Shown: positions 1-40,776 of the stretch, piece after piece | Layout: each line of letters starts with the position of its first letter | How positions within the stretch are numbered: the stretch's first letter is position 1 | UHGV virus genome: UHGV-0210060 | Length of the DNA: 40,776 nucleotides | Source of the DNA: a virus | Direction: 5' to 3' (one strand) | The notes under the pieces: generated by a model | Database searches by the model: none | Told to the model about the DNA's origin: nothing | Seen by the model: the letters and a program-made list of their open reading frames with translations, nothing else | Translations under genes and position numbers: made by a program

Positions 1-168
1 CTGTTTGACCATCAGGACGCCGTTAACTATTACGTGACGCTCACCTTTGCTGTCTCGGTTGTACTTGAGCACTGTTCCTCTTGCGCAGGAAAGCATCCTC
101 GCCACTTCGGTCTGATTGCCTCGTGTCTGGATAAGAAGCTCTGGTATCGTTTGAATTGTGGCGTTCAT
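1..168 (-). CDS. ninH: NinH-like protein, 3' end runs off window start (56 codons in window)
   Basis: ATG at 168..166 overlaps rusA stop (ATGA). Translation MNATIQTIPELLIQTRGNQTEVARMLSCARGTVLKYNRDSKGERHVIVNGVLMVKQ resembles lambda NinH (..GNQTEVARRLKCSRGTVRKY..IVNDVLMV). Frame continues at window end (GKRGRR then TGA at 40758..40756). Confidence 0.7.
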   Translation of the reverse strand, partial: MNATIQTIPELLIQTRGNQTEVARMLSCARGTVLKYNRDSKGERHVIVNGVLMVKQ

Positions 169-527
169 ACGTTCTCCAGTTCGGTGATTTTTATTCCAAG
201 CCGTCCGCCTGGTACTTTCACACCACGAATTACGCGAATATCATCGAATTGCTCGTCGTCTTCCGCAAATCCGGCGTGGATAAGGGAGTCGAGTAAACCT
301 TTCAGGATGTTATCGAGGTCGCGGCGGCGGGAGTCTGGAACGTCTGCGATGACTTTGATGCGGAGTCGTGATTTGGTGAAAATGTCTAACTTGAGTTGGC
401 GGATGATTTGCTGAACGTCTTTTCGGTATTTCTGACCTTTATCGCTGATGTAATATTGGCTTCCCCGTCTTCGCCAGTAGGTATTCACCGACGGCGGGTA
501 TGGAAGCACAAACCGATATTCATTCAT
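165..527 (-). CDS. rusA: RusA Holliday-junction resolvase
   Basis: 120 aa; LPYPPSVNTYWRRRG ... DSRRRDLDNILKGLLDSL motif pattern typical of RusA; nin-region position. Confidence 0.9.
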   Translation of the reverse strand: MNEYRFVLPYPPSVNTYWRRRGSQYYISDKGQKYRKDVQQIIRQLKLDIFTKSRLRIKVIADVPDSRRRDLDNILKGLLDSLIHAGFAEDDEQFDDIRVIRGVKVPGGRLGIKITELENV

Positions 528-814
528 GACTTAACCTTCCCCTCCTTCAGCAATACCGCCTGCGTCCTGATCACGCCTTCGAGGTGGTAAAGTCTGGCGT
601 CTTTGTTGTCGAGAATCCGGGTGCGTCGGTCGATCTCCGCGTGGCAGTCACTACAAGCCCATGCGCCGATCAGGTCGTCAGGCTTCATTCCCGTTCCGCA
701 AATTCCAGCCATCCGGTAATGTGCCAGAACTGTAGTTTCAGGATTGCCATTGCATACGCCGTAAATACGTACCTGGCATTCTCTGCCGCGCGCTTCTTTG
801 CGTAGGTTAGCCAT
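524..814 (-). CDS. ybcO: YbcO-like DUF1364 protein (putative nuclease)
   Basis: 96 aa, Cys/His-rich (RGRECQVRIYGVCNGNPETTVLAHYR ... CSDCHAEIDRR); lies immediately upstream of rusA as in DLP12-type nin regions. Confidence 0.7.
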   Translation of the reverse strand: MANLRKEARGRECQVRIYGVCNGNPETTVLAHYRMAGICGTGMKPDDLIGAWACSDCHAEIDRRTRILDNKDARLYHLEGVIRTQAVLLKEGKVKS

Positions 815-1019
815 TTACCTTCCCTCGCAATTGAAGAATTGACTGAAGGTCTTTTTTAATAAATATGCGAGTGCGAATTGAGCAGTAGTTTTCCTTCATT
901 CTGGCGTAGTAATAGTCCTTTCGTTGTTTAAGCTTGTTGGCATCCGCTGTCATCCAGTCTTTTACAGCAAACTTAATTAACCAGCGGTGGCAGAGATACC
1001 ATTTCAGGTAATCACTCAT
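807..1019 (-). CDS. hypothetical nin-region protein (70 aa)
   Basis: ORF between ninF and ybcO-like, co-oriented, start overlaps ninF stop; no motif recognised. Confidence 0.45.
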   Translation of the reverse strand: MSDYLKWYLCHRWLIKFAVKDWMTADANKLKQRKDYYYARMKENYCSIRTRIFIKKDLQSILQLRGKVNG

Positions 1020-1194
1020 CGTCTTCTTCCTCGTACATTGAGCTATTCGGATCGCTCATCAGTTCTGCGCAGCAATCGGAGCACACGTGAACTTCCAGCA
1101 CATGCAGCTTCTGACCGCAGTTAGCGCACGTTAAAGCTCGCTCGACGCTTTCTTTCTGGTATTGAAGGGATTGGGATGGGATAAGCATTAACAA
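1012..1194 (-). CDS. ninF: NinF
   Basis: 60 aa; [45 protein letters not shown] nearly matches lambda NinF. Confidence 0.85.
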   Translation of the reverse strand: MLMLIPSQSLQYQKESVERALTCANCGQKLHVLEVHVCSDCCAELMSDPNSSMYEEEDDE

Positions 1195-2155
1195 CCTCCA
1201 TACAAACTTTCACGAATGCCGTTGCTACTTCTGCATTGATTGCGTTTCCATATCCAATAATTCGCTGATCTTGATTGCGCTTTGCCATTCTTCCCAGTGT
1301 GGACTTGCCTCGTCCCAAGCTTTTGGCAATGCCATTAACCATCGGGAATGAGCCGGGTCTAACTGGACGATATTTTTCATCTCTACAGTAAAGCCAGTCT
1401 GCATCTCTCCAGAAGCCGTTAACCGGTAATGGGTACATAGCTTCACCGTCCCGGGAAGTTTCAAGCAGATTCTTGGGGTTCCGCTCTTGTCTTTTCCGCT
1501 GTAGCAATGCGTTGAACCTGTTGCATCGTTCGCTAAAGGAGTTTGCCATCCCGCTAGTCTCACGCATCCAGATAGGTTCTGAATTCCCCTGCGCGTTTCT
1601 GGCTGAAAGTTGATATTTGTCGTTGGAGTAGGCCACCCAATACAATCGCTGCCTGATGTGCGGAGAACCGAAGCCCGCAGCGCAAATATCGGTACCTGCA
1701 GAGGTGTAGTTCGCACCTTCCAAGTCAGTTTGTACAAGGTCGAGCCAAGCGAGGCCGTCTGCGCTTGCAACCTGTTCGCCAATAACGATGCCAGGATTGC
1801 ATTTTTCAATAAGCCAGAAGAATGCCGGCCATAAGTGCCGCTCGTCATCAACCCCTTTTCCTTTGCCTGCCGAGCTGAAAGGTTGGCATGGGCAACTTCC
1901 TGTCCAGATGCTCTTGTTGTCTGGCCATCCTGCTTTTCTAAGTGCATAGCTCCAAACTCCGATTCCTGCAAAAAAGTGGTGCTGGGTAAATCCTCGCAAA
2001 TCACCTGGTGTGACATCTTCAATACTCCTTTCATCTACATAACCGGGGGCAATTTCTCCAGCGTCAATTAAGTTACGCAGCCATTGCGCTGCATACGGAT
2101 CTATTTCGTTGTAATACGCAGTCATCGTCATTTCCTCGCACGATGTCTTAGCCAC
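1121..2155 (-). CDS. DNA (cytosine-5) methyltransferase, orphan phage type (frame A); overlaps a second long ORF in another frame
   Basis: 344 aa with motifs in canonical order: FFAGIGV (I), GSCPCQPFS (PCQ, IV), IGEQV (ENV-like, VI), [10 protein letters not shown] (QxRxR, VIII), [17 protein letters not shown] (X-like). Start may be an internal Met because of overlap with ninE. Confidence 0.7.
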
Positions 2156-2304
2156 CGGATATCCAACAGGTGAGCCGTGTAATTGAAGGTTTTTACGTCA
2201 GATTCTTTCGGGATTGGCTTGCGTTTATTTCTGGAGCGTTTCGTTGGAAGGTATTTGCAGTTTTCACAGATTATGTCGGTGATACTTCGTCGCTGTCGTC
2301 TCAT
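2128..2304 (-). CDS. ninE: NinE
   Basis: From internal Met: [56 protein letters not shown] matches lambda NinE; ATG overlaps ninB stop (ATGA). Confidence 0.85.
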
Positions 2305-2711
2305 TCGTACCTCCTGTCGGTAAATCTGACGCCCTGACCAATAGCCCATGCTGTCGTGTACTCAATCAGACTTGCCATACGCTTCACACTCATCTGCGCG
2401 CTACTTTCGCGAATGTTGACGTATTCGCCTTCAAGGCCGGGCAAAACATCAGCTTCCTGCTTTGTTGCCACTGCATGACCGCTAATCAACAAAACCTTCC
2501 ATTGTTCTGGTTTTAACCACTTATCGCACCATTGAACCTGACGTGCGATATCCGCCAGCATCGCGTGAAATTTTGCGTTCTGGTCAAGGTTGCGCTTGTA
2601 GTCAGTAATGCGGATGGTGACTGGCTTGTCTTTATCGAGTGGTGTTGCGAGGATGGCGTTGATTGCGGCTTGCTGTTGTTGCTTAGTTCGGAGGAATATT
2701 GTTTGCTTCAT
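2301..2711 (-). CDS. ninB: NinB (Orf-family recombination mediator)
   Basis: 136 aa; pattern ..RNLDQN.K..A.L.D..RQV.W...WL..E.WK resembles lambda NinB. Confidence 0.8.
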
Positions 2712-3051
2712 CGAAATTCTTCTCTTTAATTCCAGCGGCTCTGATAGCTTTCATTACTGCAATTACCGTTTTGTCACGCCCATCCTCATAACCCATCGCA
2801 TAAGCACCTTCTTCACCATCTTTCCAAAAGTCGTCATTCGATTCTGGCCAGTCGATATCCAGTTCAATAGCTGCTCGCGATGCCTGCCATAAAGTCCACC
2901 ACTCATTTAAGGAGTGACGAATATCCATGCTTGAAAATGCGAAGTACCTATCACCATTTCTTGCCTCGGTTATCATCTCGAATGGTAATCTCAATTTTTT
3001 GGCAACGTATTCCTCAAACTGCTTTCTTGATTCGTCCATATCACTCTCCAT
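2683..3051 (-). CDS. hypothetical protein, paralog B of 3497..3817
   Basis: 122 aa; shares MDESRKQFEE (from Met5), WQASRAAIE and IRAAGIK blocks with the ORF at 3497..3817. Confidence 0.6.
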   Translation of the reverse strand: MESDMDESRKQFEEYVAKKLRLPFEMITEARNGDRYFAFSSMDIRHSLNEWWTLWQASRAAIELDIDWPESNDDFWKDGEEGAYAMGYEDGRDKTVIAVMKAIRAAGIKEKNFDEANNIPPN

Positions 3052-3066
3052 CGATGATTTTTTGGG

Positions 3067-3249
3067 TTACCAATAATATTTGATAGTCGCCATAATTATC
3101 GGTAGCAACGCGCAGACAACTGAAAACCGTAAAACAAAACCTACTCCCAATATGCGATATCCATTATTCCAGAGAACAAAACTCATCATCAGAAGGAATC
3201 CATGAAAAATCGCGACAAGAAATAAACTACAAATAAATGCATTTACCAT
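3067..3249 (-). CDS. small hydrophobic protein (60 aa, predicted membrane)
   Basis: Almost entirely hydrophobic (FICSLFLVAIFHGFLLMMSFVLW ... VVCALLPIIMATI); AT-rich gene. Confidence 0.45.
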   Translation of the reverse strand: MVNAFICSLFLVAIFHGFLLMMSFVLWNNGYRILGVGFVLRFSVVCALLPIIMATIKYYW

Positions 3250-3308
3250 CGGTACTTACCACTCGCTCTTAATCCAATAAAAAAGGGTTTGCTTCACTGA
3301 ACACTCCT

Positions 3309-3500
3309 TTATTTTTTATGCCTGTAACCCCATTCTTCCAGCAACCTTGCGGCGTACCACCCAAGAAACAAAGGAAAGAACATTACAATGAGATATTCCC
3401 CGCCACGGTCAATGTTCGAAATTGACCAGATTACGATGTAACCAGTGCAGGACAGGAATATTACAAACCCCAAAAAGCTACTTCGTCGACTCATGCTCAC
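3309..3500 (-). CDS. small hydrophobic protein (63 aa, predicted membrane)
   Basis: Two hydrophobic segments (FLGFVIFLSCTGYIVIW; IVMFFPLFLGWYAARLL); start overlaps stop of 3497..3817 ORF (ATGA coupling). Confidence 0.5.
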   Translation of the reverse strand: MSMSRRSSFLGFVIFLSCTGYIVIWSISNIDRGGEYLIVMFFPLFLGWYAARLLEEWGYRHKK

Positions 3501-3817
3501 TCCTTCACTTTGATTCCAGCAGCGCGGATGTTTTCCTCATAAGCATCCATTGCATCACCGAAGCCATTGGAATAATCAACAGTAAACCCTTTGGCTAATG
3601 CTTCTCTGCTGTCGATAAACTTTGGCGCGGTTATTTCAATAGCTGCTCGCGATGCCTGCCACGTTTGCCAGTGGCCTTGAATATCGTCCATCACGTATTG
3701 ACCACCAATATCACCACTGCCAATTTCATGGTGATTTTCAGGGTAACGGATAAGGTCTGAAGATTCGCCTCCACGTCGCAACCAACTTTCTTCAAACTGC
3801 TTTCTTGATTCGTCCAT
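3497..3817 (-). CDS. hypothetical protein, paralog A of 2683..3051
   Basis: 106 aa starting MDESRKQFEE; shares WQ(T)WQASRAAIE and NIRAAGIK with paralog B. Confidence 0.6.
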   Translation of the reverse strand: MDESRKQFEESWLRRGGESSDLIRYPENHHEIGSGDIGGQYVMDDIQGHWQTWQASRAAIEITAPKFIDSREALAKGFTVDYSNGFGDAMDAYEENIRAAGIKVKE

Positions 3818-3834
3818 CGATACTTACCCTCAGT

Positions 3835-4041
3835 TCAACTCACAAAACGCCACGCCATTTTTGCTACAGCGACAGGCATAACACCGATAATCACCCAGAC
3901 AAATGCAGCGCCAAACAACGTATACCATGGATCTTTACCGTCATTCACAAGGCGAATGTAGCTATGCAGAACAATAAAAAACGTTAGAAGAATCCATCCA
4001 ACGCCAACGCATTTGAGTGCGACGAGCATAAACTCAACCAC
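3835..4041 (-). CDS. small hydrophobic protein (68 aa, predicted membrane)
   Basis: Hydrophobic segments GVGWILLTFFIVL and AAFVWVIIGVMPVAVA; first gene after the primase-helicase. Confidence 0.5.
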   Translation of the reverse strand: MVEFMLVALKCVGVGWILLTFFIVLHSYIRLVNDGKDPWYTLFGAAFVWVIIGVMPVAVAKMAWRFVS

Positions 4042-4117
4042 GATTTACTCTCCCCCAAATAAAAAGGCCTGCGATTACCAGCAGGCCTGTTACAAGCTCA
4101 GTGATGTAGATGGTCAT

Positions 4118-5998
4118 TTAATACTCCGTCACGTTTTCCTGTCGCCACGCCTCGTCATATTCCGATTTCGGCATATTGGCGATGTAGCTATATGGCGATC
4201 CTGATTCAAGTTGCAGGAACTGGTGCGATTGCTCGTCAAGGAACAACGGGACACCACCTTCCCAACCTTCGCCGTTTCGTTGCTTTTCAAGCATCAAAAC
4301 AGATGCCGGAGATGCCAGTAGCTGTTCGTCCTTCTCTGACATCTTTTCACCACTCTGAACTCTCTGTAACGCTCTCTCGCGAGCCTTGTTACGCCAGATG
4401 ATGAAAAGGTTGTCTGTCAGGTCTGTTATCGCTCCAGAGCCTTTTACGTCCATTTTCCCGGTTGGTTTTTCTTCGCTGTCACCTTTTCGCGAGTGAGTAA
4501 CGAGAATGACGTGGGAGTTTGTTTTGTTTTTGAAATCGCAAATCGAGTCAACAAACGCCTTCTGCCCGTTATAGTCATCGTCGCCTATGCCACATTTCAT
4601 CAGGCTGTCGATGATGAATAACTGGATGCCGTATCGGCGGCGAGCGTAGTCGAATATTTCGATCAGCCTGTCGGCTTTCGCCGTTCCGGTCAGGCCAAAC
4701 ACCCAAAGTCTTTCGTCATAAAATTTAAATGCAGAGTCAATTTCCAGCACTGGCGGCATCTTGCAGCACGTCGCCTGACGGGTAAGGCGCTTAAGGAGAA
4801 TACCAGGCTTCAGCTCAAGTGACGCGATGCACGTCTTCACACCCTGACGCATTGCCTCAAGTGCCATATGCCCGACAACCTCCGTTTTTCCGTGACCGTT
4901 CACACCATTGACCAGCGTCAACTCTGCCTCACGGAACTGGAATTTATCTGCCAGAGATTCCCACGGTGGATTAAACAGATACTGCTGCTTGCCGTAGAAA
5001 GCGTTGATAGTGTCCTGGTAAAACTCTCGCGCACTGTAGAGTTCTTCAGGATCGAAGTAGGATGCCGTGCCGATGTACTGCCAGATTTCATCCTCGGTAA
5101 CACCGTTCATCAGGCATTCGTTGATGTCTTTGTACGGCAGAGTAACAAGACGGCAACGATGTTCACCGAGTCGGCTTGCGATTTCCCTTGCGGCTTCACG
5201 ACCAACATCATCAACGTCCATCGAGATGAATATTTCCTCAAACCTGTCGAGGTTGTGGTACTCAAACTCAATCCACTGTTGCTTAGCGCCTTTCCCTCCA
5301 CCAAACGGCACGGATAACGCCGAGATGCCGTATTGCGCATAGCTCATACAATCAATTTCGCCTTCGCAAAGCACAACCGCCCTCACGCCAGCGTCCAGAG
5401 CCTGCCATCCGAACAGACAAGGTTCGCAATCACCTTCTGCCATAATGACTTTCTTCCCGTCCGGGCGCTCAGTGCTGATTCGCTTGACCTGCAACAACTC
5501 ACCATCGCGTTTGTACGGAAGCACCAGTGCATCAAGTTCTCGTTCTCCCTTCCACACCTTGCCGCTGACAACCTCGTAGCGCTTTACTACTTCTGGCGAT
5601 ATGCCACGCGATTGCAGGTACTCAAGATGGGATTCTGTTCTGGTAACGTAGCGGGCGATTTTCTTGCGATCAGGTCTGGAGAATTTCTTCTCACGTTTGG
5701 CATCGAAATGGTGATCGTCATCCTTGATACCGAGAAAGGCTTTCGCTTCCTGCATAGCCTGATGCAGGTTAATTCCACGACATGCCATCCACAAATCAAG
5801 CATGTCACCGCCGTCTCCCTCAGCGAAATCAGCCCATTTTTTCTTGCCGCTAAGGTTGACCTTAAGGCTGTTTCCCTTGTCACCGTTGACGTTACCGGCA
5901 ACCCACTCATGCCCCTCTTTCTTGCCGTTTGGCAACAGGTGCGGAGCCACCCTGTCAACCTGCGCCCAAAGCAGATCGCTAAGTTCATTTGGCCTCAT
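4118..5998 (-). CDS. bifunctional DNA primase/helicase (Toprim domain + RecA/DnaB-like ATPase)
   Basis: 626 aa; Toprim-like acidic cluster (CEGEIDCMSY ... ISMDVDDVGREAA); Walker A LVNGVNGHGKTE; Walker B LFIIDSLMK; sits where lambda has P. Confidence 0.8.
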   Translation of the reverse strand: MRPNELSDLLWAQVDRVAPHLLPNGKKEGHEWVAGNVNGDKGNSLKVNLSGKKKWADFAEGDGGDMLDLWMACRGINLHQAMQEAKAFLGIKDDDHHFDAKREKKFSRPDRKKIARYVTRTESHLEYLQSRGISPEVVKRYEVVSGKVWKGERELDALVLPYKRDGELLQVKRISTERPDGKKVIMAEGDCEPCLFGWQALDAGVRAVVLCEGEIDCMSYAQYGISALSVPFGGGKGAKQQWIEFEYHNLDRFEEIFISMDVDDVGREAAREIASRLGEHRCRLVTLPYKDINECLMNGVTEDEIWQYIGTASYFDPEELYSAREFYQDTINAFYGKQQYLFNPPWESLADKFQFREAELTLVNGVNGHGKTEVVGHMALEAMRQGVKTCIASLELKPGILLKRLTRQATCCKMPPVLEIDSAFKFYDERLWVFGLTGTAKADRLIEIFDYARRRYGIQLFIIDSLMKCGIGDDDYNGQKAFVDSICDFKNKTNSHVILVTHSRKGDSEEKPTGKMDVKGSGAITDLTDNLFIIWRNKARERALQRVQSGEKMSEKDEQLLASPASVLMLEKQRNGEGWEGGVPLFLDEQSHQFLQLESGSPYSYIANMPKSEYDEAWRQENVTEY

Positions 5999-6105
5999 GA
6001 TTCCCTCAGATTGAGATTTTTAAACCAGAAATCGACAAACGAAATACTTAACCAGCCGTGGTTATAACCAGCGACCAGTAGCGATTTGATTTTTGATTTC
6101 ATGGT

Positions 6106-6966
6106 TCACCTGTCGAAAAACACGTAGCCAGTTTTCGATACGGTGATTGCGGATGATGGTTTGGATTGTGGTTGAATGGTTTCTGGCTTCTCGTCGTTCC
6201 AGCGTTGACCGTTCAGGTAGCTCGATGGTAACAACCTGTCGAATCCGAACTGCTTACCATTCCTGCATGCGATGTCTTCTGCCAGCATCGTGGCAAACTC
6301 GCTTGCCGTACCCCTGGTAGTTTTACGCCATTCCCTGAACTGTGTTCTGAATGCCGAAGCTGCGTTTTTCTTCCCGGCCTTCCGCATGCCTGCACACCAG
6401 AATATTTCCTCGAATGCCTTGTCGGTTTCTTCGTGACGGTCAGGTGATTTTTCACACTCCGTCCGAACACTTTCGGACATAGTGTTTTTATTATTTCTTT
6501 TTTCTTTTGTAATAGTTTCTTTTGTGTGTCCCTGTTTTGGTGACAGCGCTGTCACCGTTTTGGTGACACTTTTTGTCACCAATGCAGTGACATTATCACC
6601 AGAGTAGTGACACCCTTCGATTTGCCATTCCTCGATGTTCTTGTTAGGCCCGATTTGCTGGCCTTCGCGAAGGATAACCTTCATCGCGATAAGCTCATTC
6701 TTGGCCTTGTTTACCTTCTGTCTTGGCAGCCTGGTAATTTGAGCTAACTGACTATCAGAGATGCGATCCATCTTTTTACCGTAGCCGTATGTTTTACGGC
6801 ATATGGCGTGGGCAACCTTGCTCTGATTTTTCGTTAAATCTGCGCCGATAAGCTCTTCATACAGGGCATTTGCAAGACGGGTATAACCATCTTCAACTTC
6901 TGCCACACGACGCTCCACAGGCCGTTGTGAAGGCCTTAAATGTGTTACGGTTGCAAGATTACTCAT
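6106..6966 (-). CDS. replication initiator, lambda O-like N-terminal domain with divergent C-terminus
   Basis: N-terminus aligns by eye to lambda O ([26 protein letters not shown]...[20 protein letters not shown] ... GPNKNI.EW ... [10 protein letters not shown]); iterons lie inside the gene. Confidence 0.85.
6480..6620. repeat. origin of replication: AT-rich tract plus iteron-like TGACA/TGTCA repeats inside the O-like gene
   Basis: 6481..6530 is A/T-rich; 6538..6616 has repeated GGTGACA / TGTCACC units (ttttggtgacagcgctgtcaccgttttggtgacactttttgtcacc...), the arrangement seen at lambda ori. Confidence 0.65.
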
Positions 6967-7096
6967 GACCTTTCTCCTTCTGCATCAGCTTCACTTTTTC
7001 CAACTCAGCCCGGAATCGACCAGGCTGCTTGAAGCTGGACAGGAAGCGATCACGTAGTATGTGTTTGTGAATTTTGTCCTGGTAAGGACTGAGTTG
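6959..7096 (-). CDS. small basic ORF (45 aa) between cII and the O-like gene
   Basis: Own translation: [48 protein letters not shown]; stop overlaps O-like ATG; below the ORF-track size cutoff. Confidence 0.4.
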
Positions 7097-7137
7097 TTTT
7101 GTCATAATGACTCCTGTGGATTGATCCAGTAATGACC

Positions 7138-7437
7138 TCAGAATTCCATCTGGATTTGTTCAGAACGCTCGGTCTTGCACACCGGGCGTTTTTTATTGAT
7201 GAGTCCATCAAGCGCATACTTAAAAGCCCTGCTAATCGGACTGATGTCTGATGCCATTCCGAAAGCACACAAGACCGAAGCAATAAACCGCCAGTCGGTA
7301 CGACTGATCTTCGATTCATGACAGCCAATCATCTTTGCCAGACCGCGCTGGGTAAGCGTTGACAGGTTGATGAGTAAATCTGTTTCTGCGCGATCAACAT
7401 CGCGCTGTGATAGTTTGCTGTAACTTGTTTGTTCCAT
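7138..7437 (-). CDS. cII: CII-like transcriptional activator
   Basis: 99 aa; C-terminus [19 protein letters not shown] matches lambda CII ([19 protein letters not shown]); position between cro and replication genes. Confidence 0.8.
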
Positions 7438-7522
7438 TTCTTATGATTTCCAATAGTGAATAGTTAGCTGAAAGGTATGCGTGGAAACGCATGTGGCCTT
7501 GGTTGGTCAGATATTCTGGGAT

Positions 7523-7568
7523 TCGCTTTTCAGCGACGTAGGACGAATGTCCGTTGTTACAAAGAGCG
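7523..7568 (-). promoter_or_regulatory. nutR-like site (boxA + boxB hairpin with GAAA loop)
   Basis: Minus-strand reading: CGCTCTTTGTAACAAC (boxA-like), GGACattcGTCC hairpin, then TCGCT-GAAA-AGCGA; lies between cro stop and cII. Confidence 0.55.
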
Positions 7569-7575
7569 TGGTTAC

Positions 7576-7809
7576 TTATGCAGCTGATGCTCTACGCGAT
7601 ACGAACACCAGGTTTTCCTTTTTCACAGGTTTATAAGCCGTGAAATTACGAGTAGCTTCCTCGATTGCATTCGCTTTATCAGGGGAAGCTCTTCGAAATC
7701 CATATGCAATCTGGTCAAGATAGCCAACTGAAGTTTTCGCTAATGCGGCGAGTCGCTTCCATTCCTCACTAGAAGCCTCTTTTCGCCAGCGTAGTAGTTC
7801 ATTACTCAT
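7576..7809 (-). CDS. cro: Cro-like repressor
   Basis: 77 aa; divergent from cI across an operator-rich intergenic region; first gene of the early-right operon. Family assignment is positional. Confidence 0.65.
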   Translation of the reverse strand: MSNELLRWRKEASSEEWKRLAALAKTSVGYLDQIAYGFRRASPDKANAIEEATRNFTAYKPVKKENLVFVSRRASAA

Positions 7810-7922
7810 TAGTGCCTCCGTTTATCATACAGAATAACTTTACCATTTTGATAAATCAAGCGCAATGTAAATTTATCATATTGCGTATTTATCCATTTGC
7901 TAAATAGAGGGAAAATTGTGAG
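7810..7922. promoter_or_regulatory. OR region with divergent PR / PRM and repeated TTTATC / GATAAA half-sites
   Basis: ccgTTTATCatacagaataactttaccattttGATAAAtcaagcgcaatgtaaaTTTATCatattgcgtaTTTATCc; four half-sites in 113 bp between divergent cro and cI starts. Confidence 0.6.
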
Positions 7923-8627
7923 ATGGAAAACAAAGATATTCGCAAGTCGAATCTGGCGTTTTTGCTAGATGAGCATAAAAAAATCGCGGGTAACACTAAT
8001 GCAAGCTTTGCCGATAAGCTTGGGGTTAGCCCTTCTCAACTCACGCAAGTCTCCGGTGAAAAAAGCACGCGAAACATAGGGGATAAACTAGCAAGAAAAT
8101 TTGAAGCCGCACTTGGGTTACCTAATGGGTGGCTTGATTTGGTACATGATGTAACACCAATTGCATCATGCTCAGATTCTTTAACTTTTGTCGGTCAGGT
8201 AAGAAAAGGGTTAGTGCGCGTGGTTGGTGAGGCAATTCTTGGTGTTGATGGTGCCATCGAGATGACCGAAGAGCGCGATGGGTGGCTCAAAATTTATAGC
8301 GATGATCCAGATGCCTTTGGTCTTCGTGTGAAAGGAGACAGCATGTGGCCCAGAATAAAATCAGGAGAATATGTGCTCATTGAGCCTAACACCAAAGTAT
8401 TCCCGGGTGATGAGGTGTTTGTCAGAACCATCGAAGGACACAACATGATCAAGATTCTTGGCTATGACAGAGATGGAGAATACCAGTTTACAAGCATCAA
8501 CCAGGACCACAGACCAATAACGTTGCCTTATCATCAAGTAGCAAAGGTGGAGTATGTGGCTGGTATTCTGAAGCAGTCACGCCATCTGGATGACATCGAG
8601 GCAAGGGAGTGGCTGAAAAGTTCGTGA
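7923..8627 (+). CDS. cI: CI-type repressor (HTH + S24 LexA-like autopeptidase domain)
   Basis: 234 aa; C-terminal GDSMWPRIKSGEYVLIEP ... GDEVFVRT ... MIKIL fits the S24 Ser/Lys fold; divergent from cro. Confidence 0.85.
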   Translation: MENKDIRKSNLAFLLDEHKKIAGNTNASFADKLGVSPSQLTQVSGEKSTRNIGDKLARKFEAALGLPNGWLDLVHDVTPIASCSDSLTFVGQVRKGLVRVVGEAILGVDGAIEMTEERDGWLKIYSDDPDAFGLRVKGDSMWPRIKSGEYVLIEPNTKVFPGDEVFVRTIEGHNMIKILGYDRDGEYQFTSINQDHRPITLPYHQVAKVEYVAGILKQSRHLDDIEAREWLKSS

Positions 8628-8744
8628 CTTTATCGTCACATAGCTGATAGCCAGTGGCCTGAAGAGACGTTTGGGTGATATATGTGAAATGCATATATTG
8701 ATATAAATGCAGCAATATCAATTAGTTAAAAGGTTATATTTTTA

Positions 8745-9125
8745 ATGAATGATCTTGATAAGAAAAAGTACGACCAAGTTATTGATTCTGTGAACTTCGC
8801 CCTTAGATCGTTGTCAGAGTTATTCGAAGCCCATGGAATGCATGGGATGTATGATCTAACGAATCCAAGCCTTGATGAGCTAAAATTAGTGTTTACAAGG
8901 ATGAAAAACGGTGTTGACTCTATTGCTCAAAGCTTTGAGCACATGGTAGAGACAGCAAAGGATATGGATGCCGCAAGTGCAAGCATAAATGTTATGAACA
9001 TCAAACAAGGATTGATGTATGCTGAATCACTATTGCTTGCTGTAGAGAAATTAGACTATGATAAATGTGTGGAAGCAAATACGCAGATAAAAACCCACGA
9101 TCTTCCACCAACCCAATGGCCTTAA
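8745..9125 (+). CDS. hypothetical protein (126 aa) in rex position downstream of cI
   Basis: AT-rich ORF; candidate promoter TTGGGT-17-TATATT at 8671..8699; no recognisable motif. Confidence 0.55.
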   Translation: MNDLDKKKYDQVIDSVNFALRSLSELFEAHGMHGMYDLTNPSLDELKLVFTRMKNGVDSIAQSFEHMVETAKDMDAASASINVMNIKQGLMYAESLLLAVEKLDYDKCVEANTQIKTHDLPPTQWP

Positions 9126-9194
9126 TAGTAAATCAAGATTTCATATAGTCTATTTGAACTAGGCTAGTACCATAAAATAAACCGAGGAAACGCA

Positions 9195-9296
9195 ATGAAA
9201 ACCATGTCCACTCTGCACAAAGATGCAATGACCCTGAGAGCTCTCATCAACGAGATTCTGGCTCGCTCGTCAGCACACACCAAAAAAGCCGCATAA
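9195..9296 (+). CDS. small ORF (33 aa) upstream of terminator
   Basis: Own translation MKTMSTLHKDAMTLRALINEILARSSAHTKKAA; preceded by GAGGAAA; followed 11 nt later by an intrinsic terminator. Confidence 0.3.
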   Translation: MKTMSTLHKDAMTLRALINEILARSSAHTKKAA

Positions 9297-9307
9297 TGCC
9301 TACATAA

Positions 9308-9333
9308 CCCGGCCTCAGCGCCGGGTTTTCTTT
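9308..9333 (+). terminator. intrinsic terminator ending the cI-side transcript (tIMM-like)
   Basis: CCCGGC-ctcagc-GCCGGG followed by TTTTCTTT. Confidence 0.7.
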
Positions 9334-9469
9334 GCCTAACGTCCCCCAAAAAACGCATAACCAATTGTATTTATTGAAAAATTGATAGATACAACTTGCT
9401 AAACCACGAAATTCTGATCTCCCTCAAATCTCTTTATTTATCCTGTCGAATTCCTGCAACAAAATAAAA

Positions 9470-9560
9470 CACCATAAAAATCAATATCATATTTGAAAAT
9501 CAAAAGAATTTATCATTTTGCTATTGTCATTAATTTATCATTCCGATAAAGTTTACCCAT
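9470..9560 (+). promoter_or_regulatory. OL / PL region
   Basis: aaTTTATCAttttgctattgtcattaaTTTATCAttccGATAAAgt: same half-sites as OR; candidate promoter TTGTCA-17-TAAAGT reading toward N. Confidence 0.5.
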
Positions 9561-9598
9561 CAGCAGGACGCTGGAAGCCAAACGGAACAGACTGGCAT

Positions 9599-9644
9599 GC
9601 TCTTTAAACAACGTCGAACACTCGACTACGTGGCTGAAAAGCCA
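9599..9644 (+). promoter_or_regulatory. nutL-like site (boxA + boxB hairpin with GAAA loop)
   Basis: GCTCTTTAAACAAC, GTCGAacacTCGAC hairpin, then TGGCT-GAAA-AGCCA; same three-part layout as the nutR candidate. Confidence 0.55.
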
Positions 9645-9667
9645 GCTCACCCAACCACATAAGCTGT

Positions 9668-9717
9668 GGGATGCAATGCCGAAGCAACCGCCTCAGGAGT
9701 AGCTTCGGGATTGCATC
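9668..9717 (+). other. long hairpin in the N leader (16-bp stem with one mismatch, 16-nt loop)
   Basis: GGGATGCAATGCCGAAGC ...16 nt... GCTTCGGGATTGCATC, ending 25 nt before the N start codon. Confidence 0.6.
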
Positions 9718-9742
9718 ACCAGAGTTTATTCGGGAGGAATCT

Positions 9743-10015
9743 ATGTCCAGAAAAACAGAATTTAAAGGCACCGCAGCTTCTCGCCGTAGAGCTCGTCGTG
9801 CAAATCTGCAAAGTCAGGAGGCGATCAGCTCCGACAAGCTACACAGGCCAACCCCTTCACGAGTGGTCTTGCAATGCAAGCGCAAACCAGCAATGAGAGC
9901 AGAAGTAATAACACTGACAACGTTGACCAGAAAATATGAAGGCTCAACTTGTCTTCCAAACGTAGCTATTTACGCGGCAGGCTACCGGAAATCAAAACAA
10001 CTGACGGCGAGGTAA
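9743..10015 (+). CDS. N: N-type antiterminator (arginine-rich motif)
   Basis: GGGAGG RBS; MSRKTEFKGTAASRRRARRANLQ arginine-rich N-terminus; C-terminus AIYAAGYRKSKQLTAR resembles P22 gp24 (ALYAAGHRKSKQITAR). Confidence 0.8.
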   Translation: MSRKTEFKGTAASRRRARRANLQSQEAISSDKLHRPTPSRVVLQCKRKPAMRAEVITLTTLTRKYEGSTCLPNVAIYAAGYRKSKQLTAR

Positions 10016-10017
10016 TT

Positions 10018-10380
10018 ATGGGTCAGGAAGAAAAATATGAGCTTAAAAAGCTCATTGAAGAAGACGCCATAGAAGAAATTGCAGCATTAACAACAGCTAT
10101 AAAGAATATTAGGTATGCGCTAAATACGCTTATCTCCTCATGCGACAAAAATAGCAGGGAATTTTTGATACTTGGAGCAGCTCTAGGAATAGTTGATGCG
10201 GCAACGCTTCACCTAATTACTCATGACGATATTCTTATTGAGCCGTATGAAACATTACTGCTTGTCAGGCAAAAAATGGCTGATGCCGCAGCAAATGGAG
10301 ACCTTCAACTTTACATCGACTTAAGGAAAGTATTAAGGCGAATGGTCAGAACTGAAGGAGATATCCCCCTGACAAAATAA
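10018..10380 (+). CDS. hypothetical protein (120 aa)
   Basis: ORF from ATG 10018 directly after N; predicted soluble; no motif recognised. Confidence 0.5.
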   Translation: MGQEEKYELKKLIEEDAIEEIAALTTAIKNIRYALNTLISSCDKNSREFLILGAALGIVDAATLHLITHDDILIEPYETLLLVRQKMADAAANGDLQLYIDLRKVLRRMVRTEGDIPLTK

Positions 10381-10570
10381 GGGGGTGAGAGGATTTTACT
10401 ATTTTTCTCGCTGTAGGGGTACACGAGAACCACCGAGCCTGATGTGGTTAAAAGACAGGCATACGAATAAACACTGCACTGTGTATTCATTCCAACGAGT
10501 GAATACACGGAGCAATGTCGCTCGTAACTAAACAGGAGCCGACTTGTTCTGATTATTGGAAATCTTCTTT

Positions 10571-10594
10571 GCCCTCCAGTGTGAGGGCTTTTTT
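10571..10594 (+). terminator. intrinsic terminator (tL1-like) preceded by a 9-bp-stem hairpin
   Basis: GCCCTC-cagtgt-GAGGGC + TTTTTT; upstream hairpin GTGTATTCA...TGAATACAC at 10479..10507. Confidence 0.7.
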
Positions 10595-10660
10595 ATATGC
10601 ATACCAATAACGCTTCACTCGAGGCGTTTTCGTTATGCAATCAAACAGAAGGAGCATCCT

Positions 10661-10831
10661 ATGCAACAGTTCGCTATTGCAGGGGCGGCATCGGTTCGCC
10701 CTTTCAACCCGATTTTATCGGTACAGCATTCACGAAAAAATATTTTAACCGGAGCAGACTTTAAACAACCAAGAATGAAAAGTTTGCTCGAAAAGCTTTG
10801 GGATATTTTGAAACAACAAGGCCGTCCATGA
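10661..10831 (+). CDS. cIII: CIII-like protein (FtsH inhibitor family)
   Basis: From ATG 10661 (RBS AAGGAG): MQQFAIAGAAS...KSLLEKLWDILKQQGRP compares to lambda CIII MQYAIAG...ESLLERI...KRLIDILNQPG. Confidence 0.65.
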   Translation: MQQFAIAGAASVRPFNPILSVQHSRKNILTGADFKQPRMKSLLEKLWDILKQQGRP

Positions 10832-10986
10832 ATTTTACAGATAACTGGTCAGACGAAGAATTCATTCGTCAGATGAAAGAATTAATCGGTAACGAAGGAG
10901 ATATTCATGTCACTTGCAACCACAGTGAAGGAGAGCAAGTTACAGAGACGCATGTACACGCAGAAAGCTCTCTGGTATCGCCATAA
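10828..10986 (+). CDS. small ORF (52 aa); Kil-like by position only
   Basis: ATG overlaps cIII stop (ATGA); acidic small protein; function not readable from sequence. Confidence 0.35.
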   Translation: MNFTDNWSDEEFIRQMKELIGNEGDIHVTCNHSEGEQVTETHVHAESSLVSP

Positions 10987-11085
10987 TGGCGACCGCGAAG
11001 GAATGCGGGTATGCCTTAATTTGTCCCGAGTCGAAGTATTAAATCAGCGTTATTTCCTTGGGCCGTGTCCATTCTGAGGTGAATT

Positions 11086-11793
11086 ATGGATTTGAACAAA
11101 TTCGATGAGCCATTCAGCCCTGAAGATATCGAATGGCGAATACAGCAAAGCGGTAAAACACGCGATGGCAAGGTGTGGGCTATGGTGCTGGCTTATGTCA
11201 CGAACCGGGCAATCATGAAGCGCCTGGACGATGTTTGCGGCAAAGCAGGATGGCGCAATGAATACCGCGATATTCCCAACAACGGCGGAGTTGAATGCGG
11301 CATATCAATCAAGATTGATTCCGAATGGGTAACCAAATGGGATGCTGCTGAAAACACGCAGGTAGAAGCCGTCAAAGGCGGTCGTTCCGGTGCAATGAAG
11401 CGCGCTGCCGTTCAGTGGGGAATCGGTCGGTATCTGTATAACCTTGAGGAAGGTTTTGCACAAACATCTCTCGATAAAAAGCAGGGATGGCACAGGGCAA
11501 AACTCAAGGATGGAACAGGATTTTACTGGCTCCCTCCATCGCTGCCGGGATGGGCAATCCCAGCATCAGATAACAAACCATCACCAGAAAATACCAACCA
11601 GAAATCTCCATCGGTTGACTGCGAACAAATCCTGAAAGACTTCAGCGATTATGCGTCAACAGAAACTGACAAGAAAAAACTCATCGAGCGTTATCAGCGT
11701 GACTGGCAATTAATGGCTGGCAACGAGGAGGCGCAGGCTAAATGCGTTCAGGTAATGAACATCAGAGTTAACGAACTAAAACAGGCGGCATAA
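11086..11793 (+). CDS. Rad52-like single-strand annealing protein (Sak type)
   Basis: Pattern DIEWR...G...GKVWAMVLAYVTNRAIMKRLDDVCGKAGWRNEY ... MKRAAVQWGIGRYLYN fits the Rad52/22 N-terminal fold signature; precedes ssb. Confidence 0.65.
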   Translation: MDLNKFDEPFSPEDIEWRIQQSGKTRDGKVWAMVLAYVTNRAIMKRLDDVCGKAGWRNEYRDIPNNGGVECGISIKIDSEWVTKWDAAENTQVEAVKGGRSGAMKRAAVQWGIGRYLYNLEEGFAQTSLDKKQGWHRAKLKDGTGFYWLPPSLPGWAIPASDNKPSPENTNQKSPSVDCEQILKDFSDYASTETDKKKLIERYQRDWQLMAGNEEAQAKCVQVMNIRVNELKQAA

Positions 11794-12309
11794 ATGGCAA
11801 GCAGAGGCGTAAATAAGGTGATCATTATTGGTCGCCTTGGGCATGATCCAGAAATCAGATATTCACCATCAGGAACGGCATTTGCAAACCTTACCGTTGC
11901 TACGTCAGAACAATGGCGTGATAAGAAAACTGGAGAGCAAAAGGAGCAGACGGAGTGGCACCGCGTGGTAATGAGCGGGAAACTGGCAGAAATTGCCAGC
12001 GAATATCTGCGAAAAGGCTCTGAGGTTTATCTTGAAGGCAAATTGCGGACAAGAAAATGGCAGGATCAAAGCGGACAGGATCGGTTCACTACCGAAGTCA
12101 TCGTGGGCGTTGGTGGAACCATGCAAATGCTTGGTGGCAAGCAAGGAGGCAATGAACAGTCTTCACCTCAGCGAAATAATGGTCAGCAACAAAGACAGCA
12201 ACCTCAGCAGCAGGGAAATCACAGCGAACCACCTATGGATTTTGACGACGATATCCCCTTTGCACCAGTAACTCTCCCCTTCCCTCGTCACGCTATTCAC
12301 GCAATTTAA
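11794..12309 (+). CDS. ssb: single-stranded DNA-binding protein with C-terminal extension
   Basis: OB-fold N-terminus ([41 protein letters not shown]...TEWHRVV), Gln/Gly-rich linker, MDFDDDIPF, then 15 extra residues [15 protein letters not shown]. Confidence 0.9.
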
Positions 12310-12317
12310 GGACTTAC

Positions 12318-12866
12318 ATGAATCACTTGATGGTTGACCTTGAAACAATGGGCAACGGGCCATACGCGCCAGTTATTTCTATTGGGGCGGTATTCTTTGA
12401 CCCGAATACCGGAGAAACAGGAGAAGAGTTCTCGGTAAATATCTCGCTTGAATCATCAATGCGATATCGAGCGCGTCCTGACGCTTCAACGATTTTATGG
12501 TGGCTGGAACAGAGTGAAGAAGCCAGAAAATCGCTAACCAGCAACACTCAGGAGCTTTCAACGGCTCTTTCATGGTTATCTGAATTCATCATAAAGAACG
12601 CTAACCACAAATTCGTTCAGGTTTGGGGGAATGGAGCATCATTTGACTGCGTTATTCTCCGAAACAGTTATTCGCTGACAGGGCAGCCAGTTCCATGGCA
12701 GTGGTGGAATGACCGCGACGTAAGAACAATCGTCGAGCTTGGAAAGGTAATAGGATTCAACCCTAAGCGAGATATGCCATTCAAAGGAACTCGCCACAAC
12801 GCGCTTGATGATGCCATCCACCAAGCCAAATACGTTTCAGCGATCTGGAAAAAGTTAGCTAAATAA
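12318..12866 (+). CDS. DEDDh 3'-5' exonuclease (DnaQ-like)
   Basis: Exo I DLETMG, Exo II NGASFDC, Exo III HNALDDA in canonical order. Confidence 0.75.
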   Translation: MNHLMVDLETMGNGPYAPVISIGAVFFDPNTGETGEEFSVNISLESSMRYRARPDASTILWWLEQSEEARKSLTSNTQELSTALSWLSEFIIKNANHKFVQVWGNGASFDCVILRNSYSLTGQPVPWQWWNDRDVRTIVELGKVIGFNPKRDMPFKGTRHNALDDAIHQAKYVSAIWKKLAK

Positions 12867-12882
12867 TCAACAGGAGAAAAAC

Positions 12883-13179
12883 ATGCCAGCGCCTTTGTAT
12901 GGTGCGGATGACGCGCGCCGCTGTTCCGGCAATTCCGTATCGGAGGTGCTGGATAAATTCAGGAAAAACTACGACCGGATAATGTCGCTACCGCAGGAAA
13001 CGAAAGAGGAAAAGGAGTTTCGCCACTGCATATGGCTTGCAGAGAAAGAAGAACGCGATCGAATTTACCAGACATCAATCCGACCATTCCGCAAAGCCAC
13101 ATATACCCACTTCCCTGAATATATCGACCCGCGCCTGCGTAATTACCGCTCACGCTATGGCGCTATCAGTAATGACTGA
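12883..13179 (+). CDS. hypothetical protein (98 aa)
   Basis: Co-oriented ORF in early-left operon; no motif recognised. Confidence 0.5.
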
Positions 13180-13354
13180 GGAATTTACCATGAGAGGACT
13201 TGCATACAATCCCAGCATTCTTCCGGCAGAAATGATTATTCGCCAACGCGTAAAGCCAATGCCATCGAGAGAGGAATTGCTTAAGAGAAAGAGTTTCGGT
13301 TCTGTTAATGACAACAAATATCTGAATGCGATGTGGCGGAGTGGGAAGAAATGA
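13172..13354 (+). CDS. hypothetical small protein (60 aa)
   Basis: ORF overlapping both neighbours' ends; start 13172 or 13190. Confidence 0.35.
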
Positions 13355-13827
13355 AACAAATGTCACTAATTGAGATGGATGGTTTTCTGAAAGGTAAATG
13401 CATCCCACGAGATTTAAAGGTTAACGAAACAAACGCTGAATATCTGGTGCGTAAGTTCGGTGAGCTTGAATCAAAACTGGAAACGGCGTTGCGGGAGTGT
13501 CGTTCTGCTGGAATCACGATTGATAACCTTGAGGCTAAATGCGCGAAGATGGCTGCAGAAAATACCTCGCTTAAGCAATCTGAGAAGGAATTTAATGACT
13601 TTTGTCGTGAGGAGTTTAGCGAATGGGAAGATGATGTTACTGAAACCCCAGCCACCGACACTTTCCTGGATGAAGTGCGGGCGCAGGCGTTTAATGACCT
13701 TTGCTCGGCGTTCGTTAAACACGCGAATCTCGCGGGAATGGATGATGGTGAGCTAGTGAGGCTTAAATATGCGACGGACGCCCTGCTGCATTGTGCAGAC
13801 CAACTTCGCAAGGGAGTGCATTCATGA
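13351..13827 (+). CDS. hypothetical protein (~158 aa)
   Basis: ATG 13351 overlaps previous stop; acidic, predicted helical. Confidence 0.5.
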
Positions 13828-14057
13828 GCAACCTACTACCATGTCCATTCTGTGGCGGCGCAGCGCACGTTGCCAGCGAAGCGGATCACCCTGAATATGG
13901 CTCTGGCGGTCGATTCTATTTCGTTCGATGCGGTACGTGTCGCGCTCAATCTGGTAGCAAATATGCAGCGCCTGGAAATGACTGCGCGATTTTTTATTCA
14001 GAGGTTAGAGCAGAGTGGAATCAGCGAGCAAAGGAGGCAAACAGTGAGCAAGATTGA
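13824..14057 (+). CDS. lar: Lar-family restriction-alleviation protein
   Basis: [12 protein letters not shown]...VRCGTCRAQSG: small Cys4 protein with the CPFCG signature of Lar-family proteins. Confidence 0.7.
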   Translation: MSNLLPCPFCGGAAHVASEADHPEYGSGGRFYFVRCGTCRAQSGSKYAAPGNDCAIFYSEVRAEWNQRAKEANSEQD

Positions 14058-14895
14058 CTATCAGGCACTGCGTGAAAAGGCAGAGAAAGCAACGTGTGGT
14101 GTATGGTCGCTCGAATATGGAGAGGGACGATTTGATGGTGATGATGCACTAATTCATCGCGAGGTTTCTGGATATATTCCTATTTGCAGAATTGAAGGAG
14201 CGCATCCAGAAAGCGGTTTCGATGAAGATTTCCAAATGGAACAGCAGGCCAACGCTGAATTCATCGCCGCAGCCAATCCGGCTACCGTCTTGGCGCTGCT
14301 GGATGAACGGGAAAGAAACCAGCAATACATCAAACGCCGCGACCAGGAGAACGAGGATATTGCGCTAACGGTAGGGAAGCTGCGTGTTGATCTGGAAGCA
14401 GCAAAAAAGCGCATAGCAGAACTGGAAGCCGACCCCGTAAGCCAAACTTACAACTTGCCAGAATTAATCGAGGGCATGGAAGTTTCCATTGATGTAAGCA
14501 CTTGTGATGCTGATTTAGGTAATCGCTATTTCGGCACCGTCACCGAGGCGTTAGAACTTGATACAGCCAAGAATGGTTACATCCTCCTGGTTCAGGACGC
14601 AGAGCCAAACTTCGATGTAAATGGCAACTCTCCGGTAACTCCGGATGGTTGGGTCATGGTGCCGAAGAGACTAACAGCCGAGAACGGCGCTAAGGGTGCG
14701 CTATCCGGTGAATTTTCAGAAACTACGTTTATCAGCTGCCCGGAATGCTTTGGCGATGATGATTGCGATACCTGTGACGGTAGCGGGCGGATTGAAATTA
14801 AAGTACCAGTCACATGGACGACCATAAAATCCATCTGGGATAAAGGTATTGCGTATTTTGCAGCAGAACCGCCGCAGGAGGTTAACCTTGGCTAA
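14044..14895 (+). CDS. Ea22-like protein
   Basis: GTG start after AGGAGG; N-terminus MSKIDYQALREKAEKATCGVWSLEYG typical of lambdoid Ea22-like proteins; upstream part of the listed ORF overlaps lar in another frame. Confidence 0.6.
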   Translation: MSKIDYQALREKAEKATCGVWSLEYGEGRFDGDDALIHREVSGYIPICRIEGAHPESGFDEDFQMEQQANAEFIAAANPATVLALLDERERNQQYIKRRDQENEDIALTVGKLRVDLEAAKKRIAELEADPVSQTYNLPELIEGMEVSIDVSTCDADLGNRYFGTVTEALELDTAKNGYILLVQDAEPNFDVNGNSPVTPDGWVMVPKRLTAENGAKGALSGEFSETTFISCPECFGDDDCDTCDGSGRIEIKVPVTWTTIKSIWDKGIAYFAAEPPQEVNLG

Positions 14896-15172
14896 CCTAC
14901 AACTTGCCGTTAAAGGTGAATACTTCGATGCCATGATTCGCAGAGAGAAAACGGAAGAGTATCGCCTGTGTAATGACTACTGGAATAAGCGAATTATGTT
15001 CCGGGAGTATGATCGCCTGATTATCACAAAGGGATATCCGAAGCGCGACGATTCCAGCCGTAGAATTGATGTTCCGTATGACGGATATGAAATCAAGACA
15101 ATCACACATCCGCACTTCGGCGATAAACCGGTAAAGGTGTTCGCGATAAAGGTGAATATCGGCAATGAATAA
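14888..15172 (+). CDS. hypothetical protein (~94 aa; start uncertain, possibly TTG)
   Basis: Open frame overlapping the Ea22-like stop; no ATG near the 5' end. Confidence 0.4.
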   Translation: MANLQLAVKGEYFDAMIRREKTEEYRLCNDYWNKRIMFREYDRLIITKGYPKRDDSSRRIDVPYDGYEIKTITHPHFGDKPVKVFAIKVNIGNE

Positions 15173-15231
15173 CAATCCTCGAACTCGCGGGGATTTCTTT
15201 TATCTGAACTCGCTACGGCGAGTTTTGTTTT

Positions 15232-15543
15232 ATGGAGATGATTATGGCCTGTTCAACATTCAACCATCTAACGTTACAGAAATACCAGCCAGACCCTGAA
15301 GATTTATGCTCACTGTGTGGCGGAAATCATGGTAAAGCCGCCATGATCGAATGTAAGGACAAAATCCACATTTGCCTTAATTGCGTTGATGTCCTCGTTG
15401 ATATCAAAAATGAGAGAGAAGATAAAAAGCGTAGCGAGGCTATTCGCGCATTAGATTCATGGATGCGAGATGGGTATAGTGCTGCGCAAATTTATGACTT
15501 CGCAATATCAAAAGGCGAAATACCAGGAGTGCGCATCGAATAA
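15232..15543 (+). CDS. hypothetical Cys-rich protein (103 aa)
   Basis: CSLCGG...CLNC cysteine pairs suggest a zinc ribbon; followed by a terminator. Confidence 0.55.
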   Translation: MEMIMACSTFNHLTLQKYQPDPEDLCSLCGGNHGKAAMIECKDKIHICLNCVDVLVDIKNEREDKKRSEAIRALDSWMRDGYSAAQIYDFAISKGEIPGVRIE

Positions 15544-15585
15544 GACGTAACCAATATTCGAATTGAAGAACTGAAAGAACACCAA

Positions 15586-15607
15586 GCCGCCTGATGGCGG
15601 TTTTTTC
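15586..15607 (+). terminator. intrinsic terminator upstream of xis
   Basis: GCCGCC-tgat-GGCGG followed by TTTTTTCTT. Confidence 0.7.
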
Positions 15608-15633
15608 TTGCGTGTAATTGCGGAGACTTTGCG

Positions 15634-15852
15634 ATGTACTTGACACTTCAGGAGTGGAACGCACGCCAGCGACGCCCAAGAAGCCTTGAAACAGTTCGTC
15701 GATGGGTACGCGAGTGCAGGATATTCCCTCCTCCGGTTAAGGATGGAAGAGAGTATCTGTTCCACGAATCAGCGGTAAAGGTTGACTTAAATCGACCAGT
15801 AACAGGTAGCCTTTTGAAGAGGATCAAAAATGGGAAGAAGGCGAAGTCATGA
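15634..15852 (+). CDS. xis: excisionase Xis (lambda type)
   Basis: MYLTLQEWNARQRRPRSLETVRRWVRECRIFPPPVKDGREYLFHESAVKVDLNRP... is essentially lambda Xis. Confidence 0.95.
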   Translation: MYLTLQEWNARQRRPRSLETVRRWVRECRIFPPPVKDGREYLFHESAVKVDLNRPVTGSLLKRIKNGKKAKS

Positions 15853-16900
15853 GCGCCGGGATTTACCCCCTAATCTTTATATAAGAAACAATGGATATTA
15901 CTGCTACAGGGACCCAAGGACGGGTAAAGAGTTTGGATTAGGCCGAGACAGGAGGATAGCAATCACTGAAGCTATACAGGCCAACATTGAGTTATTTTCA
16001 GGACACAAACACAAGCCTCTGACAGCGAGAATCAACAGTGATAATTCTGTTACGTTACATTCATGGCTTGATCGCTACGAAAAAATCCTCGCCAACAGAG
16101 GAATCAAGCAGAAGACACTCATAAATTACATGAGCAAAATTAAAGCAATAAGGAGGGGGCTGCCTGATGCTCCACTTGAAGACATCACCACAAAAGAAAT
16201 TGCAGCAATGCTCAATGGATACATAGACGAGGGCAAGGCGGCGTCAGCCAAGTTAATCAGATCAACACTGAGCGATGCATTCCGAGAGGCAATAGCTGAA
16301 GGCCATATAACAACAAACCCGGTCACTGCCACTCGCGCAGCAAAATCAGAGGTAAGGAGATCAAGACTTACGGCTGACGAATACCTGAAAATTTATCAAG
16401 CAGCAGAATCATCACCATGTTGGCTTAGACTTGCAATGGAACTGGCTGTTGTTACCGGGCAGCGTGTTGGGGATTTATGCGAAATGAAGTGGTCTGATAT
16501 CGTAGATGGCTATCTTTATGTCGAGCAAAGCAAAACCGGCGTAAAAATTGCCATCCCAACAACATTGCATGTTGATGCTCTTGGGATATCAATGAAGGAA
16601 ACACTTGATAAATGCAAAGAGATTCTTGGCGGAGAAACCATAATTGCATCTACTCGTCGTGAACCGCTTTCATCCGGCACAGTATCAAGGTATTTTATGC
16701 GCGCACGAAAAGCATCAGGTCTTTCCTTCGAAGGGGATCCGCCTACCTTTCACGAGTTGCGCAGTTTGTCTGCAAGACTCTATGAGAAGCAGATAAGCGA
16801 TAAGTTTGCTCAACATCTTCTCGGGCATAAGTCGGACACCATGGCATCACAGTATCGTGATGACAGAGGCAGGGAGTGGGACAAAATTGAAATCAAATAA
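15830..16900 (+). CDS. int: integrase Int (lambda-type tyrosine recombinase)
   Basis: 356 aa; MGRRRSHERRDLPPNLYIRNNGYYCYRDPRTGKEFGLGRD... near-identical to lambda Int along its length; overlaps xis. Confidence 0.95.
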   Translation: MGRRRSHERRDLPPNLYIRNNGYYCYRDPRTGKEFGLGRDRRIAITEAIQANIELFSGHKHKPLTARINSDNSVTLHSWLDRYEKILANRGIKQKTLINYMSKIKAIRRGLPDAPLEDITTKEIAAMLNGYIDEGKAASAKLIRSTLSDAFREAIAEGHITTNPVTATRAAKSEVRRSRLTADEYLKIYQAAESSPCWLRLAMELAVVTGQRVGDLCEMKWSDIVDGYLYVEQSKTGVKIAIPTTLHVDALGISMKETLDKCKEILGGETIIASTRREPLSSGTVSRYFMRARKASGLSFEGDPPTFHELRSLSARLYEKQISDKFAQHLLGHKSDTMASQYRDDRGREWDKIEIK

Positions 16901-17130
16901 TGATTTTATTTTGACTGATAGTGACCTGTTCGTTGCAACAAATTGATAAGCAATGCTTTTTTATAATGCCAACTTAGTATAAAAAAGCTGAATGAGAAAC
17001 AAGAAAAATCATCAATATCAATGTGTTATGATGGTTTTGGTCTAAATAATAGACTACATAATACTGCAAAACACAGCATGTGCAGTCACTATGAATCAAC
17101 TACTTAGATGGTATTAGTGACCTGTAACAG
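16900..17130. other. attP (lambda-type core at 16974..16988 with P and P' arms)
   Basis: TTAGTATAAAAAAGC is the reverse complement of the lambda core GCTTTTTTATACTAA; the int-proximal arm matches lambda, the distal arm is recognisable but diverged. Confidence 0.85.
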
Positions 17131-17437
17131 AGCATTAGCGCAAGGTGATTTTTTTTCTTCTTGCGCTAATTTTTTGTCAACTCACTGGGTTAGTTGAATT
17201 TACAACCATGCTCAGTATCTCGATAAGCGCAGAGAAATGATGCAGTGGTGGGCGGACTGGCTTGATGAAAAGGTGGAGCAACCAACATTGCTATATCTCA
17301 GATAGCACAAAGCCTTGCAATCCAGTGCAAAGCCTTGTGTGTCTCAGTTTTGCCTCATAGGTAATGAGGCTTTAACTGCGATGCAGTAATCAATACTAAA
17401 ATTTACTTAAAATTCATAAATACACCAGATAAAAACA

Positions 17438-17459
17438 ATCCCGCATTTTTATGCGGGAT
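17438..17459 (-). terminator. intrinsic terminator after the tailspike gene
   Basis: ATCCCGCAT-tttt-ATGCGGGAT with a T-run on the minus strand. Confidence 0.7.
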
Positions 17460-17477
17460 ATACTGCATTTATTGCAA

Positions 17478-20183
17478 CTACATTGCCATTAATATAAACA
17501 TAGCCAATTCGTCATAACGAATTCCGTAGCGTCCTCCTGCTTTTTTTACAAGAATCATATCTCCTGTTTTATATTGAGAATAAATTTTCTCACCTGTATC
17601 AGGATCTGTGCTCTCTTCAGTTATCACCTCTTCATCCCATACGTCAGGCCATTCATCGTAACACCAAAAAGCATATTGCTCAGGGTTTAAACCATGCTTT
17701 CTAAGAATATCCCCTACGGTTTGAGCGCCAACGCCAAAATGATACCTGGACGACTCAATTCCTTTGTTATTAATTGAGTCATTAAATTTAAATTTATAGA
17801 TGACTGACTTTATTTCAATAGCGGCATCACGCTCTGCATTAAGAATATCATATCTTGTTTTAAGAGTTTCATCTGATGTATTGATTGACCCGGTTCCTGC
17901 ATAAATAACAGAGCATCTGTTTGATGGCTGTCCAATGGCTTTAACATTATCATCAACAGGAGCTATTTTATTAGCATCTGCCAACCACCAGTCTGTTCCA
18001 TCAGCGTGACCGATTCTTACTCTTATCCCACTTCTAATATTTAAACTTCCAGTATTACTCTGTAAATTACAATCTCCTGACGTTGGTCCAAGCAGTACAG
18101 TTTTACCAACACCACATACTACTCTGGCATTTCCTTTTTGTGATACGAGTCTTGACTCACCTCCTGACTGCTCAGGAAGAGATTTATGGTCTATAAATGC
18201 ATCGCGGGGGTTAAATACACCGTCTCCGGAATTATATCTTCCTCCTGTATAGTTGTTAAATACAGGACCCCAGTCAACGCCATTGCCTTCAGAGCACCCG
18301 ACCATTCTAAGCACTCGAGTATTCCCTGCTGCATATGGTAATGAGCTTGTTGATTGCCGGGAAGCTATCATACGTGCTCCATAACCAATAGCATTACCAC
18401 CATTTATAGTTACATATGCTTGCTGGCTTTCGAAATATGTACTGTAAAAGTTCATATTTCCACAGTCATGTAGATGAATAAGAACATCATCCCATCCCTG
18501 AATGGTTCCTGCATGTACCTGTACACCGCGAACTGGTTCCCCTGAAACCTCCATACACTCTGATGGTCGGCTGAATGGTTGAGACAGGTATTGCGATGTG
18601 GCAAGCAGATGTGTGTGGTGATACAGGCTGGTAATGTAGCAATCGAAAAATTGCGTTCCCGCCATACCAAAGTTATCTATGTCATTTCGCCGTATAGTAG
18701 AACCTACTGTTGCCTCAGAAGCGTTAGACACTCCAGTAAATACTAACTTATCACCGGATACGGATAATCCTGAATAAGTGAAATTCCTGCCTCCAGATCT
18801 TAAAACCCCGGACGTTTCGAAGGTGTGGCTTGCTGACCATGGTATTTCGATAGTGCTGGACGTTACCGCTGTAATTCGGAATACATCATGGGCGCGGATC
18901 GAAATACCCTTGAATCCTTGGAATCTACAGTGATAATAGTTTTCATCCTCGCCCTGAGCGGCCAGCGTGCCAGATACAGGAATGTTCGTTTTTAAAAGTG
19001 CCGTCTTGCGCCAGTATCCAACCACCTGCAAATTGCGGTATTCATTGCCAAAAGACGCACGTGACCAAATACCTACATCCCACTCATCGCCAAGACCGGT
19101 ATTTGCAATGTCTTTATAACCATCCAGCCCATTGAAATATGGAACAACACGAAAGTTCTCAAGGCGAACACATCCTGTCTCAGGCATCAATATTGCGGCA
19201 GAGAATGGTTTAAGCGTGGCTCTTGTAGTCCCATTAGCATCACCGTTAGTAAAATCCAATAAATCATATGATGACGCAGGTGCCGTTGTTGTATACGGGT
19301 CTTCGGAAGATGGGTTAGAAACCACACCACCACTAACATCCATATTAGAAACACAATCTACAGTATATTTTTTATTTCCTACCCCGTACATCAGGAATGT
19401 GGTCCCTGTGGTAATATCAGGAGCAAATGTTGCAGTATATCCTGAGACCCATTTGCCCACACCAAGACAAATTATCCCACCACCAGAAACAGGTGTTAAC
19501 GTATCCGTTATTACATACGCATTATCAGTACCATAAATAACCTTTCCTGTGTTAAGGGCAGCTTGCCACGCGGCCCAGTCTATTGACTGAGATAATGAGT
19601 CAACAAAAGGATATAAGGATTTTGCTTCAGAAATTGAAGAAAACCACTCAGATAATGGATGATATTTCCCATCCCCAATTGCTCCAAATTGTTTTACATT
19701 TAAGAAAAGAGCATTGTTTTCATGCTGAGTTATAGTTGCAGCCCCGGTAAATGGCTGCCTTACCCCAATTAATGCATCACCTTTTGAATCATCATTAATG
19801 TATGCTCCTGATTGAGATAACTGCTCTTTGAAGTCTGGGCCAAACTGATCTGGATCGTATTTTAATACATTTGGAAAATAAAACTGCTGAGTGCCATAAG
19901 CATCGTAAACAGCCATAGAATGGCCTTGCACGGTAACGAATTTGGCAATCTGTCCGTTATATACCGGATAACCAGCAGCGTTAATGATGATGGGTTGCGA
20001 AACAGGAGCGTGAGAACCGTCTTCGTTCTCCACATAAACCTGAATCTGGTTTTCAGGATTTACCGGGTCAGTGTCAATTTTACCGATATAAATTTTGCCA
20101 TTGGCTACGGCTTTAAAAGAACGAGCCATAGTGAAGAGTTGCGAAGGCATGCTTACCACAACATTGGCTGTAATGTCTGTCAT
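17478..20183 (-). CDS. tailspike (P22-type head-binding domain, beta-helix domain, C-terminal intramolecular chaperone)
   Basis: 901 aa; N-terminal ~110 aa match the P22 gp9 head-binding domain ([45 protein letters not shown] ... [12 protein letters not shown] ... NVLKYDPDQ); [10 protein letters not shown] glycosidase-like start; [11 protein letters not shown] near the C-terminus. Confidence 0.85.
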
Positions 20184-20325
20184 TTAATTTGCTCCAGATG
20201 CAAGGAATCGCCGCAGCATGGCTACGGTGAGTATTTGTTTGCTTTTTGCACTACACTTTTTGTGTAGTGCTATCTCTCAAGGCCATAGCCGCTGAGTAGC
20301 TACGATGAATTTTGGGCATAAAAAA

Positions 20326-20343
20326 ACCCAGCCGAAGCTGGGT
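20326..20343 (-). terminator. intrinsic terminator after ant
   Basis: ACCCAGC-cgaa-GCTGGGT flanked by an A-run on plus (U-run on the minus transcript). Confidence 0.65.
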
Positions 20344-20361
20344 TGTCGCGTTGGTTATCTG

Positions 20362-21258
20362 TCAGTAGTTATGTACTGAAGGAGGTAATTCTTTATTCTT
20401 AAGTCTCATCCATGCGGAAAGATTCGTTGGTCCGTCTGGCTCATTGATATCAACATCTCGTGTGTGATTGATTAAAACGTCTCTCGCCATTCCGATAACA
20501 TACGAGAATTCATGACCGTAGTCGTAGCATCTGCCGGAATAGTTCGATTGAATTTGTTTTAGCGCCGGATACAGTTCGCGGAATAATGCCTGTGAGCGGT
20601 TGGCATAATCCCATAACCATACAAGGCTGTTTGCTTCTTTTGCAGAAAGCTCGTTCTTCTCTTGTTTGCCGATGAACTCGCCTTCAAGCACTACCCTGTG
20701 GATGTACTCTACGGCTTGCGGTATCTGAGATGCATCAAGCTCTTCAATACTTTCCACATTGAAACGCTGATGAATCATTGCATAAGCTTCTGGGTACATT
20801 AGATGCTTTTTGCTGACTAGCATATTTACAGCATCACGAAGCGGAGTCCTGTCATCAACAGATGTTTTCTTCCGTGCATTTGCTGCCTCTCCCTTTGTCC
20901 AGTAGTCATGCAGCACAGTAAAGCATTCTTCCTGGTACTGAATCAGTTTATCGCGGATGTCAGCACGAACTTTCTCAGGGTTGATGCTGAACAGCCATCC
21001 ATTTAACTTCTTCAAAGGAAGGCACAGTAGCTTACGAAGCTTACCATCAGCGGCAACCATATTCATATGAATACAGTTGAACTTATCTAGTTGTTTCATA
21101 AGTTTTTGTTGCTGAGTACCCCAGCTCATTCCGAGGTTTTCAACGATTGGCTTCATCGCAACATATGCAACTCCGGCAGCCATGGCGGTGATAATCTGCT
21201 GACCATTGAAAGGTACGTAAGAGGTGTTCACTGCTTCTAAAATTGCTATACTATTCAT
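20362..21258 (-). CDS. ant: antirepressor Ant (P22 AR-type)
   Basis: From internal ATG 21258 (RBS GGAGAAAAA): [22 protein letters not shown]... resembles the P22 antirepressor N-terminus; immI context (arc upstream, tailspike downstream). Confidence 0.75.
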
Positions 21259-21320
21259 GTTGGTTTTTCTCCACGGATTTACCGACAACCGAAGCCCTGA
21301 CTGTTCCAGCAGTTGGGGCT

Positions 21321-21542
21321 TCAACGTTTTTGTAAGTCACTGTAGCTATAAAGCCACTGACCACTCATTTTTGATTTGATTGACTCTACTGAGTCACGGC
21401 AAGGAATGATTCCGCCTGACATCATTCTGATTTCCGTAAATTCACCACTCCTTATCGATTCAATGCCATCAATGTTAACTAAAGATTTACCTCTACCACG
21501 TGCATTCTCATAGCCAATCTCATCAACCTCAATAAACCTCAT
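21321..21542 (-). CDS. hypothetical protein (73 aa) between arc and ant
   Basis: ATG overlaps arc stop (ATGA); no motif recognised. Confidence 0.45.
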
Positions 21543-21691
21543 ACCGTTATCCCCTCTCTCTTCAGGCTGTCCAGCAATCGCTTAATCACTTCCGAGTTAA
21601 ACGACCGGCATTCTTCTTTGGCCTTTCCTGTAATCGCATCTTTTAACGACTGCGGCATCCTTACCAAAATCTTACTTATTTCTTTCTCCAT
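21539..21691 (-). CDS. arc: Arc-like ribbon-helix-helix repressor
   Basis: Start at Met13 of the listed ORF (GGAGGG RBS); KILVRMPQSLKDAI..ECRSFNSEVIKRLLDSLKREG parallels P22 Arc (FNLRWPREVLDLV..NGRSVNSEIYQRVMESFKKEG). Confidence 0.7.
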   Translation of the reverse strand: MEKEISKILVRMPQSLKDAITGKAKEECRSFNSEVIKRLLDSLKREGITV

Positions 21692-21773
21692 GTTACCCTC
21701 CACACAAACAACTCTTTTCGAATACAAAAGATAGCAAAGTGAGTATATCTAGTCAAAATTTTTTTGCATACAC

Positions 21774-21785
21774 TTTGATATCAAA
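21774..21785. promoter_or_regulatory. 12-bp perfect palindrome in the arc/mnt divergent promoter region (candidate operator)
   Basis: TTTGATATCAAA, 21 bp upstream of the mnt start codon. Confidence 0.4.
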
Positions 21786-21805
21786 TTGAATACCAAAGGT
21801 GTGAT

Positions 21806-22057
21806 ATGGCAAAGGGTGTGTCAATTTCTCCAACTACGGTAAGAATCCCTGAATCTTTACGCGAAGCTCTTGCTGTCAGAGCATCAAAAAATGGTCGCTC
21901 TGTTAACTCCGAGATCGTCATGATTTTGCAAGCCGCGATTGATGAAGATAGGTCGCCAAAGTCAGTTGAGTCATTTGCTCAGCAAGAAGCTGACAAATTC
22001 AAAGAGGCGCTGCTTGAGACGCTGAGGAACATGCAAGAAAACAAAAAACCCACCTGA
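21806..22057 (+). CDS. mnt: Mnt-like ribbon-helix-helix repressor
   Basis: 83 aa; VRIPESLREALAVRASKNGRSVNSEIVMILQAAI parallels P22 Mnt (FRMPMEVREKLKFRAEANGRSMNSELLQIVQDAL). Confidence 0.75.
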   Translation: MAKGVSISPTTVRIPESLREALAVRASKNGRSVNSEIVMILQAAIDEDRSPKSVESFAQQEADKFKEALLETLRNMQENKKPT

Positions 22058-22067
22058 AGGTGGGTTT
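22046..22067. terminator. bidirectional intrinsic terminator between mnt and the convergent 328-aa gene
   Basis: AAACCCACC-tgaa-GGTGGGTTT flanked by an A-run and a T-run; loop contains the mnt stop codon. Confidence 0.7.
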
Positions 22068-22072
22068 TATAA

Positions 22073-23059
22073 TTAGATTTCTGGTTTTATTCTTCCAAAA
22101 ACCTTTTCTATTCCTTTTTCGTATTCTTCTCTTGTCTCGCTCATCGCTGCGACACCAAGAAGCTTACCGATATGCTGACGCAAAGCCTTGACACCAATTT
22201 CAGAAAGGAACAGGTGCAACTTATCAGATTGTTTTCCGTTCTCGTCTCGGCTGGCTCGAATCTGTTCAAGGATTTTACCTTTACTCTTTGCTAGCGGAGT
22301 GTATATCTGCATGTTGGTTAGTTGCCCAAAACGAATTGGACGTCCTTTCTCTGGCCTGTTCAGGCCGTACAGTCGATACCACTCCTCATATAGCTCATCT
22401 GGAAATTCTTTTTCATACTGCCTCGCCTCTTCACGAACAAAGGCCTTGAAGGAATCAATAACCTCCTGTACTTCAGGTCGATATCCTGCAATAGCATAAC
22501 CAAGTCCTTTAAGCCCTGCTTTCATTGATGCGGTAACAAGTCTTTGGGCAAGGCTGGCAGATTTTGATCTTGAAGGCGGTAGTGCGCCAGCTCGATCGGC
22601 ATTAATCATTGCTGTGGCTATATCACCGATAAGGGCAATATCGTAACCGTGAGCCTCATCAGCGAGTGGATTTGGGGCTGAGTTTGGGACCGGACTTCTC
22701 CATTGAAAAATAAGAGGTTTTTTGAATTTTTCTAGCAGAAATGGATCAACAAAATCAGCCATATAATTCGTATTTAGAAAACGGTCTACATCCCTACCAT
22801 GCTCACCGATTCCTAGTAATTTAGCCAGACCAGTTTTACTAACTACAACCGTTTTATCATTATCATCAAGTACGTAACATTCTGCATCAATGCCGAAATC
22901 ATCAATGAAGTTACCCTTTCTGATCGCTCTTAGTGGCTTACCTTCCCATCGTTTTGCCGCTGCTTTCTTTGCTATTTCAGAACGCTGCTCTTTAGTCAGC
23001 GACTTTGCGCGAGCGATCCCGCCCTTAGCTTTCCCTTCGCCACTTTTCTTTTCAGTCAT
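22073..23059 (-). CDS. hypothetical protein (328 aa), possibly P63C-domain-like, basic N-terminus; sieA-position moron
   Basis: Start at Met26 of the listed ORF, embedded in an operator-like repeat array; N-terminus GGIARAKSLTKEQRSEIAKKAAAKRW. Domain call is from memory and weak. Confidence 0.55.
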   Translation of the reverse strand: MTEKKSGEGKAKGGIARAKSLTKEQRSEIAKKAAAKRWEGKPLRAIRKGNFIDDFGIDAECYVLDDNDKTVVVSKTGLAKLLGIGEHGRDVDRFLNTNYMADFVDPFLLEKFKKPLIFQWRSPVPNSAPNPLADEAHGYDIALIGDIATAMINADRAGALPPSRSKSASLAQRLVTASMKAGLKGLGYAIAGYRPEVQEVIDSFKAFVREEARQYEKEFPDELYEEWYRLYGLNRPEKGRPIRFGQLTNMQIYTPLAKSKGKILEQIRASRDENGKQSDKLHLFLSEIGVKALRQHIGKLLGVAAMSETREEYEKGIEKVFGRIKPEI

Positions 23060-23152
23060 AATGCAAGCACCTTTGTTGTGATGTATGCTTGCATTATATG
23101 CACTGTACACACATACAAGCAAGCATAAAACCAAAACAAAATGCTTGCATTA
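23058..23152. promoter_or_regulatory. operator-like array: four copies of ATGCTTGCAT-type motif in alternating orientation
   Basis: TAATGCAAGCA (23058..23068), ATGCTTGCATTAT (23083..23095), CAAGCAAGCAT (23117..23127), ATGCTTGCATTA (23141..23152); the first copy overlaps the start codon of the 328-aa gene; CATATAAT -10-like element on the minus strand. Confidence 0.55.
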
Positions 23153-23215
23153 CAACCGCGCTACTCCAACTACACATTATCATCTGGTATCCTGCACAAA
23201 ACTAAGGAGGTTGGT

Positions 23216-23404
23216 GTGAAGAAAAAATTTGTAAACGTTGCAAAGTGCGCAATTTTTATATTTTTTATGATCTTTTACGGATTTAGTGCCGGAGAAGGTT
23301 TCGATCGTGATGCCAATGCATTCAGTTTCTTTTGTCTGTCTATAGTGGTCATAATTGTATGGGTGGAATTAAAGCAAACATTGTTTCATGTGCTAGGGAA
23401 ATAA
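23216..23404 (+). CDS. small membrane protein (62 aa, two hydrophobic segments)
   Basis: GTG start 6 nt after AAGGAGG; CAIFIFFMIFYGF and FFCLSIVVIIVWV segments; divergent from the 328-aa gene. Confidence 0.45.
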   Translation: MKKKFVNVAKCAIFIFFMIFYGFSAGEGFDRDANAFSFFCLSIVVIIVWVELKQTLFHVLGK

Positions 23405-23421
23405 CCATCCATGGCATTTAG

Positions 23422-25254
23422 TCACTGCTGTGTTGCCTCAGTGGCAAGCAGCGGTCTGATGGCATTTGCAGCTTTGCTTAACGCTCTTTCATAAGCTGGC
23501 GTTCCAGCTTTAGTGTTTGCCAGACGTAAGAGCGCATTCCTAGCCATAGGGCTTTCATAAACCCTCGACATAAGGCCAATCCCTGTTTCCCCAGCCAATA
23601 GCGCGCCTCCGTTTTTTAGGTTACCAATAACCCTTACCAAAGGCGCGAGTGTCATGCCAGTCTTCGTCACAACATTAGCCTCAGATGCTCTTTTGGTAGC
23701 ATCGAGAATAGATAACATCCCCTCTATCTCTTTTCCGTTCTTCCCACCAAATACAGTTTTAAACACCTGACCATTTGCTTGTTTTTGCAGCTTGCCAAGC
23801 TCGGTCATCATTTTCTGAGGGCTGTCACCTACCTTGTCAGCTATTTTGCTGATATATGCCGCCCTTAGCATGTCTTTACCTTTTTGATCGAGTTTCCCGT
23901 ACAATCGAGCTATATCTGACCCATATTGTCCATACACAATGGTATTTACAGCCTCGGGAGTTAAATCTCCTTTGTTTAGAACGTTTTTAAGGCGCGTTTG
24001 AGTTGCATGTGTTGCCATTTTTGCATAATCAGCTTTTCCCGCTCTCCATGCTGAAGCATCTTTTGGGCTAAGTCCTTTCGCTATAGATTTACTAAGGCTA
24101 TTGGTTAGCGAGTTGTAGACCCTGTCGACCATTGTTTGCGACATTGATGGCAGAACTGTACGATCGCCTTTTACGTCAATGCGGAACTGAGTTCTCAGCT
24201 TATCAAGTAACTCAAAGGCATCATCCCCATTTGTTATCTCCTGAATGGCATTCTTATAATCATTAAGCGCAGAAATGGTCTGTGTGTCAGAAACACCTTT
24301 AAGTTTCCCAAGTTCGTTTACTGCTCCGTCGATAGCTCTTATGGCGCCACTTGTATCAACTGGCTTTCCAACCATTCTTCCTGACAGGTTGTTTAGTTTT
24401 GACTTGGCTAACGATTTTTCCCTCGCAACGCCTGACTTTAGACTATCAACTACTACAGATGGATCGTAGTCGCCGTATTTTTCGGTGAAGCGATTAACAA
24501 GCTTGGTTCTAGCATCCTGCTGTGCGGCTCTCATTGGTCCAGTCCCAGCGATGACTCCTTCTGAGTAACCCTGCAGTTGATTGCCAAGTTTTGTTTTTGG
24601 AGGAACTACATCCGATGTCATAACTGGTACATCTGCCGCAGCGGCACGCTTGAGCAATTGCTGATCTGCGGGTGATATTTCGCCACGAACAGCAGTAATT
24701 CCACGCCCTATTCCCTTTGCTGCTGCGGAAAGAACCCCCTGAGCGGCAAGGTTGACTCCGGCATTTTTAGCTGCATTTTGTGCGAAATCGCCTTTCTGAT
24801 TTGCGGCCTCTGCCAGTGATCCAATAGCCATGCTTCCTGCCGTTCCAACTCCTGGAACTAAATACCCGCCAATTGTTTCTCCAGCTTGAGCGTAGGGGTC
24901 TGTCGGTCTGTCTACTGGACGATAAACATCATCCAAAACCTTGGGGCCACCAAGCCCCTGACTGATTGCATTAATCAGGCTTGCGCCGCCCTGCAATACG
25001 TCAAATGGTATGTTTACCAGACCACGACCAGCCTGCTCTGCAATTTGCCCTGCACTTTGACCACCTGTGAGCCAATCGCCAGCTTGTTGCATCAATGATG
25101 GTTCTTCACGTGCTGGTTCATTATTGGCCTGATTAACTGTTTGTTGCTGAACAGCCTGACCAGCAAAATACTCATCAATGGCGGTGCCAATATCTTCCGT
25201 GCTCGTACCATCAGGGAAGGTAAATGTCTTACCGTTTGCAGTTACTTTCATCAT
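23422..25254 (-). CDS. ejection (DNA-transfer) protein, P22 gp16-like
   Basis: 610 aa (P22 gp16 ~609 aa); last gene of the 4-10-26-14-7-20-16 order; Gly/Ala-rich. Confidence 0.7.
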
Positions 25255-26660
25255 TCCACCGTAAATTGAATGCCTGATTTTGACGTGTAGCTACCTCCTG
25301 CTGATTGCTGAGTAGGCGGCTGTTGCATTGAAGATTTCTTCCCTCCATTACCGACATTAACGTTATATTGCTGGTTGTAATTGTCGGTATATTGCTGAAT
25401 GTCGCGCATTGATTGTTGCAGTGCTTCAGGGCTTGAGAAATCAACCTGTGGCATACCTTGAAAATACATCTTTGCTTCTGCAACGGTGTTGATACCGGAT
25501 GCCCCCATGTCTCTGGCTGCTGCAATGCCCTGATTCTGCATCTTTCCTTGGATTCGCTGTGCAGCGTTGTATAGTTTCCTCTGATCACCACCAGATGCAC
25601 GGCTACGAATATCTGCACCAAGAGCAGGAGAACCTGAAGAGCCTGTAATGCCAGTCATGAAGCCAAGATCGTCAATTGATGCACCAGAAATTGCATCAAG
25701 ATCTTTCTTCATTGCGTAATTCTGCGCGCTTGCTGCCGATGTAGCCGGAGCGGCAATAGAGCCAGCAGGAACGCGAACCATATTCCCCTCGTTGTCGATA
25801 CCTTCGTAGAACGCATTAGCCCCAGCGCCATGAAGCTTCCCGCCGACAGTTACAGTTCTGCCATCTGATAACTGAACTGTGCGCTCATCATTCCCAGCAG
25901 TTCCTCTTGTTGACGATCGCTGCATTGCCAAATCCTGACCGCGTCGTGCAGTAGAAGCAGATAAATCCTGTCCGCGCATCGTGATGTTCTGACCACGCGC
26001 TGTTAGTGCTTCTCCAGCCTGATTGCTGCGGATTGTCTCTGCAAGTTTTCCGCGGTCAATCTCACGACCAACGATTCTGTCTTGTGCCTGAAAATATTGT
26101 TCTGGACCAAGTGCAGCCATTCCAAGGTGATCAACAAACTCTGTGAAACCTTGTGGATTTTGCTGATACATTTTCGCCACATCAAGAGGGTCTACTCCGG
26201 CACGAGTAAGCTCAGATGAGTTGTTCTGCAACCATGACATCATGGCTTCTGGAGATGAAGCTGCGAGTCTGGCACTTGCTGCCAGTGTACCGACAGTGGA
26301 ACGCTGGTCTTCATCGACAAATTTCATGCCGTTTCTTACAGCGTCAAACTGCTCAGGATACTGTGATGCCAGTTTTCGCATTGCATCGCGGTCACCAGAT
26401 GTATATGCATCAGCATAAGCCTGCTGAAACTCTTGCTGTCGCTTCTGCTGATCCATCTGCTTATACATATCCATGACAGATGAAATGCCTTGCAAAGCCT
26501 GCAAGCCAACGTTATTACGTCCTGAACGCTCCATCTCGTTATTCTGTCGAATGTATGCAAGCGTGGCGTCTGCATCACTTGCTCTTGGAGCGTTGGAGTT
26601 CATGCCGCCTAACCCGGCAAGAAGCGCGCCTGAATTACCAGCCTGTTGCCATGTAGCCAA
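25251..26660 (-). CDS. ejection protein, P22 gp20-like
   Basis: 469 aa; position and size match P22 gp20. Confidence 0.65.
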
Positions 26661-26672
26661 GAGACACCTCCA

Positions 26673-27332
26673 TTAAAAAAGTGAACCAAGAAGACCGACG
26701 CCAGCACCAATTGCTGTACCCCAACCAGGCATGATTGCAGTACCTGCAGCTGCACCTGCTGCCGCTCCACCCAAGGCGCTCTGAAATCCTGATGGTTTAT
26801 TCGCATTAGCCGCAGATGCTGCCGCCTGCTGTTGATACAATTGGCTGACGTTGTTGGCATAGTTCTGCCCGGCGTTTGCCTGACCTGTAAGAGCGCCAAG
26901 GCCGATATTTGCCAGATTGTTGTAGTTGTTCATCTGACCTGACAGCCAGTTTTGACCGAGTGTAGGTGCGATTGCTGCTAACTGGTTTCCTGTTGCTGTA
27001 GAGCCTAATCCACCCGTTGCCTCTGCTGCTGCCAGACTCTGGTAACGCGCCTGCCCTGCAAGGTCTTTGTACTGCTGGGAGTTGTAATACTGGTTAAGCG
27101 CCTGACCTTGCCCCTGAAGAGAGGAAAGATTCTGCAACTGTGATACGTACTGCTGAGCGAGTGGCGTGAACGGTGCAAGGTTTTGCATGTTCGTCTGCCA
27201 CATTTCACGCTGCAATTCGATGCCCTTTTCAGTCGCGCGTGCCTGGGCTTTAGAACCGGAGTCGCTGCCGCCTTTCATATACCCATTCATGGGAAGCAAT
27301 TTATTCTTGAAGCTTTCGCTAAGTACTAACAT
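26673..27332 (-). CDS. ejection protein, P22 gp7-like
   Basis: 219 aa, Gln/Ala/Gly-rich; position and size match P22 gp7. Confidence 0.6.
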   Translation of the reverse strand: MLVLSESFKNKLLPMNGYMKGGSDSGSKAQARATEKGIELQREMWQTNMQNLAPFTPLAQQYVSQLQNLSSLQGQGQALNQYYNSQQYKDLAGQARYQSLAAAEATGGLGSTATGNQLAAIAPTLGQNWLSGQMNNYNNLANIGLGALTGQANAGQNYANNVSQLYQQQAAASAANANKPSGFQSALGGAAAGAAAGTAIMPGWGTAIGAGVGLLGSLF

Positions 27333-27789
27333 TTATTAGCTCCTCATATTTCGAACGAGGTAATTGATAGAGGGTGATTCCTACCGGTTTTCCGTTACTC
27401 ATGTACGCATCATCAAGGTGACCAACACGGGTAGCGCCAAGCAAACGGATAATTGCCCGTCCGTATTTCGTGGTGTCAGGAACCATGGTAATGCTGTTAA
27501 GGAATGGTGAGTTTTCGAGAAGCCATTTGCAGAATAATCGATGCCCTTGCAGTGCATATTCACCACGGAATCCGGGGTCGTACACCGCATGGCATTCAAC
27601 AACGCTATGCCAGAAGTTACGCACTTCATGAACGCCAGCCAGCACTAATCCTTCGTAGATGCCGAGGTATACCGCATCAGGCTTGATGTAGTATTTATCT
27701 CCACTGTCTACGATATTTCCCGTGTTTGCCGGGTTGTTAAGGAATTCTGCAAGCTTCACCGGGTTATCGATGAGCTTTATTTCCATCAC
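27319..27789 (-). CDS. P22 gp14-like virion protein
   Basis: 156 aa; sits between tail needle and gp7-like gene as in P22. Confidence 0.5.
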
Positions 27790-28634
27790 TGCTCCGCAAT
27801 GATTTTGATGGTTGTGGCAGTAAACGCCGCACCATTCGACTGAATGGTTAACGTGCTGCCATTTGTGGCAAGAAAGCCGTCTTTATCCACGCTGAAGAAC
27901 GTAGCTAACAGGATGTTGTCGGTTGTTGTCGCCGAGTTGCGACTGCTTACCAGTGTGTCAGGAACAGAGCCGGAAAAGGTTAGCTGCATTGACCTGTTGG
28001 CTGTTCCGCTGGGCCACGTCCCGACGATCGACAGCTTGAAGAACAAGGTTTTGTTCTCGTTGAACACAACCATCTTGTTATTAACGGTGTCGAAGAATGG
28101 TGCCAACGTCCCGGATGACGGCGTGAGCGTTTTCAGCAGGCTAACAAGGTTGGTCGGCGCTGTCGGGATGGTTACAGATACGCCAGAGTAAACAACCTCT
28201 GACTTCTTGCGAGTAGTGGCATACTCCAGAGCATCGATGCGCGTTTCATGGTCTGAAACCTGCGATTCCAGCGACTGAACTCTGGTATCAAGCGACGCAA
28301 TATCGCTTTCATTCTGAGCTATTCGTGTTTCATGTTCCTGAAGAGTTGATTCTGCCTGGCTGATTCGCTCCTCATGATTAACAAGCGTTGCTTCCGCAGC
28401 AGAAATTCGCTGCTCATGGTCAGCGAGAATCACATCCTGCTCATCGTTCCTGACTTGTGCGTCATAAGCGCCCTGCCCTGCTTCGTTGGCCTTGTTAGCC
28501 ACGTTACCAACATCAGTGCCCTGTGCGATAACGTAAAGCAGATACGACTGCGAGAAGATATTGCGTGGAAGGACTGATGTGTCGAGCCGTGTAGCCCGAA
28601 TGATTACCGGCACATTGAGATTCGAATCCGCCAT
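27786..28634 (-). CDS. tail needle (P22 gp26 / Sf6 gp9 type, with C-terminal knob)
   Basis: N-terminus [67 protein letters not shown] close to P22 gp26; heptad coiled coil; 282 aa as in Sf6. Confidence 0.85.
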
Positions 28635-30052
28635 TACTCAATCCTTATCTGAGCGCCAGACAGAGTGACAGGTGACTTCGTGATAACGCGCAATTTGAAG
28701 CCGACATTTTTCCTGATGCGCCCGACTCGCTTCCACAAAACACGTTTGTCGTAAACGAACGGTTCATTCTGTTCAATCATCTGCTCACGTCCGTAATTTA
28801 TGCCGTCAGTGGTTGCAGAGAGAAAAAGGCGGTCGGCGTACTGCGCAACGCCAGTTGACGATTCAACCTCAAAATCAAACACCCTGGCGTTATCCGCTTT
28901 GAACAACGGAGTAAACAGCAGGTGTTCCTGTTGCTTGTCGTACTGGCTGCTGATGTCGAATTGCAATTTCCCGGTCACGGACTCCAGCTTATCGCCGCAC
29001 GTTATCTGATTGCCTTCGTAAATGAAGTCGATAGCGCGGTACACATCGTCATACAAGCCAGTTTTCAACACACACCATTGCGGACCATTGGCGCTTGAAG
29101 ATGCGTCGTAAACAAGAACATGGCGCGGAAGGTGGATAATCAGCAACTCATGCGCATCAAACCGCAGCGATTCCATCACGCCATCAGCCAGTTCATCAGC
29201 AGTGTAGGAGCGGAGGATTTTCTCAATGCTCGCGCTGGCGATTGGTGATACCTGACCGGAGCCGATGATATACACAGACGGCGCACCTGTTGCCGGATTG
29301 CTGATGAACGCATACGAATCAGAAAACTGCGTTTTGCAGTAGGTTCCGGCGATTCCTTTTTGCACCATCAACGATGGCTGGGCGACATACAAAGCGGCAC
29401 CAACGGTGGTTGCACCAGTCAGGGAGAAATATTCAATCGTCGATGAACCAAAGCAGACGATGAAGTCTCGCCATGTACCTATGCCGATGATGCCGTCCGG
29501 CTGCGACTCTGCGCGATATTGTGCGCTGTATCGGTCAGGGTGCGATTCATCTTCAAGGTCAGTGATAAACCATGAATCAGTGCCGTCTTTTGACCACGCA
29601 TAACGCCCACGTAAACGAGTAATGTCACGAACCGACCCTAACTCATACTGCGTGAATCCGCTGTCTGTAGGCCAGTTTGAGACTGTTTTAACCGTACCAT
29701 CATAGCGATACTCGACCAGTTGACCATTAACGCCTACAGCCTGAGATGTCCGACCATGAGCCATTGATACACGACCACTTCCGGAAACATCACCGACTTC
29801 GCTTTCGCCTTTGTACAGCTTGCCACCACACACGCGATATACAGCGTTCTGCGCCATGTTGTACTCGACGCCGCGCGATACGCCGTTCACATCAGAACGT
29901 TTGGCAATGCCCGGGAATGAGCGAAGATATCCGCTGCTGTTCAGGATTTCTTTGGGTGTAGCCAGCATATTCACTGGCAGATAGTCGATATAGTCGGCGT
30001 TTCGGAAGTCTTTGCCGACGCCTTTCATGAGCGGAAGTTGCTGAATCGGCAT
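28634..30052 (-). CDS. tail hub protein, P22 gp10-like
   Basis: 472 aa, same length and position as P22 gp10. Confidence 0.7.
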
Positions 30053-30061
30053 TTATTCACC

Positions 30062-30523
30062 TCACGTACTCGGATCATCTTTCTCGATGTAAAACCGATT
30101 CCACGTAAACGCGCTTTTGTTACCACTACCGCGAGGCATGTCATTTCGCCGCTCAAGTGGTGGTATTTTGGTTAAAGCGATACAGATTGTTTGATATGCA
30201 CTGTCAGCAGCGGTAAGGAGAGCGTCTGACGGCTGAATGACGTTATCCATGCACACTTGCACAGCGAGTTTCAAAGCGACGCCATCATTTGCCCATGCAG
30301 GGATGCCTGAATCATCGTCAGGTAACGGCATGATGCCGTTTTCTGTATCAGCAAACTGATACCCAAGCTCGATACCTTTCGCCTGCCATGCTGCCATCAT
30401 GTCTTCGAGGTCATTAATGGCATCTTCAATTGCCTGAGGGTCAGCATCTGTCAACGTGGCATTGGAATACAGCCCGGCTTTTCGTAAAGCCTTTAGAACG
30501 AGATCACCCTTCGTTTTCGCCAT
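30062..30523 (-). CDS. tail adaptor, P22 gp4-like
   Basis: 153 aa; follows the coat region as gp4 does in P22/Sf6. Confidence 0.65.
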   Translation of the reverse strand: MAKTKGDLVLKALRKAGLYSNATLTDADPQAIEDAINDLEDMMAAWQAKGIELGYQFADTENGIMPLPDDDSGIPAWANDGVALKLAVQVCMDNVIQPSDALLTAADSAYQTICIALTKIPPLERRNDMPRGSGNKSAFTWNRFYIEKDDPST

Positions 30524-30692
30524 CTTCTTCCGCCTTAGCCACTTTTTGCTTCGTTGCGGTTTCTTCAGGAGTTTTTACCCAACCTTTTTTCAGGTGAGAT
30601 TTAACTTCTTCGTCATCAACAATGATGTAATCGACAGCAAACTGACCACAGGTGATCATGTTGCCAGGCTTATAGAGCATTGTTCGTGCCAT
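30504..30692 (-). CDS. small hypothetical protein between coat and gp4-like genes
   Basis: 62 aa from internal Met (MARTMLYKPGNMITCGQFAVDYIIVDDEE...); co-oriented. Confidence 0.45.
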   Translation of the reverse strand: MARTMLYKPGNMITCGQFAVDYIIVDDEEVKSHLKKGWVKTPEETATKQKVAKAEEDGENEG

Positions 30693-30733
30693 TGTCTTCT
30701 CCCAATAAAAATGGGGCCGAAGCCCCACCAAAA

Positions 30734-31987
30734 TTACTGCCCGGCAATAACGATGCCCGTATATTCAGGAACAAGTACAGAGCAACCGTACAGAGTGGTG
30801 AAACGAGCAGTGGTTACACCTTTGATGTGGTCGAAGGCGTAAGACATGATCAGCGTAGCGCCCTGCTCGGTGGTTGCTGTCATTACCTGTGGACCCTGAC
30901 CAGTCGGGAACGCCAGTTTGCCGTACATCAGCTCAACAGAACCATCAGCCCAGAACAGGTTAGCCGGTGCGGCATTTTTATTGAGAATGGTGATTGCTGC
31001 ACCATTTGCCGCGTTAGCATCAACGTTTGCATATGGACGGCTGGCGACATCTGCGTTGTCAGGCGGCAGAATTTTCGGGGAGATAGTCACTGTCGTTCCG
31101 CTTACTGCCAGAACGCGGAATACCTGCGGCTGCCCGGTGGTGTCTTTGGTGATCTGGTGTACAGAATTCACACCGGCAATGGTGAACGCATCACCAACCT
31201 GCAAGCCAGATGCAGATACCGTAATAGTCCCCTGTCGGTTATCAACTGGCATACCATTTGAATCTTTCGCTTCAACCTTGTGTTCAGGTTGGCCTGATAC
31301 TGTCAAGGATTCAGCGCTTCCTTTCGGTAATCGACCAGAAATATCGGTCTTGTAGCTATCAAAGGAAGCAACCGGAGGGATCTGCGCTTTTTCGTATGCT
31401 GTCAGGGTTGCGCCCTGAGCGTAGGCACGGTGACCAAGCTCGCCAGCAAGGTCTTTGTAGTTGAAGGGGTTCCAGAAAGAGCGACGGTTGATACCCTGCG
31501 GTACACCAATCGCCGTCATGGTGGCATCAATACCTGCCGCACAGTTCCACAAATCACGGCCCTGTGAACCTGTGGTTGAGTCAGCCATCGTGATCACGTT
31601 AGTAGCACGCTGCGTGACCATGGAAATCAGGTCAGAGTCAATCTGTGCAGCAAGGCGCATACCTGCGGCTCGACCAGCTTCAGTTTTATGTTCCGGGTCA
31701 CGCATTTCACGCGCATCCAGAGTGTACAGAATGTTTTTCGGCTCCTTGAACACAGAAGGAACAAGGCGCTGAACCAGTGCTGTAGGCGTTTTGCCGCTGA
31801 GATCGAGGCCTTCTTCAATGTTCATGTGGTAATGCTGCGGACGATACAGAACATCACCTGCTCGCTGCATTGCGGTATCACCGGGACGGAATTTTTTAGC
31901 GTTACGGGAAACTACGCAGGCGGCCTCAAAGCCTTCAACGTAGTTTTCGAACATGATTTCAAGGTCTTTTGCTAATTGGTTAGCCAT
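30734..31987 (-). CDS. major capsid (coat) protein, P22/Sf6 type
   Basis: 417 aa between scaffold and gp4-like genes; NLFWADGSVELM segment parallels P22 coat NVFWADDAIRIV. Confidence 0.8.
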   Translation of the reverse strand: MANQLAKDLEIMFENYVEGFEAACVVSRNAKKFRPGDTAMQRAGDVLYRPQHYHMNIEEGLDLSGKTPTALVQRLVPSVFKEPKNILYTLDAREMRDPEHKTEAGRAAGMRLAAQIDSDLISMVTQRATNVITMADSTTGSQGRDLWNCAAGIDATMTAIGVPQGINRRSFWNPFNYKDLAGELGHRAYAQGATLTAYEKAQIPPVASFDSYKTDISGRLPKGSAESLTVSGQPEHKVEAKDSNGMPVDNRQGTITVSASGLQVGDAFTIAGVNSVHQITKDTTGQPQVFRVLAVSGTTVTISPKILPPDNADVASRPYANVDANAANGAAITILNKNAAPANLFWADGSVELMYGKLAFPTGQGPQVMTATTEQGATLIMSYAFDHIKGVTTARFTTLYGCSVLVPEYTGIVIAGQ

Positions 31988-32005
31988 GCTTAATGCTCCG
32001 ATAGG

Positions 32006-32899
32006 TTATTTTTTTGCCTTTTTAGCGGCGAAATACGGCGTCCAGTCACCAGTTTCCAGCGCCTTGGCTTTCAATTTGTCGAGGTTGTTGATTACTGCGC
32101 CGTTGCTCCCCTTAACTGTCGGGGTTGTGGCTGCCGTTGTTTTTGCTTTTGGCATGATTCTGGCCTTCGATTCGATACGTTCCAGCAGACGACCAATTGC
32201 TACGGGGTTGGTAGCTTCTGCCAGTTGCTTGCGCAGTTCAGCGTTGCGACCGAGTGCCAGAACAACGATTTCCGGCTTCTCTGACTCAAACAAGATCGCG
32301 TTTTGTGTCTCGATGGGGATTTCCTCGAGTACGGCCTGCTCAGCTTCCTGATAGCCAGGAACTTTGAGAGCCTTAACACGTTGCTGATATTTGGATAATC
32401 GCTCTTGATAGGCAGCCTGAAGCTCCTGCTCCTTCTGCTTGCGAGCCATCTCCTGTTGCTGGTACTTGCCGTTATCCTCTGCCCACTTAGCCATGCGTTG
32501 CTGGTAGATTTCTTCATCGAAACCGATGTCCTCATCATCCAGTTTTGGCATTCGCGGTGGTTGAGTGATTACCGGCTGCTGCTCGACGGGTTTCTGGGAC
32601 TGACGCATCAGCTCTTTCAGCTCACGGTCTTTCTCTTTAATCGTCTTGCGCAGGTGTTTTACCAGTCCATGCTCTGCGCCATCTTCGCTGGTTGGCGAAT
32701 CCAGCTTTTCGTCACCAAAGTAGAATTCCTGTTCTGATTCGTCGTCATCAGTTTCAGTAGCTTCCTCTGCATCATTGCCGGAGGACTCACTGCCATCTTC
32801 TGTTTCTACTTCTTCAGCCAGTTCGACATCATCAGGAATCTGCTCTGACGCGTCGGTTTCGATTTCAACTTCTGGTGTGTTTTCTGCCATCTGGTCCAT
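32006..32899 (-). CDS. scaffolding protein
   Basis: 297 aa, highly charged and helical, acidic N-terminus, C-terminal basic helix; between portal and coat. Confidence 0.75.
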   Translation of the reverse strand: MDQMAENTPEVEIETDASEQIPDDVELAEEVETEDGSESSGNDAEEATETDDDESEQEFYFGDEKLDSPTSEDGAEHGLVKHLRKTIKEKDRELKELMRQSQKPVEQQPVITQPPRMPKLDDEDIGFDEEIYQQRMAKWAEDNGKYQQQEMARKQKEQELQAAYQERLSKYQQRVKALKVPGYQEAEQAVLEEIPIETQNAILFESEKPEIVVLALGRNAELRKQLAEATNPVAIGRLLERIESKARIMPKAKTTAATTPTVKGSNGAVINNLDKLKAKALETGDWTPYFAAKKAKK

Positions 32900-32989
32900 T
32901 TGTTACCCCTGTTTACTCGATGTTCAGCCCATCGGAAGGCGATAGGGTGCCAGGCCTCATAAAGACAGCCATTGCACGTTATGGGTTAA

Positions 32990-35188
32990 TTACTGCTGTG
33001 ATTGTTGCTGAGTTGATTTTTTCAGGATGCTGCTGATGTCCATGCGCTGCGCATGGCCCTGTGCCTGACTTTTCAGGACAAGCTCTGCATCAGCACGGGC
33101 ATTGTCTCCTTGCTGTTGCTGGAACTGCCCGAGCAGTTTCAGAGCCTCACGGATATCAGATTTTTGCTGACTATCGGCAGATGCGAGTATTTTCACAACA
33201 TTTGCCGCTGCAACCTGAGCATCAGTCTGTGCCTGGAATGCTTTAACCTGAATGGCTGCCTGTTCGTTCTGCGCTTTCTGCAATTCAGCCTGACCTGCAA
33301 GAAGCTGACCTTGCGCTGCAACCATAGCCGGATCTGGCTGACTGGCCTGTTGTTGTTTCGCCTGTTCAACCATCTGCTGTTCTTCAGGCGTTCTCGGCTT
33401 GATAACGCCAGACAGAAGCAACTGATTGCGGTTGTATTCTTTCAGGTCGTCCATCCCTTCGCCGTCCATATTGTCGAGAATCATCGACGATACAAGGTCG
33501 TGCTTCGGCGTTCCTGGTGGGATAAGTGCCAGCATGGAAAGTAACGACTTAACCGTTGCGTCACGGCGAGTAGCGAACGACTGACCGACATCGACAGTCA
33601 CTTCATAGTTACCCTGCGAAAGGTCGTTAAGTGCGATAACCTGCCCTGTCTGACGGTCAACCACTTCACCAGTCATCAGCGCCACGTCATCGCTGCCGTC
33701 CTCATTAACGATGCGCATTGGCGTATCGCTGCCATAGATTTCACGCGCCATAGAAAGCCACACGACGCCAGCACGGCGCATGGATTTAGCCATGTTGTCC
33801 ATGTAGATATAGGACTGCGTGTCCATCCTGTTAAAGATGCTATCAACGGTATCGGTGGCGACGTTGCTCGGCATGTTCTCAAGCTGCGACGCACCTGTAA
33901 TTTGCTGAATAGCTGTTCCGGTGTACTGCAATAGCCCGGCAAGAGCAGGAGGCATTTGTGTCGGAGGTGTATAACTGCTGACCTGAGCCTGCGCAGTAAT
34001 ATCTCCGTTTTTGTTTTTCAGACTTACCATCGGCAGAAACGCCGGGCGCTTTTTGTTGCGCTCCGCCCAATGAGTGGCAAGAGGACCAGGAATCATGTCA
34101 ACATCAACTACAGGAATGCCATCTCCGCCAGCCTGAGTGGCGTTATCTGCAATCATGGAAACCATCAGGTTCTCAAGACGCTGTGCATCCATCGCTTTTG
34201 CTGCGTGGCCTTCGATTCGCTCCTGATTATCAACAAATGAGCGACGCCCATATACCGGGATGAGAGGAATATGTTCACCCGGAATACGCTTCGGTTCTTC
34301 CAGCCATTCAGCGCCAGACAGAAGACCGCAATAAACGCGGCGCTTCTTCACCGTTCGCTCGCCAATCAGTTCGAATGCACCATCGGTCAGTTCGTCGACA
34401 ATACCTTTGATTTGCTCTTCATCATAGATTGCCGTTTCTCCGCTAACAGGGTTGCGCCACGCCGTGAGCTTCACCTTCTCTATGCGAACTTCGTAGTAAC
34501 GTCCAACATAGATGGCGTCAGGCGTTGACCAGTCATACTGAGTACCAGTGTCATCACGAGAAAGACTTGCCGCGATGGAATCAGGGTATTCAGCCTCGAA
34601 CGCTTTAGGCGTCATGGAGAACATTTCCATAGCCCACATAGCATCAGAGCGGTCATATTGCTTGCTGTCCTGATCGAAGAAAACGCATGTCGCTGGGTCG
34701 TAAACAGGAAGAAGGCTGATGCGTCGCTGCTCGTTACTTGGGTCCATTTCATCTTCGTAATCGGCACACATGCGGAAACAACCGAATCCGCCCGTTACAG
34801 CATCATCAAATGCGTTATCACACGCTTCGCCACCGGATGTTTCCTGATAGTCAGCGCGGAATTTGCCGTTCATCTTTTCAGCTAACGCTTCCGATGCCTT
34901 GTCATCCTTCGGCCTGAATTTAACGCTGATGCGATTCTGTCGATACTCGCCAATGATGCGATCACATTCACGGGCAATCTTATTCAATTCAAAACGCGGA
35001 TAATGCTCGAACCTGCCTTCATCAAATGAGTAACCAGCGTTTGTGCTGCCTTCCCACTGTGCTCCGGACACCCGGACGAAACGTTGAGCCTCAATAATCT
35101 GCTCACGCATATCCTGCGTTGCTGACCAGGCATTATCAAAGTTGCACAGCACCTTGCGATGCCAGTCAGTAATCTTTTTTTCTGCCAT
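32990..35188 (-). CDS. portal protein (P22 gp1 type with C-terminal helical barrel)
   Basis: 732 aa; Gln-rich C-terminus (EEQQMVEQAKQQQASQPDPAMVAAQGQLLAGQAELQKAQN...) parallels P22 gp1; follows the large terminase. Confidence 0.85.
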   Translation of the reverse strand: MAEKKITDWHRKVLCNFDNAWSATQDMREQIIEAQRFVRVSGAQWEGSTNAGYSFDEGRFEHYPRFELNKIARECDRIIGEYRQNRISVKFRPKDDKASEALAEKMNGKFRADYQETSGGEACDNAFDDAVTGGFGCFRMCADYEDEMDPSNEQRRISLLPVYDPATCVFFDQDSKQYDRSDAMWAMEMFSMTPKAFEAEYPDSIAASLSRDDTGTQYDWSTPDAIYVGRYYEVRIEKVKLTAWRNPVSGETAIYDEEQIKGIVDELTDGAFELIGERTVKKRRVYCGLLSGAEWLEEPKRIPGEHIPLIPVYGRRSFVDNQERIEGHAAKAMDAQRLENLMVSMIADNATQAGGDGIPVVDVDMIPGPLATHWAERNKKRPAFLPMVSLKNKNGDITAQAQVSSYTPPTQMPPALAGLLQYTGTAIQQITGASQLENMPSNVATDTVDSIFNRMDTQSYIYMDNMAKSMRRAGVVWLSMAREIYGSDTPMRIVNEDGSDDVALMTGEVVDRQTGQVIALNDLSQGNYEVTVDVGQSFATRRDATVKSLLSMLALIPPGTPKHDLVSSMILDNMDGEGMDDLKEYNRNQLLLSGVIKPRTPEEQQMVEQAKQQQASQPDPAMVAAQGQLLAGQAELQKAQNEQAAIQVKAFQAQTDAQVAAANVVKILASADSQQKSDIREALKLLGQFQQQQGDNARADAELVLKSQAQGHAQRMDISSILKKSTQQQSQQ

Positions 35189-35189
35189 A

Positions 35190-36605
35190 TCAACCTACAC
35201 CACAAGGAATTGAGTAACTGGAATAGTCGGGTTGCGCAGCCGACTCTGGGCAATGCATACACATCATCAGCGCATCAGCCAGGTTAGGAGATGGAATACC
35301 GAGCTTCTGCTTCATTTCGACCTTAGTCATAAGCTCCAGCTTCCCGTTGTTATTGAATTTGCGCTGAATCTGCGTCAGTTCTGCAAACAGCTTCTCCAGC
35401 ATCTTCTCGCCTATCGCCTCTTTGTCGAAACTCAGCATGTAGTCGGGGTCTGCATACTCACCGTGGACAACCGCCCGATATGTCAGATACAGCCTGTCAG
35501 CCAGCGCATAATAGAATTGCGCTCGCTTATTGCGGAACACATCGCCAATAGTGCGAACGTTGTCACCCTGTACGACTTCATCAGCCCATGCTCCGGCCTG
35601 GTAAGGCGCATCTTCATCGAATGGCGATTCGCTACCCTTGAACATCGTGGCGGTGATTTTCTTGCCGGAGAACGCTTCCGTTGTCTGTCTGCGTAGCCCG
35701 GCACCAACACCATCACCATCCCACAGGTAATGGTCAGCGCCGTCTTCAATCGCCAGCGAAGTAGCCCAGTCAGCACCCTCGTTGATGTCCATCAGTAGAC
35801 CTTCGGCAATGCGCTTAACAACCGAACCGTGACGCGATGCGTAACCTTTAGCATCTGGCCCTGTATCTGATGGGTCATGCGCAGAGACAACCGCACCTTT
35901 CGCTTTCCATCCGAGTTTCTTGTGCGCATCGGTAGCAGCTTCAAGCCATTCACGTTTGATGATTGCCATATCACTTGCGCTTACCGGCTCACCAAGCCAG
36001 ATGTGACGATACAGCGTCGGATTTCTGCGTTTGCACTCTTCCATCTCCAGACGGAGGACTTCAGGAAAGTGCGGGTTGTCGGTGTAGTTCACCGTCAGCA
36101 GACAAATATCATCAGGAGGGTTTACGACGAATCGCTGATAGGTATCGTCGAGGATGTTTTTCGGGTTGAAACTTACCCATATTTCAGAGAACGGCTTACG
36201 GATGGTCGGTATCAGAATATCCCATGATTCCTTCGTTACCGCTTCCGCTTCCTCCACCCAGCAGATATCAATGCCTTCGAGAGATTTAATCTTCGTCGGG
36301 TTGTTTTTGATGCCATAGAACATGAATTCAGCATTCGTTCCGAGATGACGAATCATGGAACGCTGAATTTCAAACTCAGCCGAATACCCTTCCCGCTCGA
36401 TGGTGTCTTCAAGCAACCGGATTACCGAATCGCTGATACTGTTTTGCAGTTCACGAGCACAGAGAATACGCACAGGCTGCCGACGAGCCGCTTCAACAAG
36501 CAGCCTCGCAATTGCCCATGATTTACCGCTACCTCGACCGCCTTTGGCGACTTTGTAGCGATGCGCCTCAATGAACGGTTCAAAGATAGGATTAATCGAG
36601 GTCAT
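35190..36605 (-). CDS. terminase large subunit
   Basis: 471 aa; Walker A KGGRGSGKS near the N-terminus; size as Sf6 TerL. Confidence 0.85.
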   Translation of the reverse strand: MTSINPIFEPFIEAHRYKVAKGGRGSGKSWAIARLLVEAARRQPVRILCARELQNSISDSVIRLLEDTIEREGYSAEFEIQRSMIRHLGTNAEFMFYGIKNNPTKIKSLEGIDICWVEEAEAVTKESWDILIPTIRKPFSEIWVSFNPKNILDDTYQRFVVNPPDDICLLTVNYTDNPHFPEVLRLEMEECKRRNPTLYRHIWLGEPVSASDMAIIKREWLEAATDAHKKLGWKAKGAVVSAHDPSDTGPDAKGYASRHGSVVKRIAEGLLMDINEGADWATSLAIEDGADHYLWDGDGVGAGLRRQTTEAFSGKKITATMFKGSESPFDEDAPYQAGAWADEVVQGDNVRTIGDVFRNKRAQFYYALADRLYLTYRAVVHGEYADPDYMLSFDKEAIGEKMLEKLFAELTQIQRKFNNNGKLELMTKVEMKQKLGIPSPNLADALMMCMHCPESAAQPDYSSYSIPCGVG

Positions 36606-37042
36606 TTTCCGAATAGAGTGCTCATCGGTGATGTTTCAATCTGGATTGCGCCGCCGTCTTTGCCTGTTAGCTCGTGATCAACCTTGTCGCGCCATTTATC
36701 CTTCTGTCGATTCTTAAGCCAGAAGATGGCAGCGGTTGTATCAGGCGGGTAATACTTCTCAAGCGGAGTTTCGACAATTCTGTTTTCAATAACACGAATA
36801 TCGATGTCTGGAGCCACGAAGCCCATAGCGCGTTGATAAAGACGATCACTAACTTCTGCATCAGCGACGGCCTTACCCTTTTTTATGGACTCCGAAAACT
36901 TAGGATAATCAAGCTTCCACTTGTTAATAGTTGACTCACTGACTTCAAAGAAATCAGCAAGTTCTGCATCGGTGTAGCCCAGCAAGCACAGTTTGCGTGC
37001 CTGTTCGGCATACGCCTCTTGATACTTTGTTGGGCGCGCCAT
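36602..37042 (-). CDS. terminase small subunit (Sf6 type)
   Basis: 146 aa; C-terminus LTGKDGGAIQIETSPMSTLFGK matches the Sf6 small-terminase C-terminus as recalled; overlaps terL start. Confidence 0.75.
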   Translation of the reverse strand: MARPTKYQEAYAEQARKLCLLGYTDAELADFFEVSESTINKWKLDYPKFSESIKKGKAVADAEVSDRLYQRAMGFVAPDIDIRVIENRIVETPLEKYYPPDTTAAIFWLKNRQKDKWRDKVDHELTGKDGGAIQIETSPMSTLFGK

Positions 37043-37044
37043 GT

Positions 37045-37287
37045 TTATGCTCCGGTAGTGAACAGGTCTAACGCTTCCTTCGATTTACGTACCGCTTCGA
37101 TAGTGCGGGTCGTGATATCTGAATTAGCGCCGCCTGACTGGAAGTGAATTTTGAATAGCTCAAGCTTCAGCTCGTCAGTGCCAATGAATTGAAATGCTTC
37201 TTCTGCGGCTGCGTTCTGGTTCATGACCAGTTTGTAAATCTCTAACTGGAATTTCTGTTCTTCAGTCATGGGAATAATCTCTGCCAT
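37045..37287 (-). CDS. hypothetical protein (80 aa) upstream of terS
   Basis: Co-oriented ORF ending 3 nt before terS; no motif recognised. Confidence 0.5.
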   Translation of the reverse strand: MAEIIPMTEEQKFQLEIYKLVMNQNAAAEEAFQFIGTDELKLELFKIHFQSGGANSDITTRTIEAVRKSKEALDLFTTGA

Positions 37288-37586
37288 TGTTGGCTCCGTT
37301 TATCCGTTAAAAGGGATATCAGTTAAGTTATCCCGTGTAGGGTATAAGCCATTGTCGAGACCATTCATTGAATGGCCTCTGCAATAACCGATGTCTTTCC
37401 ATCAGTCCGCCACCACAAAGAATCTTTTTTGCCATAAGGCAGGAGGTTCATCTTTCAGTGGCTGCCAGTGTTATTTCCCCACTTACTGGCTTGGGTTGTT
37501 TCGCTGTACTGCCGTAACTGGTGACCTAGAATAAATTCCGGTTTCATTATCAAGCCCACCCGTAGATGGGCTTTGTGATGGCATCT

Positions 37587-38111
37587 TCAATTAATCAGCA
37601 ATTCGGGCTGCGTCACCTGCAAGATGTATTCATGCTCGACAGCCAGGACACGCTTCTCTTTCTTCCGTTCGTTCATTAACCGACTGCCGATCGTACCTTT
37701 CAGCTTTGAGCGTGTTTCTTTGATGGCGTAGCGGTGCTGCATTTCTTCGCCAATTGCCATGCGGCGGCTCAGTTGCTCTGCCATCCAGTTGAATGCCGCG
37801 ATATAGCTCTCCTTGATTGCCGCAGCAGCTTTCCCGGTGAACCCCATCACAACCATGATCCAGCCATCTTTCGTCAGGCTGTACATCGGGCGAACCTTGC
37901 CCTGCTCATCGATATAATCAGCCGACGCAAAATTGCGTTGGCTAAACTCACACGAGCAATCAGCCTTAACCTGCTCGATTTTCCTGAGAACATCACCGTG
38001 TCGCTTGCCGAAGTACTTGGCAATTTTTCTGGATGTGGTAACGACCTCTCCGTTTTTGGCTTGCACCATTTCTCGGAAGTCGAAGGCTGGAATAACTGAA
38101 TGATTATTCAT
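37587..38111 (-). CDS. rha: Rha-family phage regulatory protein
   Basis: From internal Met (MNNHSV...): VVTTSRKIAKYFGKRHGDVLRKIE is typical of the Rha N-terminal domain; between lysis and packaging genes as in P22. Confidence 0.7.
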   Translation of the reverse strand: MNNHSVIPAFDFREMVQAKNGEVVTTSRKIAKYFGKRHGDVLRKIEQVKADCSCEFSQRNFASADYIDEQGKVRPMYSLTKDGWIMVVMGFTGKAAAAIKESYIAAFNWMAEQLSRRMAIGEEMQHRYAIKETRSKLKGTIGSRLMNERKKEKRVLAVEHEYILQVTQPELLIN

Positions 38112-38255
38112 GGCGTCTTTACCTTTTAGAAAGTGAGCCTGTCTCACAGAAAAGCCGCCCGAGAGAGGTCGCCACCTATAACGGCATTTCTCAGGCTCGC
38201 TTACTGAAAGGCTCTCGTTTATATGCGCGTGAGATACGCTGTGAAATTCAGATAT

Positions 38256-38279
38256 AAAAAAGCCCCGCGAATGCGAGGC
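38256..38279 (-). terminator. intrinsic terminator between Rz and rha inside the late operon
   Basis: Minus strand GCCTCGC-att-CGCGGGGC (one mismatch) followed by TTTTTT. Confidence 0.55.
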
Positions 38280-38454
38280 TAAATCCTGGTATTTGTAATG
38301 ATCTGGCTCTTATCTCAACGCAACCCCTTACTGCGCGCCAGATGCTCAATATCAAGCATCAGCAATGAGATGTTTAATCTGGATTCACTCCAGAAGCGAT
38401 CACCACCCTGTCTACAGAGCCAGATGTGAAGGATGATGAGTAAAATTATCGCTA

Positions 38455-38922
38455 TCATCGAAGGCATTGCGTCCTGATGTATTCCTGAAGCGTTCTCAGT
38501 GCTGTTTGGTCGCGGATAATTCCGTCCCGGATACCGAGAACGTTTCGTCCAGCAACTGGAGAGAGTTCGACGGTGGCATCATTGCCCATGCCGGAGGCGC
38601 TGGAGGTTTCGTCTGAGGATGGCACAGGGCATTTTCCTTTGACGAGCACCCTGCCACCATTATCAAGCTTCCGCCGAAGAGCATCATTTTCAGCTTTCGC
38701 ATCAGCTAACTCCTTCGTGTATTTAGCATCAAGTGCATCAGCATCACGCTGGCGCTGCTGCATGTCAGTAATGGTGGCGGTCGCCTGCTTCAGCTCACTG
38801 ACTTTTTTATCGCGCTGTTCTTTGTAGGCGATGGCGTTATCACGGTAATGATTAACAGCCCATGACAGGCAGACGATGACGCAGATAACCAGAGCGGAGA
38901 TAATCGCGGTGACTCTGCTCAT
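38455..38922 (-). CDS. Rz: Rz i-spanin
   Basis: [34 protein letters not shown]...[20 protein letters not shown] is lambda Rz-like. Confidence 0.9.
38496..38702 (-). CDS. Rz1: Rz1 o-spanin lipoprotein embedded in Rz in another frame
   Basis: [22 protein letters not shown]... with lipobox-like VAGC and proline-rich PPAPPAW, as in lambda Rz1. Confidence 0.8.
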
Positions 38923-39395
38923 GCCTCAATCTCTCTGACCGTTCCGCCTGCTTCTTTGAATTTTGCAATCAGGCGGTCAGCCTTATGCTCGAACTGACCA
39001 TAACCAGCCCCCGGAAGTGAAGCCCAGATATTACTGCAACGGTCGATTGCCTGACGAATATCACCGTGGTCAATCATCGGTAAAGCGCCACGCTCCTTAA
39101 TCTGCTGCAGTGCAACTGCGTCCTGGCTTTTCGGAGAGAAATCTTTCAAGCCAAGCTGCTTACGATAGGCATCCCACCAACGGGAAAGAAGCTGGTAACG
39201 TCCTGCGGCTGTTGATTTGAGTTTTGGGTTTAGCGTGACAAGTTTGCGAGGGTGATCGGAGTAATCAGTGAATAGCTCTCCGCCTACAATGACGTCATAA
39301 CCATGATTTCTGGTTTTCTGACGTCCGTTATCAGTTCCCTCCGACCACGCCAGCATATCGAGGAACGCCTTACGTTGATTATTGATTTCCACCAT
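38919..39395 (-). CDS. R: endolysin R (lytic transglycosylase)
   Basis: 158 aa; [51 protein letters not shown]... is near-identical to lambda R. Confidence 0.95.
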
Positions 39396-39702
39396 CTTCT
39401 ACTCCGGCTTTTTTAGCAGCGAAGCGTTTGATAAGCGAACCAATCGAGTCAGTACCGATGTAGCCGATGAACACGCTCGTTATATAAGCGAGATTGCTAC
39501 TTAGTCCGGCGAAGTCGAGAAGGTCACGAATGAACCAGGCGATAATGGCGCACATCGTTGCGTCGATTACTGTTTTTGTAAACGCACCGCCATTATATCT
39601 GCCGCGAAGGTACGCCATTGCAAACGCAAGGATTGCCCCGATGCCTTGTTCCTTTGCCGCGAGAATGGCGGCTAACAGGTCATGTTTTTCTGGCATCTTC
39701 AT
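39379..39702 (-). CDS. S: holin S (dual-start)
   Basis: 107 aa beginning [35 protein letters not shown]..., near-identical to lambda S. Confidence 0.95.
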
Positions 39703-40002
39703 GTCTTACCCCCAATAAGGGGATTTGCTCTATTTAATTAGGAATAAGGTCGATTACTGATAGAACAAATCCAGGCTACTGTGTTTAGTAATCAGATTTG
39801 TTCGTGACCGATATGCACGGGCAAAACGGCAGGAGGTTGTTAGCGCAACCTCACGCCACCCGCTTTCACGAAGCCAGCCATTGCGCTGGTTTTCTTTTAT
39901 GCAAAGCACACCGCACCGTAGCCACAGCGGATAAGGTGATTATTTTGGTCTGTCTGGTATTTGGTTTGATGTGCTTTCAGAAAGGCCGTGCTTAAAACGC
40001 AA

Positions 40003-40030
40003 AAAGCCCCGAGCTATTAACTCAGGGCTT
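40003..40030 (-). terminator. tR'-like intrinsic terminator ~55 nt downstream of pR'
   Basis: Minus strand GCCCTGAG-ttaatag-CTCGGGGC + TTTTT. Confidence 0.7.
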
Positions 40031-40064
40031 TATTTAACGAGTGCATTTATCCATCGTTGGGTCA

Positions 40065-40093
40065 AATTTACCCAAATTTATTCAAAAAGTCAA
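40065..40093 (-). promoter_or_regulatory. late promoter pR' with qut region
   Basis: Minus strand TTGACT-17-TAAATT followed by ACGATGGATAAATGCACTCG, closely similar to the lambda pR' initial transcribed region. Confidence 0.75.
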
Positions 40094-40135
40094 TATTATG
40101 CCGTTAATATGTTGCCATCCGTGGCAATCATGCTG

Positions 40136-40759
40136 CTAACGTGTGACAGCATTCAAAATGTTGTCTGCGATTGACTCTTCTTTGTGGCATTGCACCACCA
40201 GAGCGTCATACAGCGGCTTAACAGTGCGTGACCAGGTGGGTTGAGTAAGGTTTGGGATTAGCATCGTTACAGCGCGATATGCGGCGCTTGCTGGCATCCT
40301 TGAATAACCGACGCCTTTGCATCTTCCGCACTCTTTCTCGACAACTCTCCCCCACTGCTCTGTTTTTGCTATATCAACCGCACGGCCTGTACCGTGGCAA
40401 TCTCTGCACCTTGCTCCCGGCGTCGCGGCACTACGGCAATAATCCGCATAAGCGAATGTTGCGAGCACTTGCAGTACCTTTGCCTTAGTATTTCCTTCAA
40501 GCTTTGCAACGCCACGGTATTTCCCCGATACCTTGTGTGCAAATTGCATCAGATAGTTGATAGCCTTTTGTTTGTCGTTCTGGCTGAGTTCATGCTTACC
40601 GCAGAATGCAGCCATTCCGAATCCGGCTTGTGATTGCGCCATCCCCATAGCAGCCATCACATCAGTACCGGAAAGAGAGTCAGAAGCCGTAGCCCGTGGT
40701 GAGTCGCTCATCATCGGGCTTTTTGGCGAATGAAATTTAGCTACGCTTTCGAGTCTCAT
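40136..40759 (-). CDS. Q: late antiterminator Q (lambda type)
   Basis: 207 aa; MRLESVAKFHSPKSPMMSDSPRATASDSLSGTDVMAAMGMAQSQAGFGMAAFCGKHELSQNDKQKAINYLMQFAHK... essentially lambda Q. Confidence 0.95.
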   Translation of the reverse strand: MRLESVAKFHSPKSPMMSDSPRATASDSLSGTDVMAAMGMAQSQAGFGMAAFCGKHELSQNDKQKAINYLMQFAHKVSGKYRGVAKLEGNTKAKVLQVLATFAYADYCRSAATPGARCRDCHGTGRAVDIAKTEQWGRVVEKECGRCKGVGYSRMPASAAYRAVTMLIPNLTQPTWSRTVKPLYDALVVQCHKEESIADNILNAVTR

Positions 40760-40776
40760 CGTCTTCCCCTCTTGCC

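Follow-up and report, generated by a model that had tools for sequence, protein, structure and literature searches.

An open reading frame at one end of UHGV virus genome UHGV-0210060 runs off the record: on the minus strand it starts with an ATG at 168..166 and stays free of stops down to position 1. The question raised by this locus is whether the two ends of the window (the entire stretch of DNA analyzed, 40,776 bp, given as one strand) adjoin each other and, if so, what kind of molecule the record represents. A preliminary description of the sequence had read the frame as the larger part of a NinH-like gene whose remainder lies at the opposite end, and had concluded that the record is a closed circular phage genome and not a chromosome segment. 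We found that the two ends are contiguous, that the genome is complete, that its attP site is in the excised configuration and that the split gene codes for a bona fide NinH protein. Very probably, the window holds precisely one genome of a temperate, mosaic podophage of E. coli that is P22-like (of the Sf6/HK620/CUS-3 type) and carries the lambda int-xis-attP segment, the circular map having been opened at an arbitrary point within ninH.

ninH across the ends of the record

The 5′ part of ninH (1..168, minus strand) spans 168 nt, which is exactly 56 codons, and the 3′ part (40756..40776, minus strand) supplies codons 57-62 and the stop. By direct reading, the window's final 18 nt (minus-strand 40776..40759) translate to GKRGRR and are followed by TGA at 40758..40756; the join thus falls between Q56 and G57 and leaves the codon intact. 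The joined product, MNATIQTIPELLIQTRGNQTEVARMLSCARGTVLKYNRDSKGERHVIVNGVLMVKQGKRGRR, is 62 amino acids long. All coordinates given for this gene in the preliminary description, including the tail, the stop codon and its overlap with the Q start, were exact to the base, and joining end to start and translating, as had been proposed there, kept the frame and gave a genuine NinH of the predicted size of about 62 residues with a full-length Pfam match.

Both borders of the gene are formed by ATGA overlaps. The ninH stop overlaps the ATG of Q (40759..40757), and the ninH ATG overlaps the TGA of RusA (167..165). Such stop/start overlaps are usually taken as a sign of translational coupling. Joining end to start restores the normal end of a lambdoid early-right operon, rusA-ninH-Q, with its genes linked by these overlaps.

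Several comparisons bear on whether the joined sequence exists in other organisms. At the protein level, it matched Pfam Phage_NinH (PF06322) over the full length of the model (positions 1-60 of 60) with 85.7 bits and an E value of 2e-24, well above the curated cut-off of 29.8 bits. Among public proteins, an entry identical over all 62 residues is named 'protein ninH [Escherichia coli] / MULTISPECIES [Enterobacteriaceae]'; its cluster has 521 members, and the sequence was recorded on at least 1000 contigs. BLASTP alignment with the annotated 62-aa NinH of HK140 gave 100% identity over the 61 residues aligned.

At the nucleotide level, a 319-nt query consisting of the last 122 and the first 197 bases of the window aligned in a single ungapped piece (319 to 319) with HK140, mEpX2, mEp043, ECP1 and Dewey at 99.1% identity, and likewise in one ungapped piece with HK620 at 98.4%. 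At least 80% of this query was covered in 37 phage records and 577 E. coli genomes. When the query was extended to 3000 nt, two E. coli chromosomes matched it as one piece (3000 to 3000 bases, 97.7%), and an exact 53-mer centered on the join occurred in 89 IMG/VR contigs. A search of the window for a terminal overlap (a prefix identical to a suffix) and for Ns detected neither, so the join neither duplicates nor loses bases. The absence of a terminal overlap also takes away the feature by which circular contigs are normally recognized; here, contiguity of the ends was seen in independent relatives, with neither gap nor duplication. Judged from these matches, an in-frame join of this kind lies overwhelmingly beyond chance.

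The split of ninH is therefore an artefact of where the record begins, and the phage, whose genome is complete, is of a known kind. The product of ninH is an already known protein, which holds nothing novel and poses no open biological question. The NinH proteins of HK140, HK620, HK97 (gp68) and the mEp phages have the same length of 62 residues, and the gene in the window differs only by being split at the origin of the record. For annotation, this means handling the window as a circle: ninH should be entered as one 62-aa gene and not as a truncated ORF plus an orphan tail of six codons, and features near either end, such as the Q start and the nin region, need to be read across the join.

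By homology, NinH of this phage is probably a small dimeric Fis-like protein that binds and bends DNA, is non-essential and has an uncertain role in vivo. Dimeric DNA binding and bending are biochemically known for lambda NinH only, a homodimeric helix-turn-helix protein of the Fis type that is toxic on overproduction and in which mutagenesis showed residues N18, R30, T32, K35 and H45 to matter (PMC7166090). The window protein aligned with lambda NinH (68 aa) at 54% identity, gap-free, and has kept N18, R30, T32 and K35, which lambda NinH needs to bind DNA, as well as H45. The Fis-like helix-turn-helix is thus present together with the residues that contact DNA in lambda (N18, R30, T32, R34 and K35), except that position 34 is a leucine. 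Besides R34, lambda NinH has H55 and R56 where the window protein has K55 and Q56; it is also six residues longer and ends in GWSERDALLRKN, whereas the protein described here ends in the basic tail GKRGRR, the only part of NinH that lies beyond the join. A PDB sequence search with NinH gave the helix-turn-helix regions of Fis as best matches, at weak scores (E about 0.2); these are consistent with the literature and may not be taken as independent proof.

After joining, ninH occupies the distal end of the nin region, directly upstream of Q, in the order rusA-ninH-Q. Q (40136..40759, minus strand) is a late-gene antiterminator of 207 residues (Pfam Antiterm PF03589, E 1.3e-57), 206 of which are identical to lambda Q. 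The Holliday-junction resolvase gene rusA (165..527, minus strand) was recognized by a Pfam RusA match (E 1.1e-16) and by the RusA annotation in related phages, and the neighborhood further includes YbcO (524..814) and NinB (2301..2711). Direct rusA-ninH-Q adjacency is also found in HK620, HK140 and the mEp phages, and according to its annotation HK140 has the same 4-nt overlaps on both sides of ninH. In contrast, the order in lambda is ninG-ninH-ninI-Q, in which ninG (rap) precedes ninH, and ninI, coding for a Ser/Thr phosphatase, lies between ninH and Q. The preliminary description had called the arrangement lambda-type, which is true of the lambdoid nin region in general and does not extend to lambda itself, where ninI separates the two genes.

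Other features of this region were also noted. A C5 cytosine DNA methyltransferase gene lies within the nin region (1121..2155, minus strand); its start is ambiguous, either a GTG at 2155 or an ATG at 2034 (span about 1121/1225..2155). No restriction partner was seen among the ORFs examined, and the enzyme is probably an orphan methylase of the anti-restriction type. On the 3′ side of Q, a lambda PR′-like promoter was detected on the minus strand, with TTGACT at about 40093 followed by TAAATT, and a terminator-like GC hairpin with a T run is located downstream of it, at about 40010..40040. The region as a whole (about 40000..40100, minus strand) resembles the lambda PR′/qut/6S arrangement annotated in HK140.

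attP and the integration module

Alignment with lambda attP located an intact lambda-type site (P′-O-P) at 16858..17129. Its 15-bp core, TTAGTATAAAAAAGC (16974..16988), is identical to that of lambda in 15 of 15 positions, and so is the P′ arm (94/94); the distal P arm, which carries Int arm sites, matches at 97 of 100 positions and the central P arm at 43 of 64. The integrase encoded next to it (15830..16900, plus strand) shares 351 of 356 residues with lambda Int (99%), and xis, just upstream of int (15634..15852), codes for a protein identical to lambda Xis in 70 of 72 residues (97%). The earlier statement that attP is intact is thus borne out by the P′ arm, the core, the distal P arm and Int. 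On the other side of attP, the late operon ends with the tailspike gene (17478..20183, minus strand), assigned by a match to phrog_1171 (tail spike protein) with an E value of 1.2e-255. This gene and int converge on attP, an arrangement typical of an excised phage; the site is not split into attL and attR, and no host gene was found among the ORFs scanned.

A related prophage in E. coli UPEC_U013 provides the complementary view of an integrated genome. It matched the window at 98.9% from position 16970 onward, and similarity was lost exactly at the core; to the left of window position 16970, UPEC_U013 has host DNA of the lambda attB neighborhood (…CGCTCAAGTTAGTATAAAAAAGC…), next to ybhB and the bio operon. 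In this prophage, the tailspike gene adjoins host DNA. Because the prophage changes to host DNA at the core, the window is in the excised POP′ configuration; together with the intact attP, the break of the related prophage into host attB DNA identifies the window as an excised phage map and not as a prophage or chromosome segment. The stretch from int through attP to the tailspike gene was found over at least 80% of its length in no E. coli genome searched. The earlier claim that the record is not a chromosome segment accordingly stands, with an intact attP, no host gene found and an end join that is matched in relatives.

The integration module is lambda's own int/xis/attP, presumably unlike the modules of Sf6 or P22, and integration would occur at lambda attB between gal and bio. 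Int, xis and attP are shared with the lambda recombination module and the prophage relative sits at attB; the difference lies in the central P arm. Here (16989..17052), identity to lambda drops to 67% (43/64) despite the near-lambda Int and Xis. In lambda, this segment presumably holds the H2, F and X2 sites. Matches to the IHF consensus are kept at 16948 (minus strand), 17016 (plus) and 17094 (plus). The variant arm is also present in the UPEC_U013 prophage and, as judged by a 55-mer taken from it, in three IMG/VR contigs.

In a few E. coli chromosomes, including those of the engineered laboratory strains C3026 and C3029, int and attP were contiguous across the core (query 1-780 or 1-879), which differs from normal prophages. 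These are likely attP-based integration constructs or cryptic remnants.

Packaging and the form of the genome

The large terminase subunit TerL (35190..36605, minus strand) matched Sf6 gp2 (PDB 4IDH) over residues 1-456 with 1046.7 bits, placing it in the P22/Sf6 headful clade. It is nearly identical to the enzyme of Sf6, a headful packager, and headful packaging is predicted on this basis; the identity of about 96% between the late region and Lederbergvirus-like phages is in keeping with it. The small subunit TerS (36602..37042, minus strand) was assigned by a phrog_309 match and is of mosaic origin: only its C-terminal 37 residues are shared with Sf6 gp1, and its DNA-recognition part is unrelated to that protein. 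The pac site can therefore not be placed by homology, and the mosaic structure of TerS implies a putatively different specificity of pac recognition on the same packaging motor. Packaging does not start at the boundary of the window, since some 3.7 kb separate the window end from the TerS gene.

P22-like phages begin headful packaging at a pac site inside the small terminase gene, and their genomes assemble as circles because the linear DNA in the virions has redundant ends and is circularly permuted (PMC8022706). Virion DNA of the phage described here is probably of the same form, linear, terminally redundant and circularly permuted, and packaged by the headful mechanism, by analogy with its relatives (PMC8022706; PMC10345575); a literature search on headful packaging in the relative Kapi1 returned nothing. 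The map would close since the phage packages by a headful mechanism from concatemers, and any assembler would turn virion DNA of this form into a circle. Once injected, such DNA would circularize by recombination between the redundant ends; the phage codes for an Erf-like annealing protein (11086..11793).

These considerations divide the earlier proposal of a closed circular genome into two parts. It is right for the map and also for the form taken inside the cell once the ends have recombined, and it probably does not apply to packaged DNA, which is probably linear. The circle is a map, and sequence has no power to tell the physical state of the DNA that was sequenced, which could have come from virions, from an excised circle or from a replication intermediate. 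A more specific possibility is that the source was a physically circular, extrachromosomal prophage, either excised or plasmid-like, in which the variant P arm alters the control of excision and integration, with NinH, as a mimic of Fis, conceivably involved. In that case, the copy would have been recovered as a circular contig of its own from a bacterial or metagenome assembly and not from virion DNA. We regard this as unlikely.

Other origins of the record were weighed against an arbitrarily opened circular map. Presence of the junction in E. coli chromosomes is common (577 genomes match the 319-nt query over 80% or more of its length), which would also fit an integrated prophage cut from a bacterial chromosome, its in-frame join being a coincidence. 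However, attL and attR would form the ends of such a prophage, whereas the window has an intact POP′ attP in its interior, flanked by int and the tailspike gene, and the UPEC_U013 prophage has host DNA at the point where the window has attP. Coincidence is also out of the question when the ends form an exact 53-mer of 89 viral contigs and an exact known protein of 62 residues. The attP/attB evidence and the exact junction matches led us to reject this origin, the probability of which is negligible. A unit-length slice of a longer molecule is harder to distinguish, as one repeat unit of a tandem array and a circle look alike by sequence: in a tandem double lysogen, or in a packaging or replication concatemer, attP would be regenerated between head-to-tail copies, and the UPEC_U013 relative indicates that phages of this type do integrate at lambda attB. 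Yet the slice would have to match the genome length to the base, with nothing repeated and nothing missing, a match that is expected from a trimmed circular contig and from a chromosome slice only by design, and a tandem lysogen is further opposed by the lack of host DNA at either window end. We consider such a slice very unlikely.

The window ends could also be real physical ends, either cos or fixed termini, located inside ninH. Nothing was found in favor of this idea, which is a formal possibility that arises only from the record being linear. It is contradicted by the headful, Sf6-type TerL, by the location of pac within the small terminase gene of P22-like phages (PMC8022706), which here occupies 36602..37042, and by the absence of a terminal repeat or overlap. 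All relatives have this conserved coding sequence in one piece, and fixed ends within it would be unprecedented for the group. True physical ends were thus rejected on the type of terminase and the expected pac location, and their probability is extremely small. An arbitrarily opened unit-length map accordingly remains our preferred reading, and in later analyses the record can be used as a complete excised genome of a P22-like temperate phage with lambda-type integration.

Gene content and relatives

The modules of a temperate podophage of the P22 type were all found in the window, each in a single copy. Genes for replication include a primase/helicase (4118..5998) and an O-like initiator (6106..6966); those for regulation include cI (7923..8627), N (9671..10015), Ant (20362..21324) and Rha (37587..38147). 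Recombination functions are represented by Erf (11086..11793) and SSB (11794..12309), and lysis functions by an endolysin (38919..39395) and a holin (39379..39702). The P22-type virion set is present as well, including the portal (32990..35188), the scaffold, the coat (30734..31987), gp4/gp10/gp26, the ejection proteins (23422..26660) and the tailspike. Among the ORFs scanned, no host gene was found, each ORF matching either a phage-type family or nothing, and no tRNA genes were found in the window.

The order of the virion assembly genes is the same as in P22-like podophages of E. coli and Shigella (Sf6, HK620, CUS-3, phiv205-1, Kapi1 and E212; Lederbergvirus and relatives), which also share the tailspike-attP-int arrangement. 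The late region is about 95-96% identical at the nucleotide level to phiv205-1, Kapi1, CUS-3 and E212. In contrast, the early region differs from these phages and represents another mosaic: the best single phage record covered at most 37% of bases 1-25000, compared with 83% of bases 25001-40776. An identical record was not found in the phage collection or in IMG/VR. The phage is thus a new mosaic combination made from familiar parts.

Accessory genes were also observed. In a 353-aa ORF (22073..23134, minus strand), residues 230-317 matched the Pfam P63C domain; the ORF also matched phrog_2384 and nothing in PADLOC. It lies between an Arc/Mnt-Ant (immI-like) block and the genes for ejection proteins, a typical position of an accessory 'moron'. 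In a PADLOC scan of ten accessory ORFs, the only matches were generic methyltransferase matches and one weak match to a DEDDh exonuclease. A DEDDh 3′-5′ exonuclease gene was also identified at 12318..12866 (plus strand) by a Pfam Rv2179c-like match (E 2.6e-73); it is part of the early-left operon, where it adjoins Erf and SSB.

Follow-up and report, generated by a model that had tools for sequence, protein, structure and literature searches.

Does a genome that joins lambda-type genes to a P22-like virion represent a new hybrid, an artifact of assembly, the remains of a prophage, or a phage of a familiar kind? The window (UHGV virus genome UHGV-0210060, the whole stretch of 40,776 nucleotides analysed here) is, we are confident, a complete, circularised temperate P22-like podovirus of E. 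coli, a Lederbergvirus of the CUS-3 virion subtype. Its opening point is arbitrary and falls within ninH, and positions 1 to 40776 close circularly: across the junction (40756-40776 plus 1-168) runs an intact 62-aa ORF that is 100% identical to HK620 NinH, and the junction is colinear in the prophage copies L111, L112, L117, L123, and L127. Gene content, identities, prophage junctions, and breakpoints were directly observed, with lambda, P22, Sf6, HK620, CUS-3, phiv205-1, and 720R6 as the seven references for protein comparison. Lambda DNA homology spans 12% of the window, and chance is not at issue, since the matches run for multiple kilobases at 95 to 100% identity. The original prediction of a module-level mosaic holds for the mosaic itself and for junctions that behave as recombination points, while several modules were assigned wrongly. 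The mosaic, though real, is ordinary, such patchwork being the textbook norm for P22-like phages. The window is laid out as follows.

1..4117, minus strand: mosaic nin region, with ninH (wrapping the junction), rusA 165-527, ybcO-like gene 524-814, ninF 1012-1194, C5 cytosine methyltransferase 1121-2125, ninE 2128-2304, ninB 2301-2711, and small ORFs
4048-4117, minus strand: tR2-type linker, at the place of Sf6 bsq6 and the lambda ren/ninB intergenic region
4118..7105, minus strand: replication module, with Toprim plus DnaB-like primase-helicase 4118-5998, O-type initiator 6106-6966, and DUF2740 gene 6959-7105
7138..9125, both strands: immunity region, with cII 7138-7437 (minus), cro 7576-7809 (minus), cI 7923-8627 (plus), and orf126 8745-9125 (plus) in the rexAB position
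9743..15543, plus strand: early-left operon, with N 9743-10015, HK620 hkaQ-like gene 10018-10380, probable cIII-like gene 10661-10831, Rad52-like annealing protein 11086-11793, SSB 11794-12309, DEDDh 3'-5' exonuclease 12318-12866, Abc2 anti-RecBCD 12883-13179, DUF2737 gene, ea genes including Ead/Ea22 13897-14895, and Sf6 gene-19-like orf 15244-15543
15634..16900, plus strand: lambda-type xis (15634-15852) and int (15830-16900), by amino acid and DNA identity
16900..17179, minus strand: lambda-type attP, core 16974-16988, P' arm on the int side and P arm on the tailspike side
17478..20183, minus strand: tailspike, 901 aa, with P22/Sf6-type head-binding N terminus, distinct central receptor-binding domain, and C-terminal S74 intramolecular-chaperone domain
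20362..22057, both strands: P22-type immI, with ant 20362-21258 (minus), sar antisense RNA 21259-21326 (plus), orf73 21321-21542 (minus), arc 21539-21691 (minus), and mnt 21806-22057 (plus)
22073..23404, both strands: variable "ant moron" cargo in the P22 sieA position, with P63C-domain protein 22073-23059 (minus) and small ORF 23219-23404 (plus)
23422..27332, minus strand: internally mosaic ejection proteins gp16 23422-25254, gp20 25251-26660, and gp7 26673-27332
27319..30052, minus strand: gp14 (720R6 type) 27319-27789, knobbed tail needle gp26 (Sf6 type, 282 aa) 27786-28634, and gp10 28634-30052
30062..37042, minus strand: CUS-3-type procapsid and packaging genes, with gp4, orf62, coat 30734-31987, scaffold 32006-32899, portal 32990-35188, TerL 35190-36605, and TerS 36602-37042
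37045..38467, minus strand: hkbM-like DUF2560 gene 37045-37287, Rha-family gene 37587-38111 or -38147, and orf50 38315-38467
38455..39702, minus strand: lysis cassette, with Rz 38455-38922, embedded Rz1 38496-38702, R endolysin 38919-39395, and S holin 39379-39702
40003..40759, minus strand: lambda-type Q unit, with Q at 40136-40759
40093-40065, minus strand: pR'-like promoter, TTGACT-17-TAAATT, by scan
40031-40003, minus strand: terminator hairpin, 13-bp stem followed by a T-run, by scan

The integration genes are as close to lambda as was predicted, with protein identities of 99% for Int and 97% for Xis, and window 15543-17179 aligns with lambda 29169-27534 (xis, int, and the whole attP) at 96.6% over 1,639 bp. 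The predicted attP core, GCTTTTTTATACTAA, is exact (15/15; 16974-16988, minus strand), the P' arm matches that of lambda at 100%, and the arm-type Int sites that are annotated in lambda as "int 1" and "int 2" lie in a conserved stretch. About 60 bp of the P arm beside the core (about 17003-17060) have diverged from lambda, and for this reason an excision control the same as lambda's is an assumption here. Lambda-type Int and Xis would act on this attP, and since the core is identical to lambda's, insertion would be expected at lambda attB, between ybhC and ybhB/bioA. The prophage junctions were located at 16970/16988. P22-like phages with a lambda-type int at lambda attB have precedents in GenBank (vB_EcoP-720R6 and the K56-43-un prophage).

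Several public assemblies already contain a near-identical prophage. In GCA_020541985.1, a single contig matches 38,738 of the 40,776 bases with two mismatches and places the prophage between ybhC and ybhB-bio, which is lambda attB; ybhC adjoins int, and ybhB, IS605 tnpB, bioABFCD, and uvrB lie on the tailspike side. On contig ABDIHC010000006.1, L111 corresponds to window 38699-40776 (100%) and 1-16988 (99.994%) and L109 to 16970-36660 (99.995%), the comparison covering all of the window but 36661-38698, a gap of 2,038 bp in record and window alike; that segment is found at 100% identity in other assemblies. L127 and L105 of GCA_053828665.1 overlap on one contig and match the window over an unbroken 31,142 bases with a single mismatch, and identity is 100.000% for L112 over 19.1 kb, L107 over 13.2 kb, and metagenome scaffold L117 over 20.6 kb. 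Jointly the public loci cover 40,776 of 40,776 bases at 99.9% or more, a coverage pieced together from several records. Identity of the host flank with E. coli Nissle 1917 and ATCC 25922 is 100%.

That these copies represent a defective or cryptic prophage rather than a functional phage is unlikely, although it is the alternative that survives best. Many lambdoid prophages of E. coli are defective, the P arm of attP has its diverged stretch, and inducibility and infectivity are predictions from the sequence. However, all P22-essential gene classes are full-length and 95 to 100% identical to homologues in plaque-forming phages such as CUS-3, HK620, and Sf6, and no IS element or truncation was seen. 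The circular window and the 38-kb phage-only scaffold L117 are consistent with excised or packaged DNA, and the near-zero divergence among carriers argues for recent spread. We infer that the phage is viable, and the function given to each module below is likewise a prediction.

The original prediction implied a new, previously unsequenced hybrid of lambda-like and P22-like phages, which we consider very improbable. As to named phages and complete genomes the novelty stands: no phage record (of 50,697) and no complete E. coli genome (of 5,426) reaches 80% coverage of either half of the window, the top named matches by coverage are just 57% (vB_EcoP-720R6) and 55% (phiv205-1), and the top gp20 match in IMG/VR is 97% identical rather than 100%. 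It fails against several draft assemblies from NCBI and metagenome scaffolds from ENA, which carry a near-identical prophage with 0 to 2 mismatches over 13 to 39 kb, and proteins identical to its tailspike, gp20, and cI are indexed in 125, 133, and 204 collection blocks, respectively. A P22-like prophage with lambda-type int at lambda attB is precedented too, by the GenBank records mentioned above (720R6 and K56-43-un). At the sequence level, the near-identical public prophages refute this reading; one known phage colinear at high identity had been named beforehand as what would speak against a new mosaic, and the GCA_020541985.1 contig is largely that. That a metagenomic assembly wrongly joined lambda-like to P22-like contigs at sequences they share is extremely improbable, for although near-identical linkers common to mosaic phages can mislead assemblers and the window has no terminal repeat, the same colinear order occurs in independent isolate assemblies (contigs of 270 to 475 kb with chromosomal flanks on both sides) and in the independent scaffold L117, and ninH is restored intact at the circular junction.

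In the complete temperate phage that we favor, protein comparison and annotated loci bear out a P22-like virion gene order. The procapsid, expected to be of P22/Sf6 type, is instead of CUS-3 type: TerS, portal, scaffold, coat, and gp4 are 97 to 100% identical in amino acids to CUS-3, as the block is to 720R6 and phiv205-1, and one 9.1-kb HSP aligns with CUS-3 at 95.9%. Coat is 29% identical to that of P22 and has no Sf6 match, and TerS is 99% identical to CUS-3 and 32% overall to Sf6, its last ∼20 residues (GKDGGAIQIETSPMSTLFGK) being identical to Sf6 gp1, as foreseen. The gp14 protein is 98% identical to that of 720R6 and about 22% to others, gp26 is 98% identical to Sf6, and gp10 is 98 to 99% identical to all E. 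coli/Shigella references. Among the ejection proteins, which are highly mosaic in P22-like phages (PMC10883804), gp16 is 96% identical to phiv205-1, gp7 is 93% identical to 720R6, and gp20 has no identity above 68% among the seven references, with recurrent intragenic breakpoints at 24691, 25348, and 25948. The CUS-3-type terminase, portal, scaffold, and coat would build and fill a head that carries an Sf6-type knobbed needle and mosaic ejection proteins.

The tailspike has Pfam matches to Head_binding (residues 1-113) and Peptidase_S74 (770-832), and residues 1-175 match Sf6 gp14 (PDB 7sg7). Its central domain has identities of 98.9% with YDC107_2, 79.7% with phage YZ1, and about 42% with Vectrevirus, suggesting a P22/Sf6-like head-binding domain joined to a receptor-binding domain common to lytic podophages. 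The neighboring immI region is P22-like as predicted, with an Rfam sar match of 88 bits, Ant 85% identical to P22 (97% to phiv205-1), and Arc/Mnt-family ribbon-helix-helix genes for which Arc-family Pfam matches are on record; Arc and Mnt are just 33 to 35% identical to P22. The ant moron is hypervariable in P22-like phages, a mosaic branch of the lambdoid phages (PMC2629481). Here its cargo matches Pfam P63C and phrog_2384 (function unknown), is 98% identical to an E. coli AR_0118 prophage, and gave no match in PADLOC.

Lambda-type control, as claimed originally, is confined to Q and the promoter region downstream. Q is 100% identical to lambda in protein and 96.3% in DNA over 40036-40769 (Q plus 100 bp downstream), and this lambda-identical Q would work at the lambda pR'-like promoter in late transcription. 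That P22-like phages can carry lambda-type Q and lysis genes has long been known from the HK620 and Sf6 record annotations, and the P22-like epsilon34 carries a lambda-like Q (PMC2629481). S (99%) and R (97%) are close to lambda in protein, and window 38675-39873 (S, R, and 5' Rz) matches lambda DNA at 95.4%, the homology stopping at 38675, within Rz. Of the lambda-like Rz that had been called, only residues ∼1-83 qualify (62% overall, compared to 95% for phiv205-1), and Rz1 has just 45% identity to lambda; lambda-family S and R would act alongside a hybrid Rz/Rz1. The DUF2560, Rha-family, and orf50 genes are 99 to 100% identical in amino acids to phiv205-1, with Phage_pRha and DUF2560 Pfam matches on record. 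In the nin region, the lambda likeness stands for NinE (90% amino acid identity; DNA 95.8% over 2131-2297) and NinF (80%; 93.5% over 1017-1154) but not for NinH, which is 53 to 56% identical to lambda versus 100% to HK620 and CUS-3.

The cI/cro genes have no lambda match. The cro-cI and downstream segment is of BP-4795 type, with 96% DNA identity to the Stx1 phages BP-4795/AU5Stx1 over 67% of window 7440-9700, and the immunity-region entry (cII, cro, cI, and orf126) has no protein match in the seven references. The lambda-like cII C terminus amounts to 15 residues of a protein 38 to 40% identical overall; the linker between the cII 3' end and the O 5' end (7098-7203) is 92.5% identical to lambda DNA. 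The cI protein matches Peptidase_S24. The BP-4795-type cI/cro/cII switch would decide between lysis and lysogeny, and immI (mnt, arc, ant, and sar RNA) would add antirepressor control.

The Toprim-helicase, Rad52-like, SSB, and DEDDh genes called earlier are all present (Pfam Rad52_Rad22 and Rv2179c-like DEDDh exonuclease). The 626-aa primase-helicase has Toprim and DnaB-like parts and is 99% identical to 720R6; its probable partner in replication, the initiator (Phage_rep_O), is 100% identical to 720R6 and 49% to lambda O at the N terminus, and its gene holds two 19-nt iterons at 6527-6568. N has an N_peptide family match, is 39% identical to P22 gp24, and over the last fifth of its length is 96% identical to HK620 N. 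Recombination genes said to be of neither lambda nor P22/Sf6 type are in fact found in Sf6: Rad52-like protein and SSB are 100% and 97% identical to gp28 and gp27, respectively, and the DEDDh exonuclease is the sole protein of the module absent from all seven references. Together with Abc2, these early-left proteins would carry out recombination; their block is 99.7% identical to an E. coli EC3 prophage and has coverage of at least 80% in 140 complete genomes.

CUS-3 (CP000711; K1 specific) also shares TerL and gp10 within its 97 to 100% range, gene order, S and R, and a tailspike with an S74 chaperone domain at its end; it aligns with only 38% of the window and differs in its argW-type integrase, phage-21-type Q, DnaB-type helicase replication, Erf recombinase, immunity region, endosialidase tailspike, P22-length needle, gp14, gp16, and gp20. 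The best named match, 720R6 (ON470605), likewise has CUS-3-type head genes and lambda-type xis and int (99%), its record continuing into the bio operon, whereas its phage-21-type Q with tRNA genes, immunity region, Erf-type recombination module, tailspike body, needle (80%), ant moron, gp16/gp20, and Rz C terminus are different. With phiv205-1 (MN340231) the window shares lambda-type Q, S-R-Rz (95 to 99%), Rha, head genes, and ant/arc/mnt (90 to 97%), but not its CPS-53-type integrase, DnaB-type helicase replication, P22-type immunity region, Erf recombinase, or tailspike, which is interrupted by IS elements. Sf6 (AF547987) adds TerL (100%) and gene 19 and is unlike the window in coat, scaffold, and portal (0 to 55% amino acid identity), integrase and att site, Q, immunity region, and oac conversion. 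Lambda (NC_001416) orders its regulatory genes the same way overall and shares short linkers at tR2, the cI 3' end, right of OL, and the tL region; none of its head or tail genes are in the window, and its N, O C terminus and helicase system, and recombination genes differ. P22 (AF217253) shares Abc2 (91%) and Q (96%), whereas its procapsid proteins (29 to 41%), integrase and att site, immC, replication genes (gp18/gp12), and erf differ, and sieA and gtrABC are absent from the window. BP-4795 and AU5Stx1 are Stx-converting phages whose virion and late regions are unrelated to those of the window.

The patchwork arose by the route usual for lambdoid phages: co-resident phages and prophages would have recombined at short conserved linkers and at gene or domain boundaries, selection keeping the functional combinations. 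As the title of one report has it, Rad52-like recombinases account for relaxed homologous recombination that takes place between temperate phages and defective prophages (PMC3945230). Of 89 breakpoint clusters, 36% are no more than 30 bp from a gene boundary versus 13.7 ± 3.6% at random (maximum 25.8% in 2,000 trials), a statistic biased to the virion half because 94 of the loci compared had been collected around gp20. Breakpoints that recur inside genes coincide with known domain junctions (tailspike ∼aa 113, the gp26 needle, the TerS C terminus, and Rz), and short linkers of the window coincide with all six annotated Sf6 boundary sequences, bsq2-bsq7. In a sibling prophage, GCA_017063175.1, identity is 100% over 1-7335, 99.6% or more over ∼32.5-40.8 kb, and 99.7% over 16970-20688, but a different block occupies ∼20.7-32.5 kb, a recent swap of ∼12 kb.

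The ~60 genes of the 40,776-base window follow the order typical of P22-like lambdoid phages and lie in three blocks:

Q (40136-40759) to tailspike (17478-20183), minus strand, late and virion genes
cro (7576-7809) through the nin region to position 1, minus strand, early-right genes
N to int (15830-16900), plus strand, early-left genes

The ends of the window meet within ninH, where 40756-40776 followed by 1-168 encodes an intact 62-amino-acid NinH with 100% identity to that of HK620. The window therefore represents a whole genome, circular or circularly permuted, whose opening point is arbitrary. The virion cluster (TerS-TerL-portal-scaffold-coat-gp4-gp10-gp26-gp14-gp7-gp20-gp16, the ant moron, and the tailspike) is syntenic with those of P22, Sf6, HK620, and CUS-3 in both order and homologues, and the Pfam families on record for identical genes are P22_portal, P22_CoatProtein, P22_Tail-4, Phage_stabilise, Phage_tail_NK, DUF2824, P22_gp7, Inj_translocase, and Phage_P22_gp16. 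Tailspike residues 1-113 match Pfam Head_binding (E = 2.8e-66), the P22-type N-terminal head-binding domain, and PDB matches relate the tailspike N terminus to those of Sf6 and P22. By virion synteny and tailspike head-binding domain, the window is a member of the P22-like phages (genus Lederbergvirus). The lambdoid regulatory and early order, int-xis-(ea)-recombination-N-cI-cro-cII-O-(helicase)-nin-Q-lysis, is likewise present on the gene map. On the classical definition, lambdoid phages form viable recombinants with lambda, a capacity on which the blocks shared with lambda at 95 to 97% and the recent exchange between sibling prophages bear only indirectly.

Share of the window aligned by blastn to each of seven reference phages fetched for comparison
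Lambda, 12%
P22, 21%
Sf6, 31%
HK620, 33%
CUS-3, 38%
phiv205-1, 55%
vB_EcoP-720R6 (720R6), 57%

Megablast of both halves of the window against 50,697 INPHARED phage records and 5,426 complete RefSeq E. coli genomes returned no named phage or complete genome that covers at least 80% of either half, and no identical copy was found with gp20 as a probe in IMG/VR and GTDB representative genomes (best matches, 97% and 87%, respectively). The original prediction of a new mosaic with no colinear genome thus holds among named phages and complete genomes but fails among draft assemblies. On a single 339-kb contig of GCA_020541985.1, window positions 38699-40776 plus 1-16988 are matched with one mismatch and 16970-36660 with another, so that 38,738 of the 40,776 bases were compared with two mismatches, and the intervening unread gap measures 2,038 bp in the record and the window alike. 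GCA_053828665.1 matches 31,142 contiguous bases with one mismatch, and identity is 100.000% for GCA_958319495.1 (over 19.1 kb), GCA_012787715.1 (13.2 kb), and one ENA metagenome scaffold (20.6 kb). Taken together, these loci account for the full window at an identity of at least 99.9%. Exact-protein look-ups place the tailspike in 125 indexed blocks of a public assembly collection, gp20 in 133, and cI in 204; for Rha, the 174-amino-acid ATG version retrieves long isolate contigs and the 186-amino-acid GTG version none, a start-codon artefact. Given these near-identical prophage copies in draft assemblies, the finding named beforehand as speaking against a new mosaic, one known phage colinear with the window at high identity, has in substance been made. 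The genome sequence is, in substance, already public, several times over, as a prophage.

The flanks of these copies identify the integration site as lambda attB: ybhC borders int, and ybhB-(IS605 tnpB)-bioABFCD-uvrB borders the tailspike gene. In isolates, homology to the window stops at the attP core. This core, GCTTTTTTATACTAA, is a 15-bp exact match to the lambda attP/attB core at 16974-16988. The P' arm is 100% identical to that of lambda, and the stretch with the annotated lambda Int sites "int 1" and "int 2" (distal P arm) is conserved at ~100%. The ~60 bp of the P arm beside the core (~17003-17060) are just ~60 to 70% identical to lambda and keep an IHF-like WATCAANNNNTTR motif. This diverged stretch aligns with the lambda X2/F region, which carries the Xis, Fis, and IHF-H2 sites of the lambda attP map, and may represent a natural variant of excision control. 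E. coli Nissle 1917, ATCC 25922, and clone D all match the chromosomal flank of the prophage at 100% identity. In the locus from GCA_053828665.1 (L105), the host flank at 13886-15016 carries an IS200/IS605-family tnpB (OrfB_IS605/Cas12f-like TNB domain) between ybhB and bioA, beside attR, an arrangement that E. coli Nissle 1917 and ATCC 25922 share without any sequence difference (100%).

Taken as a whole, the proposal of lambda-type control, integration, and lysis genes around a P22/Sf6-type virion was partly confirmed as an observation and partly supported as an interpretation. The closeness to lambda that it claims is borne out for Xis, Int, the attP core, Q, S, R, ninE, ninF, and the cII C terminus. 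By blastn, xis-int-attP (15543-17179) is 96.6% identical to lambda over 1,639 bp, Q with 100 bp downstream (40036-40769) is 96.3% identical, and S, R, and the 5' part of Rz (38675-39873) are 95.4% identical; the other gene-level DNA matches are ninE, ninF, and the cII 3' end/O 5' linker. The rest of the lambda matches are linkers of 32 to 137 bp (ren/ninB [tR2], the cI 3' end, the OL-rexB interval, and the tL region). At the protein level, identity to lambda is 99% for Int, 97% for Xis, 100% for Q, 99% for S, and 97% for R. The claim does not extend to NinH (only 53 to 56%), Rz1 (45%), or Rz beyond residues ~1 to 83 (62% overall), and in cII the C-terminal 15 residues are lambda-like but the rest is only 38 to 40% identical.

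Lambda-type control, in turn, applies to Q and its promoter region but not to cI and cro. Neither of the latter has a match in any of the seven references; both are 96% identical to those of the Stx1 phages BP-4795 and AU5Stx1. Directly downstream of cI, at the lambda rexAB position, lies a 126-amino-acid open reading frame (8745-9125, plus strand; phrog_16322, function unknown) with no Pfam or PADLOC match. This position is the usual slot for prophage-expressed exclusion genes. Downstream of Q, a pR'-like promoter (TTGACT-17-TAAATT, 40093-40065, minus strand) is followed after ~35 to 60 nt by a strong hairpin terminator (40031-40003, minus strand), and lambda homology stops exactly at this hairpin. 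Compared with the lambda late leader of ~194 nt, a much shorter late leader RNA is expected from the window. No tRNA genes were found downstream of Q in the window, unlike in Sf6 and 720R6.

The P22-like immI region that had been proposed is there. The Rfam sar RNA spans the ant start at 21259-21326 with 88 bits (gathering score, 43), and mnt, arc, and ant are all present, Ant being 85% identical to P22 and Arc and Mnt being Arc-family proteins 33 to 35% identical to those of P22. Between arc and ant is an extra 73-amino-acid open reading frame (21321-21542, minus strand; phrog_11805, function unknown). P22 has no gene at this position; the E. coli AR_0118 prophage has one, with the annotation ClpX C4-type zinc-finger protein. 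In the variable slot separating gene 16 from mnt, where P22 carries sieA, the window has a gene for a 328-amino-acid P63C-domain protein (22073-23059, minus strand; phrog_2384, function unknown) with no PADLOC match. The P63C gene is a possible prophage-expressed cargo gene and could have an undescribed exclusion function. PADLOC on ten accessory proteins gave only generic methyltransferase matches and a weak DEDDh match, and defence-system matches are limited to the C5 methyltransferase.

The virion is P22-like in gene order, as proposed, but its procapsid genes are of the CUS-3 type. Identity to CUS-3 is 97% for coat, 100% for scaffold, 99% for portal, 100% for gp4, and 99% for TerS, as against 29% (coat) and 35% (portal) for P22 and 33% (scaffold) and 55% (portal) for Sf6; in the protein comparison with the references, the coat had no match in Sf6. 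The procapsid sequence type is thus that of CUS-3 rather than P22 or Sf6. The predicted Sf6-like TerS C terminus was recovered: the last ~20 residues are identical to Sf6, with whole TerS just 32% identical to Sf6 gp1. The needle gp26 is of the Sf6 type (98% identical, 282 amino acids, with knob), gp14 of the 720R6 type, and gp16 of the phiv205-1 type, and gp20 has at most 68% identity to any of the seven references.

The central receptor-binding domain of the tailspike (residues ~176 to 730) has no sequence match among solved structures. This domain of the 17478-20183 minus-strand gene is 98.9% identical to a "YDC107_2" record, 79.7% identical to the 38.8-kb phage YZ1, and ~42% identical to Vectrevirus phages, which points to a receptor-binding module shared with only a few other podophages. 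The C terminus is an S74 intramolecular-chaperone domain. This domain and the K5-type host background raised the idea of a K5 lyase or endosialidase, which is unsupported: solved structures match only the head-binding N terminus and the chaperone at the C terminus, and sequence searches detected no catalytic domain of a lyase or sialidase. The central domain could be a depolymerase acting on a capsule or O antigen of B2-type extraintestinal E. coli with an uncharacterised specificity, with possible use in typing or as a depolymerase once the receptor is identified. We consider it unlikely that the central domain and the P63C gene are two functionally new cargo parts in a genome that is otherwise routine.

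Among the replication genes, the Toprim/DnaB-like primase-helicase and O are 99 to 100% identical to 720R6, and the search for origin iterons in O gave only two 19-nt copies at the settings used. The recombination module had been described as neither lambda nor P22/Sf6 in type, which is contradicted by its Rad52-like protein (100% identical to Sf6 gp28) and SSB (97% to gp27); the DEDDh exonuclease is the only recombination gene that none of the seven references has. As a block, Rad52-SSB-exonuclease-Abc2 shows 99.7% identity to an E. coli EC3 prophage and is at least 80% covered in 140 complete genomes. A C5 cytosine DNA methyltransferase gene (1121-2125, minus strand) is inserted between ninE and ninF, and this ninE-methyltransferase-ninF segment is at least 80% covered in only 11 of 5,426 complete E. 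coli genomes. Since no partner restriction gene lies near it, we take the enzyme as an orphan, presumably an anti-restriction methylase.

Four results indicate that the module junctions are recombination points. Of 89 clusters of homology end points against 104 related loci, a comparison set biased to the virion half, 36% are no more than 30 bp from a gene boundary, compared with 13.7 ± 3.6% of random positions (maximum, 25.8% in 2,000 trials). Recurrent intragenic breakpoints fall at known domain junctions: at 19844, where the head-binding and receptor-binding parts of the tailspike meet, at 28233-28420 in the needle, at 36690 in the TerS C terminus, in Rz, and at sites inside gp16 and gp20. 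Short conserved linkers of the window correspond to the boundary sequences bsq2 to bsq7 annotated in the Sf6 record. Finally, a sibling prophage that occupies the same att site (GCA_017063175.1, loci L106 and L132) matches 1-7335 at 100%, ~32.5 to 40.8 kb at 99.6% or more, and 16970-20688 at 99.7%, and shares the tailspike and the early, lysis, and packaging regions at 99.6 to 100%, but has a different block across ~20.7 to 32.5 kb with the ant moron, ejection proteins, needle (233 amino acids), and coat (419 amino acids). Sequence comparison identifies this difference as a recent late-region exchange of ~12 kb. A published study (PMC3945230) credits proteins of the Rad52-like class with letting temperate phages recombine with defective prophages by relaxed homologous recombination, and the window's own Rad52-like annealing protein may have made these particular junctions.

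By homology, Int and Xis would insert the genome at lambda attB, and control of lysogeny would fall to a cI/cro/cII switch of the BP-4795 type and an immI region of the P22 type (mnt, arc, ant, and sar). O and the primase-helicase would replicate the genome, lambda-type Q would act at the pR'-like promoter, and S, R, and Rz/Rz1 would lyse the cell. The terminase and procapsid, both of the CUS-3 type, would package the DNA, and the tailspike would set the host range.

This kind of mosaic is already known, and the phage is an ordinary representative of a well-described mosaic family. Lambda-like S and R are annotated in the records of both HK620 and Sf6, and a lambda-like Q in that of HK620; for epsilon34, a P22-like phage with lambda-like Q, the gene at the early-right operon end is 98% identical to its lambda counterpart (PMC2629481). 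Ten ant-moron types occur among sixteen genomes (PMC2629481), and ejection proteins are highly mosaic (PMC10883804). GenBank already holds P22-like prophages with lambda int/xis beside bio or ybhC (720R6 and E. coli K56-43-un). Every module of the window has a counterpart at least 96% identical in known E. coli phages or prophages, and its discovery value is little, as another case of modular evolution in lambdoid/P22-like phages. The window offers a clean complete reference for a prophage lineage that several public E. coli assemblies carry at lambda attB, one or more of them with a Nissle/ATCC 25922-like background, and comparison with the sibling prophage gives a datable natural case of a ~12-kb late-region swap.

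A related prophage at another chromosomal site (L114, in GCA_016955295.1) has LysR-family regulator and GntP-family permease genes on its flank. Positions 5900-10705 of this locus seemingly contain two tandem immunity regions, cII-cro-cI (228 amino acids)-N and then DUF2740-cII-cro-cI (234 amino acids), the 234-amino-acid cI being identical to that of the window. L114 could have arisen by recombination or could represent a double lysogen in tandem.

Follow-up and report, generated by a model that had tools for sequence, protein, structure and literature searches.

The window analysed here, a stretch of 40,776 nucleotides of the virus genome UHGV-0210060 given as one strand, holds a putative C5 DNA methyltransferase locus that is open in two reading frames. 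The first-pass annotation had reported two overlapping open frames with methyltransferase-like motifs in both; these frames were recovered at the coordinates below, the open reading frame listing of the window places both of them on the minus strand, and all of the quoted motifs were found again in frames A and B. The locus comprises the following genes and signals.

1121-2155, minus strand: frame A open reading frame, open from a GTG; 344 aa
1121-2125, minus strand: alpha gene (frame A), predicted catalytic subunit; likely start ATG 2125; 334 aa, 37.6 kDa
1225-2034, minus strand: frame B open reading frame; 269 aa; the offset of 121 nt makes it the +1 frame relative to A
1225-2016, minus strand: beta gene (frame B); conserved start ATG 2016-2014; 263 aa, 29.0 kDa
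2025-2031, minus strand: Shine-Dalgarno sequence of beta, AAAGGAG, followed by the 8-nt spacer TATTGAAG (2017-2024) and then the ATG
524-814: small protein of the nin region, with a match to a PHROG that bears the label HNH endonuclease

The likely alpha start at ATG 2125 has GAGGA 7 nt upstream, and the alpha homologues start at the equivalent of M11 (344-aa numbering); a further ATG, at 2131, might serve instead and shares the tetranucleotide ATGA with the stop codon of NinE. Beta lies wholly inside alpha, the overlap covering 792 of 1005 nt (79%), and its stop codon falls within alpha motif X. The beta product is identical to the 263-aa database protein P0001. The gene has a GC content of about 50%, and its neighbours encode NinE-family, NinF, NinB and RusA-like proteins of the nin region. 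A scan of flanking genes revealed no restriction endonuclease; the methyltransferase is a solitary phage enzyme.

From its motifs and profile matches, frame A is predicted to encode the catalytic, AdoMet-binding subunit of a C5 DNA methyltransferase. Its features are listed below with the evidence used, residues being counted from ATG 2125 unless the 344-aa numbering is stated.

1631-1975, minus strand: alpha catalytic core spanning motifs I-VIII (motif coordinates, AlphaFold, hhalign)
1958-1975, minus strand: alpha motif I FFAGIG, residues 51-56 (sequence motif)
1874-1894, minus strand: alpha motif IV CPCQPFS, residues 78-84 (sequence motif)
1769-1780, minus strand: alpha motif VI GEQV, residues 116-119 (sequence motif)
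1631-1654, minus strand: alpha motif VIII RQRLYWVA, residues 158-165 (sequence motif)
1244-1618, minus strand: alpha linker of low model confidence that joins motif VIII to motif X, residues 170-294 (AlphaFold, pLDDT 25-33)
1337-1420, minus strand: conserved 28-residue block within the alpha linker, residues 236-263 (conservation)
1226-1255, minus strand: alpha motif X, 10 residues including GYGNAI, residues 291-300 (sequence motif, HMM)

Motifs I, IV, VI, VIII and X stand in the canonical order of C5 methyltransferases, and frame A matches Pfam PF00145 above the gathering score (E 6e-14) as well as the DNA methyltransferase family phrog_363 (E 3.5e-91). A search of PDB sequences aligned alpha to M.HhaI over motifs IV-VIII, and the top Foldseek matches of the alpha model were M.HhaI, M.HaeIII, DNMT2 and DNMT1, the best of them M.HhaI with an E of 2e-8 over about 180 columns. 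Both kinds of match are confined to the large domain, for which AlphaFold and Foldseek unveiled the Rossmann-type fold expected of these enzymes. Residues 1-169 were modelled at a pLDDT of 70-84 and the motif X helix at about 82. Between motifs VIII and X no motif-IX-like element was found in frame A, and neither this motif nor a target-recognition domain was found in the alpha chain, their counterparts aligning to frame B. Residues 181-240 of alpha are poorly conserved and carry the codon periodicity of frame B. In the short members of the family, with alpha chains of 254 aa (Lily) and 274 aa (K1G), only about 55-85 residues separate motifs VIII and X, which is not enough for alpha to hold a target-recognition domain. 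The strongly conserved block of residues 236-263 could be a DNA-binding element of alpha's own.

The nested frame has the following features, with beta residues counted from ATG 2016.

1654-1881, minus strand: beta N-terminal conserved block, overlapping alpha motifs IV-VIII (alignments)
1828-1881, minus strand: 18-residue segment of the beta N-terminal block (alignments)
1717-1746, minus strand: 10-residue segment of the beta N-terminal block (alignments)
1654-1680, minus strand: beta segment LRASVLRTS (alignments)
1507-1638, minus strand: beta target-recognition-like modules (alignments, hhalign)
1615-1638, minus strand: beta module GWPTPTTN, residues 127-134 (alignments)
1507-1551, minus strand: beta 15-residue module, residues 156-170 (alignments)
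1312-1365, minus strand: beta motif IX, 18 residues, residues 218-235 (HMM, hhalign)

For frame B no match was obtained with any Pfam or NCBIfam model, nor for its profile with any PDB sequence at E<=10, and AlphaFold modelled beta alone with low confidence (pLDDT 44). By hhalign, the frame-B family aligns to residues 210-336 of single-chain enzymes, which comprise their variable region and motif IX (94.7%, E 5.7e-8). This homology is significant but moderate and extends over the C-terminal half only; for the N-terminal half of beta, hhalign detected no counterpart in single-chain enzymes. Within the C-terminal half the beta modules, whose number varies from 1 to 4 between phages, align with the in-frame LLPTP.A.D modules of the single-chain enzymes, and the beta motif IX aligns by HMM to their RL.PAFSEWMMGWPAGW element with 12.1 bits, a score reached by 0 of 500 shuffles. 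The hhalign result thereby also identifies the C-terminal element of frame B, previously noted for its resemblance to the stretch that precedes motif X, as motif IX, and the accompanying remark that frame A has no counterpart of it was borne out. In analogy to the beta chain of M.EcoHK31I (PMC2836561), the N-terminal block probably docks beta onto alpha.

The significance of the second open frame was assessed with a null in which synonymous codons were permuted while protein A and its codon usage were kept (300 permutations for the window gene). The longest open run in the +1 frame of this gene is 269 codons, compared with a null mean of 101 and a maximum of 214, in agreement with the earlier remark that two frames of more than 250 codons over one stretch are unusual; for the +2 frame 54 codons were observed against 49 in the null. 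The main comparison set consisted of 42 non-redundant homologous loci with a frame-A identity of about 51-57%. In all of them an open run of 262-348 codons is seen in the +1 frame (P<=0.01 each, null about 100-150), the +2 frame does not depart from its permutation null, and the layout of the window, with beta entirely inside alpha in another frame of the same strand, is kept (42/42 lineages). Furthermore, distant members of the family, namely K1G, the myovirus HdK5, Rhodobacter, Burkholderia and Erwinia phages and Paenibacillus phage Lily, likewise have an open +1 frame to which the frame-B HMM matches, and 11 complete E. coli genomes also share the register and the start signal.

Throughout this very broad family of phages, purifying selection acts on both frames. 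Frame-B identity is 0.56, compared with 0.31 expected from the frame-A constraint alone in a resampling null, and the idea that frame B is conserved passively through frame A was rejected by these nulls. By region, beta residues 41-240 are conserved above all nulls in 39-40 of 40 homologues. The N-terminal block reaches a frame-B identity of 0.57 against 0.31 and lies above every null in 40/40 homologues; for the module region the frame-B identity is 0.63 against 0.28, with a frame-A identity of 0.34 over the same stretch. For beta residues 1-40 conservation was not above the null. The wobble positions of alpha are under constraint within the overlap alone, with an identity of 0.51 outside it and 0.76 inside, and across alpha residues 181-240 nucleotide identity at the first, second and third alpha codon positions is 0.45-0.57, 0.67-0.87 and 0.75-0.89, respectively. 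Among close relatives, only 2 of 18 substitutions in the overlap alter both proteins, compared with 54% expected (binomial P=2e-4), and the density of variable sites is 0.023 in the overlap versus 0.057 outside. Of the two joint outcomes that the first-pass annotation had named as a refutation, one was observed, frame A aligning end to end with its homologues; the other, low-complexity matches alone for frame B, was not, and frame B aligned with 40-57% identity along some 90% of its length.

The Shine-Dalgarno sequence of beta is made of the alpha codons for D-E-R-S, with the rare Arg codon AGG and the Ser codon AGT. The surrounding motif GA(Y)GAA(A/C)GGAG(Y)AT(W)GARG-ATG was found in 42/42 non-redundant loci, including those of Vibrio, Erwinia and epsilon15 phages. 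From this GGAG, conserved 8 nt before the ATG in 42/42 lineages, beta is predicted to have an independent translation start.

With respect to these results we consider it likely that the locus encodes a two-polypeptide C5 methyltransferase, consisting of a catalytic alpha chain from frame A and a nested DNA-recognition beta chain from frame B. In profile alignments, alpha and beta map to complementary parts of single-chain enzymes. Translation of frame A from about position 2125 would give the 334-aa alpha with the large AdoMet-binding catalytic domain and motifs I, IV, VI, VIII and X, the part between motifs VIII and X forming a poorly structured linker. The internal AAAGGAG, 8 nt before ATG 2016, would direct translation in the +1 frame and give the 263-aa beta, whose C-terminal half would act as the 'small domain', with GW.TP target-recognition-like modules in tandem and motif IX after them, and whose N-terminal block would probably attach it to alpha. 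We infer that both chains are made and associate, that both are needed for activity, and that beta sets the sequence specificity. Alpha and beta would thus assemble into an active solitary phage methyltransferase, which presumably shields the phage DNA from host restriction.

For comparison, single-chain enzymes of actinophages (Mycobacterium phage Moonbeam gp69, Gordonia phage Trax gp78) were considered. Their catalytic core is the same as that of alpha: the frame-A family aligns by hhalign to their residues 25-167 (99.5%, E 1.5e-22), the alignment ending at residue 172 on the side of the frame-A family. They carry LLPTP.A.D-type modules and a motif IX of the form L.P.F.EWMMG.P.GW, as in beta, and a GN(G/A)V motif X, as in alpha; motif X of Moonbeam gp69 lies in a region hit by the frame-A HMM. 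In contrast to the phage locus, all of these elements lie in one reading frame. No alternative frame of the single-chain genes was matched by the frame-B HMM, and their +1 openness was non-significant. The Pfam model, with which an artificial A(1-166)/B(131-234)/A(271-334) chimera was scanned, stops short of motifs IX-X even in the genuine single-chain outgroups; for example, the Moonbeam match ends at profile position 161/324.

Single-polypeptide multispecific C5 methyltransferases with tandem modular target-recognition units of varying number are known from Bacillus phages (M.SPRI, M.Phi3TI, M.Rho11sI). By this general description, the tandem modules in the variable region and their changing number between phages resemble the family studied here, except that the phage locus is predicted to make two chains. 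In dcm-vsr of E. coli K-12, too, the 3' end of a C5 methyltransferase gene contains the start of a second gene, read in another frame; there the two genes share only a few codons, and Vsr is an endonuclease of DNA repair. The possibility that beta is such a Vsr-like repair gene was rejected for the phage locus, since beta contains neither a Vsr nor any other Pfam domain; unlike vsr, beta covers 79% of alpha.

The reviews list M.AquI and M.EcoHK31I as the sole exceptions to monomeric C5 methyltransferases (PMC3404938). According to the published account, M.AquI of Agmenellum quadruplicatum (Karreman & de Waard 1990) is naturally split in the variable region, its beta chain holding the distal variable region and motifs IX and X, and the two chains reconstitute activity (PMC3404938). 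Unlike M.AquI, as far as that account describes it, the phage enzyme has motif X in alpha. Its beta gene is fully nested, whereas the two genes of M.AquI are not known to be nested. M.EcoHK31I from E. coli HK31 (Lee, Kam & Shaw 1995, Nucleic Acids Res 23:103), a two-polypeptide C5 methyltransferase (PMC2836561, PMC3404938), is the one characterised precedent of the nested-beta type, the likeness being to its published description. Its beta gene lies entirely inside the alpha gene in the other reading frame, the nested chain carries motif IX, and association depends on the N-terminal part of beta, although the first ~42 residues can be dispensed with (PMC2836561). The phage locus shares the nested beta with motif IX and an alpha with motifs I-VIII and X that is devoid of IX; in analogy to the dispensable residues, phage beta residues 1-40 are those not conserved above the null. 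Alpha measures about 38 kDa in both enzymes, judging from the plasmid name pET3a-M38 for M.EcoHK31I (PMC2836561), whereas the phage beta is larger (29 kDa versus ~23 kDa, the latter judged from the plasmid name pET3a-C23). The target-recognition domain of M.EcoHK31I was reported in alpha, not in beta (PMC2836561, PMC3404938); in contrast, the recognition-like GW.TP modules of the phage enzyme lie in beta, and their alpha counterpart is an unconserved low-confidence linker. Furthermore, M.EcoHK31I belongs to a restriction-modification system, unlike the solitary phage enzyme of the nin region.

Although dual coding itself is solid, frame B might be a genuine, selected overlapping gene whose product, created by overprinting on the methyltransferase gene, serves a purpose unconnected with methylation, such as anti-defence or regulation. 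The missing Pfam, NCBIfam and PDB matches of beta, its mostly low-confidence AlphaFold model, which is typical of overprinted proteins, and an N-terminal half with no detected single-chain counterpart would fit such a product. We nevertheless regard it as improbable, as the C-terminal half of beta is homologous to the variable region and motif IX, which is exactly what alpha lacks; overprinting de novo would not recreate these motifs, and the characterised precedent carries motif IX on its nested beta chain (PMC2836561). Even less probable is a single chain made by programmed frameshifting, in which translation would follow A to motif VIII, shift +1 into B for the modules and motif IX, and return by a -1 shift to A for motif X. 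This A/B/A order does equal the motif order of single-chain enzymes, but two programmed shifts would be required, and no slippery heptamer or homopolymer was found near alpha residues 166-175 or 270-300, the sole heptamer lying at alpha residue 61 (344-aa numbering). Frameshifting would also leave unexplained the conserved internal Shine-Dalgarno sequence and ATG, the selection seen ahead of the first junction, at beta residues 41-125, and the conserved alpha residues 236-263 between the supposed junctions; it was rejected on account of the absent slippery sites and the conserved internal start. That the second open frame is an artefact of sequencing indels, of compensating indels in the target-recognition region of a decaying gene, or of coincidence and compositional openness, the three explanations offered by the first-pass annotation, is practically negligible: a single sequence alone could not have decided the matter, GC-rich relatives have long chance frames (null mean of 235 codons and P 0.07 for the Rhodobacter phage) and the outgroups show non-significant runs of 178-193 open codons, but the conserved +1 openness and the internal ribosome-binding site with its ATG recur in 42/42 independent loci, with register and start signal again in very distant phages and the 11 E. 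coli genomes, the null of the window gene with its ~50% GC never attains the observed length, the sequence of frame B is conserved above the null beyond mere openness, codon periodicity turns to frame B mid-gene, and codon-position conservation and substitution patterns show selection on both frames.

Returning to the two-polypeptide enzyme, a profile search with frame B retrieved 15,901 cluster representatives (clusters at 50% identity), and the family counts about 220 phage records and at least 599 viral contigs. Hundreds of phages thus keep the layout, for the most part without any annotation of it, which suggests that the nested alpha/beta design is common in phages. What appears to be new relative to M.EcoHK31I, as far as alignments can tell, is that beta also carries target-recognition-like modules and that the family is large. 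Within the searchable literature, a scope that leaves aside REBASE and subscription journals, no description of a nested gene in phage methyltransferases was found. With slightly less than even confidence, we propose that these loci represent a very large class of C5 methyltransferases, encoded by phages and prophages and left essentially unannotated, that are obligate heterodimers, in which the whole recognition small domain (1-4 tandem GW.TP modules and motif IX) is a separate +1-frame polypeptide and the catalytic frame encodes only a disordered linker there. If the catalytic frame is only a linker across the modules, module gain or loss could reprogramme or multiply specificity and leave catalysis untouched.

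If true, this would be a dual-coding solution to the problem of evolving methylation specificity, and few of the known gene pairs that overlap on the same strand in prokaryotic viruses would be as long and as deeply conserved. In bacteria and their viruses, long overlaps of this same-strand kind are still considered rare, and annotation pipelines discard them; a 263-codon gene within a 334-codon gene, both frames of which are clearly selected in phages ranging from Firmicute to Proteobacteria phages, is a clean, testable example. In practice, codon optimisation or recoding of an annotated 'DNA cytosine methyltransferase' of this type would destroy beta, and the resulting enzyme could be inactive. 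Likewise, methylome-to-gene assignment and specificity prediction for such prophage enzymes would target the wrong protein. Gene callers choose sometimes frame B and sometimes frame A, which has led to thousands of 'hypothetical proteins' and to at least one phage record in which frame B alone is annotated.

The two long open reading frames that the first-pass annotation had described on the same DNA were confirmed by the ORF listing and the sequence, both on the minus strand, and all motifs it had quoted were found in them:

1121..2155, minus strand: frame A (alpha), 344 aa from GTG
1225..2034, minus strand: frame B (beta), 269 aa, offset by 121 nt and thus +1 relative to A

Beta covers 79% of the alpha gene. 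Pfam PF00145 matches frame A (E 6e-14) over residues 83-225 only, and for frame B no match was obtained in Pfam or NCBIfam. The window represents a P22-like E. coli phage or prophage, whose morphogenesis genes are ~95% identical to those of phiv205-1, Kapi1 and CUS-3, and the methyltransferase gene is located in the nin region, downstream of NinB, flanked on one side by a NinE-family gene and on the other by NinF. It recurs at ~99% identity in eleven complete E. coli genomes, where the features at the matching position name frame A alone, as 'DNA cytosine methyltransferase'. The homologue-supported alpha start is the ATG at 2125, with GAGGA 7 nt upstream; it lies 3 nt past an ATGA in which the stop of the upstream NinE-family ORF (2128-2349, minus) overlaps an in-frame alpha ATG at 2131 (junction 2125-2131, minus), suggesting that alpha translation is coupled to NinE. 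The alpha C-terminal tail (residues ~316-334; window 1121-1188, minus) overlaps the NinF start by ~68 nt and is unconserved and modelled at low confidence. Since the NCBI protein for the alpha gene (P0121) comprises only 316 aa, the true alpha C-terminus may differ between strains.

Conservation of frame B was analyzed in 80 viral contigs and annotated phage loci and in a non-redundant set of 42 lineages with mutual frame-A identity under 85%. A tblastn search of frame B against phage genomes yielded 243 records with 40-57% identity over ~90% of its length, at the same loci as the frame-A matches and in the same +1 register; for Erwinia phage 59, identity to the window is 51.5% in A and 52.6% in B. 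Furthermore, ORFs resembling frame B appear 2,785 times among independent gene calls, always lacking a Pfam domain, and an exhaustive frame-B profile search returned 15,901 cluster representatives, of which 7,117 scored E<=1e-30. Where frame-A identity is 51-57%, the +1 frame runs without a stop for 262-348 codons and the +2 frame for 34-79. When synonymous codons were shuffled within each gene, leaving protein A and codon usage unchanged, the +1 open run averaged only ~100-150 codons (P<=0.01 in each of the 42 lineages), and the +2 open run equalled its permutation null.

Averaged over sequence pairs, nucleotide identity at the first, second and third codon positions of frame A is 0.81/0.79/0.51 outside the overlap versus 0.75/0.87/0.76 inside, and at A residues 181-240 the pattern is flipped (position 1 0.45-0.57, position 2 0.67-0.87, position 3 0.75-0.89), which is the periodicity of frame B. 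Mean frame-B identity to the window is 0.56 versus 0.31 with homologue codons resampled synonymously, with no resample as high as the real identity in any of the nine lineages printed. By region, identity exceeded all nulls for beta residues 41-125 and 196-240 in 40 of 40 homologues and for 126-195 in 39 of 40; for residues 1-40 and 241-263 it did not exceed all nulls in this test. These first 40 and last 23 residues (window 1897-2016 and 1225-1296, minus) are conserved no more than frame A forces. Among 15 relatives 96.5-99% identical in frame A, only 2 of the 18 variable sites in the overlap change both proteins, versus 54% expected (binomial P=2e-4), and variable-site density is 0.023 per nt in the overlap versus 0.057 outside. 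Evidently, the second frame is conserved and not accidental.

Two of 83 loci, both IMG/VR contigs, are exceptions: in L055 frame B is broken (187 codons) and A is whole, and in L077 frame A is broken (56 codons) and B remains open (258). Gene decay or faulty assembly could account for both. Double constraint is strongest at window 1337-1420 (minus), where an alpha block (family identity 0.67) overlaps the beta block RLT..GEM...QLNPAHSRWL (0.68); this alpha block may be a beta-docking surface.

The predicted beta start is a +1-frame ATG with a GGAG Shine-Dalgarno 8 nt upstream, built from the frame-A D-E-R-S codons by a rare Arg codon (AGG/CGG) and Ser AGY:

2025-2031, minus strand: beta Shine-Dalgarno AAAGGAG (window sequence)
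2016-2014, minus strand: beta ATG (window sequence)

The pattern GA(Y)GAA(A/C)GGAG(Y)AT(W)GARG-ATG is kept in 42/42 lineages, and the 263-aa product from the ATG at 2016 is identical to the database protein P0001.

The frame-B HMM matched the +1 frame in every full-length family member tested, including the following matched segments:

Burkholderia PhiBt-E264.1: 394 codons, E 5e-88
Rhodobacter RcMcDreamy: 355 codons, E 2e-49
Erwinia SNUABM08: 327 codons, E 2e-49
K1G: 230 codons, E 2e-46
Myovirus HdK5: 197 codons, E 9e-27
Paenibacillus phage Lily: 165 codons, E 2e-7

The openness permutation gave P=0 of 500 for HdK5, K1G, Erwinia SNUABM08 and Lily; in the Rhodobacter phage, which is GC-rich, P was 0.07. 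For Burkholderia it used the annotated B-frame CDS and thus shows only that both frames are open, the stop-to-stop segment that contains frame A being 441 codons and the frame-B segment 394. In Moonbeam and Trax, actinophages with single-chain enzymes, the frame-B HMM was matched in no frame and +1 openness was not significant.

Within the frame-B family a conserved N-terminal block (including GSTLYK.TWK, then RASV.RTS) is followed by one to four tandem GW.TP.A.D modules and a C-terminal block including RLT..GEM.TG..VEM. One module is present in K1G, HdK5 and Lily, two in the window (1507-1638), three in Rhodobacter and four in epsilon15 (L083) and Burkholderia (L088). Gains and losses coincide exactly with the poorly conserved part of frame A, and the length of the alpha linker varies together with the module number, a possible sign that methylation specificities differ or are multiple.

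Single-chain C5 methyltransferases from actinophages provided the decisive comparison. In Moonbeam gp69, motif VIII is followed in one frame by LLPTPSAADGGGG, LLSTPQARDYKG, RLHPAFPEWMMGWPAGWVT and GNGVVPQQA, and the two families match successive parts of it (hhalign against a 40-sequence family profile):

gp69 25-167, catalytic core: frame-A family, hhalign 99.5%, E 1.5e-22
gp69 210-336, equivalent to beta 151-242: frame-B family, hhalign 94.7%, E 5.7e-8
gp69 250-336: frame-B HMM, hmmsearch 12.1 bits (best of 500 shuffles 3.7)
gp69 motif X: frame-A HMM, hmmsearch, second matched segment

By these alignments, the single-chain enzyme is tiled by A in its N-terminal part, B in the middle and A in its C-terminal part. 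By definition the target-recognition domain lies in the variable region that separates motifs VIII and IX, so that beta carries recognition-like modules and motif IX. Structure prediction is in line with this. In the alpha model the core (residues 1-169) and the motif X helix are confident (pLDDT 70-84), residues 170-294 reach only 25-33, and PDB sequence and fold matches cover the large domain only. The alphas of Lily (254 aa) and K1G (274 aa) are too short to accommodate a recognition domain in the interval from motif VIII to motif X. Beta modelled alone is of low confidence (pLDDT 44); this is uninformative, although such a score is what one would expect of a domain folding only against a partner or DNA.

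The best-supported reading of the locus is a two-polypeptide C5 methyltransferase, in which alpha would provide the catalytic large domain and beta, translated from its own internal start, would contribute recognition modules and motif IX, probably docking via its conserved N-terminal block. Selection on both frames, the beta start signal and the complementary homology of the two proteins are shown by the sequence comparisons; we infer that both chains are made, associate and are both required, and that specificity resides in beta. Homology of beta to the variable region and motif IX speaks against a beta of unrelated function. A single chain made via a double programmed frameshift is likewise disfavoured: no slippery site was found near either of the junctions it would need, the internal start is conserved, and selection acts on the part of beta that precedes the first junction and on the stretch of alpha lying between both. 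An artefact or chance is refuted, and the causes offered by the first-pass annotation (compensating indels, sequencing indels, coincidence) give way to a conserved dual-coding alpha/beta methyltransferase; the observed overlap itself is real.

The two-chain nested principle has been known since 1995. In passages of PMC2836561 (citing Lee et al. 1995 and Fung et al. 2006) and PMC3404938, M.EcoHK31I is the sole enzyme described with such a gene layout; besides it, M.AquI alone is listed as a natural two-chain C5 enzyme. [quoted passage not shown] Compared by description only, the layouts agree in a nested beta with motif IX and an alpha without it. In contrast to M.EcoHK31I, whose recognition domain is in alpha, the recognition-like modules here are in beta, and the window enzyme is a solitary phage enzyme without restriction-modification partner and part of a very large family. 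Within the searchable literature, no description of a nested gene in this phage methyltransferase family was found. A specialist would not anticipate how widely the arrangement occurs and how deeply it is conserved, that the overlap reaches 79%, that recognition modules have apparently moved to the nested frame, or that almost all annotation misses it.

The inspected records for Erwinia, Vibrio, epsilon15, HdK5, Rhodobacter and Erwinia SNUABM08 carry an annotation for frame A alone. K1G gp35 (L087 1283-1975), annotated 'ORF30', sits within gp34, and Lily gp63 (L090 1451-1942) is entered as 'g62 internal gene'; in RefSeq the two bear the label 'DNA methyltransferase'. That label is also given to phrog_1008 and phrog_31772, the PHROGs matched by beta, and none of these four entries has a functional explanation attached. 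For PhiBt-E264.1 (L088 1199-2383) the usual error is reversed: only the frame-B ORF is annotated (394 aa, 'putative metabolic enzyme') and the catalytic frame-A ORF is left unannotated.

Follow-up and report, generated by a model that had tools for sequence, protein, structure and literature searches.

Positions 4118–6966 of the window (the whole 40,776-nucleotide stretch of viral DNA that was analysed) are, on the minus strand, the ES18-type replication module of lambdoid phages, carried here by a P22-like E. coli phage or prophage; the two coordinates are exact gene boundaries. The module combines a lambda-O-like initiator with a predicted primase-helicase of the T7 gp4/Twinkle type. Across related loci, the ~15 residues at the end of the initiator vary with the clade of the primase-helicase, whereas its origin-binding and central domains do not, and this supports recruitment of the enzyme via the initiator C-terminus. 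Taken as a whole, with the module identity and the proposed recruitment mechanism together, this explanation is probably correct. The features of the region are as follows.

4065–4088, minus strand: terminator-like hairpin and T run, 30 nt after the primase-helicase stop; left edge of the mosaic unit.
4118–5998, minus strand: predicted T7-gp4/Twinkle-like primase-helicase, 626 aa (Pfam, PHROG, phmmer, Foldseek).
4217–4936, minus strand: SF4 helicase domain, aa 355–594 (Pfam AAA_25/DnaB_C, phmmer).
5111–5374, minus strand: Toprim catalytic core, aa 209–296 (Pfam Toprim_2).
5774–5941, minus strand: zinc-ribbon-like region lacking zinc ligands, aa 20–75 (alignment to T7 gp4).
5995–6102, minus strand: 35-codon ORF conserved across loci, MKSKIKSLLVAGYNHGWLSISFVDFWFKNLNLRES, corresponding to ES18 gp60.
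6106–6966, minus strand: lambda-O-like initiator gene, 286 aa (ORF list; Phage_rep_O and TIGR01610 matches).
6109–6153, minus strand: C-terminal tail of the initiator, aa 272–286; proposed docking peptide.
6109–6498, minus strand: C-terminal half of the initiator, aa 157–286, made up of a helical domain, a Pro/Ser-rich linker and the tail (PHROG 33384).
6454–6485, no strand: palindrome with 14-nt arms, 86% complementary, flanking the AT-rich tract (inverted repeat I5).
~6480–6526, no strand: AT-rich tract adjoining the iterons (GC 17.5–30%), presumed DNA unwinding site.
6527–6612, no strand: four 19-bp palindromic iterons (repeat search), laid out like the annotated lambda iterons.
6625–6909, minus strand: putative origin-binding N-terminal domain of the initiator, Phage_rep_O, aa 20–114 (Pfam, NCBIfam).

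The initiator gene, whose start overlaps the stop of a DUF2740 ORF by 8 nt, encodes a protein of two unlike halves. Its N-terminal domain matches Pfam Phage_rep_O (PF04492) with an E-value of 1.2e-37 (128.8 bits; cut-off 28.7) and NCBIfam TIGR01610 (phage_O_Nterm) with 105.3 bits (cut-off 45.5), and BLASTP aligns it to lambda O at 49% identity over residues 1–157 only. In the C-terminal half BLASTP finds nothing significant in lambda O, and a profile of the C-domain compared with lambda O residues 156–299 in hhalign gives a probability of 0.09%. The first-pass annotation, which had described an initiator that keeps the lambda O N-terminal domain and is unrelated to lambda O beyond it, was thus right on both counts. 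Over residues 159–286 the C-terminal half is ~95% identical to ES18 gp59 by tblastn. Its AlphaFold2 model, of low confidence (pLDDT 56), consists of three helices, a disordered linker and a β-hairpin. Homologue searches with this half return mostly truncated or frameshifted fragments and yield no deep alignment.

The origin lies inside the initiator gene, at the boundary between the two domains, and includes the in-gene iterons and AT-rich tract that had been noticed at first pass. Read in the sense of the gene, the iteron consensus is TGTCACC-AAAAC-GGTGACA, in which the arms TGTCACC and GGTGACA surround a five-nucleotide centre. The four copies (6527–6545, 6550–6568, 6574–6592 and 6594–6612) carry 0–1 mismatch each and are spaced 23, 24 and 20 bp from start to start. 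When up to two mismatches are allowed, the pattern has a single further match in the whole 40.8-kb window; a stricter palindrome pattern matches twice against 0.01 expected. The GC content of the adjoining tract falls to 17.5% in the 40-bp window 6480–6519. Judging by homology and by this anatomy, the N-terminal winged-helix domain would bind the four iterons and destabilise the AT-rich tract, unwinding the origin in the manner of lambda O.

Comparison with other phages indicates that the AT-rich tract is a recurrent mosaic breakpoint. DNA homology to ES18 runs from 4048 to 6539 of the window, and homology to phiKp_30 and APC_JM3.2 runs from 4048 to 6490. By this sequence evidence a mosaic unit of ~2.45 kb, composed of the AT-rich tract, the initiator C-terminal half, the small ORF, the primase-helicase and the terminator, travels together, and the origin-binding domain attached to it varies from phage to phage. 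Between cII and ninB there are DUF2740, the initiator, the 35-aa ORF, the primase-helicase and, in addition, three small ORFs that have no Pfam match. The ORF list and Pfam reveal no gene for a lambda P-like or DnaC-like loader in this interval, so the Toprim/helicase fusion does stand in lambda P's place, as first proposed; nor is there a polymerase gene in the replication region of the early right operon, from cII to ninB.

The relationship between initiator and primase-helicase was analysed in 80 related loci, which encode 70 distinct initiators and are not phylogenetically independent. For 67 of 68 distinct initiators the tail type matches the clade of the primase-helicase, regardless of the remaining initiator sequence. 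Of the 44 initiators beside the primase-helicase clade with at least 63% identity, 43 have a tail of type T1 (G[YL]VF[FIY]), and all 24 beside the 58–62% clade have one of type T2 (xEVF[IV][NS]..AIDR), the latter group spanning central domains A, B, C and D. The primase-helicase is at least 93% identical in 33 loci, and 31 of these share the initiator C-domain (at least 94% identical); three kinds of N-domain accompany it, namely the kind present here, a lambda-type domain (49% identity) and HTH_36. N-domains 70–87% identical to this one occur with C-domains that are 55–63% identical and primase-helicases that are 69–78% identical. The suggestion that the initiator C-terminus has co-evolved with the enzyme is supported by these comparisons; linkage alone could produce part of the tail/clade co-variation in the 80 related loci. 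Spearman correlations of identities (0.81 for the N-domain, 0.90 for the C-domain) were rejected as a test of co-variation because near-identical loci dominate the sample and render both values high, and a categorical contingency on distinct proteins was used instead.

Between the two large genes lies a third. The 626-aa gene had been described as the gene next to the initiator, and it does follow the initiator with no P-type gene in between, but the conserved 35-codon ORF intervenes. This ORF starts 3 nt after the initiator stop, and its own stop overlaps the primase-helicase start (ATGA). It is exactly 35 codons long in 73 of 82 loci (43 distinct DNA sequences), has a pN/pS of about 0.4, with stops in both other frames, and shares 33 of 35 residues and the ATGA overlap with ES18 gp60. 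Searches of Pfam, NCBIfam and PHROG with the 35-aa protein return its own family only, and an exhaustive search of 1.84 billion representative proteins gives five matches, none informative; one is a gene-call fusion artefact and two are repeat proteins.

The 35-aa protein could be an adaptor or loader. In the strong form of this explanation the initiator makes no direct contact with the primase-helicase, and the small protein is a miniature functional analogue of lambda P that bridges the two or opens the ring of the enzyme. Its length of 35 codons in most loci, its pN/pS, its position, always wedged between the two genes with the stop/start overlap, and its retention beside at least four unrelated initiator types all speak for such a role. 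However, the ORF is missing from loci L042 and L044 (primase-helicase at 69% identity) and from L081 and L083 (the two most distant loci, at 43% identity), all of which retain the primase-helicase, and none of the searches above connects it to any known loader. We regard a true adaptor or loader in this strong form as rather unlikely. It is compatible with recruitment through the initiator tail and does not exclude it.

The 626-aa protein is 94% identical to ES18 gp61 over 626 residues, and its domain searches agree with the Toprim/helicase fusion described at first pass. It matches PHROG 239 'DNA primase/helicase' with an E-value of 5.5e-171, and phmmer against the PDB finds T7 gp4 (E 3e-23, residues 191–539, spanning both domains) and Twinkle (E 6e-14). 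Foldseek with the AlphaFold2 model retrieves T7 gp4 at 1e-19 to 1e-20, which repeats the sequence result; the model, built from a 16-sequence alignment, is of low confidence (pLDDT 60), and its N-terminal region was left unused. The Toprim_2 match has an E-value of 3e-12 (47.1 bits; cut-off 22.1), and E212, E214, D216, D261, D263 and D291 align with T7 E157, E159, D161, D207, D209 and D237. In the helicase domain, where AAA_25 is barely above its cut-off (28.0 vs 27) and DnaB_C is below it (23.8 vs 27), the Walker A K371, E395, the Walker B D464 and H502 align with T7 K318, E343, D424 and H465. The Toprim acidic residues, the Walker A and B residues, E395 and H502 are invariant in a 16-member family alignment. 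An invariant KQRNG (residues 572–576) resembles the KxRxG of DnaB and gp4 by eye; the T7 arginine finger R522 is unaligned in MAFFT because of a ~30-aa insertion. A Lys-for-Arg 'finger' at K519 was considered and dropped, the aligned T7 residue being R487 and not the R522 finger.

The N-terminal region of the enzyme differs from that of T7 gp4 in one respect that bears on its activity. It is still homologous to the T7 zinc ribbon, as GNSL and W70 align, and dnaG TIGR01391 matches weakly at residues 26–143, yet the positions of T7 C17, C20, C36 and C39 are occupied by A34, V37, G64 and L67, and no Cys4 set is found in any relative down to 43% identity. In T7 gp4, the four zinc-ribbon cysteines are required for template-directed priming. 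With the zinc ligands missing, primase activity is not assured, and on this sequence evidence it could be lost or altered. The enzyme might then be a helicase only, with a primase half that, like that of metazoan Twinkle, either has no catalytic activity or serves regulation, and with host DnaG still priming. The replacement of all four ligands in every relative is as expected for this alternative, as is the presence of Twinkle among the closest solved relatives. On the other hand, the Toprim metal-binding residues are all present and are invariant in the 16 family members and T7, and the cysteine-less region is itself highly conserved (WxDFAxGxxGDLLDLW), which argues for a retained function. 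A helicase-only enzyme is improbable.

Several steps may be proposed for the working of the module. Once the origin is opened, the C-terminal half of the initiator, chiefly its last ~15 residues on a flexible linker, would recruit the hexameric gp4-like primase-helicase, as the co-variation suggests, and the co-translated 35-aa protein may assist. By analogy with T7 gp4, the primase-helicase would replace lambda P and host DnaB, and probably DnaG too; it would load itself there with no need of a P-type or DnaC-type loader once the origin is open, unwind in the 5'–3' direction and prime via its Toprim site, so that replication would be independent of host DnaB and DnaG. DNA synthesis would be carried out by the host Pol III holoenzyme.

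The module arrangement is already known and is common in enterobacterial prophages. The ES18 record (GenBank AY736146) names gp61 "putative primase/helicase; similar to T7 gene 4" and lists beside it gp59, "lambda gpO-like", and a "lambda-like ori"; this annotation dates from 2005. The arrangement has been described for P22-like phages; among the Anderson typing phages it constitutes the 'third type' of replication module (PMC10307801). In Stx phages, e.g. Stx2a_F403, the same module is the Eru5 type (PMC8951638). The module is present in ~220 of 5426 complete E. coli genomes (roughly 4%). Given the ES18 annotation and this frequency in enterobacterial prophages, the module is real but ordinary. 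Identical or near-identical versions occur in the plaque-forming phages ES18, mEp043, Sf101, epsilon34 and SEN22, and the module is therefore functional. The window does resemble prophage sequences in many E. coli chromosomes, but a decayed, non-functional prophage remnant is highly improbable, as the initiator, the 35-codon ORF and the primase-helicase are all intact, catalytic residues are conserved, and modules 98–99% identical in DNA (98.8% over the whole region) are found in plaque-forming mEp043 and Sf101. The layout of the three ORFs suits translational coupling.

The finding mainly confirms textbook lambdoid mosaicism, in which phages exchange replication modules at the origin and initiators are combined with helicases in several ways. 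The module is of some practical interest because it is widespread, both in E. coli genomes and in Eru5 Stx phages, and the type of replication may influence how prophage induction unfolds. The module seems never to have been the subject of biochemical work; the literature search found only genome descriptions, with no biochemical or genetic studies of it. The tail/clade co-variation and the 35-aa gene offer a way to learn how a gp4-like ring helicase might reach a lambda-type origin with no loader. A bolder reading, possible but on the doubtful side, is that a short C-terminal peptide on a flexible linker (...DGSAEVFINQAAIDRxKRG in the sister clade), maybe with the 35-aa protein, constitutes a portable, previously undescribed delivery system for SF4 primase-helicases, one that at least four unrelated origin-binding families have acquired, and that the cysteine-less zinc-ribbon homologue represents zinc-independent template recognition by a DnaG/gp4-type primase.

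Known systems resemble the module in part. ES18 gp59–gp60–gp61 has the same gene order and mosaic unit, but its origin-binding N-domain and iterons differ from those described here; the N-domains of ES18 and epsilon34 are near-lambda, 94% identical to lambda O (PMC2629481). In the Stx-phage versions, unlike this one, the N-domain is HTH_36 and the helicase often contains an intein. Lambda O/P shares the position between cII and ninB, a homologous O N-terminal domain, four 19-bp AAAAC-centred palindromic in-gene iterons followed by an AT-rich tract and a palindrome, and a two-domain initiator with its mosaic joint at the origin. In contrast, the lambda O C-domain is unrelated to the one here, and where lambda has the P loader, which hijacks host DnaB, the present module has a phage helicase-primase; the DnaK/DnaJ/GrpE remodelling that releases lambda P would not be needed. 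P22 gp18/gp12 follows the same logic of a lambdoid initiator and a phage replicative helicase with no loader (PMC10307801), but P22 gp12 is of the DnaB type, lacks a primase domain and is described as non-homologous to the protein of this module (PMC10307801).

The enzyme itself has the single-chain Toprim–linker–RecA-like helicase architecture of T7 gp4 and Twinkle. It is only 24% identical to T7 gp4, contains ~30 extra residues at 540–565 and, in lacking the four zinc-ribbon cysteines, is Twinkle-like and unlike T7 gp4. T7 gp4 works with a phage polymerase at transcription-primed origins, whereas here an origin-binding initiator and presumably a host polymerase are used. Both proteins end in an acidic C-terminus with a final aromatic residue (...NVTEY here, ...DTDF in T7 gp4).

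The replication module belongs to the early right operon of a P22-like E. coli phage or prophage, and all of its genes are read from the minus strand. The late region is ~96% identical to those of phiv205-1, Kapi1 and CUS-3. The features of this region are as follows.

7923–8627, plus strand: CI-like repressor
7576–7809: cro-like gene
7138–7437: cII
6959–7105, minus strand: DUF2740 ORF (48 aa), overlapping the initiator start by 8 nt
6106–6966, minus strand: initiator
5995–6102, minus strand: 35-codon ORF
4118–5998, minus strand: 626-aa protein (primase-helicase)
4065–4088, minus strand: terminator-like hairpin
between the hairpin and ninB: three small ORFs with no Pfam match
2301–2711: ninB

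The hairpin is strong (an 8-bp stem that includes 6 GC pairs, followed by a T run), lies 30 nt past the primase-helicase stop and coincides with the left edge of a mosaic unit; in lambda, the corresponding place is occupied by tR2. The PHROGs label ‘tail protein’ for the DUF2740 family looks like a mis-annotation, given the fixed position of this ORF between cII and the initiator. The nin region carries a pair of paralogous minus-strand ORFs (3497–3817, 106 aa, and 2683–3051, 122 aa), which have WQASRAAIE and IRAAGIK motifs in common as well as MDESRKQFEE, placed at the N-terminus or close to it, and which alternate with small hydrophobic ORFs (3835–4041, 3309–3500 and 3067–3249). A Pfam scan of ORFs 3835–4041, 3497–3817 and 2683–3051 gave no match.

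The N-terminal part of the initiator is of the lambda O type, as the first-pass annotation had it. Residues 20–114 match Phage_rep_O (Pfam, E 1.2e-37), TIGR01610 is matched as well, and residues 1–157 are 49% identical to lambda O (BLASTP). Beyond residue 157, BLASTP finds no match to lambda O, and a profile of the C-terminal half aligned to lambda O residues 156–299 has an hhalign probability of 0.09%. Thus, within the reach of these methods, the C-terminal half is unrelated to lambda O, again as proposed. The in-gene origin is also borne out. Four 19-bp palindromic repeats (6527–6612; TGTCACC-AAAAC-GGTGACA in gene sense) share the arm-AAAAC-arm design of the annotated lambda iterons and are followed by a tract of 17.5–30% GC (6480–6526) and a palindrome (6454–6485), all inside the initiator gene. 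The repeats are clearly not due to chance, since the strict palindrome pattern has 2 matches versus 0.01 expected and the four copies are confined to 86 bp, with a single 2-mismatch match elsewhere in the 40.8-kb window.

The 626-aa protein contains Toprim_2 (residues 209–296) and AAA_25/DnaB_C (residues 355–594) domains in Pfam and is spanned end to end by PHROG 239, ‘DNA primase/helicase’ (E 5.5e-171). Its best sequence matches among solved structures are T7 gp4 (E 3e-23, residues 191–539) and Twinkle, and a Foldseek search with a mediocre AF2 model returns the same two proteins. The Toprim acidic residues E212, E214, D216, D261, D263 and D291 align with T7 E157, E159, D161, D207, D209 and D237, and the helicase residues K371, E395, D464 and H502 with T7 K318, E343, D424 and H465; all are invariant in 16 family members. 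Domain search and alignment therefore agree on the Toprim and Walker A/B motifs noted earlier. Residues 20–75 are homologous to the gp4/DnaG zinc ribbon, with the Cys positions replaced by A34, V37, G64 and L67; no Cys4 set was found in relatives down to 43% identity. The C-terminus (4118–4160) is acidic with an aromatic last residue (...SEYDEAWRQENVTEY) and aligns with the similarly built tail of T7 gp4 (...SESTDWSNDTDF), which contacts T7 polymerase. This tail is absent from 43%-identical relatives. As no polymerase is encoded in the replication region, it may contact a component of the host replisome.

The primase-helicase gene does lie downstream of the initiator, but the two are not directly adjacent as first described, since the 35-codon ORF separates them. 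Its ATG is 3 nt beyond the initiator stop and its own stop overlaps the primase-helicase ATG, a layout that indicates translational coupling to both. An ORF of exactly 35 codons occupies the same site in 73 of 82 loci holding primase-helicase relatives (80 from IMG/VR, plus ES18 and Min27), with 43 distinct DNA sequences encoding 38 distinct proteins (consensus MK..lK.lLvAGYNhG.L...FV.w.F.k.dLRs), a pN/pS of about 0.4 and stops in both other frames. It corresponds to gp60 in the ES18 record, whereas RefSeq E. coli and mEp043 carry no annotation for it. Family searches with the 35-aa protein gave no match, and it has almost no relatives elsewhere.

DNA similarity to ES18 runs from 4048, just past the terminator, to 6539, at the border of the iterons and the AT-rich tract; for phiKp_30 and APC_JM3.2 the similar stretch is 4048–6490. 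By these borders, the AT-rich tract, the C-terminal half of the initiator, the small ORF and the primase-helicase move as one unit. In 33 IMG/VR loci with a primase-helicase at least 93% identical to that of the window, the initiator C-domain is at least 94% identical in 31, while the N-domain is window-like in 18, lambda-type (49% identity) in 5 and not O-like in 10 (HTH_36 where checked). Conversely, N-domains 70–87% identical to that of the window pair with C-domains of 55–63% and primase-helicases of 69–78% identity.

The last ~15 residues of 70 distinct initiators narrow this down. The tail G[YL]VF[FIY] is present in 43 of 44 initiators adjoining primase-helicases of at least 63% identity, with central domain A (the window type), B (DWxRALNxWLRNA) or others, and the tail xEVF[IV][NS]..AIDR..RG in all 24 adjoining the 58–62% clade, where the central domain is A, C or D. 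Domain A occurs with either tail. It is thus the tail, not the remaining initiator, that tracks the enzyme (or the co-varying small protein). A low-confidence AF2 model of the C-terminal half (three helices, then a disordered linker with a beta-hairpin at the end) is consistent with the tail being a tethered docking peptide. The proposed co-evolution of the initiator C-terminus with the enzyme is thus supported, by co-variation that falls short of proof since the loci are not independent samples.

No loader gene is present in the replication region, in keeping with the view that the 626-aa protein stands in place of a lambda P-type loader. By homology, the initiator would bind the iterons and open the AT-rich tract, as lambda O does; the primase-helicase ring would load without a dedicated loader, translocate 5'–3' and prime, as in T7 gp4; host Pol III would extend the primers, and host DnaB, DnaC and the DnaK system would be dispensable. 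Primase activity is the main uncertainty here, because the zinc ligands are missing; whether loading needs the 35-aa protein is the second. Overall, the observation is confirmed, and sequence and comparative evidence support its interpretation.

The arrangement itself is already known, and the window copy is nearly identical to those of sequenced phages. By megablast, the replication region is found at 98–99% identity in mEp043, Sf101 and vB_EcoP-720R6, and at 88–92% in SEN22, ES18 and epsilon34. The Stx phages Min27, phi24B and Stx2a_F403 have it too, interrupted by insertions; at least 80% of it is present in 220 of 5426 complete E. coli genomes. The ES18 GenBank record describes gp59 as ‘similar to phage lambda gpO’, a rep_origin ‘similar to lambda ori’ and gp61 as ‘putative primase/helicase; similar to phage T7 gene 4’. 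The same region was remarked on in epsilon34 (PMC2629481), and an ES18-like third module type of P22-like phages was described as a distant O homologue with ‘a nonhomologous primase-helicase protein’ (PMC10307801). Stx2a_F403 is the reference phage of the Eru5 type, described as an HTH protein plus primase (PMC8951638). Literature searches for experimental work on this very common module found none. The remaining interest lies in this gap and in three features that are apparently undescribed: the co-variation of tail and clade, the conservation of the 35-aa gene and a zinc-ribbon homologue devoid of cysteines.

Several related loci carry additional elements. HTH_36-type initiators adjoining the same primase-helicase contain 1 to about 4 GGAGAA(R/L) linker peptide repeats, their number varying between loci (L012, 2573–3390, compared with L008, L029 and L003, the last being Min27). 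They probably reflect tandemly repeated DNA within the gene, which may be the iterons of an HTH_36-type origin. In the Min27 record this initiator gene is frameshifted beyond the repeat region. Some primase-helicase homologues are interrupted directly behind the Walker A GKT (window residues 371–372) by an intein (Hint plus LAGLIDADG), which the window protein lacks; carriers include the Stx phages Min27 (‘P’, 860 aa; L003, 2163–4745) and phi24B, a 968-aa Cronobacter protein (P0012) and loci L060, L063 and L066. A few loci have a free-standing ORF of 164–174 aa (NUMOD4 plus HNH_3), which looks like a homing endonuclease, inserted immediately upstream of the primase-helicase start (L031, about 3010–3504; L055, about 2980–3504), and E. 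coli MS 196-1 (search match H28, ‘AP2 domain-containing protein’) has such an insertion as well.

Follow-up and report, generated by a model that had tools for sequence, protein, structure and literature searches.

A mobile two-gene cassette with a conserved 33-residue microprotein in the rex position of a lambdoid immunity region

The interval between cI and N is a known mosaic hotspot, which houses abortive-infection systems such as RexAB and BstA and shares the highly transcribed repressor promoter (PMC8585504; PMC11077077). In lambda, this slot is transcribed from PRM together with cI (PMC11077077). The virus genome UHGV-0210060—whose whole analysed stretch of 40,776 nucleotides is called the window here—carries two small open reading frames at this place, which raises the question of what they are and what they might do. 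On the + strand, a 234-aa cI-type repressor (7923..8627; Peptidase_S24 E = 3.6e-16, a weak HTH_3 match and phrog_4, transcriptional repressor) is followed by a 126-aa ORF (ORF126, 8745..9125), a 33-aa ORF (ORF33, 9195..9296) and an intrinsic terminator (9306..9335) detected by a terminator scan. On the − strand lie cro (7576-7809), divergent from cI, and cII (7138-7437). Further downstream, a PL-like promoter, TTGTCA-17-TAAAGT (9524..9552, + strand), sits among operator-like repeats in an OL/PL context, and N is found at 9743-10015 (Pfam N_peptide E = 8e-32). A first-pass annotation of the sequence had listed cI, the two ORFs and the terminator before OL/PL, all on one strand, and each of these features is indeed present in its place.

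The same annotation had put the two ORFs in the rex position, and the comparison with lambda bears this out at both junctions, which fall at the stop codon of lambda cI on one side and at the rexB stop codon and t_imm on the other. On the left, a remnant of the lambda cI 3′ end (8648..8679, + strand) shows up in blastn and in a side-by-side comparison, with 93.75% identity (blastn) to the 31 nt that close lambda cI and 1 nt more, and reads CAG TGG CCT GAA GAG ACG TTT GGG TGA, that is QWPEETFG*; in E. coli prophages with other cI alleles, homology to the window begins at 8648/8649. On the right, 9304..9421 (+ strand) matches the part of lambda that starts with the rexB stop codon and includes t_imm, with 87.4% identity over 119 nt by blastn and 91.5% over 93 nt in another comparison. 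The terminator is the counterpart of t_imm: its stem (9306-9313/9320-9327) is followed by TTTTCTTTG, its hairpin AACCCGGCctcagcGCCGGGTTTTCTTTGCCT is identical in lambda directly 3′ of rexB, and the phage record CL707 carries a 'terminator' annotation beneath the match. In prophages with a lambda-type cI, a 97.7% identical cI/OR region is followed by the cassette and then by t_imm. Between homologous flanks, the slot holds rexAB (lambda), an unrelated filler of ~340 nt (AU5Stx1) or the two-ORF cassette. Judged by these alignments, the cassette has taken the place of rexA-rexB as an exact allelic substitute, with the cI stop codon and t_imm as its bounds.

These bounds also sharpen the outline of the unit: the gene order given earlier for 8628-9335 stands, but the cassette proper is narrower, spanning 8680-9303 by lambda homology. 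Likewise, its description as AT-rich has the right direction and overstates the extent, as the GC content of 0.37-0.40 lies only modestly below the value of about 0.45-0.46 in cI. With a base composition that differs—if modestly—from that of the neighbouring cI, and with its own terminator, 8680-9303 qualifies as a 'moron', a mobile accessory cassette of two genes. A similar hairpin and T-run 3′ of ORF33 is found in the window and in loci L002, L004, L005, L006, L009 and L041. A scan of genome contigs found one locus only, and a 120-aa ORF after N (10018-10380), considered as a possible paralogue of ORF126, was ruled out as such.

ORF126 belongs to phrog_16322 (E = 8e-89), a family of 'unknown function', and corresponds to the RefSeq 'hypothetical protein' WP_021539111.1. 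With a pI of 4.8 and an AF2 model of pLDDT 90.1 and pTM 0.82 (helices 3-36, 43-71, 74-101 and 105-117), it is, as modelled, an acidic four-helix bundle, and its top 19-residue Kyte-Doolittle average of 0.81 predicts a soluble protein with no membrane segment. The earlier statement that neither protein carries an assignable motif holds, with nothing above curated cut-off in Pfam or NCBIfam for either of them. The HMM and structure searches suggested at that time led to no named family: a PDB sequence-profile search returned nothing, PDB and BFVD fold searches returned generic helical bundles only, and DUF7373_C matches stayed below threshold in 10 of 29 ORF126 family members. Across Pfam, NCBIfam and PADLOC, no toxin or antitoxin family was matched above curated cut-off, and the PADLOC-DB v2 defence models gave zero families at E <= 1 for either protein. 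By profile searches and hydropathy, neither protein has a secretion signal or a membrane segment or resembles a known effector, nor does the cassette encode a recognisable enzymatic or membrane effector. ORF126 is not listed in the DefensePredictor supplements, and literature searches by accession, PHROG number and peptide strings found nothing. The family is very small, comprising 23 clusters at 90% identity and 18 representatives at 50%—18 among 1.84 billion. The lack of defence, toxin or antitoxin homology in PADLOC, Pfam, NCBIfam and PDB/BFVD folds speaks against an exclusion system.

ORF33, MKTMSTLHKDAMTLRALINEILARSSAHTKKAA, is a basic microprotein with a pI of 10.4, preceded by a GAGG Shine-Dalgarno sequence 7 nt upstream (9184-9187), which lies in the intercistronic spacer (9126..9194). 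Its mean hydrophobicity is negative and its top 19-residue Kyte-Doolittle average is 0.38; a hydrophobic transmembrane helix of the kind seen in the type I toxins Hok, Ldr and TisB was not found, and Pfam and PHROGs recognise no domain in it, DNA-binding domains included. A lone 33-codon ORF would be unremarkable, but ORF33 is, from its pattern of sequence conservation, a real gene. All orthologues checked, whose DNA identities are 50-73%, conserve its protein sequence together with a Shine-Dalgarno sequence, and protein-level conservation across 24 distinct variants argues for more than chance. Differences by codon position amount to 207:129:300, with the bias toward the third position, pN (0.17-0.40) lies far below pS (0.53-1.0), and the length is exactly 33 codons in six diverged orthologues. 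The microprotein family comprises 19 clusters, and among the 24 distinct variants the C-terminus is KAA in 21, KVA in two and RAA in one (AA in 22/24), while the 4-10 residues before this tail vary in sequence and length. An amphipathic helix was also considered for ORF33 and dropped, as its hydrophobic moment is no higher than in shuffles of its sequence and only a heptad-like hydrophobic stripe is left.

The two genes travel together. After every ORF126 relative for which downstream DNA is available—down to 28% identity—there is an ORF of 33-45 aa with a Shine-Dalgarno sequence, and the pair occurs in Escherichia, Klebsiella, Pectobacterium, Pantoea, Xenorhabdus and Aeromonas phages. For ORF126, dN is 0.11-0.22 with synonymous sites saturated. 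On this comparative evidence, ORF126 and ORF33 are a genuine co-inherited pair, with both members under purifying selection. Their charges are opposite in 11 of the 11 pairs examined (pI 4.5-5.5 for ORF126, 9.2-10.4 for ORF33). Two seemingly natural knock-outs turned out to be artefacts of sequencing or gene calling—a frameshifted ORF33 (P0050) stems from an assembly riddled with homopolymer indels, and in a 'truncated' ORF126 (P0023), the gene is intact and its start was called at an internal site—and are hence uninformative as to which partner is dispensable.

The cassette is found behind at least eight cI alleles (225, 227, 231, 234, 237, 236, 241 and 248 aa) and is carried by about 0.6% of complete E. 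coli genomes. Elsewhere, the pair is found 3′ of mnt within a P22-like immI region, at prophage ends in Klebsiella—where it adjoins umuDC and tail-fibre genes—and, in HK97-like phages of Aeromonas, behind a DinI-like gene; these non-rex sites are accessory slots, of the kind expressed in lysogens. The ORF126 family is confined to prophages of Enterobacterales and Aeromonas, and tblastn of the pair against 72,556 plasmids gave no match. Such a small, prophage-confined family without plasmid copies is unusual for widespread defence or toxin–antitoxin systems.

How might the pair be expressed? The leader (8680..8744, + strand) contains a candidate −10 and an 8-bp inverted repeat, ATTGATAT/ATATCAAT. 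This repeat, described before as flanking the 126-aa gene, exists but does not flank it, since both arms (8697-8704 and 8715-8722) sit upstream in the leader. The promoter proposed for ORF126, TTGGGT-17-TATATT, is likewise present as a sequence and weak as a promoter, scoring below the threshold of the promoter scan: its −35 (8671-8676) belongs to the closing stretch of the lambda cI coding remnant (...TTT GGG TGA), and its −10 lies at 8694-8699. Over the cassette region, promoter-like sites are not in excess over shuffled sequence, and a promoter-like site in the spacer (9122-9149), which could have served ORF33 alone in the way that pLIT serves rexB in lambda, was rejected as it is not conserved and the whole scan performs no better than shuffles. 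The scan found no + strand terminator between cI and ORF126, so that read-through from the cI promoters is possible. The missing separating terminator, the weak own promoter and a t_imm that closes the unit together point to co-transcription with cI. No conserved palindromic operator was found. The intercistronic spacer forms a GC-rich hairpin in five orthologues, followed by a U-run in three; in the window this hairpin is weak (−5.4 kcal/mol, z = 0.5). Such an interior terminator-like hairpin, as seen in several orthologues, would make the microprotein the less abundant product, which fits poorly with a protective antitoxin.

Among the closest known counterparts is rexA-rexB of lambda, which shares the slot, the junctions, the arrangement of two co-directional genes and the terminator; ORF33 is promoter-distal just before t_imm, as is rexB. 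The proteins, on the contrary, have no sequence relationship, with hhalign probabilities of 0.29% against RexA and 0.10% against RexB. RexA is a 279-aa RdgC-like DNA-binding protein and RexB a four-transmembrane inner-membrane protein (19-residue Kyte-Doolittle maximum 2.39, against 0.81 and 0.38 here), whereas ORF126 and ORF33 are far smaller and soluble, and the whole cassette measures 624 nt compared with 1,397 nt for rexA-rexB. BstA of BTP1 and other prophages resembles the cassette in its conserved association with many different repressors (PMC8585504), but is one large protein with a DNA-encoded self-immunity element, to which ORF126 and ORF33 show no similarity by PADLOC and Pfam. The pair tomB-hha (YmoB-YmoA) is no homologue either (hhalign probability 0.72% for TomB and 1.55% for Hha).

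In recognition by ClpX, the terminal Ala-Ala-COO− is the decisive element, and further cellular proteins with an Ala-Ala end are also substrates of ClpXP (PMC7652416); LAA of ssrA and RRKKAI of MuA are the C-terminal motifs known for ClpX (PMC7857536). The ...KKAA of ORF33—a small hydrophobic C-terminus after basic residues—recalls both motif classes, although Lys or Arg precedes Ala-Ala where the ssrA degron has Leu. A contact with ORF126 or some other partner would explain the tail equally well.

With these pieces at hand, we tentatively favour, well short of confidence, the reading of the cassette as a repressor-co-expressed exclusion or abortive switch gated by microprotein turnover; it is the position behind the repressor that suggests an exclusion role at all. 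In lysogens, the cassette would be transcribed with cI from the maintenance promoter. ORF126 and ORF33 would then form a complex, as the opposite charge in all pairs examined and the strict co-inheritance suggest. The Ala-Ala tail would make ORF33 a ClpXP substrate, whose level depends on continued synthesis. In the least certain step, ORF33 turnover would gate the activity of the bundle protein: an infecting phage that perturbs host or prophage gene expression or proteolysis might trigger the module, which would then block phage growth. The module would thereby stand in functionally for RexAB while being unrelated in origin. A bolder version appears unlikely to us, namely that this is a new kind of prophage immunity module, in which ORF33 acts as a protease-read 'timer' or as a ClpXP plug and so gates a soluble helical-bundle effector. 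Should it hold, such a module would replace both RexAB activities—exclusion and ClpXP interference—with unrelated and far smaller parts.

The degron-like tail also figures in a different explanation. The cassette might tune its own lysogeny or host proteolysis, with ORF33—alone or held by ORF126—acting as a decoy or stalling substrate of ClpXP, or with an influence on the cI/Cro balance; we regard this as possible, if rather doubtful. The invariant K-A/V-A end resembles known ClpX determinants, ORF33 occupies the promoter-distal place of rexB, and matching roles are documented for the replaced genes, as RexB is reported to inhibit the breakdown of lambda O, Phd and MazE that depends on ClpX and ClpA, and RexA to bias the bistable switch (PMC11077077). 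Also, the neighbours of the pair elsewhere are linked to lysogeny or SOS (cI, mnt/arc/ant, umuDC, DinI-like), but this pattern may just reflect the sites where accessory genes accumulate, and the cassette is also found in late-region slots distant from the immunity switch. Moreover, a 33-aa peptide with a degron would be quickly consumed, and ClpXP inhibition by it is purely hypothetical.

Two small, adjacent and co-directional genes of opposite charge, one with a degron-like tail, also call to mind a toxin–antitoxin addiction module, which would stabilise the immunity region or the prophage and have no primary anti-phage role. A precedent is paaR2-paaA2-parE2 of the cryptic prophage CP-933P, an addictive pair co-transcribed with the CI-like repressor PaaR2, in which a short partner, unstructured or helical, is the neutraliser (PMC8630535). 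Both are small two-gene modules 3′ of a lambdoid repressor—with co-expression known there and proposed here—and the present pair is mobile and strictly linked across contexts. Yet homology to ParE or PaaA2 is missing, and the small partner, of only 33 aa, is encoded 3′ of the larger one. Defining traits of type II systems—a known toxin family or fold, a DNA-binding antitoxin, spread on plasmids—were not found, as the family searches, the domain-free ORF33 and the zero copies on 72,556 plasmids indicate, and the internal hairpins should reduce expression of the supposed labile partner. An addiction module is, on balance, quite unlikely.

It seems less probable still, and indeed improbable, that the cassette is a lysogenic-conversion factor for host physiology—such as stress tolerance, division or regulation—with, for example, the bundle binding a host protein and no link to phage competition. 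Lysogen-expressed accessory genes frequently contribute to the fitness of the host, the helical bundle is of a generic protein-binding type, and the family is limited to prophages of Enterobacterales and Aeromonas. On the other side, neither protein shows a secretion signal, a membrane segment or a likeness to known effectors, and known defence cargo is better matched by the preference, across many cI alleles, for the slot next to the repressor. That ORF33 is no gene, and 9126-9335 a 3′ UTR, a small RNA or a chance ORF before the terminator, is hardly conceivable despite the lacking RefSeq annotation and the frequency of 33-codon ORFs by chance, given the conserved protein and Shine-Dalgarno sequence, the substitution bias, the constant length, the absence of an Rfam match for the region, and the lack of conservation in orthologues of repeat I3, a pairing at long range between the terminator tail and the region around the ORF33 start, which was treated as chance.

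The cargo between cI and N of lambdoid phages—RexAB, BstA, a toxin–antitoxin pair—has repeatedly proved to be phage-defence or addiction machinery. The cassette adds to it a cleanly bounded two-gene unit with no relative of known function, and a conserved 33-aa microprotein that standard annotation has missed and whose invariant degron-like tail provides a testable handle. If the exclusion reading favoured here or a protease-directed switch applies, the cassette would be among the smallest such systems known and a tractable comparison for the poorly understood Rex system. An upstream element, AAAGTTTGT..TTTGCCGATTTTA, is absent from the window and conserved in the non-rex contexts L002, L004, L009, L043 and L044.

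Comparison with lambda strongly supports the rex position that the first-pass annotation had proposed for this cassette: it is an allelic counterpart of rexAB, with t_imm, the lambda terminator after rexB, closing the unit. Blastn of the window against lambda gave two matches. The left one (8648–8679) corresponds to the final 31 nt of lambda cI (CAG TGG CCT GAA GAG ACG TTT GGG TGA, i.e., QWPEETFG-stop), and the right one (9304–9421) starts at the rexB stop codon and extends through t_imm, including the hairpin AACCCGGCctcagcGCCGGGTTTTCTTTGCCT, whose sequence is the same in both. E. coli prophages with lambda-type cI and OR—for example L015, 97.7% identical to lambda over 835 nt—carry the cassette exactly where lambda homology ends at the cI stop codon and returns at the rexB stop codon. 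Hence, the cassette proper spans 8680–9303, and these 624 nt stand in for the 1,397 nt that hold rexA–rexB.

The layout was read from window positions 7400–10400 and the ORF listing, and shows a lambdoid immunity region in reversed orientation. The + strand bears cI (7923–8627, 234 aa; Peptidase_S24, E = 3.6e-16, a weak HTH_3 match, and phrog_4 "transcriptional repressor"), ORF126 (8745–9125, 126 aa), ORF33 (9195–9296, 33 aa, GAGG 7 nt upstream), and an intrinsic-terminator-like hairpin (stem 9306–9313/9320–9327) followed by TTTTCTTTG, all in the order and at the positions first reported. On the − strand lie cro (7576–7809) and cII (7138–7437; Phage_CII, E = 9e-34), with an O-like gene and a primase-helicase to their left; a PL-like promoter is found at 9524–9552 and N at 9743–10015 (N_peptide, E = 8e-32).

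The window's own cI is a non-lambda allele of 234 aa, and the lambda cI remnant behind it is a recombination scar. Stx phage AU5Stx1 shares cI allele, scar, and t_imm with the window, but carries an unrelated filler of ~340 nt as cargo. The rex slot is thus an exchange site with conserved flanks, which agrees with the published view that the cI–N interval, home of rexAB and bstA, is a hotspot of mosaicism (PMC8585504). While this hotspot is already well known and the finding not yet surprising in kind, the cassette is a new, cleanly delimited type of cargo. Remnants encoding QWPEETFG-stop after a non-lambda cI also occur in two loci of relatives, L062 (1551–1579) and L041 (about 4760–4870, two tandem copies after its cI); together with the scars of the window and AU5Stx1, they resemble traces left where recombination has struck the left slot edge more than once.

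Like other morons, the cassette is present or absent between flanks that are conserved, brings its own terminator, and differs modestly in composition; what deviates in the window copy is the promoter, which is only putative. The GC content of 0.37–0.40, against about 0.45 in cI, is lower, but only modestly so for a unit described as AT-rich. The proposed promoter falls below the scan threshold, promoter-like sites are no more frequent in the region than in shuffled sequence, and the −35 element TTGGGT (8671–8676) falls within the last codons of the lambda cI remnant (TTT GGG TGA). The inverted repeat ATTGATAT/ATATCAAT does exist (8697–8704/8715–8722), but does not flank the gene, as both arms lie in the leader 5' of ORF126. 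Since the rex genes of lambda are transcribed from PRM (PMC11077077), no + strand terminator was found between cI and ORF126, and the own promoter is weak, the cassette is probably co-transcribed with cI in lysogens. In non-rex contexts, a conserved non-coding element, AAAGTTTGT(N6–7)TTTGCCGATTTTA, is located 79–195 nt upstream of ORF126 homologues (Aeromonas phage AsXd-1, L002, about 4794–4821; L004, about 606–633; L009, about 4922–4949; also L043 and L044). It spans Aeromonas phages to Pantoea, is absent from rex-slot copies including that of the window, and may be the native promoter or a regulator-binding site of the cassette. That the window lacks it is consistent with expression from the cI promoters at that position.

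The cassette is a mobile two-gene unit, strictly paired and under purifying selection. ORF126 (RefSeq WP_021539111.1, "hypothetical protein") was assigned to phrog_16322 and has very few relatives: searching 5.8 billion proteins gave 23 clusters at 90% identity, and searching 1.84 billion gave 18 representatives at 50%, all of them stand-alone proteins of 110–134 aa. Loci of relatives with 100% to 28% identity were taken from E. coli, an Enterobacterales MAG, Pectobacterium, Klebsiella, Pantoea, Xenorhabdus, AsXd-1 and related viral contigs, and two groups of lambdoid viral contigs. Wherever downstream DNA was available, a 33–45-aa ORF with a Shine–Dalgarno site follows 25–84 nt 3' of the ORF126 relative. 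A search with a profile of these microproteins, whose gene RefSeq does not annotate, returned 19 clusters, all of 33–38 aa except entries with a miscalled start or frameshift. We consider a non-coding ORF33 excluded, as exactly 33 codons are kept in six orthologues of 50–73% DNA identity, differences distribute over codon positions 1, 2, and 3 as 207:129:300, and pN (0.17–0.40) lies below pS (0.53–1.0). For ORF126, dN is 0.11–0.22 with saturated synonymous sites. In five orthologues, a GC-rich hairpin separates the two genes (L041 5385–5456, L009 5379–5450, L006 5379–5462, L004 1063–1133, L005 5385–5455), followed in three of them by a U-run as in terminators; in the window spacer (9126–9194) it is weak or absent. 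This suggests that microprotein expression is regulated or attenuated in some versions.

AlphaFold2 with a 29-sequence alignment yields a confident model of ORF126 (pLDDT 90.1, pTM 0.82), consisting of four predicted helices (3–36, 43–71, 74–101, and 105–117) and a short conserved tail whose last residue is Trp. Its best-conserved positions—G34, P41, N85, and L96—lie in the motifs F..hG[MI].G[ML]...[ND]PS and N[IV][KR]QG[LI].[YF]AE. The microprotein follows the pattern M-x-x-[LM]-x-x-[LM]-[HY]-x-[DS]-[AS]-[ML]-x-[LM]-[RKE]-x-[LI]-[IM]-x-[ED]-[IL], succeeded by a hydrophilic linker that varies in length and sequence and by an invariant C-terminus (KAA in 21, KVA in 2, and RAA in 1 of 24 distinct variants). 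In all 11 pairs examined, ORF126 is acidic (pI 4.5–5.5, net charge −5 to −11) and the microprotein basic (pI 9.2–10.4, +1.5 to +5.5); the two might form a complex. The terminal Ala-Ala-COO− of the ssrA tag is the main determinant for ClpXP recognition (PMC7652416), and LAA and RRKKAI are described C-terminal classes of ClpX (PMC7857536). The likeness of the microprotein tail to such degrons is a lead, and ClpXP might turn the microprotein over. The conserved microprotein, missing from annotation, thus ends in an invariant degron-like tail, and the finding lends itself directly to testing.

Tentatively, we lean toward a function directed against superinfecting phages, exclusion or abortive, that would be gated by microprotein turnover, the gating being the most speculative step; PADLOC defence models match neither protein. 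The cassette stands where RexAB stands in lambda, yet it does not belong to that family (hhalign probability 0.3% for RexA and 0.1% for RexB), is less than half its size, and lacks a membrane component: the top 19-residue Kyte–Doolittle averages of ORF126 and ORF33 are 0.81 and 0.38, against 2.39 for RexB, and neither has a membrane segment. A phage-autonomous regulatory or anti-proteolysis factor is a possibility we give rather less weight; what speaks for it is that RexB reportedly protects lambda O, Phd, and MazE from degradation dependent on ClpX and ClpA, and that the CI/Cro switch is biased by RexA (PMC11077077). A toxin–antitoxin addiction module would resemble paaA2–parE2 behind the CI-like PaaR2 (PMC8630535), yet the cassette proteins match no toxin or antitoxin family, and we hold it unlikely. 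That the cassette is a host-directed conversion factor seems less likely still. Nor is the cassette TomB/Hha (hhalign probability 0.7% and 1.5%).

ORF126 was found with at least 80% coverage in 32 of 5,426 complete E. coli genomes; AsXd-1 is the only carrier among 50,697 phage records, and no copy occurs on 72,556 plasmids. In E. coli, the rex slot houses identical ORF126 behind cI alleles of 231, 234, and 237 aa; elsewhere it houses more distant versions behind repressors of 225, 227, 236, 237, 241, and 248 aa. E. coli GCA_050196535.1 has two such prophages (L014 and L015, cI of 231 and 237 aa) with identical ORF126, so two carriers can reside together despite the cassette. In one group of distant lambdoid contigs, a 113-aa ORF of unknown function lies between cI and the cassette (L050, 4357–4698), hence the slot can hold stacked cargo. 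Outside the slot, a Pectobacterium prophage carries the cassette 3' of mnt in a P22-like immI region; on the P22 map, sieA occupies this position. In Klebsiella it is found at a prophage end near umuDC, invertase, and tail-fibre genes, and in Aeromonas HK97-like phages it follows a DinI-like gene close to tail-fibre genes. SOS-linked accessory genes (dinI, umuDC) recur beside it in non-rex contexts; in AsXd-1, a LexA-box-like CTGTATATTCAAACAG (L002, about 4340–4360) precedes the DinI-like gene.

Over window positions 7000–11000, Rfam found no RNA family beyond one sub-threshold match, Salmonella sRNA STnc310 across the cI start (7915–7970, +; 22.6 bits against a gathering score of 40, E = 0.56), most likely by chance. 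A candidate nutL (9598–9626, +) lies between PL and N, with a boxA-like TGCTCTTTAA (9598–9607) and a hairpin GTCGAACACTCGAC of 5-bp stem (9613–9626). Directly 3' of N, a 120-aa ORF (10018–10380, +) matches phrog_7374 of unknown function (E = 1.4e-79) and nothing in Pfam, NCBIfam, or PADLOC; it is not related to ORF126 and is a further uncharacterised accessory gene of the early-left operon.

Follow-up and report, generated by a model that had tools for sequence, protein, structure and literature searches.

A lambdoid phage PL leader with an H-19B/933W-class nutL site and a lambda-type N-leader stem, plausibly under RNase III control

The window analysed, the 40,776-nt virus genome UHGV-0210060, harbors at positions 9559–9742 what is read here, with a probability of roughly 0.7, as the PL leader of a lambdoid phage, in which a nutL site of the H-19B/933W class is followed by an N-leader stem of the lambda type with putative RNase III control. 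Judged by its sequence, the source genome is a mosaic lambdoid phage of E. coli. The region is real but ordinary, as it combines a known nut type with a conserved lambda-type leader stem, and nothing in it falls outside known kinds. This follows from the presence of annotated nut sites in relatives, from a spacer hairpin of the H-19B type and from a leader stem of the lambda type.

The + strand of the window corresponds to lambda's leftward direction. The genes cI, cro and cII are arranged in the order seen in lambda, and N lies downstream of a PL-like promoter. The features that frame the leader are as follows.

7437–7138, − strand: cII (Pfam Phage_CII)
7809–7576, − strand: cro
7923–8627, + strand: cI, 234 aa, Peptidase_S24
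9306–9327, + strand: terminator, preceded by two small ORFs, downstream of cI
9524–9552, + strand: PL-like promoter from a consensus scan (−35 TTGTCA, 17-nt spacer, −10 TAAAGT)
9559–9607, + strand: conserved 5′ end of the PL transcript, with a small hairpin (GCCA 9577–9580/UGGC 9593–9596) just before boxA
9732–9737, + strand: Shine-Dalgarno sequence of N, GGGAGG, 2 nt past the base of the long stem and 5 nt 5′ of the ATG
9743–10015, + strand: N gene (ATG 9743–9745), 90 aa, MSRKTEFKGTAASRRRARRA..., with the arginine-rich motif AASRRRARRA at the N terminus of the protein

The PL-like promoter sits within H-19B-like operator repeats and is near-identical to the region upstream of the H-19B N gene. 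Alignment with the lambda and H-19B leaders places the start of the PL transcript at A9559 of ATCAGCAGGACGC, leaving a leader of 184 nt between this start and the N ORF. The first 48 nt of the transcript showed 92–96% identity to many otherwise different lambdoid phages, and the record of phage CUS-3 labels the conserved transcript-start stretch as a ‘boundary sequence’. The GCCA/UGGC hairpin 5′ of the nutL boxA was present in the minimum free energy fold. Two minus-strand ORFs (9513–9650 and 9604–9771) were considered as genes and found to be unsupported; they overlap conserved RNA structure.

The immunity region of the window (operators, cI, cro and cII) is H-19B-like and not Sakai-like, while N, nutL and two parts of nutR, its boxA and its boxB loop, resemble those of Sakai. 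The mosaic has one junction at the conserved ATCAGCAGGACGC transcript start and the other between the cro stop codon and the nutR boxA. Hence, the nut sites travel with N and not with the immunity region.

The protein encoded by N matched the Pfam family PF25694 (N_peptide) with 110 bits against a cut-off of 27.9, residue 1 of the protein corresponding to position 5 of the profile, and it also matched PHROG 271; NCBIfam contained no model for N. Identity to N of H-19B was 40%, with matching N- and C-termini, and the window protein is 37 aa shorter in the middle. N was 98–100% identical in more than 350 IMG/VR contigs. Together with its leader, it was ∼95% identical to its counterparts in many Stx-converting phages, among them VT2-Sakai, Stx2 phage 1717, Nil2 and the PA series; among 5426 complete E. 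coli genomes, 1651 had a match to the region.

An earlier note on this DNA had described one layout for both nut candidates, i.e., a boxA-like CGCTCTTT, a short GC hairpin and a 5-bp stem with a GAAA loop. The layout was indeed present at both sites, and the boxA sequence proposed was right for nutR; the boxA of nutL, however, begins with T and not with C. The components of the two sites are given below.

9598–9606, + strand: nutL boxA TGCTCTTTA, 9/9 against the rrn boxA UGCUCUUUA
9608–9612, + strand: ACAAC, conserved flank between the nutL boxA and the spacer hairpin
9613–9626, + strand: nutL spacer hairpin GTCGA-ACAC-TCGAC, of the ‘reducer’ type
9627–9630, + strand: TACG, between the nutL spacer hairpin and boxB
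9631–9644, + strand: nutL boxB TGGCT-GAAA-AGCCA, 5-bp stem with a GNRA tetraloop
7568–7560, − strand: boxA CGCTCTTTG of nutR (whole site 7568–7523, between cro and cII), 7/8 against the lambda boxA
7552–7541, − strand: nutR spacer hairpin GGAC-ATTC-GTCC
7540–7537, − strand: TACG, between the nutR spacer hairpin and boxB
7536–7523, − strand: nutR boxB TCGCT-GAAA-AGCGA, 5-bp stem with a GAAA loop

With T as its first base, the nutL boxA is identical to the rrn boxA consensus, which has been quoted as UGCUCUUUA (PMC2724277). Exact GCTCTTTAA occurred once in the window. A composite pattern, GCTCTTT..ACAAC..TACGTNGCTGAAAAGC, gave two exact matches in the window, which were nutL and nutR on the expected strands, and none in 100 shuffles. 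Both sites lie on the transcribed strand, nutL downstream of PL and nutR downstream of cro, and both possess dyad symmetry between boxA and boxB.

Pairing in the nut stems was counted by explicit enumeration over the window, the Sakai type, the H-19B type and three metagenomic phages (L110, L180 and L187); a MAFFT alignment of whole sites was left unused, as the arms of GACAA and GAAA boxB elements were misaligned in it. For the spacer hairpin, five unrelated and fully paired stems were found among the natural variants (GTCGA/TCGAC, GGAC/GTCC, GATTC/GAATC, GGTGA/TCACC and GGCC/GGCC). They enclose loops of 3–6 nt, of which at least nine different ones occur at the same place, between constant ACAA(C/T) and TACG flanks. 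In relatives, the stem of the nutL spacer hairpin is invariant and its loop varies (ACAC, CTC, ACTC, ATC and GCAC). The boxB stem likewise exists in five variants, all of them paired (TGGCT/AGCCA, TCGCT/AGCGA, AGGCT/AGCCT, TAGCT/AGCTA and GCGCT/AGCGC), with pairs 1 and 2 varying in a compensatory fashion. The boxB loop was observed to follow the arginine-rich motif of N, GAAA being accompanied by G[TS]A[AS][SG]RRR[AE]RRA and GACAA by GNSRSRRRERLK in H-19B; similarly, the GACAA loop of P22 is paired with the N motif GNAKTRRHERRR. The assignment of nutL and nutR as genuine nut sites is thus supported by every sequence criterion that could be tested. No Rfam family covered nutL or the leader at either gathering or permissive thresholds.

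The nut sites of H-19B (AF034975) have the same layout as those of the window: boxA, ACAA(C/T), a short hairpin, TACG and boxB. The H-19B nutL reads ...ACAAC-GATTC-GAATAT-GAATC-TACG-GCGCT-GACAA-AGCGC and its nutR CGCTATTTTCACAAT-GGAC-ATTC-GTCC-TACG-TCGCT-GACAA-AGCGA, the hairpin GGAC-ATTC-GTCC being identical to that in nutR of the window. The two phages differ in the boxB loop, which is a GACAA pentaloop in H-19B and a GAAA tetraloop, with one C fewer, in the window. They also differ in that the nutL of H-19B lacks a recognisable boxA, whereas the boxA in nutL of the window is a perfect rrn consensus. In work from 2000, Neely and Friedman reportedly named the spacer stem-loop of H-19B a ‘reducer’, in which pairing alone matters and the flanking nucleotides are brought together; the dyad is said to have been tested there with mutants and compensatory mutants, and H-19B N to have been less dependent on boxA and NusB. 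The natural variation of the spacer hairpin described above fits a reading in which pairing and not sequence is important. The reduced requirement for boxA, NusB and S10 may not hold here, as is suggested by the perfect boxA; the role of this boxA is uncertain, since N of H-19B is reported to depend less on boxA and NusB. The presence of ‘two hairpins’, spacer and boxB, in nutR of H-19B has been described (Muteeb et al., 2012, PMC3526286), and Neely and Friedman (2000) are cited for ‘alternative NUT RNA structures’.

The closest annotated relatives are of the VT2-Sakai/933W type, with N 98–100% identical, a leader ∼95% identical and a nutR identical from boxA through boxB. As the VT2-Sakai record (AP000422) annotates the homologous sites as ‘putative N-utilization leftward’ (boxA to boxB) and ‘rightward’, both nut sites are already part of the public annotation. 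Their nutL shares with the window the same boxB, spacer-hairpin stem and long stem, but differs in the first base of boxA (G against T in the window) and in the spacer loop (CTC, 3 nt, against ACAC, 4 nt). In the window, moreover, G9708 closes one extra pair of the long stem.

In lambda, the order of elements is the same: the PL start ATCAGCAGGACGC, boxA, boxB, a small CAAAG/CUUUG hairpin, a long stem, the Shine-Dalgarno sequence and N. The lambda stem has homologous basal arms, the same bulged purine and a base that abuts the ribosome-binding site. The differences lie in the spacer, which is linear in lambda and contains a hairpin in the window; in the boxB loop, a pentaloop (GAAGA/GAAAA) in lambda against the 4-nt GAAA; in the length of the leader, 223 nt against 184 nt; and in the stem domain, which is ∼110–160 nt long with a branched apical part in lambda and a simple hairpin of 71 nt in the window. 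Already in 1985, Franklin is said to have noted that what lambda, phi21 and P22 conserve is ‘form but not sequence’.

The boxB of the window also resembles that of P22, whose complex with the N peptide (PDB 1A4T) shows a 5-bp stem ending in ..GCU/AGC.., and a GNRA-like loop read by an arginine-rich helix, as in the window. The P22 boxB has a GACAA pentaloop with the C looped out of the GNRA-like fold (PMC12550061); the GAAA of the window equals the P22 loop without the extruded base, i.e., a canonical GNRA tetraloop. The corresponding N motifs are G-T-A-A-S-R-R-R-A-R-R-A in the window and G-N-A-K-T-R-R-H-E-R-R-R in P22. On this comparison of sequences, the GAAA boxB is a variant within a known kind. 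In the literature search, no paper discussing a GAAA tetraloop boxB was found, nor any treating 933W and boxB together. The N proteins of the 933W/Sakai class may recognise a true GNRA tetraloop boxB without an extruded base. If so, recognition would differ from that in lambda, where the fourth base is extruded, in P22, where the third base is, and in phi21, which has a hexaloop, and the contact with NusA might be affected.

A further parallel is provided by the rrn leader of E. coli, with its boxA UGCUCUUUA identical to that of nutL. The G/U-rich boxC position of rrn supplies one strand of an RNase III helix, the stem formed by leader and trailer (PMC8632103). Antitermination in rrn operates without N or boxB, and the partner strand of its helix lies 1.5 kb away, in contrast to the local hairpin of the window.

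Downstream of nutL, the leader forms a long hairpin. The earlier note had proposed a 16-position stem with one mismatch ending 25 nt before the N start, and such a stem was found, ending at 9717 with the ATG at 9743; it is the inner part of a larger helix of ∼25 bp. The elements of the helix and a small alternative hairpin are as follows.

9659–9729, + strand: long N-leader stem-loop, ∼25 bp, 71 nt, with an apical loop of 16 nt (9686–9701)
9670–9685/9702–9717, + strand: inner inverted repeat, 15 Watson-Crick pairs and one G.G mismatch (9678/9709)
9666/9722, 9678/9709 and 9718, + strand: imperfections of the long stem, i.e., two G.G mismatches (1x1) and the bulged A9718
9655–9669, + strand: alternative hairpin CCACA-UAAGC-UGUGG, the UGUGG of which is also part of the long-stem base

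An inverted-repeat search returned 9670–9688/9699–9717 with 89% complementarity, the highest of 13 in the window. Folding of the leader RNA, which the earlier note had put forward as a check, bore the hairpin out. The fold gave z = −6.0 against dinucleotide shuffles, none of the 200 shuffles being as good, and pair probabilities within the helix 9659–9729 were 0.89–1.0. The predicted free energy of the long stem was −39.6 kcal/mol alone and −44.6 kcal/mol with an extension onto the Shine-Dalgarno sequence, in which the G residues 9732, 9733, 9736 and 9737 pair with CC..CC at 9651–9656 (unpaired probability ≤0.05). The helix is thus predicted to extend weakly onto the Shine-Dalgarno sequence. 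With a cut assumed in the 3′ arm, the 3′ fragments folded at only −8.6 to −10.5 kcal/mol; the predicted accessibility of the Shine-Dalgarno sequence was not clearly better, and it was only the stability of the competing structure that fell.

The stem had also been called near-perfect. This is true for the window, which represents a minority variant: position 9708, a G here, is an A in 28 of 31 distinct relatives, where a 2x2 internal loop results. Within the family of the window, substitutions avoid paired positions (6/70 against 16/60 at unpaired positions, Fisher p = 0.009), and the one indel is located in the apical loop.

To place the stem among lambdoid leaders, viral contigs were scanned for the conserved PL transcript start CATCAGCAGGACGC. 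The scan gave 120 hits, about half of which were chance 14-mers and were removed; an earlier contig scan with N-based patterns had yielded four loci only, the patterns being too specific. The leaders recovered were those of lambda, H-19B, P22-type, phi21-type and other lambdoid types, and they share a common plan consisting of the transcript start, boxA, boxB, a small CCAAAG-loop-CUUUGG hairpin, a long stem, the Shine-Dalgarno sequence and N. Their 5′ stem arm begins at CUUUGG and is followed by a variable apical insert, and the 3′ arm ends with a bulged purine and CCAAAG. The stem domain ranges from 67 to >300 nt, and its 3′ end usually lies 0–16 nt before the start codon. The stem of the window, CUGUGG-GAUGCAAUG.../...CAUUGCAUC-A-CCAGAG, aligned with that of lambda, CUUUGG-GGUGUGUG.../...CACACACC-A-CCAAAG, and the basal arms could be aligned across lambda, H-19B, P22-type and phi21-type leaders.

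Covariation was evaluated on an alignment of the basal arms (22 nt and 23 nt, joined) from 55 distinct lambdoid leaders. In this alignment, 85% of the cells were paired, against 32–44% when the partner was slid by 1–3 columns, the fraction paired being inflated somewhat because the 5′ arms were picked as the best complement to the motif-anchored 3′ arm. This picking should not inflate changes on both sides relative to the slid controls; such changes were found in 229 cells, against 70 ± 8 in shuffles, and in 16 of the 22 pairs. The observed covariation score was reached by none of 500 shuffles. Owing to the alignable basal arms, the covariation over 55 leaders and the substitutions that avoid pairs, the long stem is very probably a short homologue of the lambda N-leader stem and not a mere analogue. 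The suggestion in the earlier note that the hairpin is the equivalent of that in the lambda N leader is in agreement with these results, as the two share the position beside the ribosome-binding site of N, alignable arms, the same bulged purine and covariation.

In the mechanism proposed for the leader, the boxA of nutL would be recognised by NusB/NusE, and the spacer hairpin would draw ACAAC and TACG together. Through its arginine-rich N terminus, N would presumably dock on the GAAA tetraloop of boxB. Through nutL and nutR, RNA polymerase would acquire N and the Nus factors and then read through the early terminators. The 5′ arm of the long stem lies at the boxC position, and the base of the stem ends 2 nt before the Shine-Dalgarno sequence. 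By homology with lambda, the intact stem would restrain the translation of N and tether nutL to the region where N begins, and cleavage by host RNase III would relieve this restraint, thereby coupling N synthesis to host physiology.

In lambda, Kameyama and co-workers reportedly showed in 1991 that the RNase III-sensitive stem has its base beside the ribosome-binding site of N, and that processing or deletion of the stem increases N synthesis. Approximately two helical turns of double-stranded RNA are needed by E. coli RNase III, for which ∼25 bp is long enough; ∼25 bp are predicted for the helix of the window. The account given in PMC5725501 attributes to lambda a repression of N translation by N and Nus factors bound at NutL (Wilson, 1997, cited therein), along with a highly structured leader between NutL and N, the repression being modulated by RNase III (Wilson, 2002, cited therein). 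Cleavage and its translational effect have been demonstrated for lambda only. Since the stem of the window is homologous to that of lambda, it is plausible that RNase III cuts it and that N translation is thereby controlled, and the odds lean slightly towards such cleavage having an effect on N. The sites of cleavage need not be conserved, as the stem measures 71 nt against ∼110–160 nt in lambda and lacks the variable apical insert. A search of the open-access literature gave no paper connecting RNase III with N of Stx phages or with the N-leader.

A pointer from another phage comes from the small RNA P22B of P22, which is 96 nt long, with a 3′ end 16 nt upstream of gene 24, the homologue of N in that phage (2026 study, PMC13397905). 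P22B was found to match exactly the 3′ two-thirds of the stem in a P22-type leader (locus L189), its 3′ end coinciding with the 3′ base of the stem. It may be taken as an independent hint that homologous leaders are processed. The lambda-like model is considered the most likely one owing to the lambda precedent, the same geometry and this hint of processing from P22B.

The main alternative is that the stem is purely structural and not a substrate of RNase III, serving to compact the leader or to occlude the Shine-Dalgarno sequence. In one form of it, compaction would let the N/Nus complex at nutL reach and repress the N start; in another, the Shine-Dalgarno sequence would be hidden until the ribosome or polymerase opens the stem. 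The structured leader of lambda has been proposed to make the loop between nutL and RNA polymerase compact (PMC5725501). The predicted pairing of the Shine-Dalgarno G residues points in the same direction, and the conservation of the form of the stem over apical lengths of 67 to >300 nt fits a need for a helix and not for a specific cleavage site. This alternative is nevertheless unlikely, as a helix of ∼25 bp is long enough for E. coli RNase III, the processed fragment of P22 ends at the stem base, and the lambda stem, of which the basal stem is a homologue, is tied to RNase III in work cited by PMC5725501.

Less probable still, and by a good distance, is a stem that acts as the precursor of a stable trans-acting small RNA like P22B, its position before N being incidental. 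P22B does accumulate in infected cells and in vesicles, and it coincides with the homologous stem. However, the apical sequence differs between phage families and conservation is confined to the basal helix, a pattern that speaks against a sequence-specific target in trans; no target of such a small RNA is known.

That the hairpin region is coding, with N initiated at the in-frame ATG 9671 to give a protein of 114 aa, is highly improbable. The frame is open from this ATG to N, the record of an Stx1 phage (AP005153) annotates N as 345 nt, and the PHROG 271 profile has 59 additional N-terminal positions. The ATG at 9671, however, has no Shine-Dalgarno sequence and lies inside the stem, whereas the ATG at 9743 is preceded at 5 nt by the strong GGGAGG. 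The alignments to Pfam N_peptide and to H-19B N both begin at residue 1 of the 90-aa protein, VT2-Sakai annotates an N gene of 273 nt, and in one relative a 1-nt deletion in the apical loop breaks the frame upstream of N. Readings of the hairpin as a fortuitous inverted repeat or as an intrinsic terminator have next to no standing: although 13 inverted repeats of at least 14 nt occur in the window, the fold has z = −6 and conservation of the stem in lambdoid phages is accompanied by covariation, and the terminator was rejected, with no U-tract after the stem and no call by the terminator scan.

Within the lambda-like model, the small hairpin upstream of the long stem deserves mention. Lambdoid leaders have a conserved arrangement of a 5′ copy, a middle segment and a 3′ copy, with covariation between the first two of these; the triple CCAAAG/CUUUGG/CCAAAG reads CCACA/UGUGG/CCAGAG in the window. 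This triple may act as a co-transcriptional switch, in which the base of the long stem would displace a small upstream hairpin formed earlier. Such displacement would time the occlusion of the ribosome-binding site, or the cleavage by RNase III, relative to the loading of N at nutL. Taken jointly, the co-transcriptional leader switch and the recognition by N of a true GNRA boxB without an extruded base are regarded as tentative and, on balance, doubtful.

The finding matters little beyond annotation, for which it provides four confident labels: PL leader, nutL, N-leader stem and an N start at 9743. The start at 9743 corrects records that place it at the upstream ATG. For the specialist, the points of interest are a natural GAAA-tetraloop boxB accompanied by a distinct arginine-rich motif in N, and a boxA of rrn consensus in an H-19B-type nut site. 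The minimal N-leader stem of 71 nt could serve as a convenient substrate for the study of RNase III control of N in Stx phages. In these phages, N drives early gene expression and thus acts upstream of toxin production.

The leader of the antiterminator gene N carries, between nutL and the N Shine-Dalgarno sequence, a long stem, and one strand of its base has an alternative pairing partner. Three related segments, 5' CCAAAG, middle CUUUGG and 3' CCAAAG, were found in all lambdoid PL leaders, both in the window and in the loci from the viral-contig scan. The leader features of the window are as follows.

9577-9596: small hairpin GCCA...UGGC, directly upstream of the nutL boxA
9655-9669: 5' copy and middle segment of the three-segment region (middle segment, 9664-9669)
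9719-9724: 3' copy of the three-segment region

The middle segment has two possible partners: with the 5' copy it forms a small upstream hairpin, with the 3' copy the long stem's base. Its changes across the lambdoid PL leaders are tracked by the 5' copy at least as well as by the 3' copy. Paired variants of the 5' copy and the middle segment include CCAAAC/GUUUGG and CCGAAG/CUUCGG, with CCACA/UGUGG in the window. This choice of partner, together with the covariation of the 5' copy, suggests that the two structures are mutually exclusive, and the arrangement may possibly act as a co-transcriptional switch.

The P22 small RNA P22B, whose sequence is published (PMC13397905), lies within the leader of gene 24, the N homologue. 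It matches leader positions 116-211 of the P22-type viral contig L189 exactly, a region homologous to window ∼9690-9731. P22B takes in the long stem's 3' two-thirds and stops at the 3' base of that stem; this coincidence suggests, at the level of sequence, that processing of the leader stem yields a stable fragment.

An in-frame ATG at 9671 would extend N to 114 aa (window 9671-9742); it sits inside the stem, and this form was rejected as spurious. N is annotated in an extended form (345 nt) in AP005153, and similar extensions probably explain why the PHROG 271 profile is longer by 59 positions at its N-terminal end.

The hairpin at 9577-9596 was absent from the three-part nut layout described in the earlier note. 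Lambda has CACC-AUGAA-GGUG at the same position, and a hairpin upstream of boxA is also kept in phi21- and P22-type leaders.

Comparison of window 7523-7600 and 9520-9575 with H-19B (L001) and VT2-Sakai (L086/L088) showed H-19B-like immunity genes and operators combined with a Sakai-like N and Sakai-like nutL and nutR. The nutR of H-19B differs from that of the window mainly in boxA and in one boxB-loop C lost in the window (GACAA to GAAA). The left mosaic junction falls at the conserved transcript start, which is annotated as 'boundary sequence' in CUS-3. The window's E. coli phage N was also found at 96-99% identity on JAJXBQ010000280.1 and JAJXBQ010000254.1, two contigs of one MAG labelled Segatella copri; mis-binning of enterobacterial phage contigs is the most likely explanation.

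Further elements lie outside the leader.

6527-6592: three copies of the inverted-repeat unit TGTCACC-N5-GGTGACA, inside the O-like gene region
10382-10461 (+): stretch near-identical to P22 antisense RNA 'sas' in its 3' part
10471-10518: inverted repeat, 3' of the 'sas'-like stretch
10571-10588: terminator-like hairpin, 3' of the 'sas'-like stretch
21259-21326 (+): sar RNA (Rfam RF00262), full-length match, 88 bits (gathering score, 43)

The three repeat copies look like replication-origin iterons. The 'sas' RNA belongs to the P22 sieB region, and its sequence is listed in PMC13397905. In P22, sar is the antisense RNA of the ant/immI region, and its full-length match here indicates, as judged from sequence, that the phage carries a P22-type second immunity region.

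Follow-up and report, generated by a model that had tools for sequence, protein, structure and literature searches.

The window analysed here (the whole 40,776-nt stretch of viral DNA) carries a recombination module with genes for a chimeric annealase, a phage single-stranded DNA-binding protein (SSB), a DEDDh exonuclease and the RecBCD-hijacking protein Abc2. The core of this module is probably formed by annealase, SSB and Abc2, with resection by RecBCD together with Abc2, and the exonuclease would represent a facultative cassette and not the resection nuclease.

Organization of the module and its operon context

The genes of the module, the small ORF preceding it and the landmarks of its surroundings are as follows:

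10798..10986, + strand: small ORF (62 aa) 5' of the annealase gene, matching PHROG 2123 ("recombinase", HK97 gp42-like; E 8e-41)
11086..11793, + strand: chimeric annealase (235 aa), Pfam PF04098 plus C-terminal domain of P22 Erf
11794..12309, + strand: phage SSB (171 aa), Pfam PF00436, E. coli type
12318..12866, + strand: DexA/Rv2179c-family DEDDh exonuclease of predicted 3'-5' polarity (182 aa), Pfam PF16473
12883..13179, + strand: Abc2 anti-RecBCD (RecBCD-hijacking) protein (98 aa), Pfam PF11043
7923-8627: CI repressor (operon context)
cIII gene (operon context)
15830-16900: integrase (operon context)
17478-20183: tailspike (operon context)

A preliminary description had named three back-to-back ORFs on the + strand, the coordinates of which are exact (11086-11793, 11794-12309 and 12318-12866), and their assignment to a Rad52/Sak-type annealing core, an SSB and a DEDDh exonuclease of the 3'-5' type agrees with strong Pfam matches in profile searches. 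The fourth gene of the block, abc2, is absent from that description; it starts 16 nt past the exonuclease stop codon, and its product matches Pfam PF11043 with E 1.2e-60 and is 91% identical to Abc2 of P22. Since abc2 is located directly downstream in this phage, the contrast formerly drawn with the erf-abc arrangement of P22 is wrong.

Judged from the operon context, the module (11086-13179) is reasonably likely to be the recombination block in the early-left (pL) operon of a temperate podovirus or prophage of the P22 type. The genes from annealase to abc2 are tightly spaced and form a single pL transcription unit; no + strand terminator was found between 10628 and 15174 and no convincing promoter inside the module, where a single weak promoter-like match (9/12) lies within ssb. 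Promoter-like sites in the module region are fewer (8) than expected from shuffled sequences (18.3). Among the pL-operon ORFs at 7923-15543 scanned with Pfam and PHROGs, the DEDDh enzyme is the sole nuclease, and no 5'-3' dsDNA exonuclease (YqaJ/lambda Exo or RecE) was found.

The arf-erf-abc1-abc2 block of P22 occupies the same pL position and presumably works by the same mechanism. The module of the window differs from it by (i) an annealase core of the Pfam Rad52_Rad22 type instead of ERF, (ii) the lack of Abc1 and Arf, neither of which gave a tblastn match in the window, and (iii) the presence of an SSB and an optional exonuclease, such that the position of Abc1 is filled by SSB with or without the exonuclease. 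The small ORF at 10798..10986 holds the place of P22 arf upstream of the annealase gene, as do like small ORFs in mEp235, Sf6 and HK75; whether it is part of the recombination module is uncertain. Its identification as P22 Arf was rejected, the similarity being limited to a 7-residue SDEEFI match (E 0.017).

Neither the module nor its "unusual" nuclease and Erf domain swap are new. The 2008 genome paper of phage epsilon34 described the same four genes and the domain swap, and referred to the nuclease as "unusual in this context" (PMC2629481). The same gene order with 85-98% nucleotide identity is present in epsilon34 (genes 36-33), g341c, mEp235, mEpX2 and a prophage of E. coli W, and annotations of the module exist for many phages and for RefSeq prophages. 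There is no essential difference from the epsilon34-type block, of which the window holds an allelic variant; its annealase, SSB and exonuclease are each found letter for letter in public databases, where their clusters comprise about 1000-1500 members.

Annealase and SSB

The annealase consists of a Rad52-type core joined to the C-terminal domain of P22 Erf:

Residues 4-136 (nt 11095-11493): Rad52_Rad22-type core, followed by a disordered linker
Residues 157-235 (nt 11554-11790): Erf-type C-terminal three-helix bundle

Residues 4-136 match positions 7-153 of the 153 positions of the Pfam Rad52_Rad22 model (PF04098; E 5e-26; 91.9 bits, cut-off 20.3), and this domain is carried by all 120 annealase homologues listed. 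The Pfam ERF model (PF04404), with which P22 Erf itself scores 157 bits, has no match in the annealase at E <= 0.01, and a tblastn search of the window with the P22 Erf core yielded nothing. The BLASTP alignment of the two proteins is confined to their C-terminal domains, i.e., residues 157-235 of the annealase and 134-205 of P22 Erf (63% identity, E 2e-30). Membership of the first protein in the Erf family, considered before as a counter-argument to its Rad52 assignment, is accordingly excluded for the core and correct for the C-terminal ~80 residues. The "Erf-like" labels found in PHROGs and GenBank are in conflict with the Rad52 assignment because the protein ends in an Erf C-terminal domain, and the chimera of Rad52 core and Erf tail reconciles these contradictory database labels. 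The C-terminal domain is a putative partner-binding domain.

A relation of the annealase to RAD52 and Mgm101 emerged by means of structure prediction and Foldseek, whereas PDB searches at the sequence level, using either the protein itself or a profile of 43 sequences, returned noise (PRP40 WW domain, uL18; E 0.1-0.8). The AF2 model (mean pLDDT 82.4) displays a core at about residues 1-150, a segment of pLDDT <50 at 162-175 and helices at 179-234. With this model, the top 16 Foldseek matches in the PDB are all yeast Mgm101 or human RAD52, with E-values of 1.6e-3 to 6e-2 and probabilities of up to 1.0, but TM-scores of just 0.2-0.45. A Rad52 N-terminal fold of the annealase is proposed with moderate confidence on the basis of this model.

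The SSB possesses an OB fold and matches Pfam PF00436 (E 3.7e-38, 130 bits) as well as TIGR00621 (183 bits, cut-off 54). Its acidic motif DDDIPF (within ...DFDDDIPF) is located at residues 151-156 and is followed by a 15-residue extension (nt 12262-12306), such that the acidic tip, the protein-interaction hub of bacterial-type SSBs, does not form the very C-terminus; the TIGR00621/NCBIfam SSB models stop at residue 156. Of 80 related loci, 59 share this extension, and the last 45 nt of ssb match the 3' end of the HNH gene gp26 of Sf6 without a difference.

Properties and distribution of the exonuclease

Over its full length, the exonuclease matches Pfam PF16473 (Rv2179c-like; E 2.6e-73; 245.9 bits, cut-off 27), a family named after an exoribonuclease, Rv2179c, which by this name would act on RNA. 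It shares the DEDDh fold family with T4 DexA (exonuclease A; PDB 8KEL/8KEN), with 31% identity (E 2e-19; E 9e-14 against PDB 8KEL), and has kept all catalytic residues: D7, E9, D110, H160 and D165 align with D7, E9, D119, H186 and D191 of DexA and do not vary in 110-111 of the 111 homologues. The equivalent of DexA W152 (W130) is conserved in 87 of these 111. In contrast to DexA (227 aa), the enzyme of the window (182 aa) has neither the extra loops nor an equivalent of the tetramerisation residue D90, and the phage encoding it is temperate and has unmodified DNA. D152 (RDM motif) is aligned to DexA D169 by BLASTP, but not by MAFFT. The earlier designation "DnaQ-like" applies at the superfamily level but not beyond, the score with Pfam RNase_T (20.6 bits) being below the cut-off of 24; 3'-5' polarity would be expected from the superfamily. 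DexA and its E. coli homologue EcD act on DNA (PMC12153337).

The dN/dS ratio of the exonuclease gene relative to phage epsilon34 (0.11) resembles those of the neighbouring genes for the annealase (0.14) and Abc2 (0.13), and the exonuclease is therefore a maintained gene.

The exonuclease cassette is placed between the stop codon of ssb and the ribosome-binding site of abc2. The occupancy of this slot was compared in the best-scoring 80 of ~440 IMG/VR contigs, all with an annealase ~100% identical to that of the window; in this set, which is rich in related E. coli/Salmonella prophages and does not provide phylogenetically independent counts, the slot is empty in 37 loci and contains the exonuclease in 24, an HNH gene in 16 and both in 3. 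SSB and Abc2 are encoded in 80/80 of these loci and the exonuclease in 27/80; annealase, SSB and Abc2 therefore constitute the invariant core. Both SSB alleles are found in combination with the exonuclease. With just about one in three of these otherwise identical modules carrying it, the exonuclease is an unlikely candidate for the recombination nuclease. A second set, anchored on Abc2 (best-scoring 80 of >570 contigs) and composed of similarly related prophages with non-independent counts, includes 28 loci combining a Rad52 core with the Erf C-terminal domain, Abc1 and Abc2, but without SSB and exonuclease. In two further loci of this set (L149 and L198), the exonuclease gene is located 3' of abc2; in the Sak4-type contig L198, the homologue lies ~1 kb downstream, outside of the module.

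Within modules, the exonuclease gene is nearly always placed directly 3' of ssb and is essentially missing from Abc1-type modules devoid of SSB. This adjacency could reflect a real functional link rather than hitch-hiking. Among 5426 complete E. coli genomes, the gene is found in 173, the Rad52 annealase core in 397 and abc2 in 1101. Relatives of the exonuclease without a nearby annealase are encoded in a P2-like early operon, in a helicase/primase region, in prophages with the order DUF2303-ParB-DndB...exo-xis-int and in early regions of RdgC-type, Sak4-type and other prophages. The domain also forms the C-terminus of an 823-aa protein of mEp460/CP-933P, adjoining xis/int. This fusion was considered as a link to recombination and found uninformative, as no annealase is nearby; its N-terminal part contains no Pfam domain and carries just PHROG "exonuclease" labels.

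Proposed function of the module and possible roles of the exonuclease

An Abc2 hijack model of RecBCD has been proposed, and phages with Abc2 were remarked to have no exonuclease of their own (PMC9836394; PMC5928155). Following the P22 literature, Abc2 of the window would bind the RecC subunit of the host RecBCD enzyme, which would then go on unwinding and degrade the 5' strand, sparing the phage DNA. The phage SSB may coat the 3' ssDNA made by RecBCD, and the annealase may pair this strand with complementary ssDNA in terminal redundancies during circularisation, at replication forks or in other phage DNA; loading of the annealase by Abc2 is still a hypothesis in the literature (PMC9836394). 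In this division of labour, which we infer for the module of the window, the exonuclease would be a horizontally shuffled cassette between ssb and abc2, co-transcribed and under purifying selection where present. Like its relative T4 DexA, the exonuclease most likely trims 3' ends in ssDNA or at DNA ends. Its role is most likely an accessory one, either in the processing of 3' ends and flaps or in the removal of ssDNA that arises in the DNA metabolism of the phage.

Alternatively, the exonuclease, possibly in conjunction with the tip-masked SSB, may be a device of phage conflict (HREX-like exclusion or counter-defence) and not a recombination enzyme, a reading that we regard as unlikely. Its exclusion form, considered distinctly unlikely, holds that the gene product degrades the 5hmC DNA of superinfecting T-even phages in the manner claimed for EcD, which is reported to shield E. 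coli against T4 when plasmid-borne and to digest 5hmC DNA (PMC12153337). As members of one family, the two enzymes share the catalytic residues and the W152 equivalent as well as the lack of D90, features which the EcD study, together with an equivalent of D169, applied as criteria. Phage conflict genes typically take the form of such optional, shuffled cassettes in accessory slots. Moreover, EcD could be traced from the published primers to an early gene of a P2-like prophage. The EcD family is not represented among the top 120 exonuclease homologues and was recovered via a 17-mer of the 5' primer; the 3' primer as exact 23-mer, which departs from the natural sequence by one base, yielded 0 matches. 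However, the exonuclease of the window is just 37% identical to EcD, whose gene resides beside those for a Dam methylase and gpA in the P2-like early operon and not in a recombination module, and the two alignment programs disagree on an equivalent of DexA D169. The gene is furthermore part of the repressed pL operon and has no promoter of its own, and should therefore be silent in the lysogen. PADLOC returned no significant match to a defence model, but a weak generic DEDDh match (E 2e-4), and the published evidence for EcD rests on plasmid expression. In both cases examined (the present module and the EcD locus), the member of the DexA-like family, recently promoted as a "bacterial" anti-T4 defence, is encoded by an early gene of a phage, which bears on the reading of the published claim.

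In its other form, the conflict reading assigns the exonuclease to counter-defence or ssDNA housekeeping, i.e., to the removal of ssDNA/cDNA or the replacement of host ExoI, with nucleotide scavenging as a variant; we consider this very improbable. The host ssDNA metabolism monitored by retron, DRT and Abi systems would be perturbed by SSB, annealase and Abc2, and the exonuclease could clear the ssDNA/cDNA signals or take the place of ExoI, thereby blunting the systems by which the host senses phage SSBs, annealases or tampering with RecBCD. The location of its gene directly after the phage ssb is in favour of such a role. SbcB of the host is a 3'-5' ssDNA exonuclease. Its joint control of DRT10 activation with phage SSB-like proteins bearing C-terminal tip motifs (bioRxiv 10.64898/2026.04.29.721553) points in the same direction. 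Scavenging of host DNA is documented for T4 DexA besides 3' processing during intron homing (PMC12153337). Expression of the gene, as part of the pL operon, is early lytic. On the other hand, the proposal is purely inferential, and not all members of the exonuclease family are associated with ssb.

It appears equally remote that the exonuclease is a dedicated partner of the annealase, as in a lambda Exo/Bet-like pair of reversed (3'-5') polarity that generates 5' overhangs for annealing. Such a partnership, which the preliminary description had put forward, is suggested by the adjacent, tightly spaced and co-transcribed genes, the intact active site under purifying selection, the linkage to ssb inside these modules and the contribution of T4 DexA to intron homing, which depends on recombination (PMC12153337), but it is contradicted by the lack of the exonuclease in 53/80 modules with identical annealase, while Abc2 is missing in none, and by the widespread occurrence of its family outside of recombination modules and without an annealase. 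In addition, Abc2 already supplies a resection route via RecBCD, and the C-terminal domain of the annealase is common to P22 Erf, which works without such a nuclease.

Resection by RecBCD with Abc2, as preferred here, sets the module apart from lambda Red and RecET. These likewise comprise a pL-encoded phage annealase of the Rad52 superfamily acting on resected DNA, whereas the module of the window has neither a YqaJ/RecE-type exonuclease nor a Gam-type inhibitor and would co-opt RecBCD via Abc2; its own phage nuclease is, as predicted from the sequence, of opposite polarity and dispensable for the module architecture. Natural variants with and without the exonuclease on otherwise identical backgrounds offer a ready-made comparison for the role of this nuclease. 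As for recombineering, the functional unit to be used is annealase plus SSB (with or without Abc2) and not annealase plus exonuclease. The same architecture of annealase, cognate SSB and Abc2 is found in the hkaM-sak4-ssb-abc2 system of HK620, where the annealase is Sak4 (core-only RecA) and the SSB of the DUF669 type, and where oligo recombineering is stimulated by SSB but not by Abc2 (PMC5928155).

Gene content and transcriptional setting of the module

The window is the genome of a P22-like temperate podovirus, or prophage, with the portal and major head genes located farther along. The three ORFs named in the preliminary description were recovered at exactly its coordinates, and Pfam profiles assigned all of them cleanly, confirming the protein identifications; a fourth gene, encoding Abc2, had been overlooked.

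Features of the recombination module and its surroundings
7138-7437, - strand: cII-like gene
7923-8627: CI-type repressor
11086-11793, + strand: annealase (Rad52_Rad22, E 5e-26, 91.9 bits vs a cut-off of 20.3)
11794-12309, + strand: SSB (Pfam SSB, E 3.7e-38)
12318-12866, + strand: exonuclease (Rv2179c-like 3'-5' exonuclease, E 2.6e-73, full length)
12883-13179, + strand: Abc2 (98 aa), starting 16 bases past the exonuclease stop
15830-16900: integrase
17478-20183, - strand: tailspike

Abc2 belongs to the P22 anti-RecBCD protein family (PF11043, E 1.2e-60) and shares 91 % identity with the P22 protein. The early-left operon runs on the + strand downstream of the CI-type repressor, beginning with a cIII homologue (within 10556-10831) followed by small ORFs. 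From the terminator-like hairpins at 10571-10628 to those at 15174-15225, neither a + strand terminator nor a convincing promoter was found (one 9/12 match, inside ssb), promoter-like sites being fewer than in shuffles of this region; therefore, annealase, ssb, exonuclease and abc2 form one transcription unit. The two tandem hairpins at 10571-10628 lie 5' of, or overlap, the start of the cIII-like ORF, resembling the tL terminators that are annotated at the corresponding position of HK75 and Sf6. Thus, the recombination genes would depend on antitermination.

Annotated copies of this four-gene block exist in mEp235, mEpX2, epsilon34, g341c and an E. coli W prophage, and public databases contain exact matches to annealase, SSB and exonuclease (in clusters of roughly 1000-1500 members). 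All four genes had been listed in the 2008 epsilon34 paper, which described the nuclease as "unusual in this context" and also accounted for the Erf label (PMC2629481). The module is therefore already known.

Domain structure of the annealase

The annealase is a chimera of a Rad52-type core and a P22 Erf-type tail. Over its N-terminal 136 residues it matches Rad52_Rad22 rather than Pfam ERF, such that the earlier label "Rad52/Sak-like" holds for the annealing core, whereas P22 Erf has an N-terminal core that scores 157 bits against ERF. BLASTP against P22 Erf (E 2e-30) aligns the C-termini only, residues 157-235 being 63 % identical to Erf residues 134-205. In an AlphaFold2 model (43 homologues as input; mean pLDDT 82.4), the beta-rich core extends to about residue 150 and is connected by a disordered linker (162-175) to a three-helix bundle (179-234). 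Searched against the PDB with Foldseek, this model has yeast Mgm101 or human RAD52 as each of its top 16 matches (E 1.6e-3 to 6e-2), with modest TM-scores. The swapped tail explains why PHROGs and GenBank use "Erf-like" labels; this swap was already known. P22 Erf carries the same type of C-terminal domain, in a system that has no DEDDh nuclease; the domain is a candidate contact for a partner that the two systems share (Abc2-RecBCD or an SSB).

A WW-domain-like segment (GWHRAKLKDGTGFYWLPPSLPGWAIP; window 11470-11577, annealase residues ~129-164) matches the WW domain of yeast PRP40 weakly (E 0.1-0.5). In the model it forms a beta-hairpin (E136-139, E145-149) between the Pfam Rad52 domain and the linker, and W148, P151, W156 and P159 are invariant across the 43 homologues.

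Gene content between ssb and abc2

Related loci were compared in two sets, one anchored on the annealase (the best 80 of 440 IMG/VR contigs encoding a relative, these 80 having an essentially identical protein) and one on P22 Abc2 (70 usable loci among the best-scoring). In all 80 loci of the former, ssb and then abc2 follow the annealase. The slot between them is empty in 37/80 (17 nt from ssb stop to abc2 start), and contains the exonuclease in 24, an HNH endonuclease in 16 and both in three loci. Loci with the exonuclease include both SSB alleles (~70 % and ~99 % identity) and several abc2 alleles, i.e., the exonuclease assorts independently.

Among the 70 Abc2-anchored loci, 28 combine a Rad52 core with an Erf tail, Abc1 and Abc2 but lack SSB and exonuclease, 23 have the window's arrangement, and in seven the annealase core is truly Erf. 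HK620-like Sak4 modules account for two loci (one with an exonuclease homologue ~1 kb downstream of abc2), one carries the exonuclease downstream of abc2, and one has exonuclease and abc2 without annealase. Of 5426 complete E. coli genomes, 173 contain the exonuclease gene, 397 the Rad52 core and 1101 abc2. Hence the pairing of annealase and 3'-5' exonuclease emphasized in the preliminary description is unsupported: annealase, SSB and Abc2 constitute the invariant core, with the exonuclease as a facultative cassette. The sole regularity is its position, nearly always right behind ssb within these modules. The natural variants with and without exonuclease make its role easy to test.

In viral contig L123 (2937-3794), the exonuclease directly precedes abc2, with neither annealase nor SSB and ~700 nt without a long ORF upstream; this may represent a decayed module.

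The acidic DDDIPF tip of the window's SSB is followed by 15 extra residues (157-171; window 12262-12306), and such a masked tip occurs in 59/80 of the annealase-anchored loci (best 80 of 440). The final 45 nt of ssb match the 3' end of the Sf6 HNH gene gp26 (L002 4780-5297) exactly, and SSBs of HNH-containing loci end canonically (...DSDIPF*). Accordingly, either an HNH homing-endonuclease gene inserted into a longer ssb directly past its IPF codon, or deletion of the HNH gene fused SSB to its tail. As the free C-terminal tip of E. coli SSB is the partner-binding site, the extension could change the host proteins engaged. A second, unrelated HNH endonuclease gene (155 aa, motif HKCDNPCCVNPEHL; L046 4709-5176) lies exactly between annealase stop and ssb start in 9/80 loci of the same best-80-of-440 set (L046, L057, L059, L064, L065, L077, L079, L099, L103). 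Therefore, the module has three independent optional inserts (two HNH genes and the exonuclease), and appears to be a hotspot for the traffic of selfish genes.

Function and relatives of the exonuclease

The closest solved relative of the exonuclease is a 227-aa "Exodeoxyribonuclease" (PDB 8KEL/8KEN), i.e., T4 DexA (31 % identity to the T4 dexA product, E 2e-19). D7, E9, D110, H160 and D165 are equivalent to all listed DexA catalytic residues and are invariant in 110-111 of 111 aligned family members. The dN/dS ratio of the exonuclease gene versus its epsilon34 orthologue (0.11) is similar to those of annealase (0.14) and abc2 (0.13). Residue conservation and comparable constraint indicate that the exonuclease is very probably active; we infer 3'-5' polarity from the DEDDh superfamily.

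In P22, Abc2 binds RecC, and a hijack of RecBCD has been proposed in which host resection delivers ssDNA to the phage recombinase (PMC9836394). In the HK620 module, oligonucleotide recombineering by the annealase is stimulated by the cognate SSB, not by Abc2 (PMC5928155). Homology makes it most likely that the window's module operates in the same manner: RecBCD-Abc2 would resect DNA, SSB would coat the resulting ssDNA and the Rad52-core annealase would anneal it. By analogy with DexA, documented in scavenging of host DNA and in 3'-5' processing during intron homing (PMC12153337), the exonuclease would probably trim 3' ends or degrade ssDNA; its role would most likely be accessory DNA-end processing.

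All told, a conflict-related role appears rather improbable. It is conceivable because other prophage DEDDh exonucleases were proposed as anti-RNA-phage defences (PMC13344964), and one reverse-transcriptase defence system is controlled jointly by host ExoI and a phage SSB-like protein (bioRxiv 10.64898/2026.04.29.721553). Moreover, EcD, a DexA homologue of E. coli, is reported to digest 5hmC DNA and, when plasmid-expressed, to protect against T4 (2025, PMC12153337). The window exonuclease conforms in part to the sequence criteria of that study: it retains the catalytic residues and a W152 equivalent and lacks D90, the D169 equivalent being ambiguous. However, the gene lies within the repressed pL operon and lacks its own promoter, which argues against defence in the lysogen, and PADLOC returned no real match.

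The EcD family, recovered via the cloning primers in the supplement of PMC12153337, starts with MIDTET..., has Ala78 as reported and 189 aa, and agrees with the reverse primer at its 3' end but for one base; it shares 37 % identity with the window exonuclease. Its setting is the early operon of a P2-like prophage (Cox ... exo - Dam ... gpA - integrase). The gene was observed on contigs of viruses or prophages (L028 6401-6970, - strand; also L007, L012, L022, L023, L025), between a small ORF and the Dam methylase and upstream of gpA, with Cox and an integrase nearby. The word prophage does not occur in PMC12153337, where EcD is presented as 'bacterial'.

By tblastn, relatives of the exonuclease were found in 1859 phage records, and the contexts of this wider family are unrelated to annealases.

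Genomic contexts of exonuclease relatives
T4: dexA
P2-like early operon: adjoining Dam and gpA
Klebsiella and Salmonella prophages: DUF2303-ParB-DndB...exo-xis-int
Proteus phage Isfahan: flanked by helicase and primase
Yersinia and Providencia phages: near RdgC-like genes
mEp460 (L032 1578-4049): C-terminal domain of an 823-aa protein by xis/int

The mEp460 protein, product of a CP-933P-type prophage gene, is widely annotated as 'exodeoxyribonuclease VIII'. This RecE-style annotation looks wrong, since the gene lies between dicB and xis/int and neither RecT nor another annealase is encoded nearby. Its N-terminal ~560 residues contain no Pfam domain, and residues 642-813 constitute a DexA-like DEDDh domain 58 % identical to the window exonuclease.
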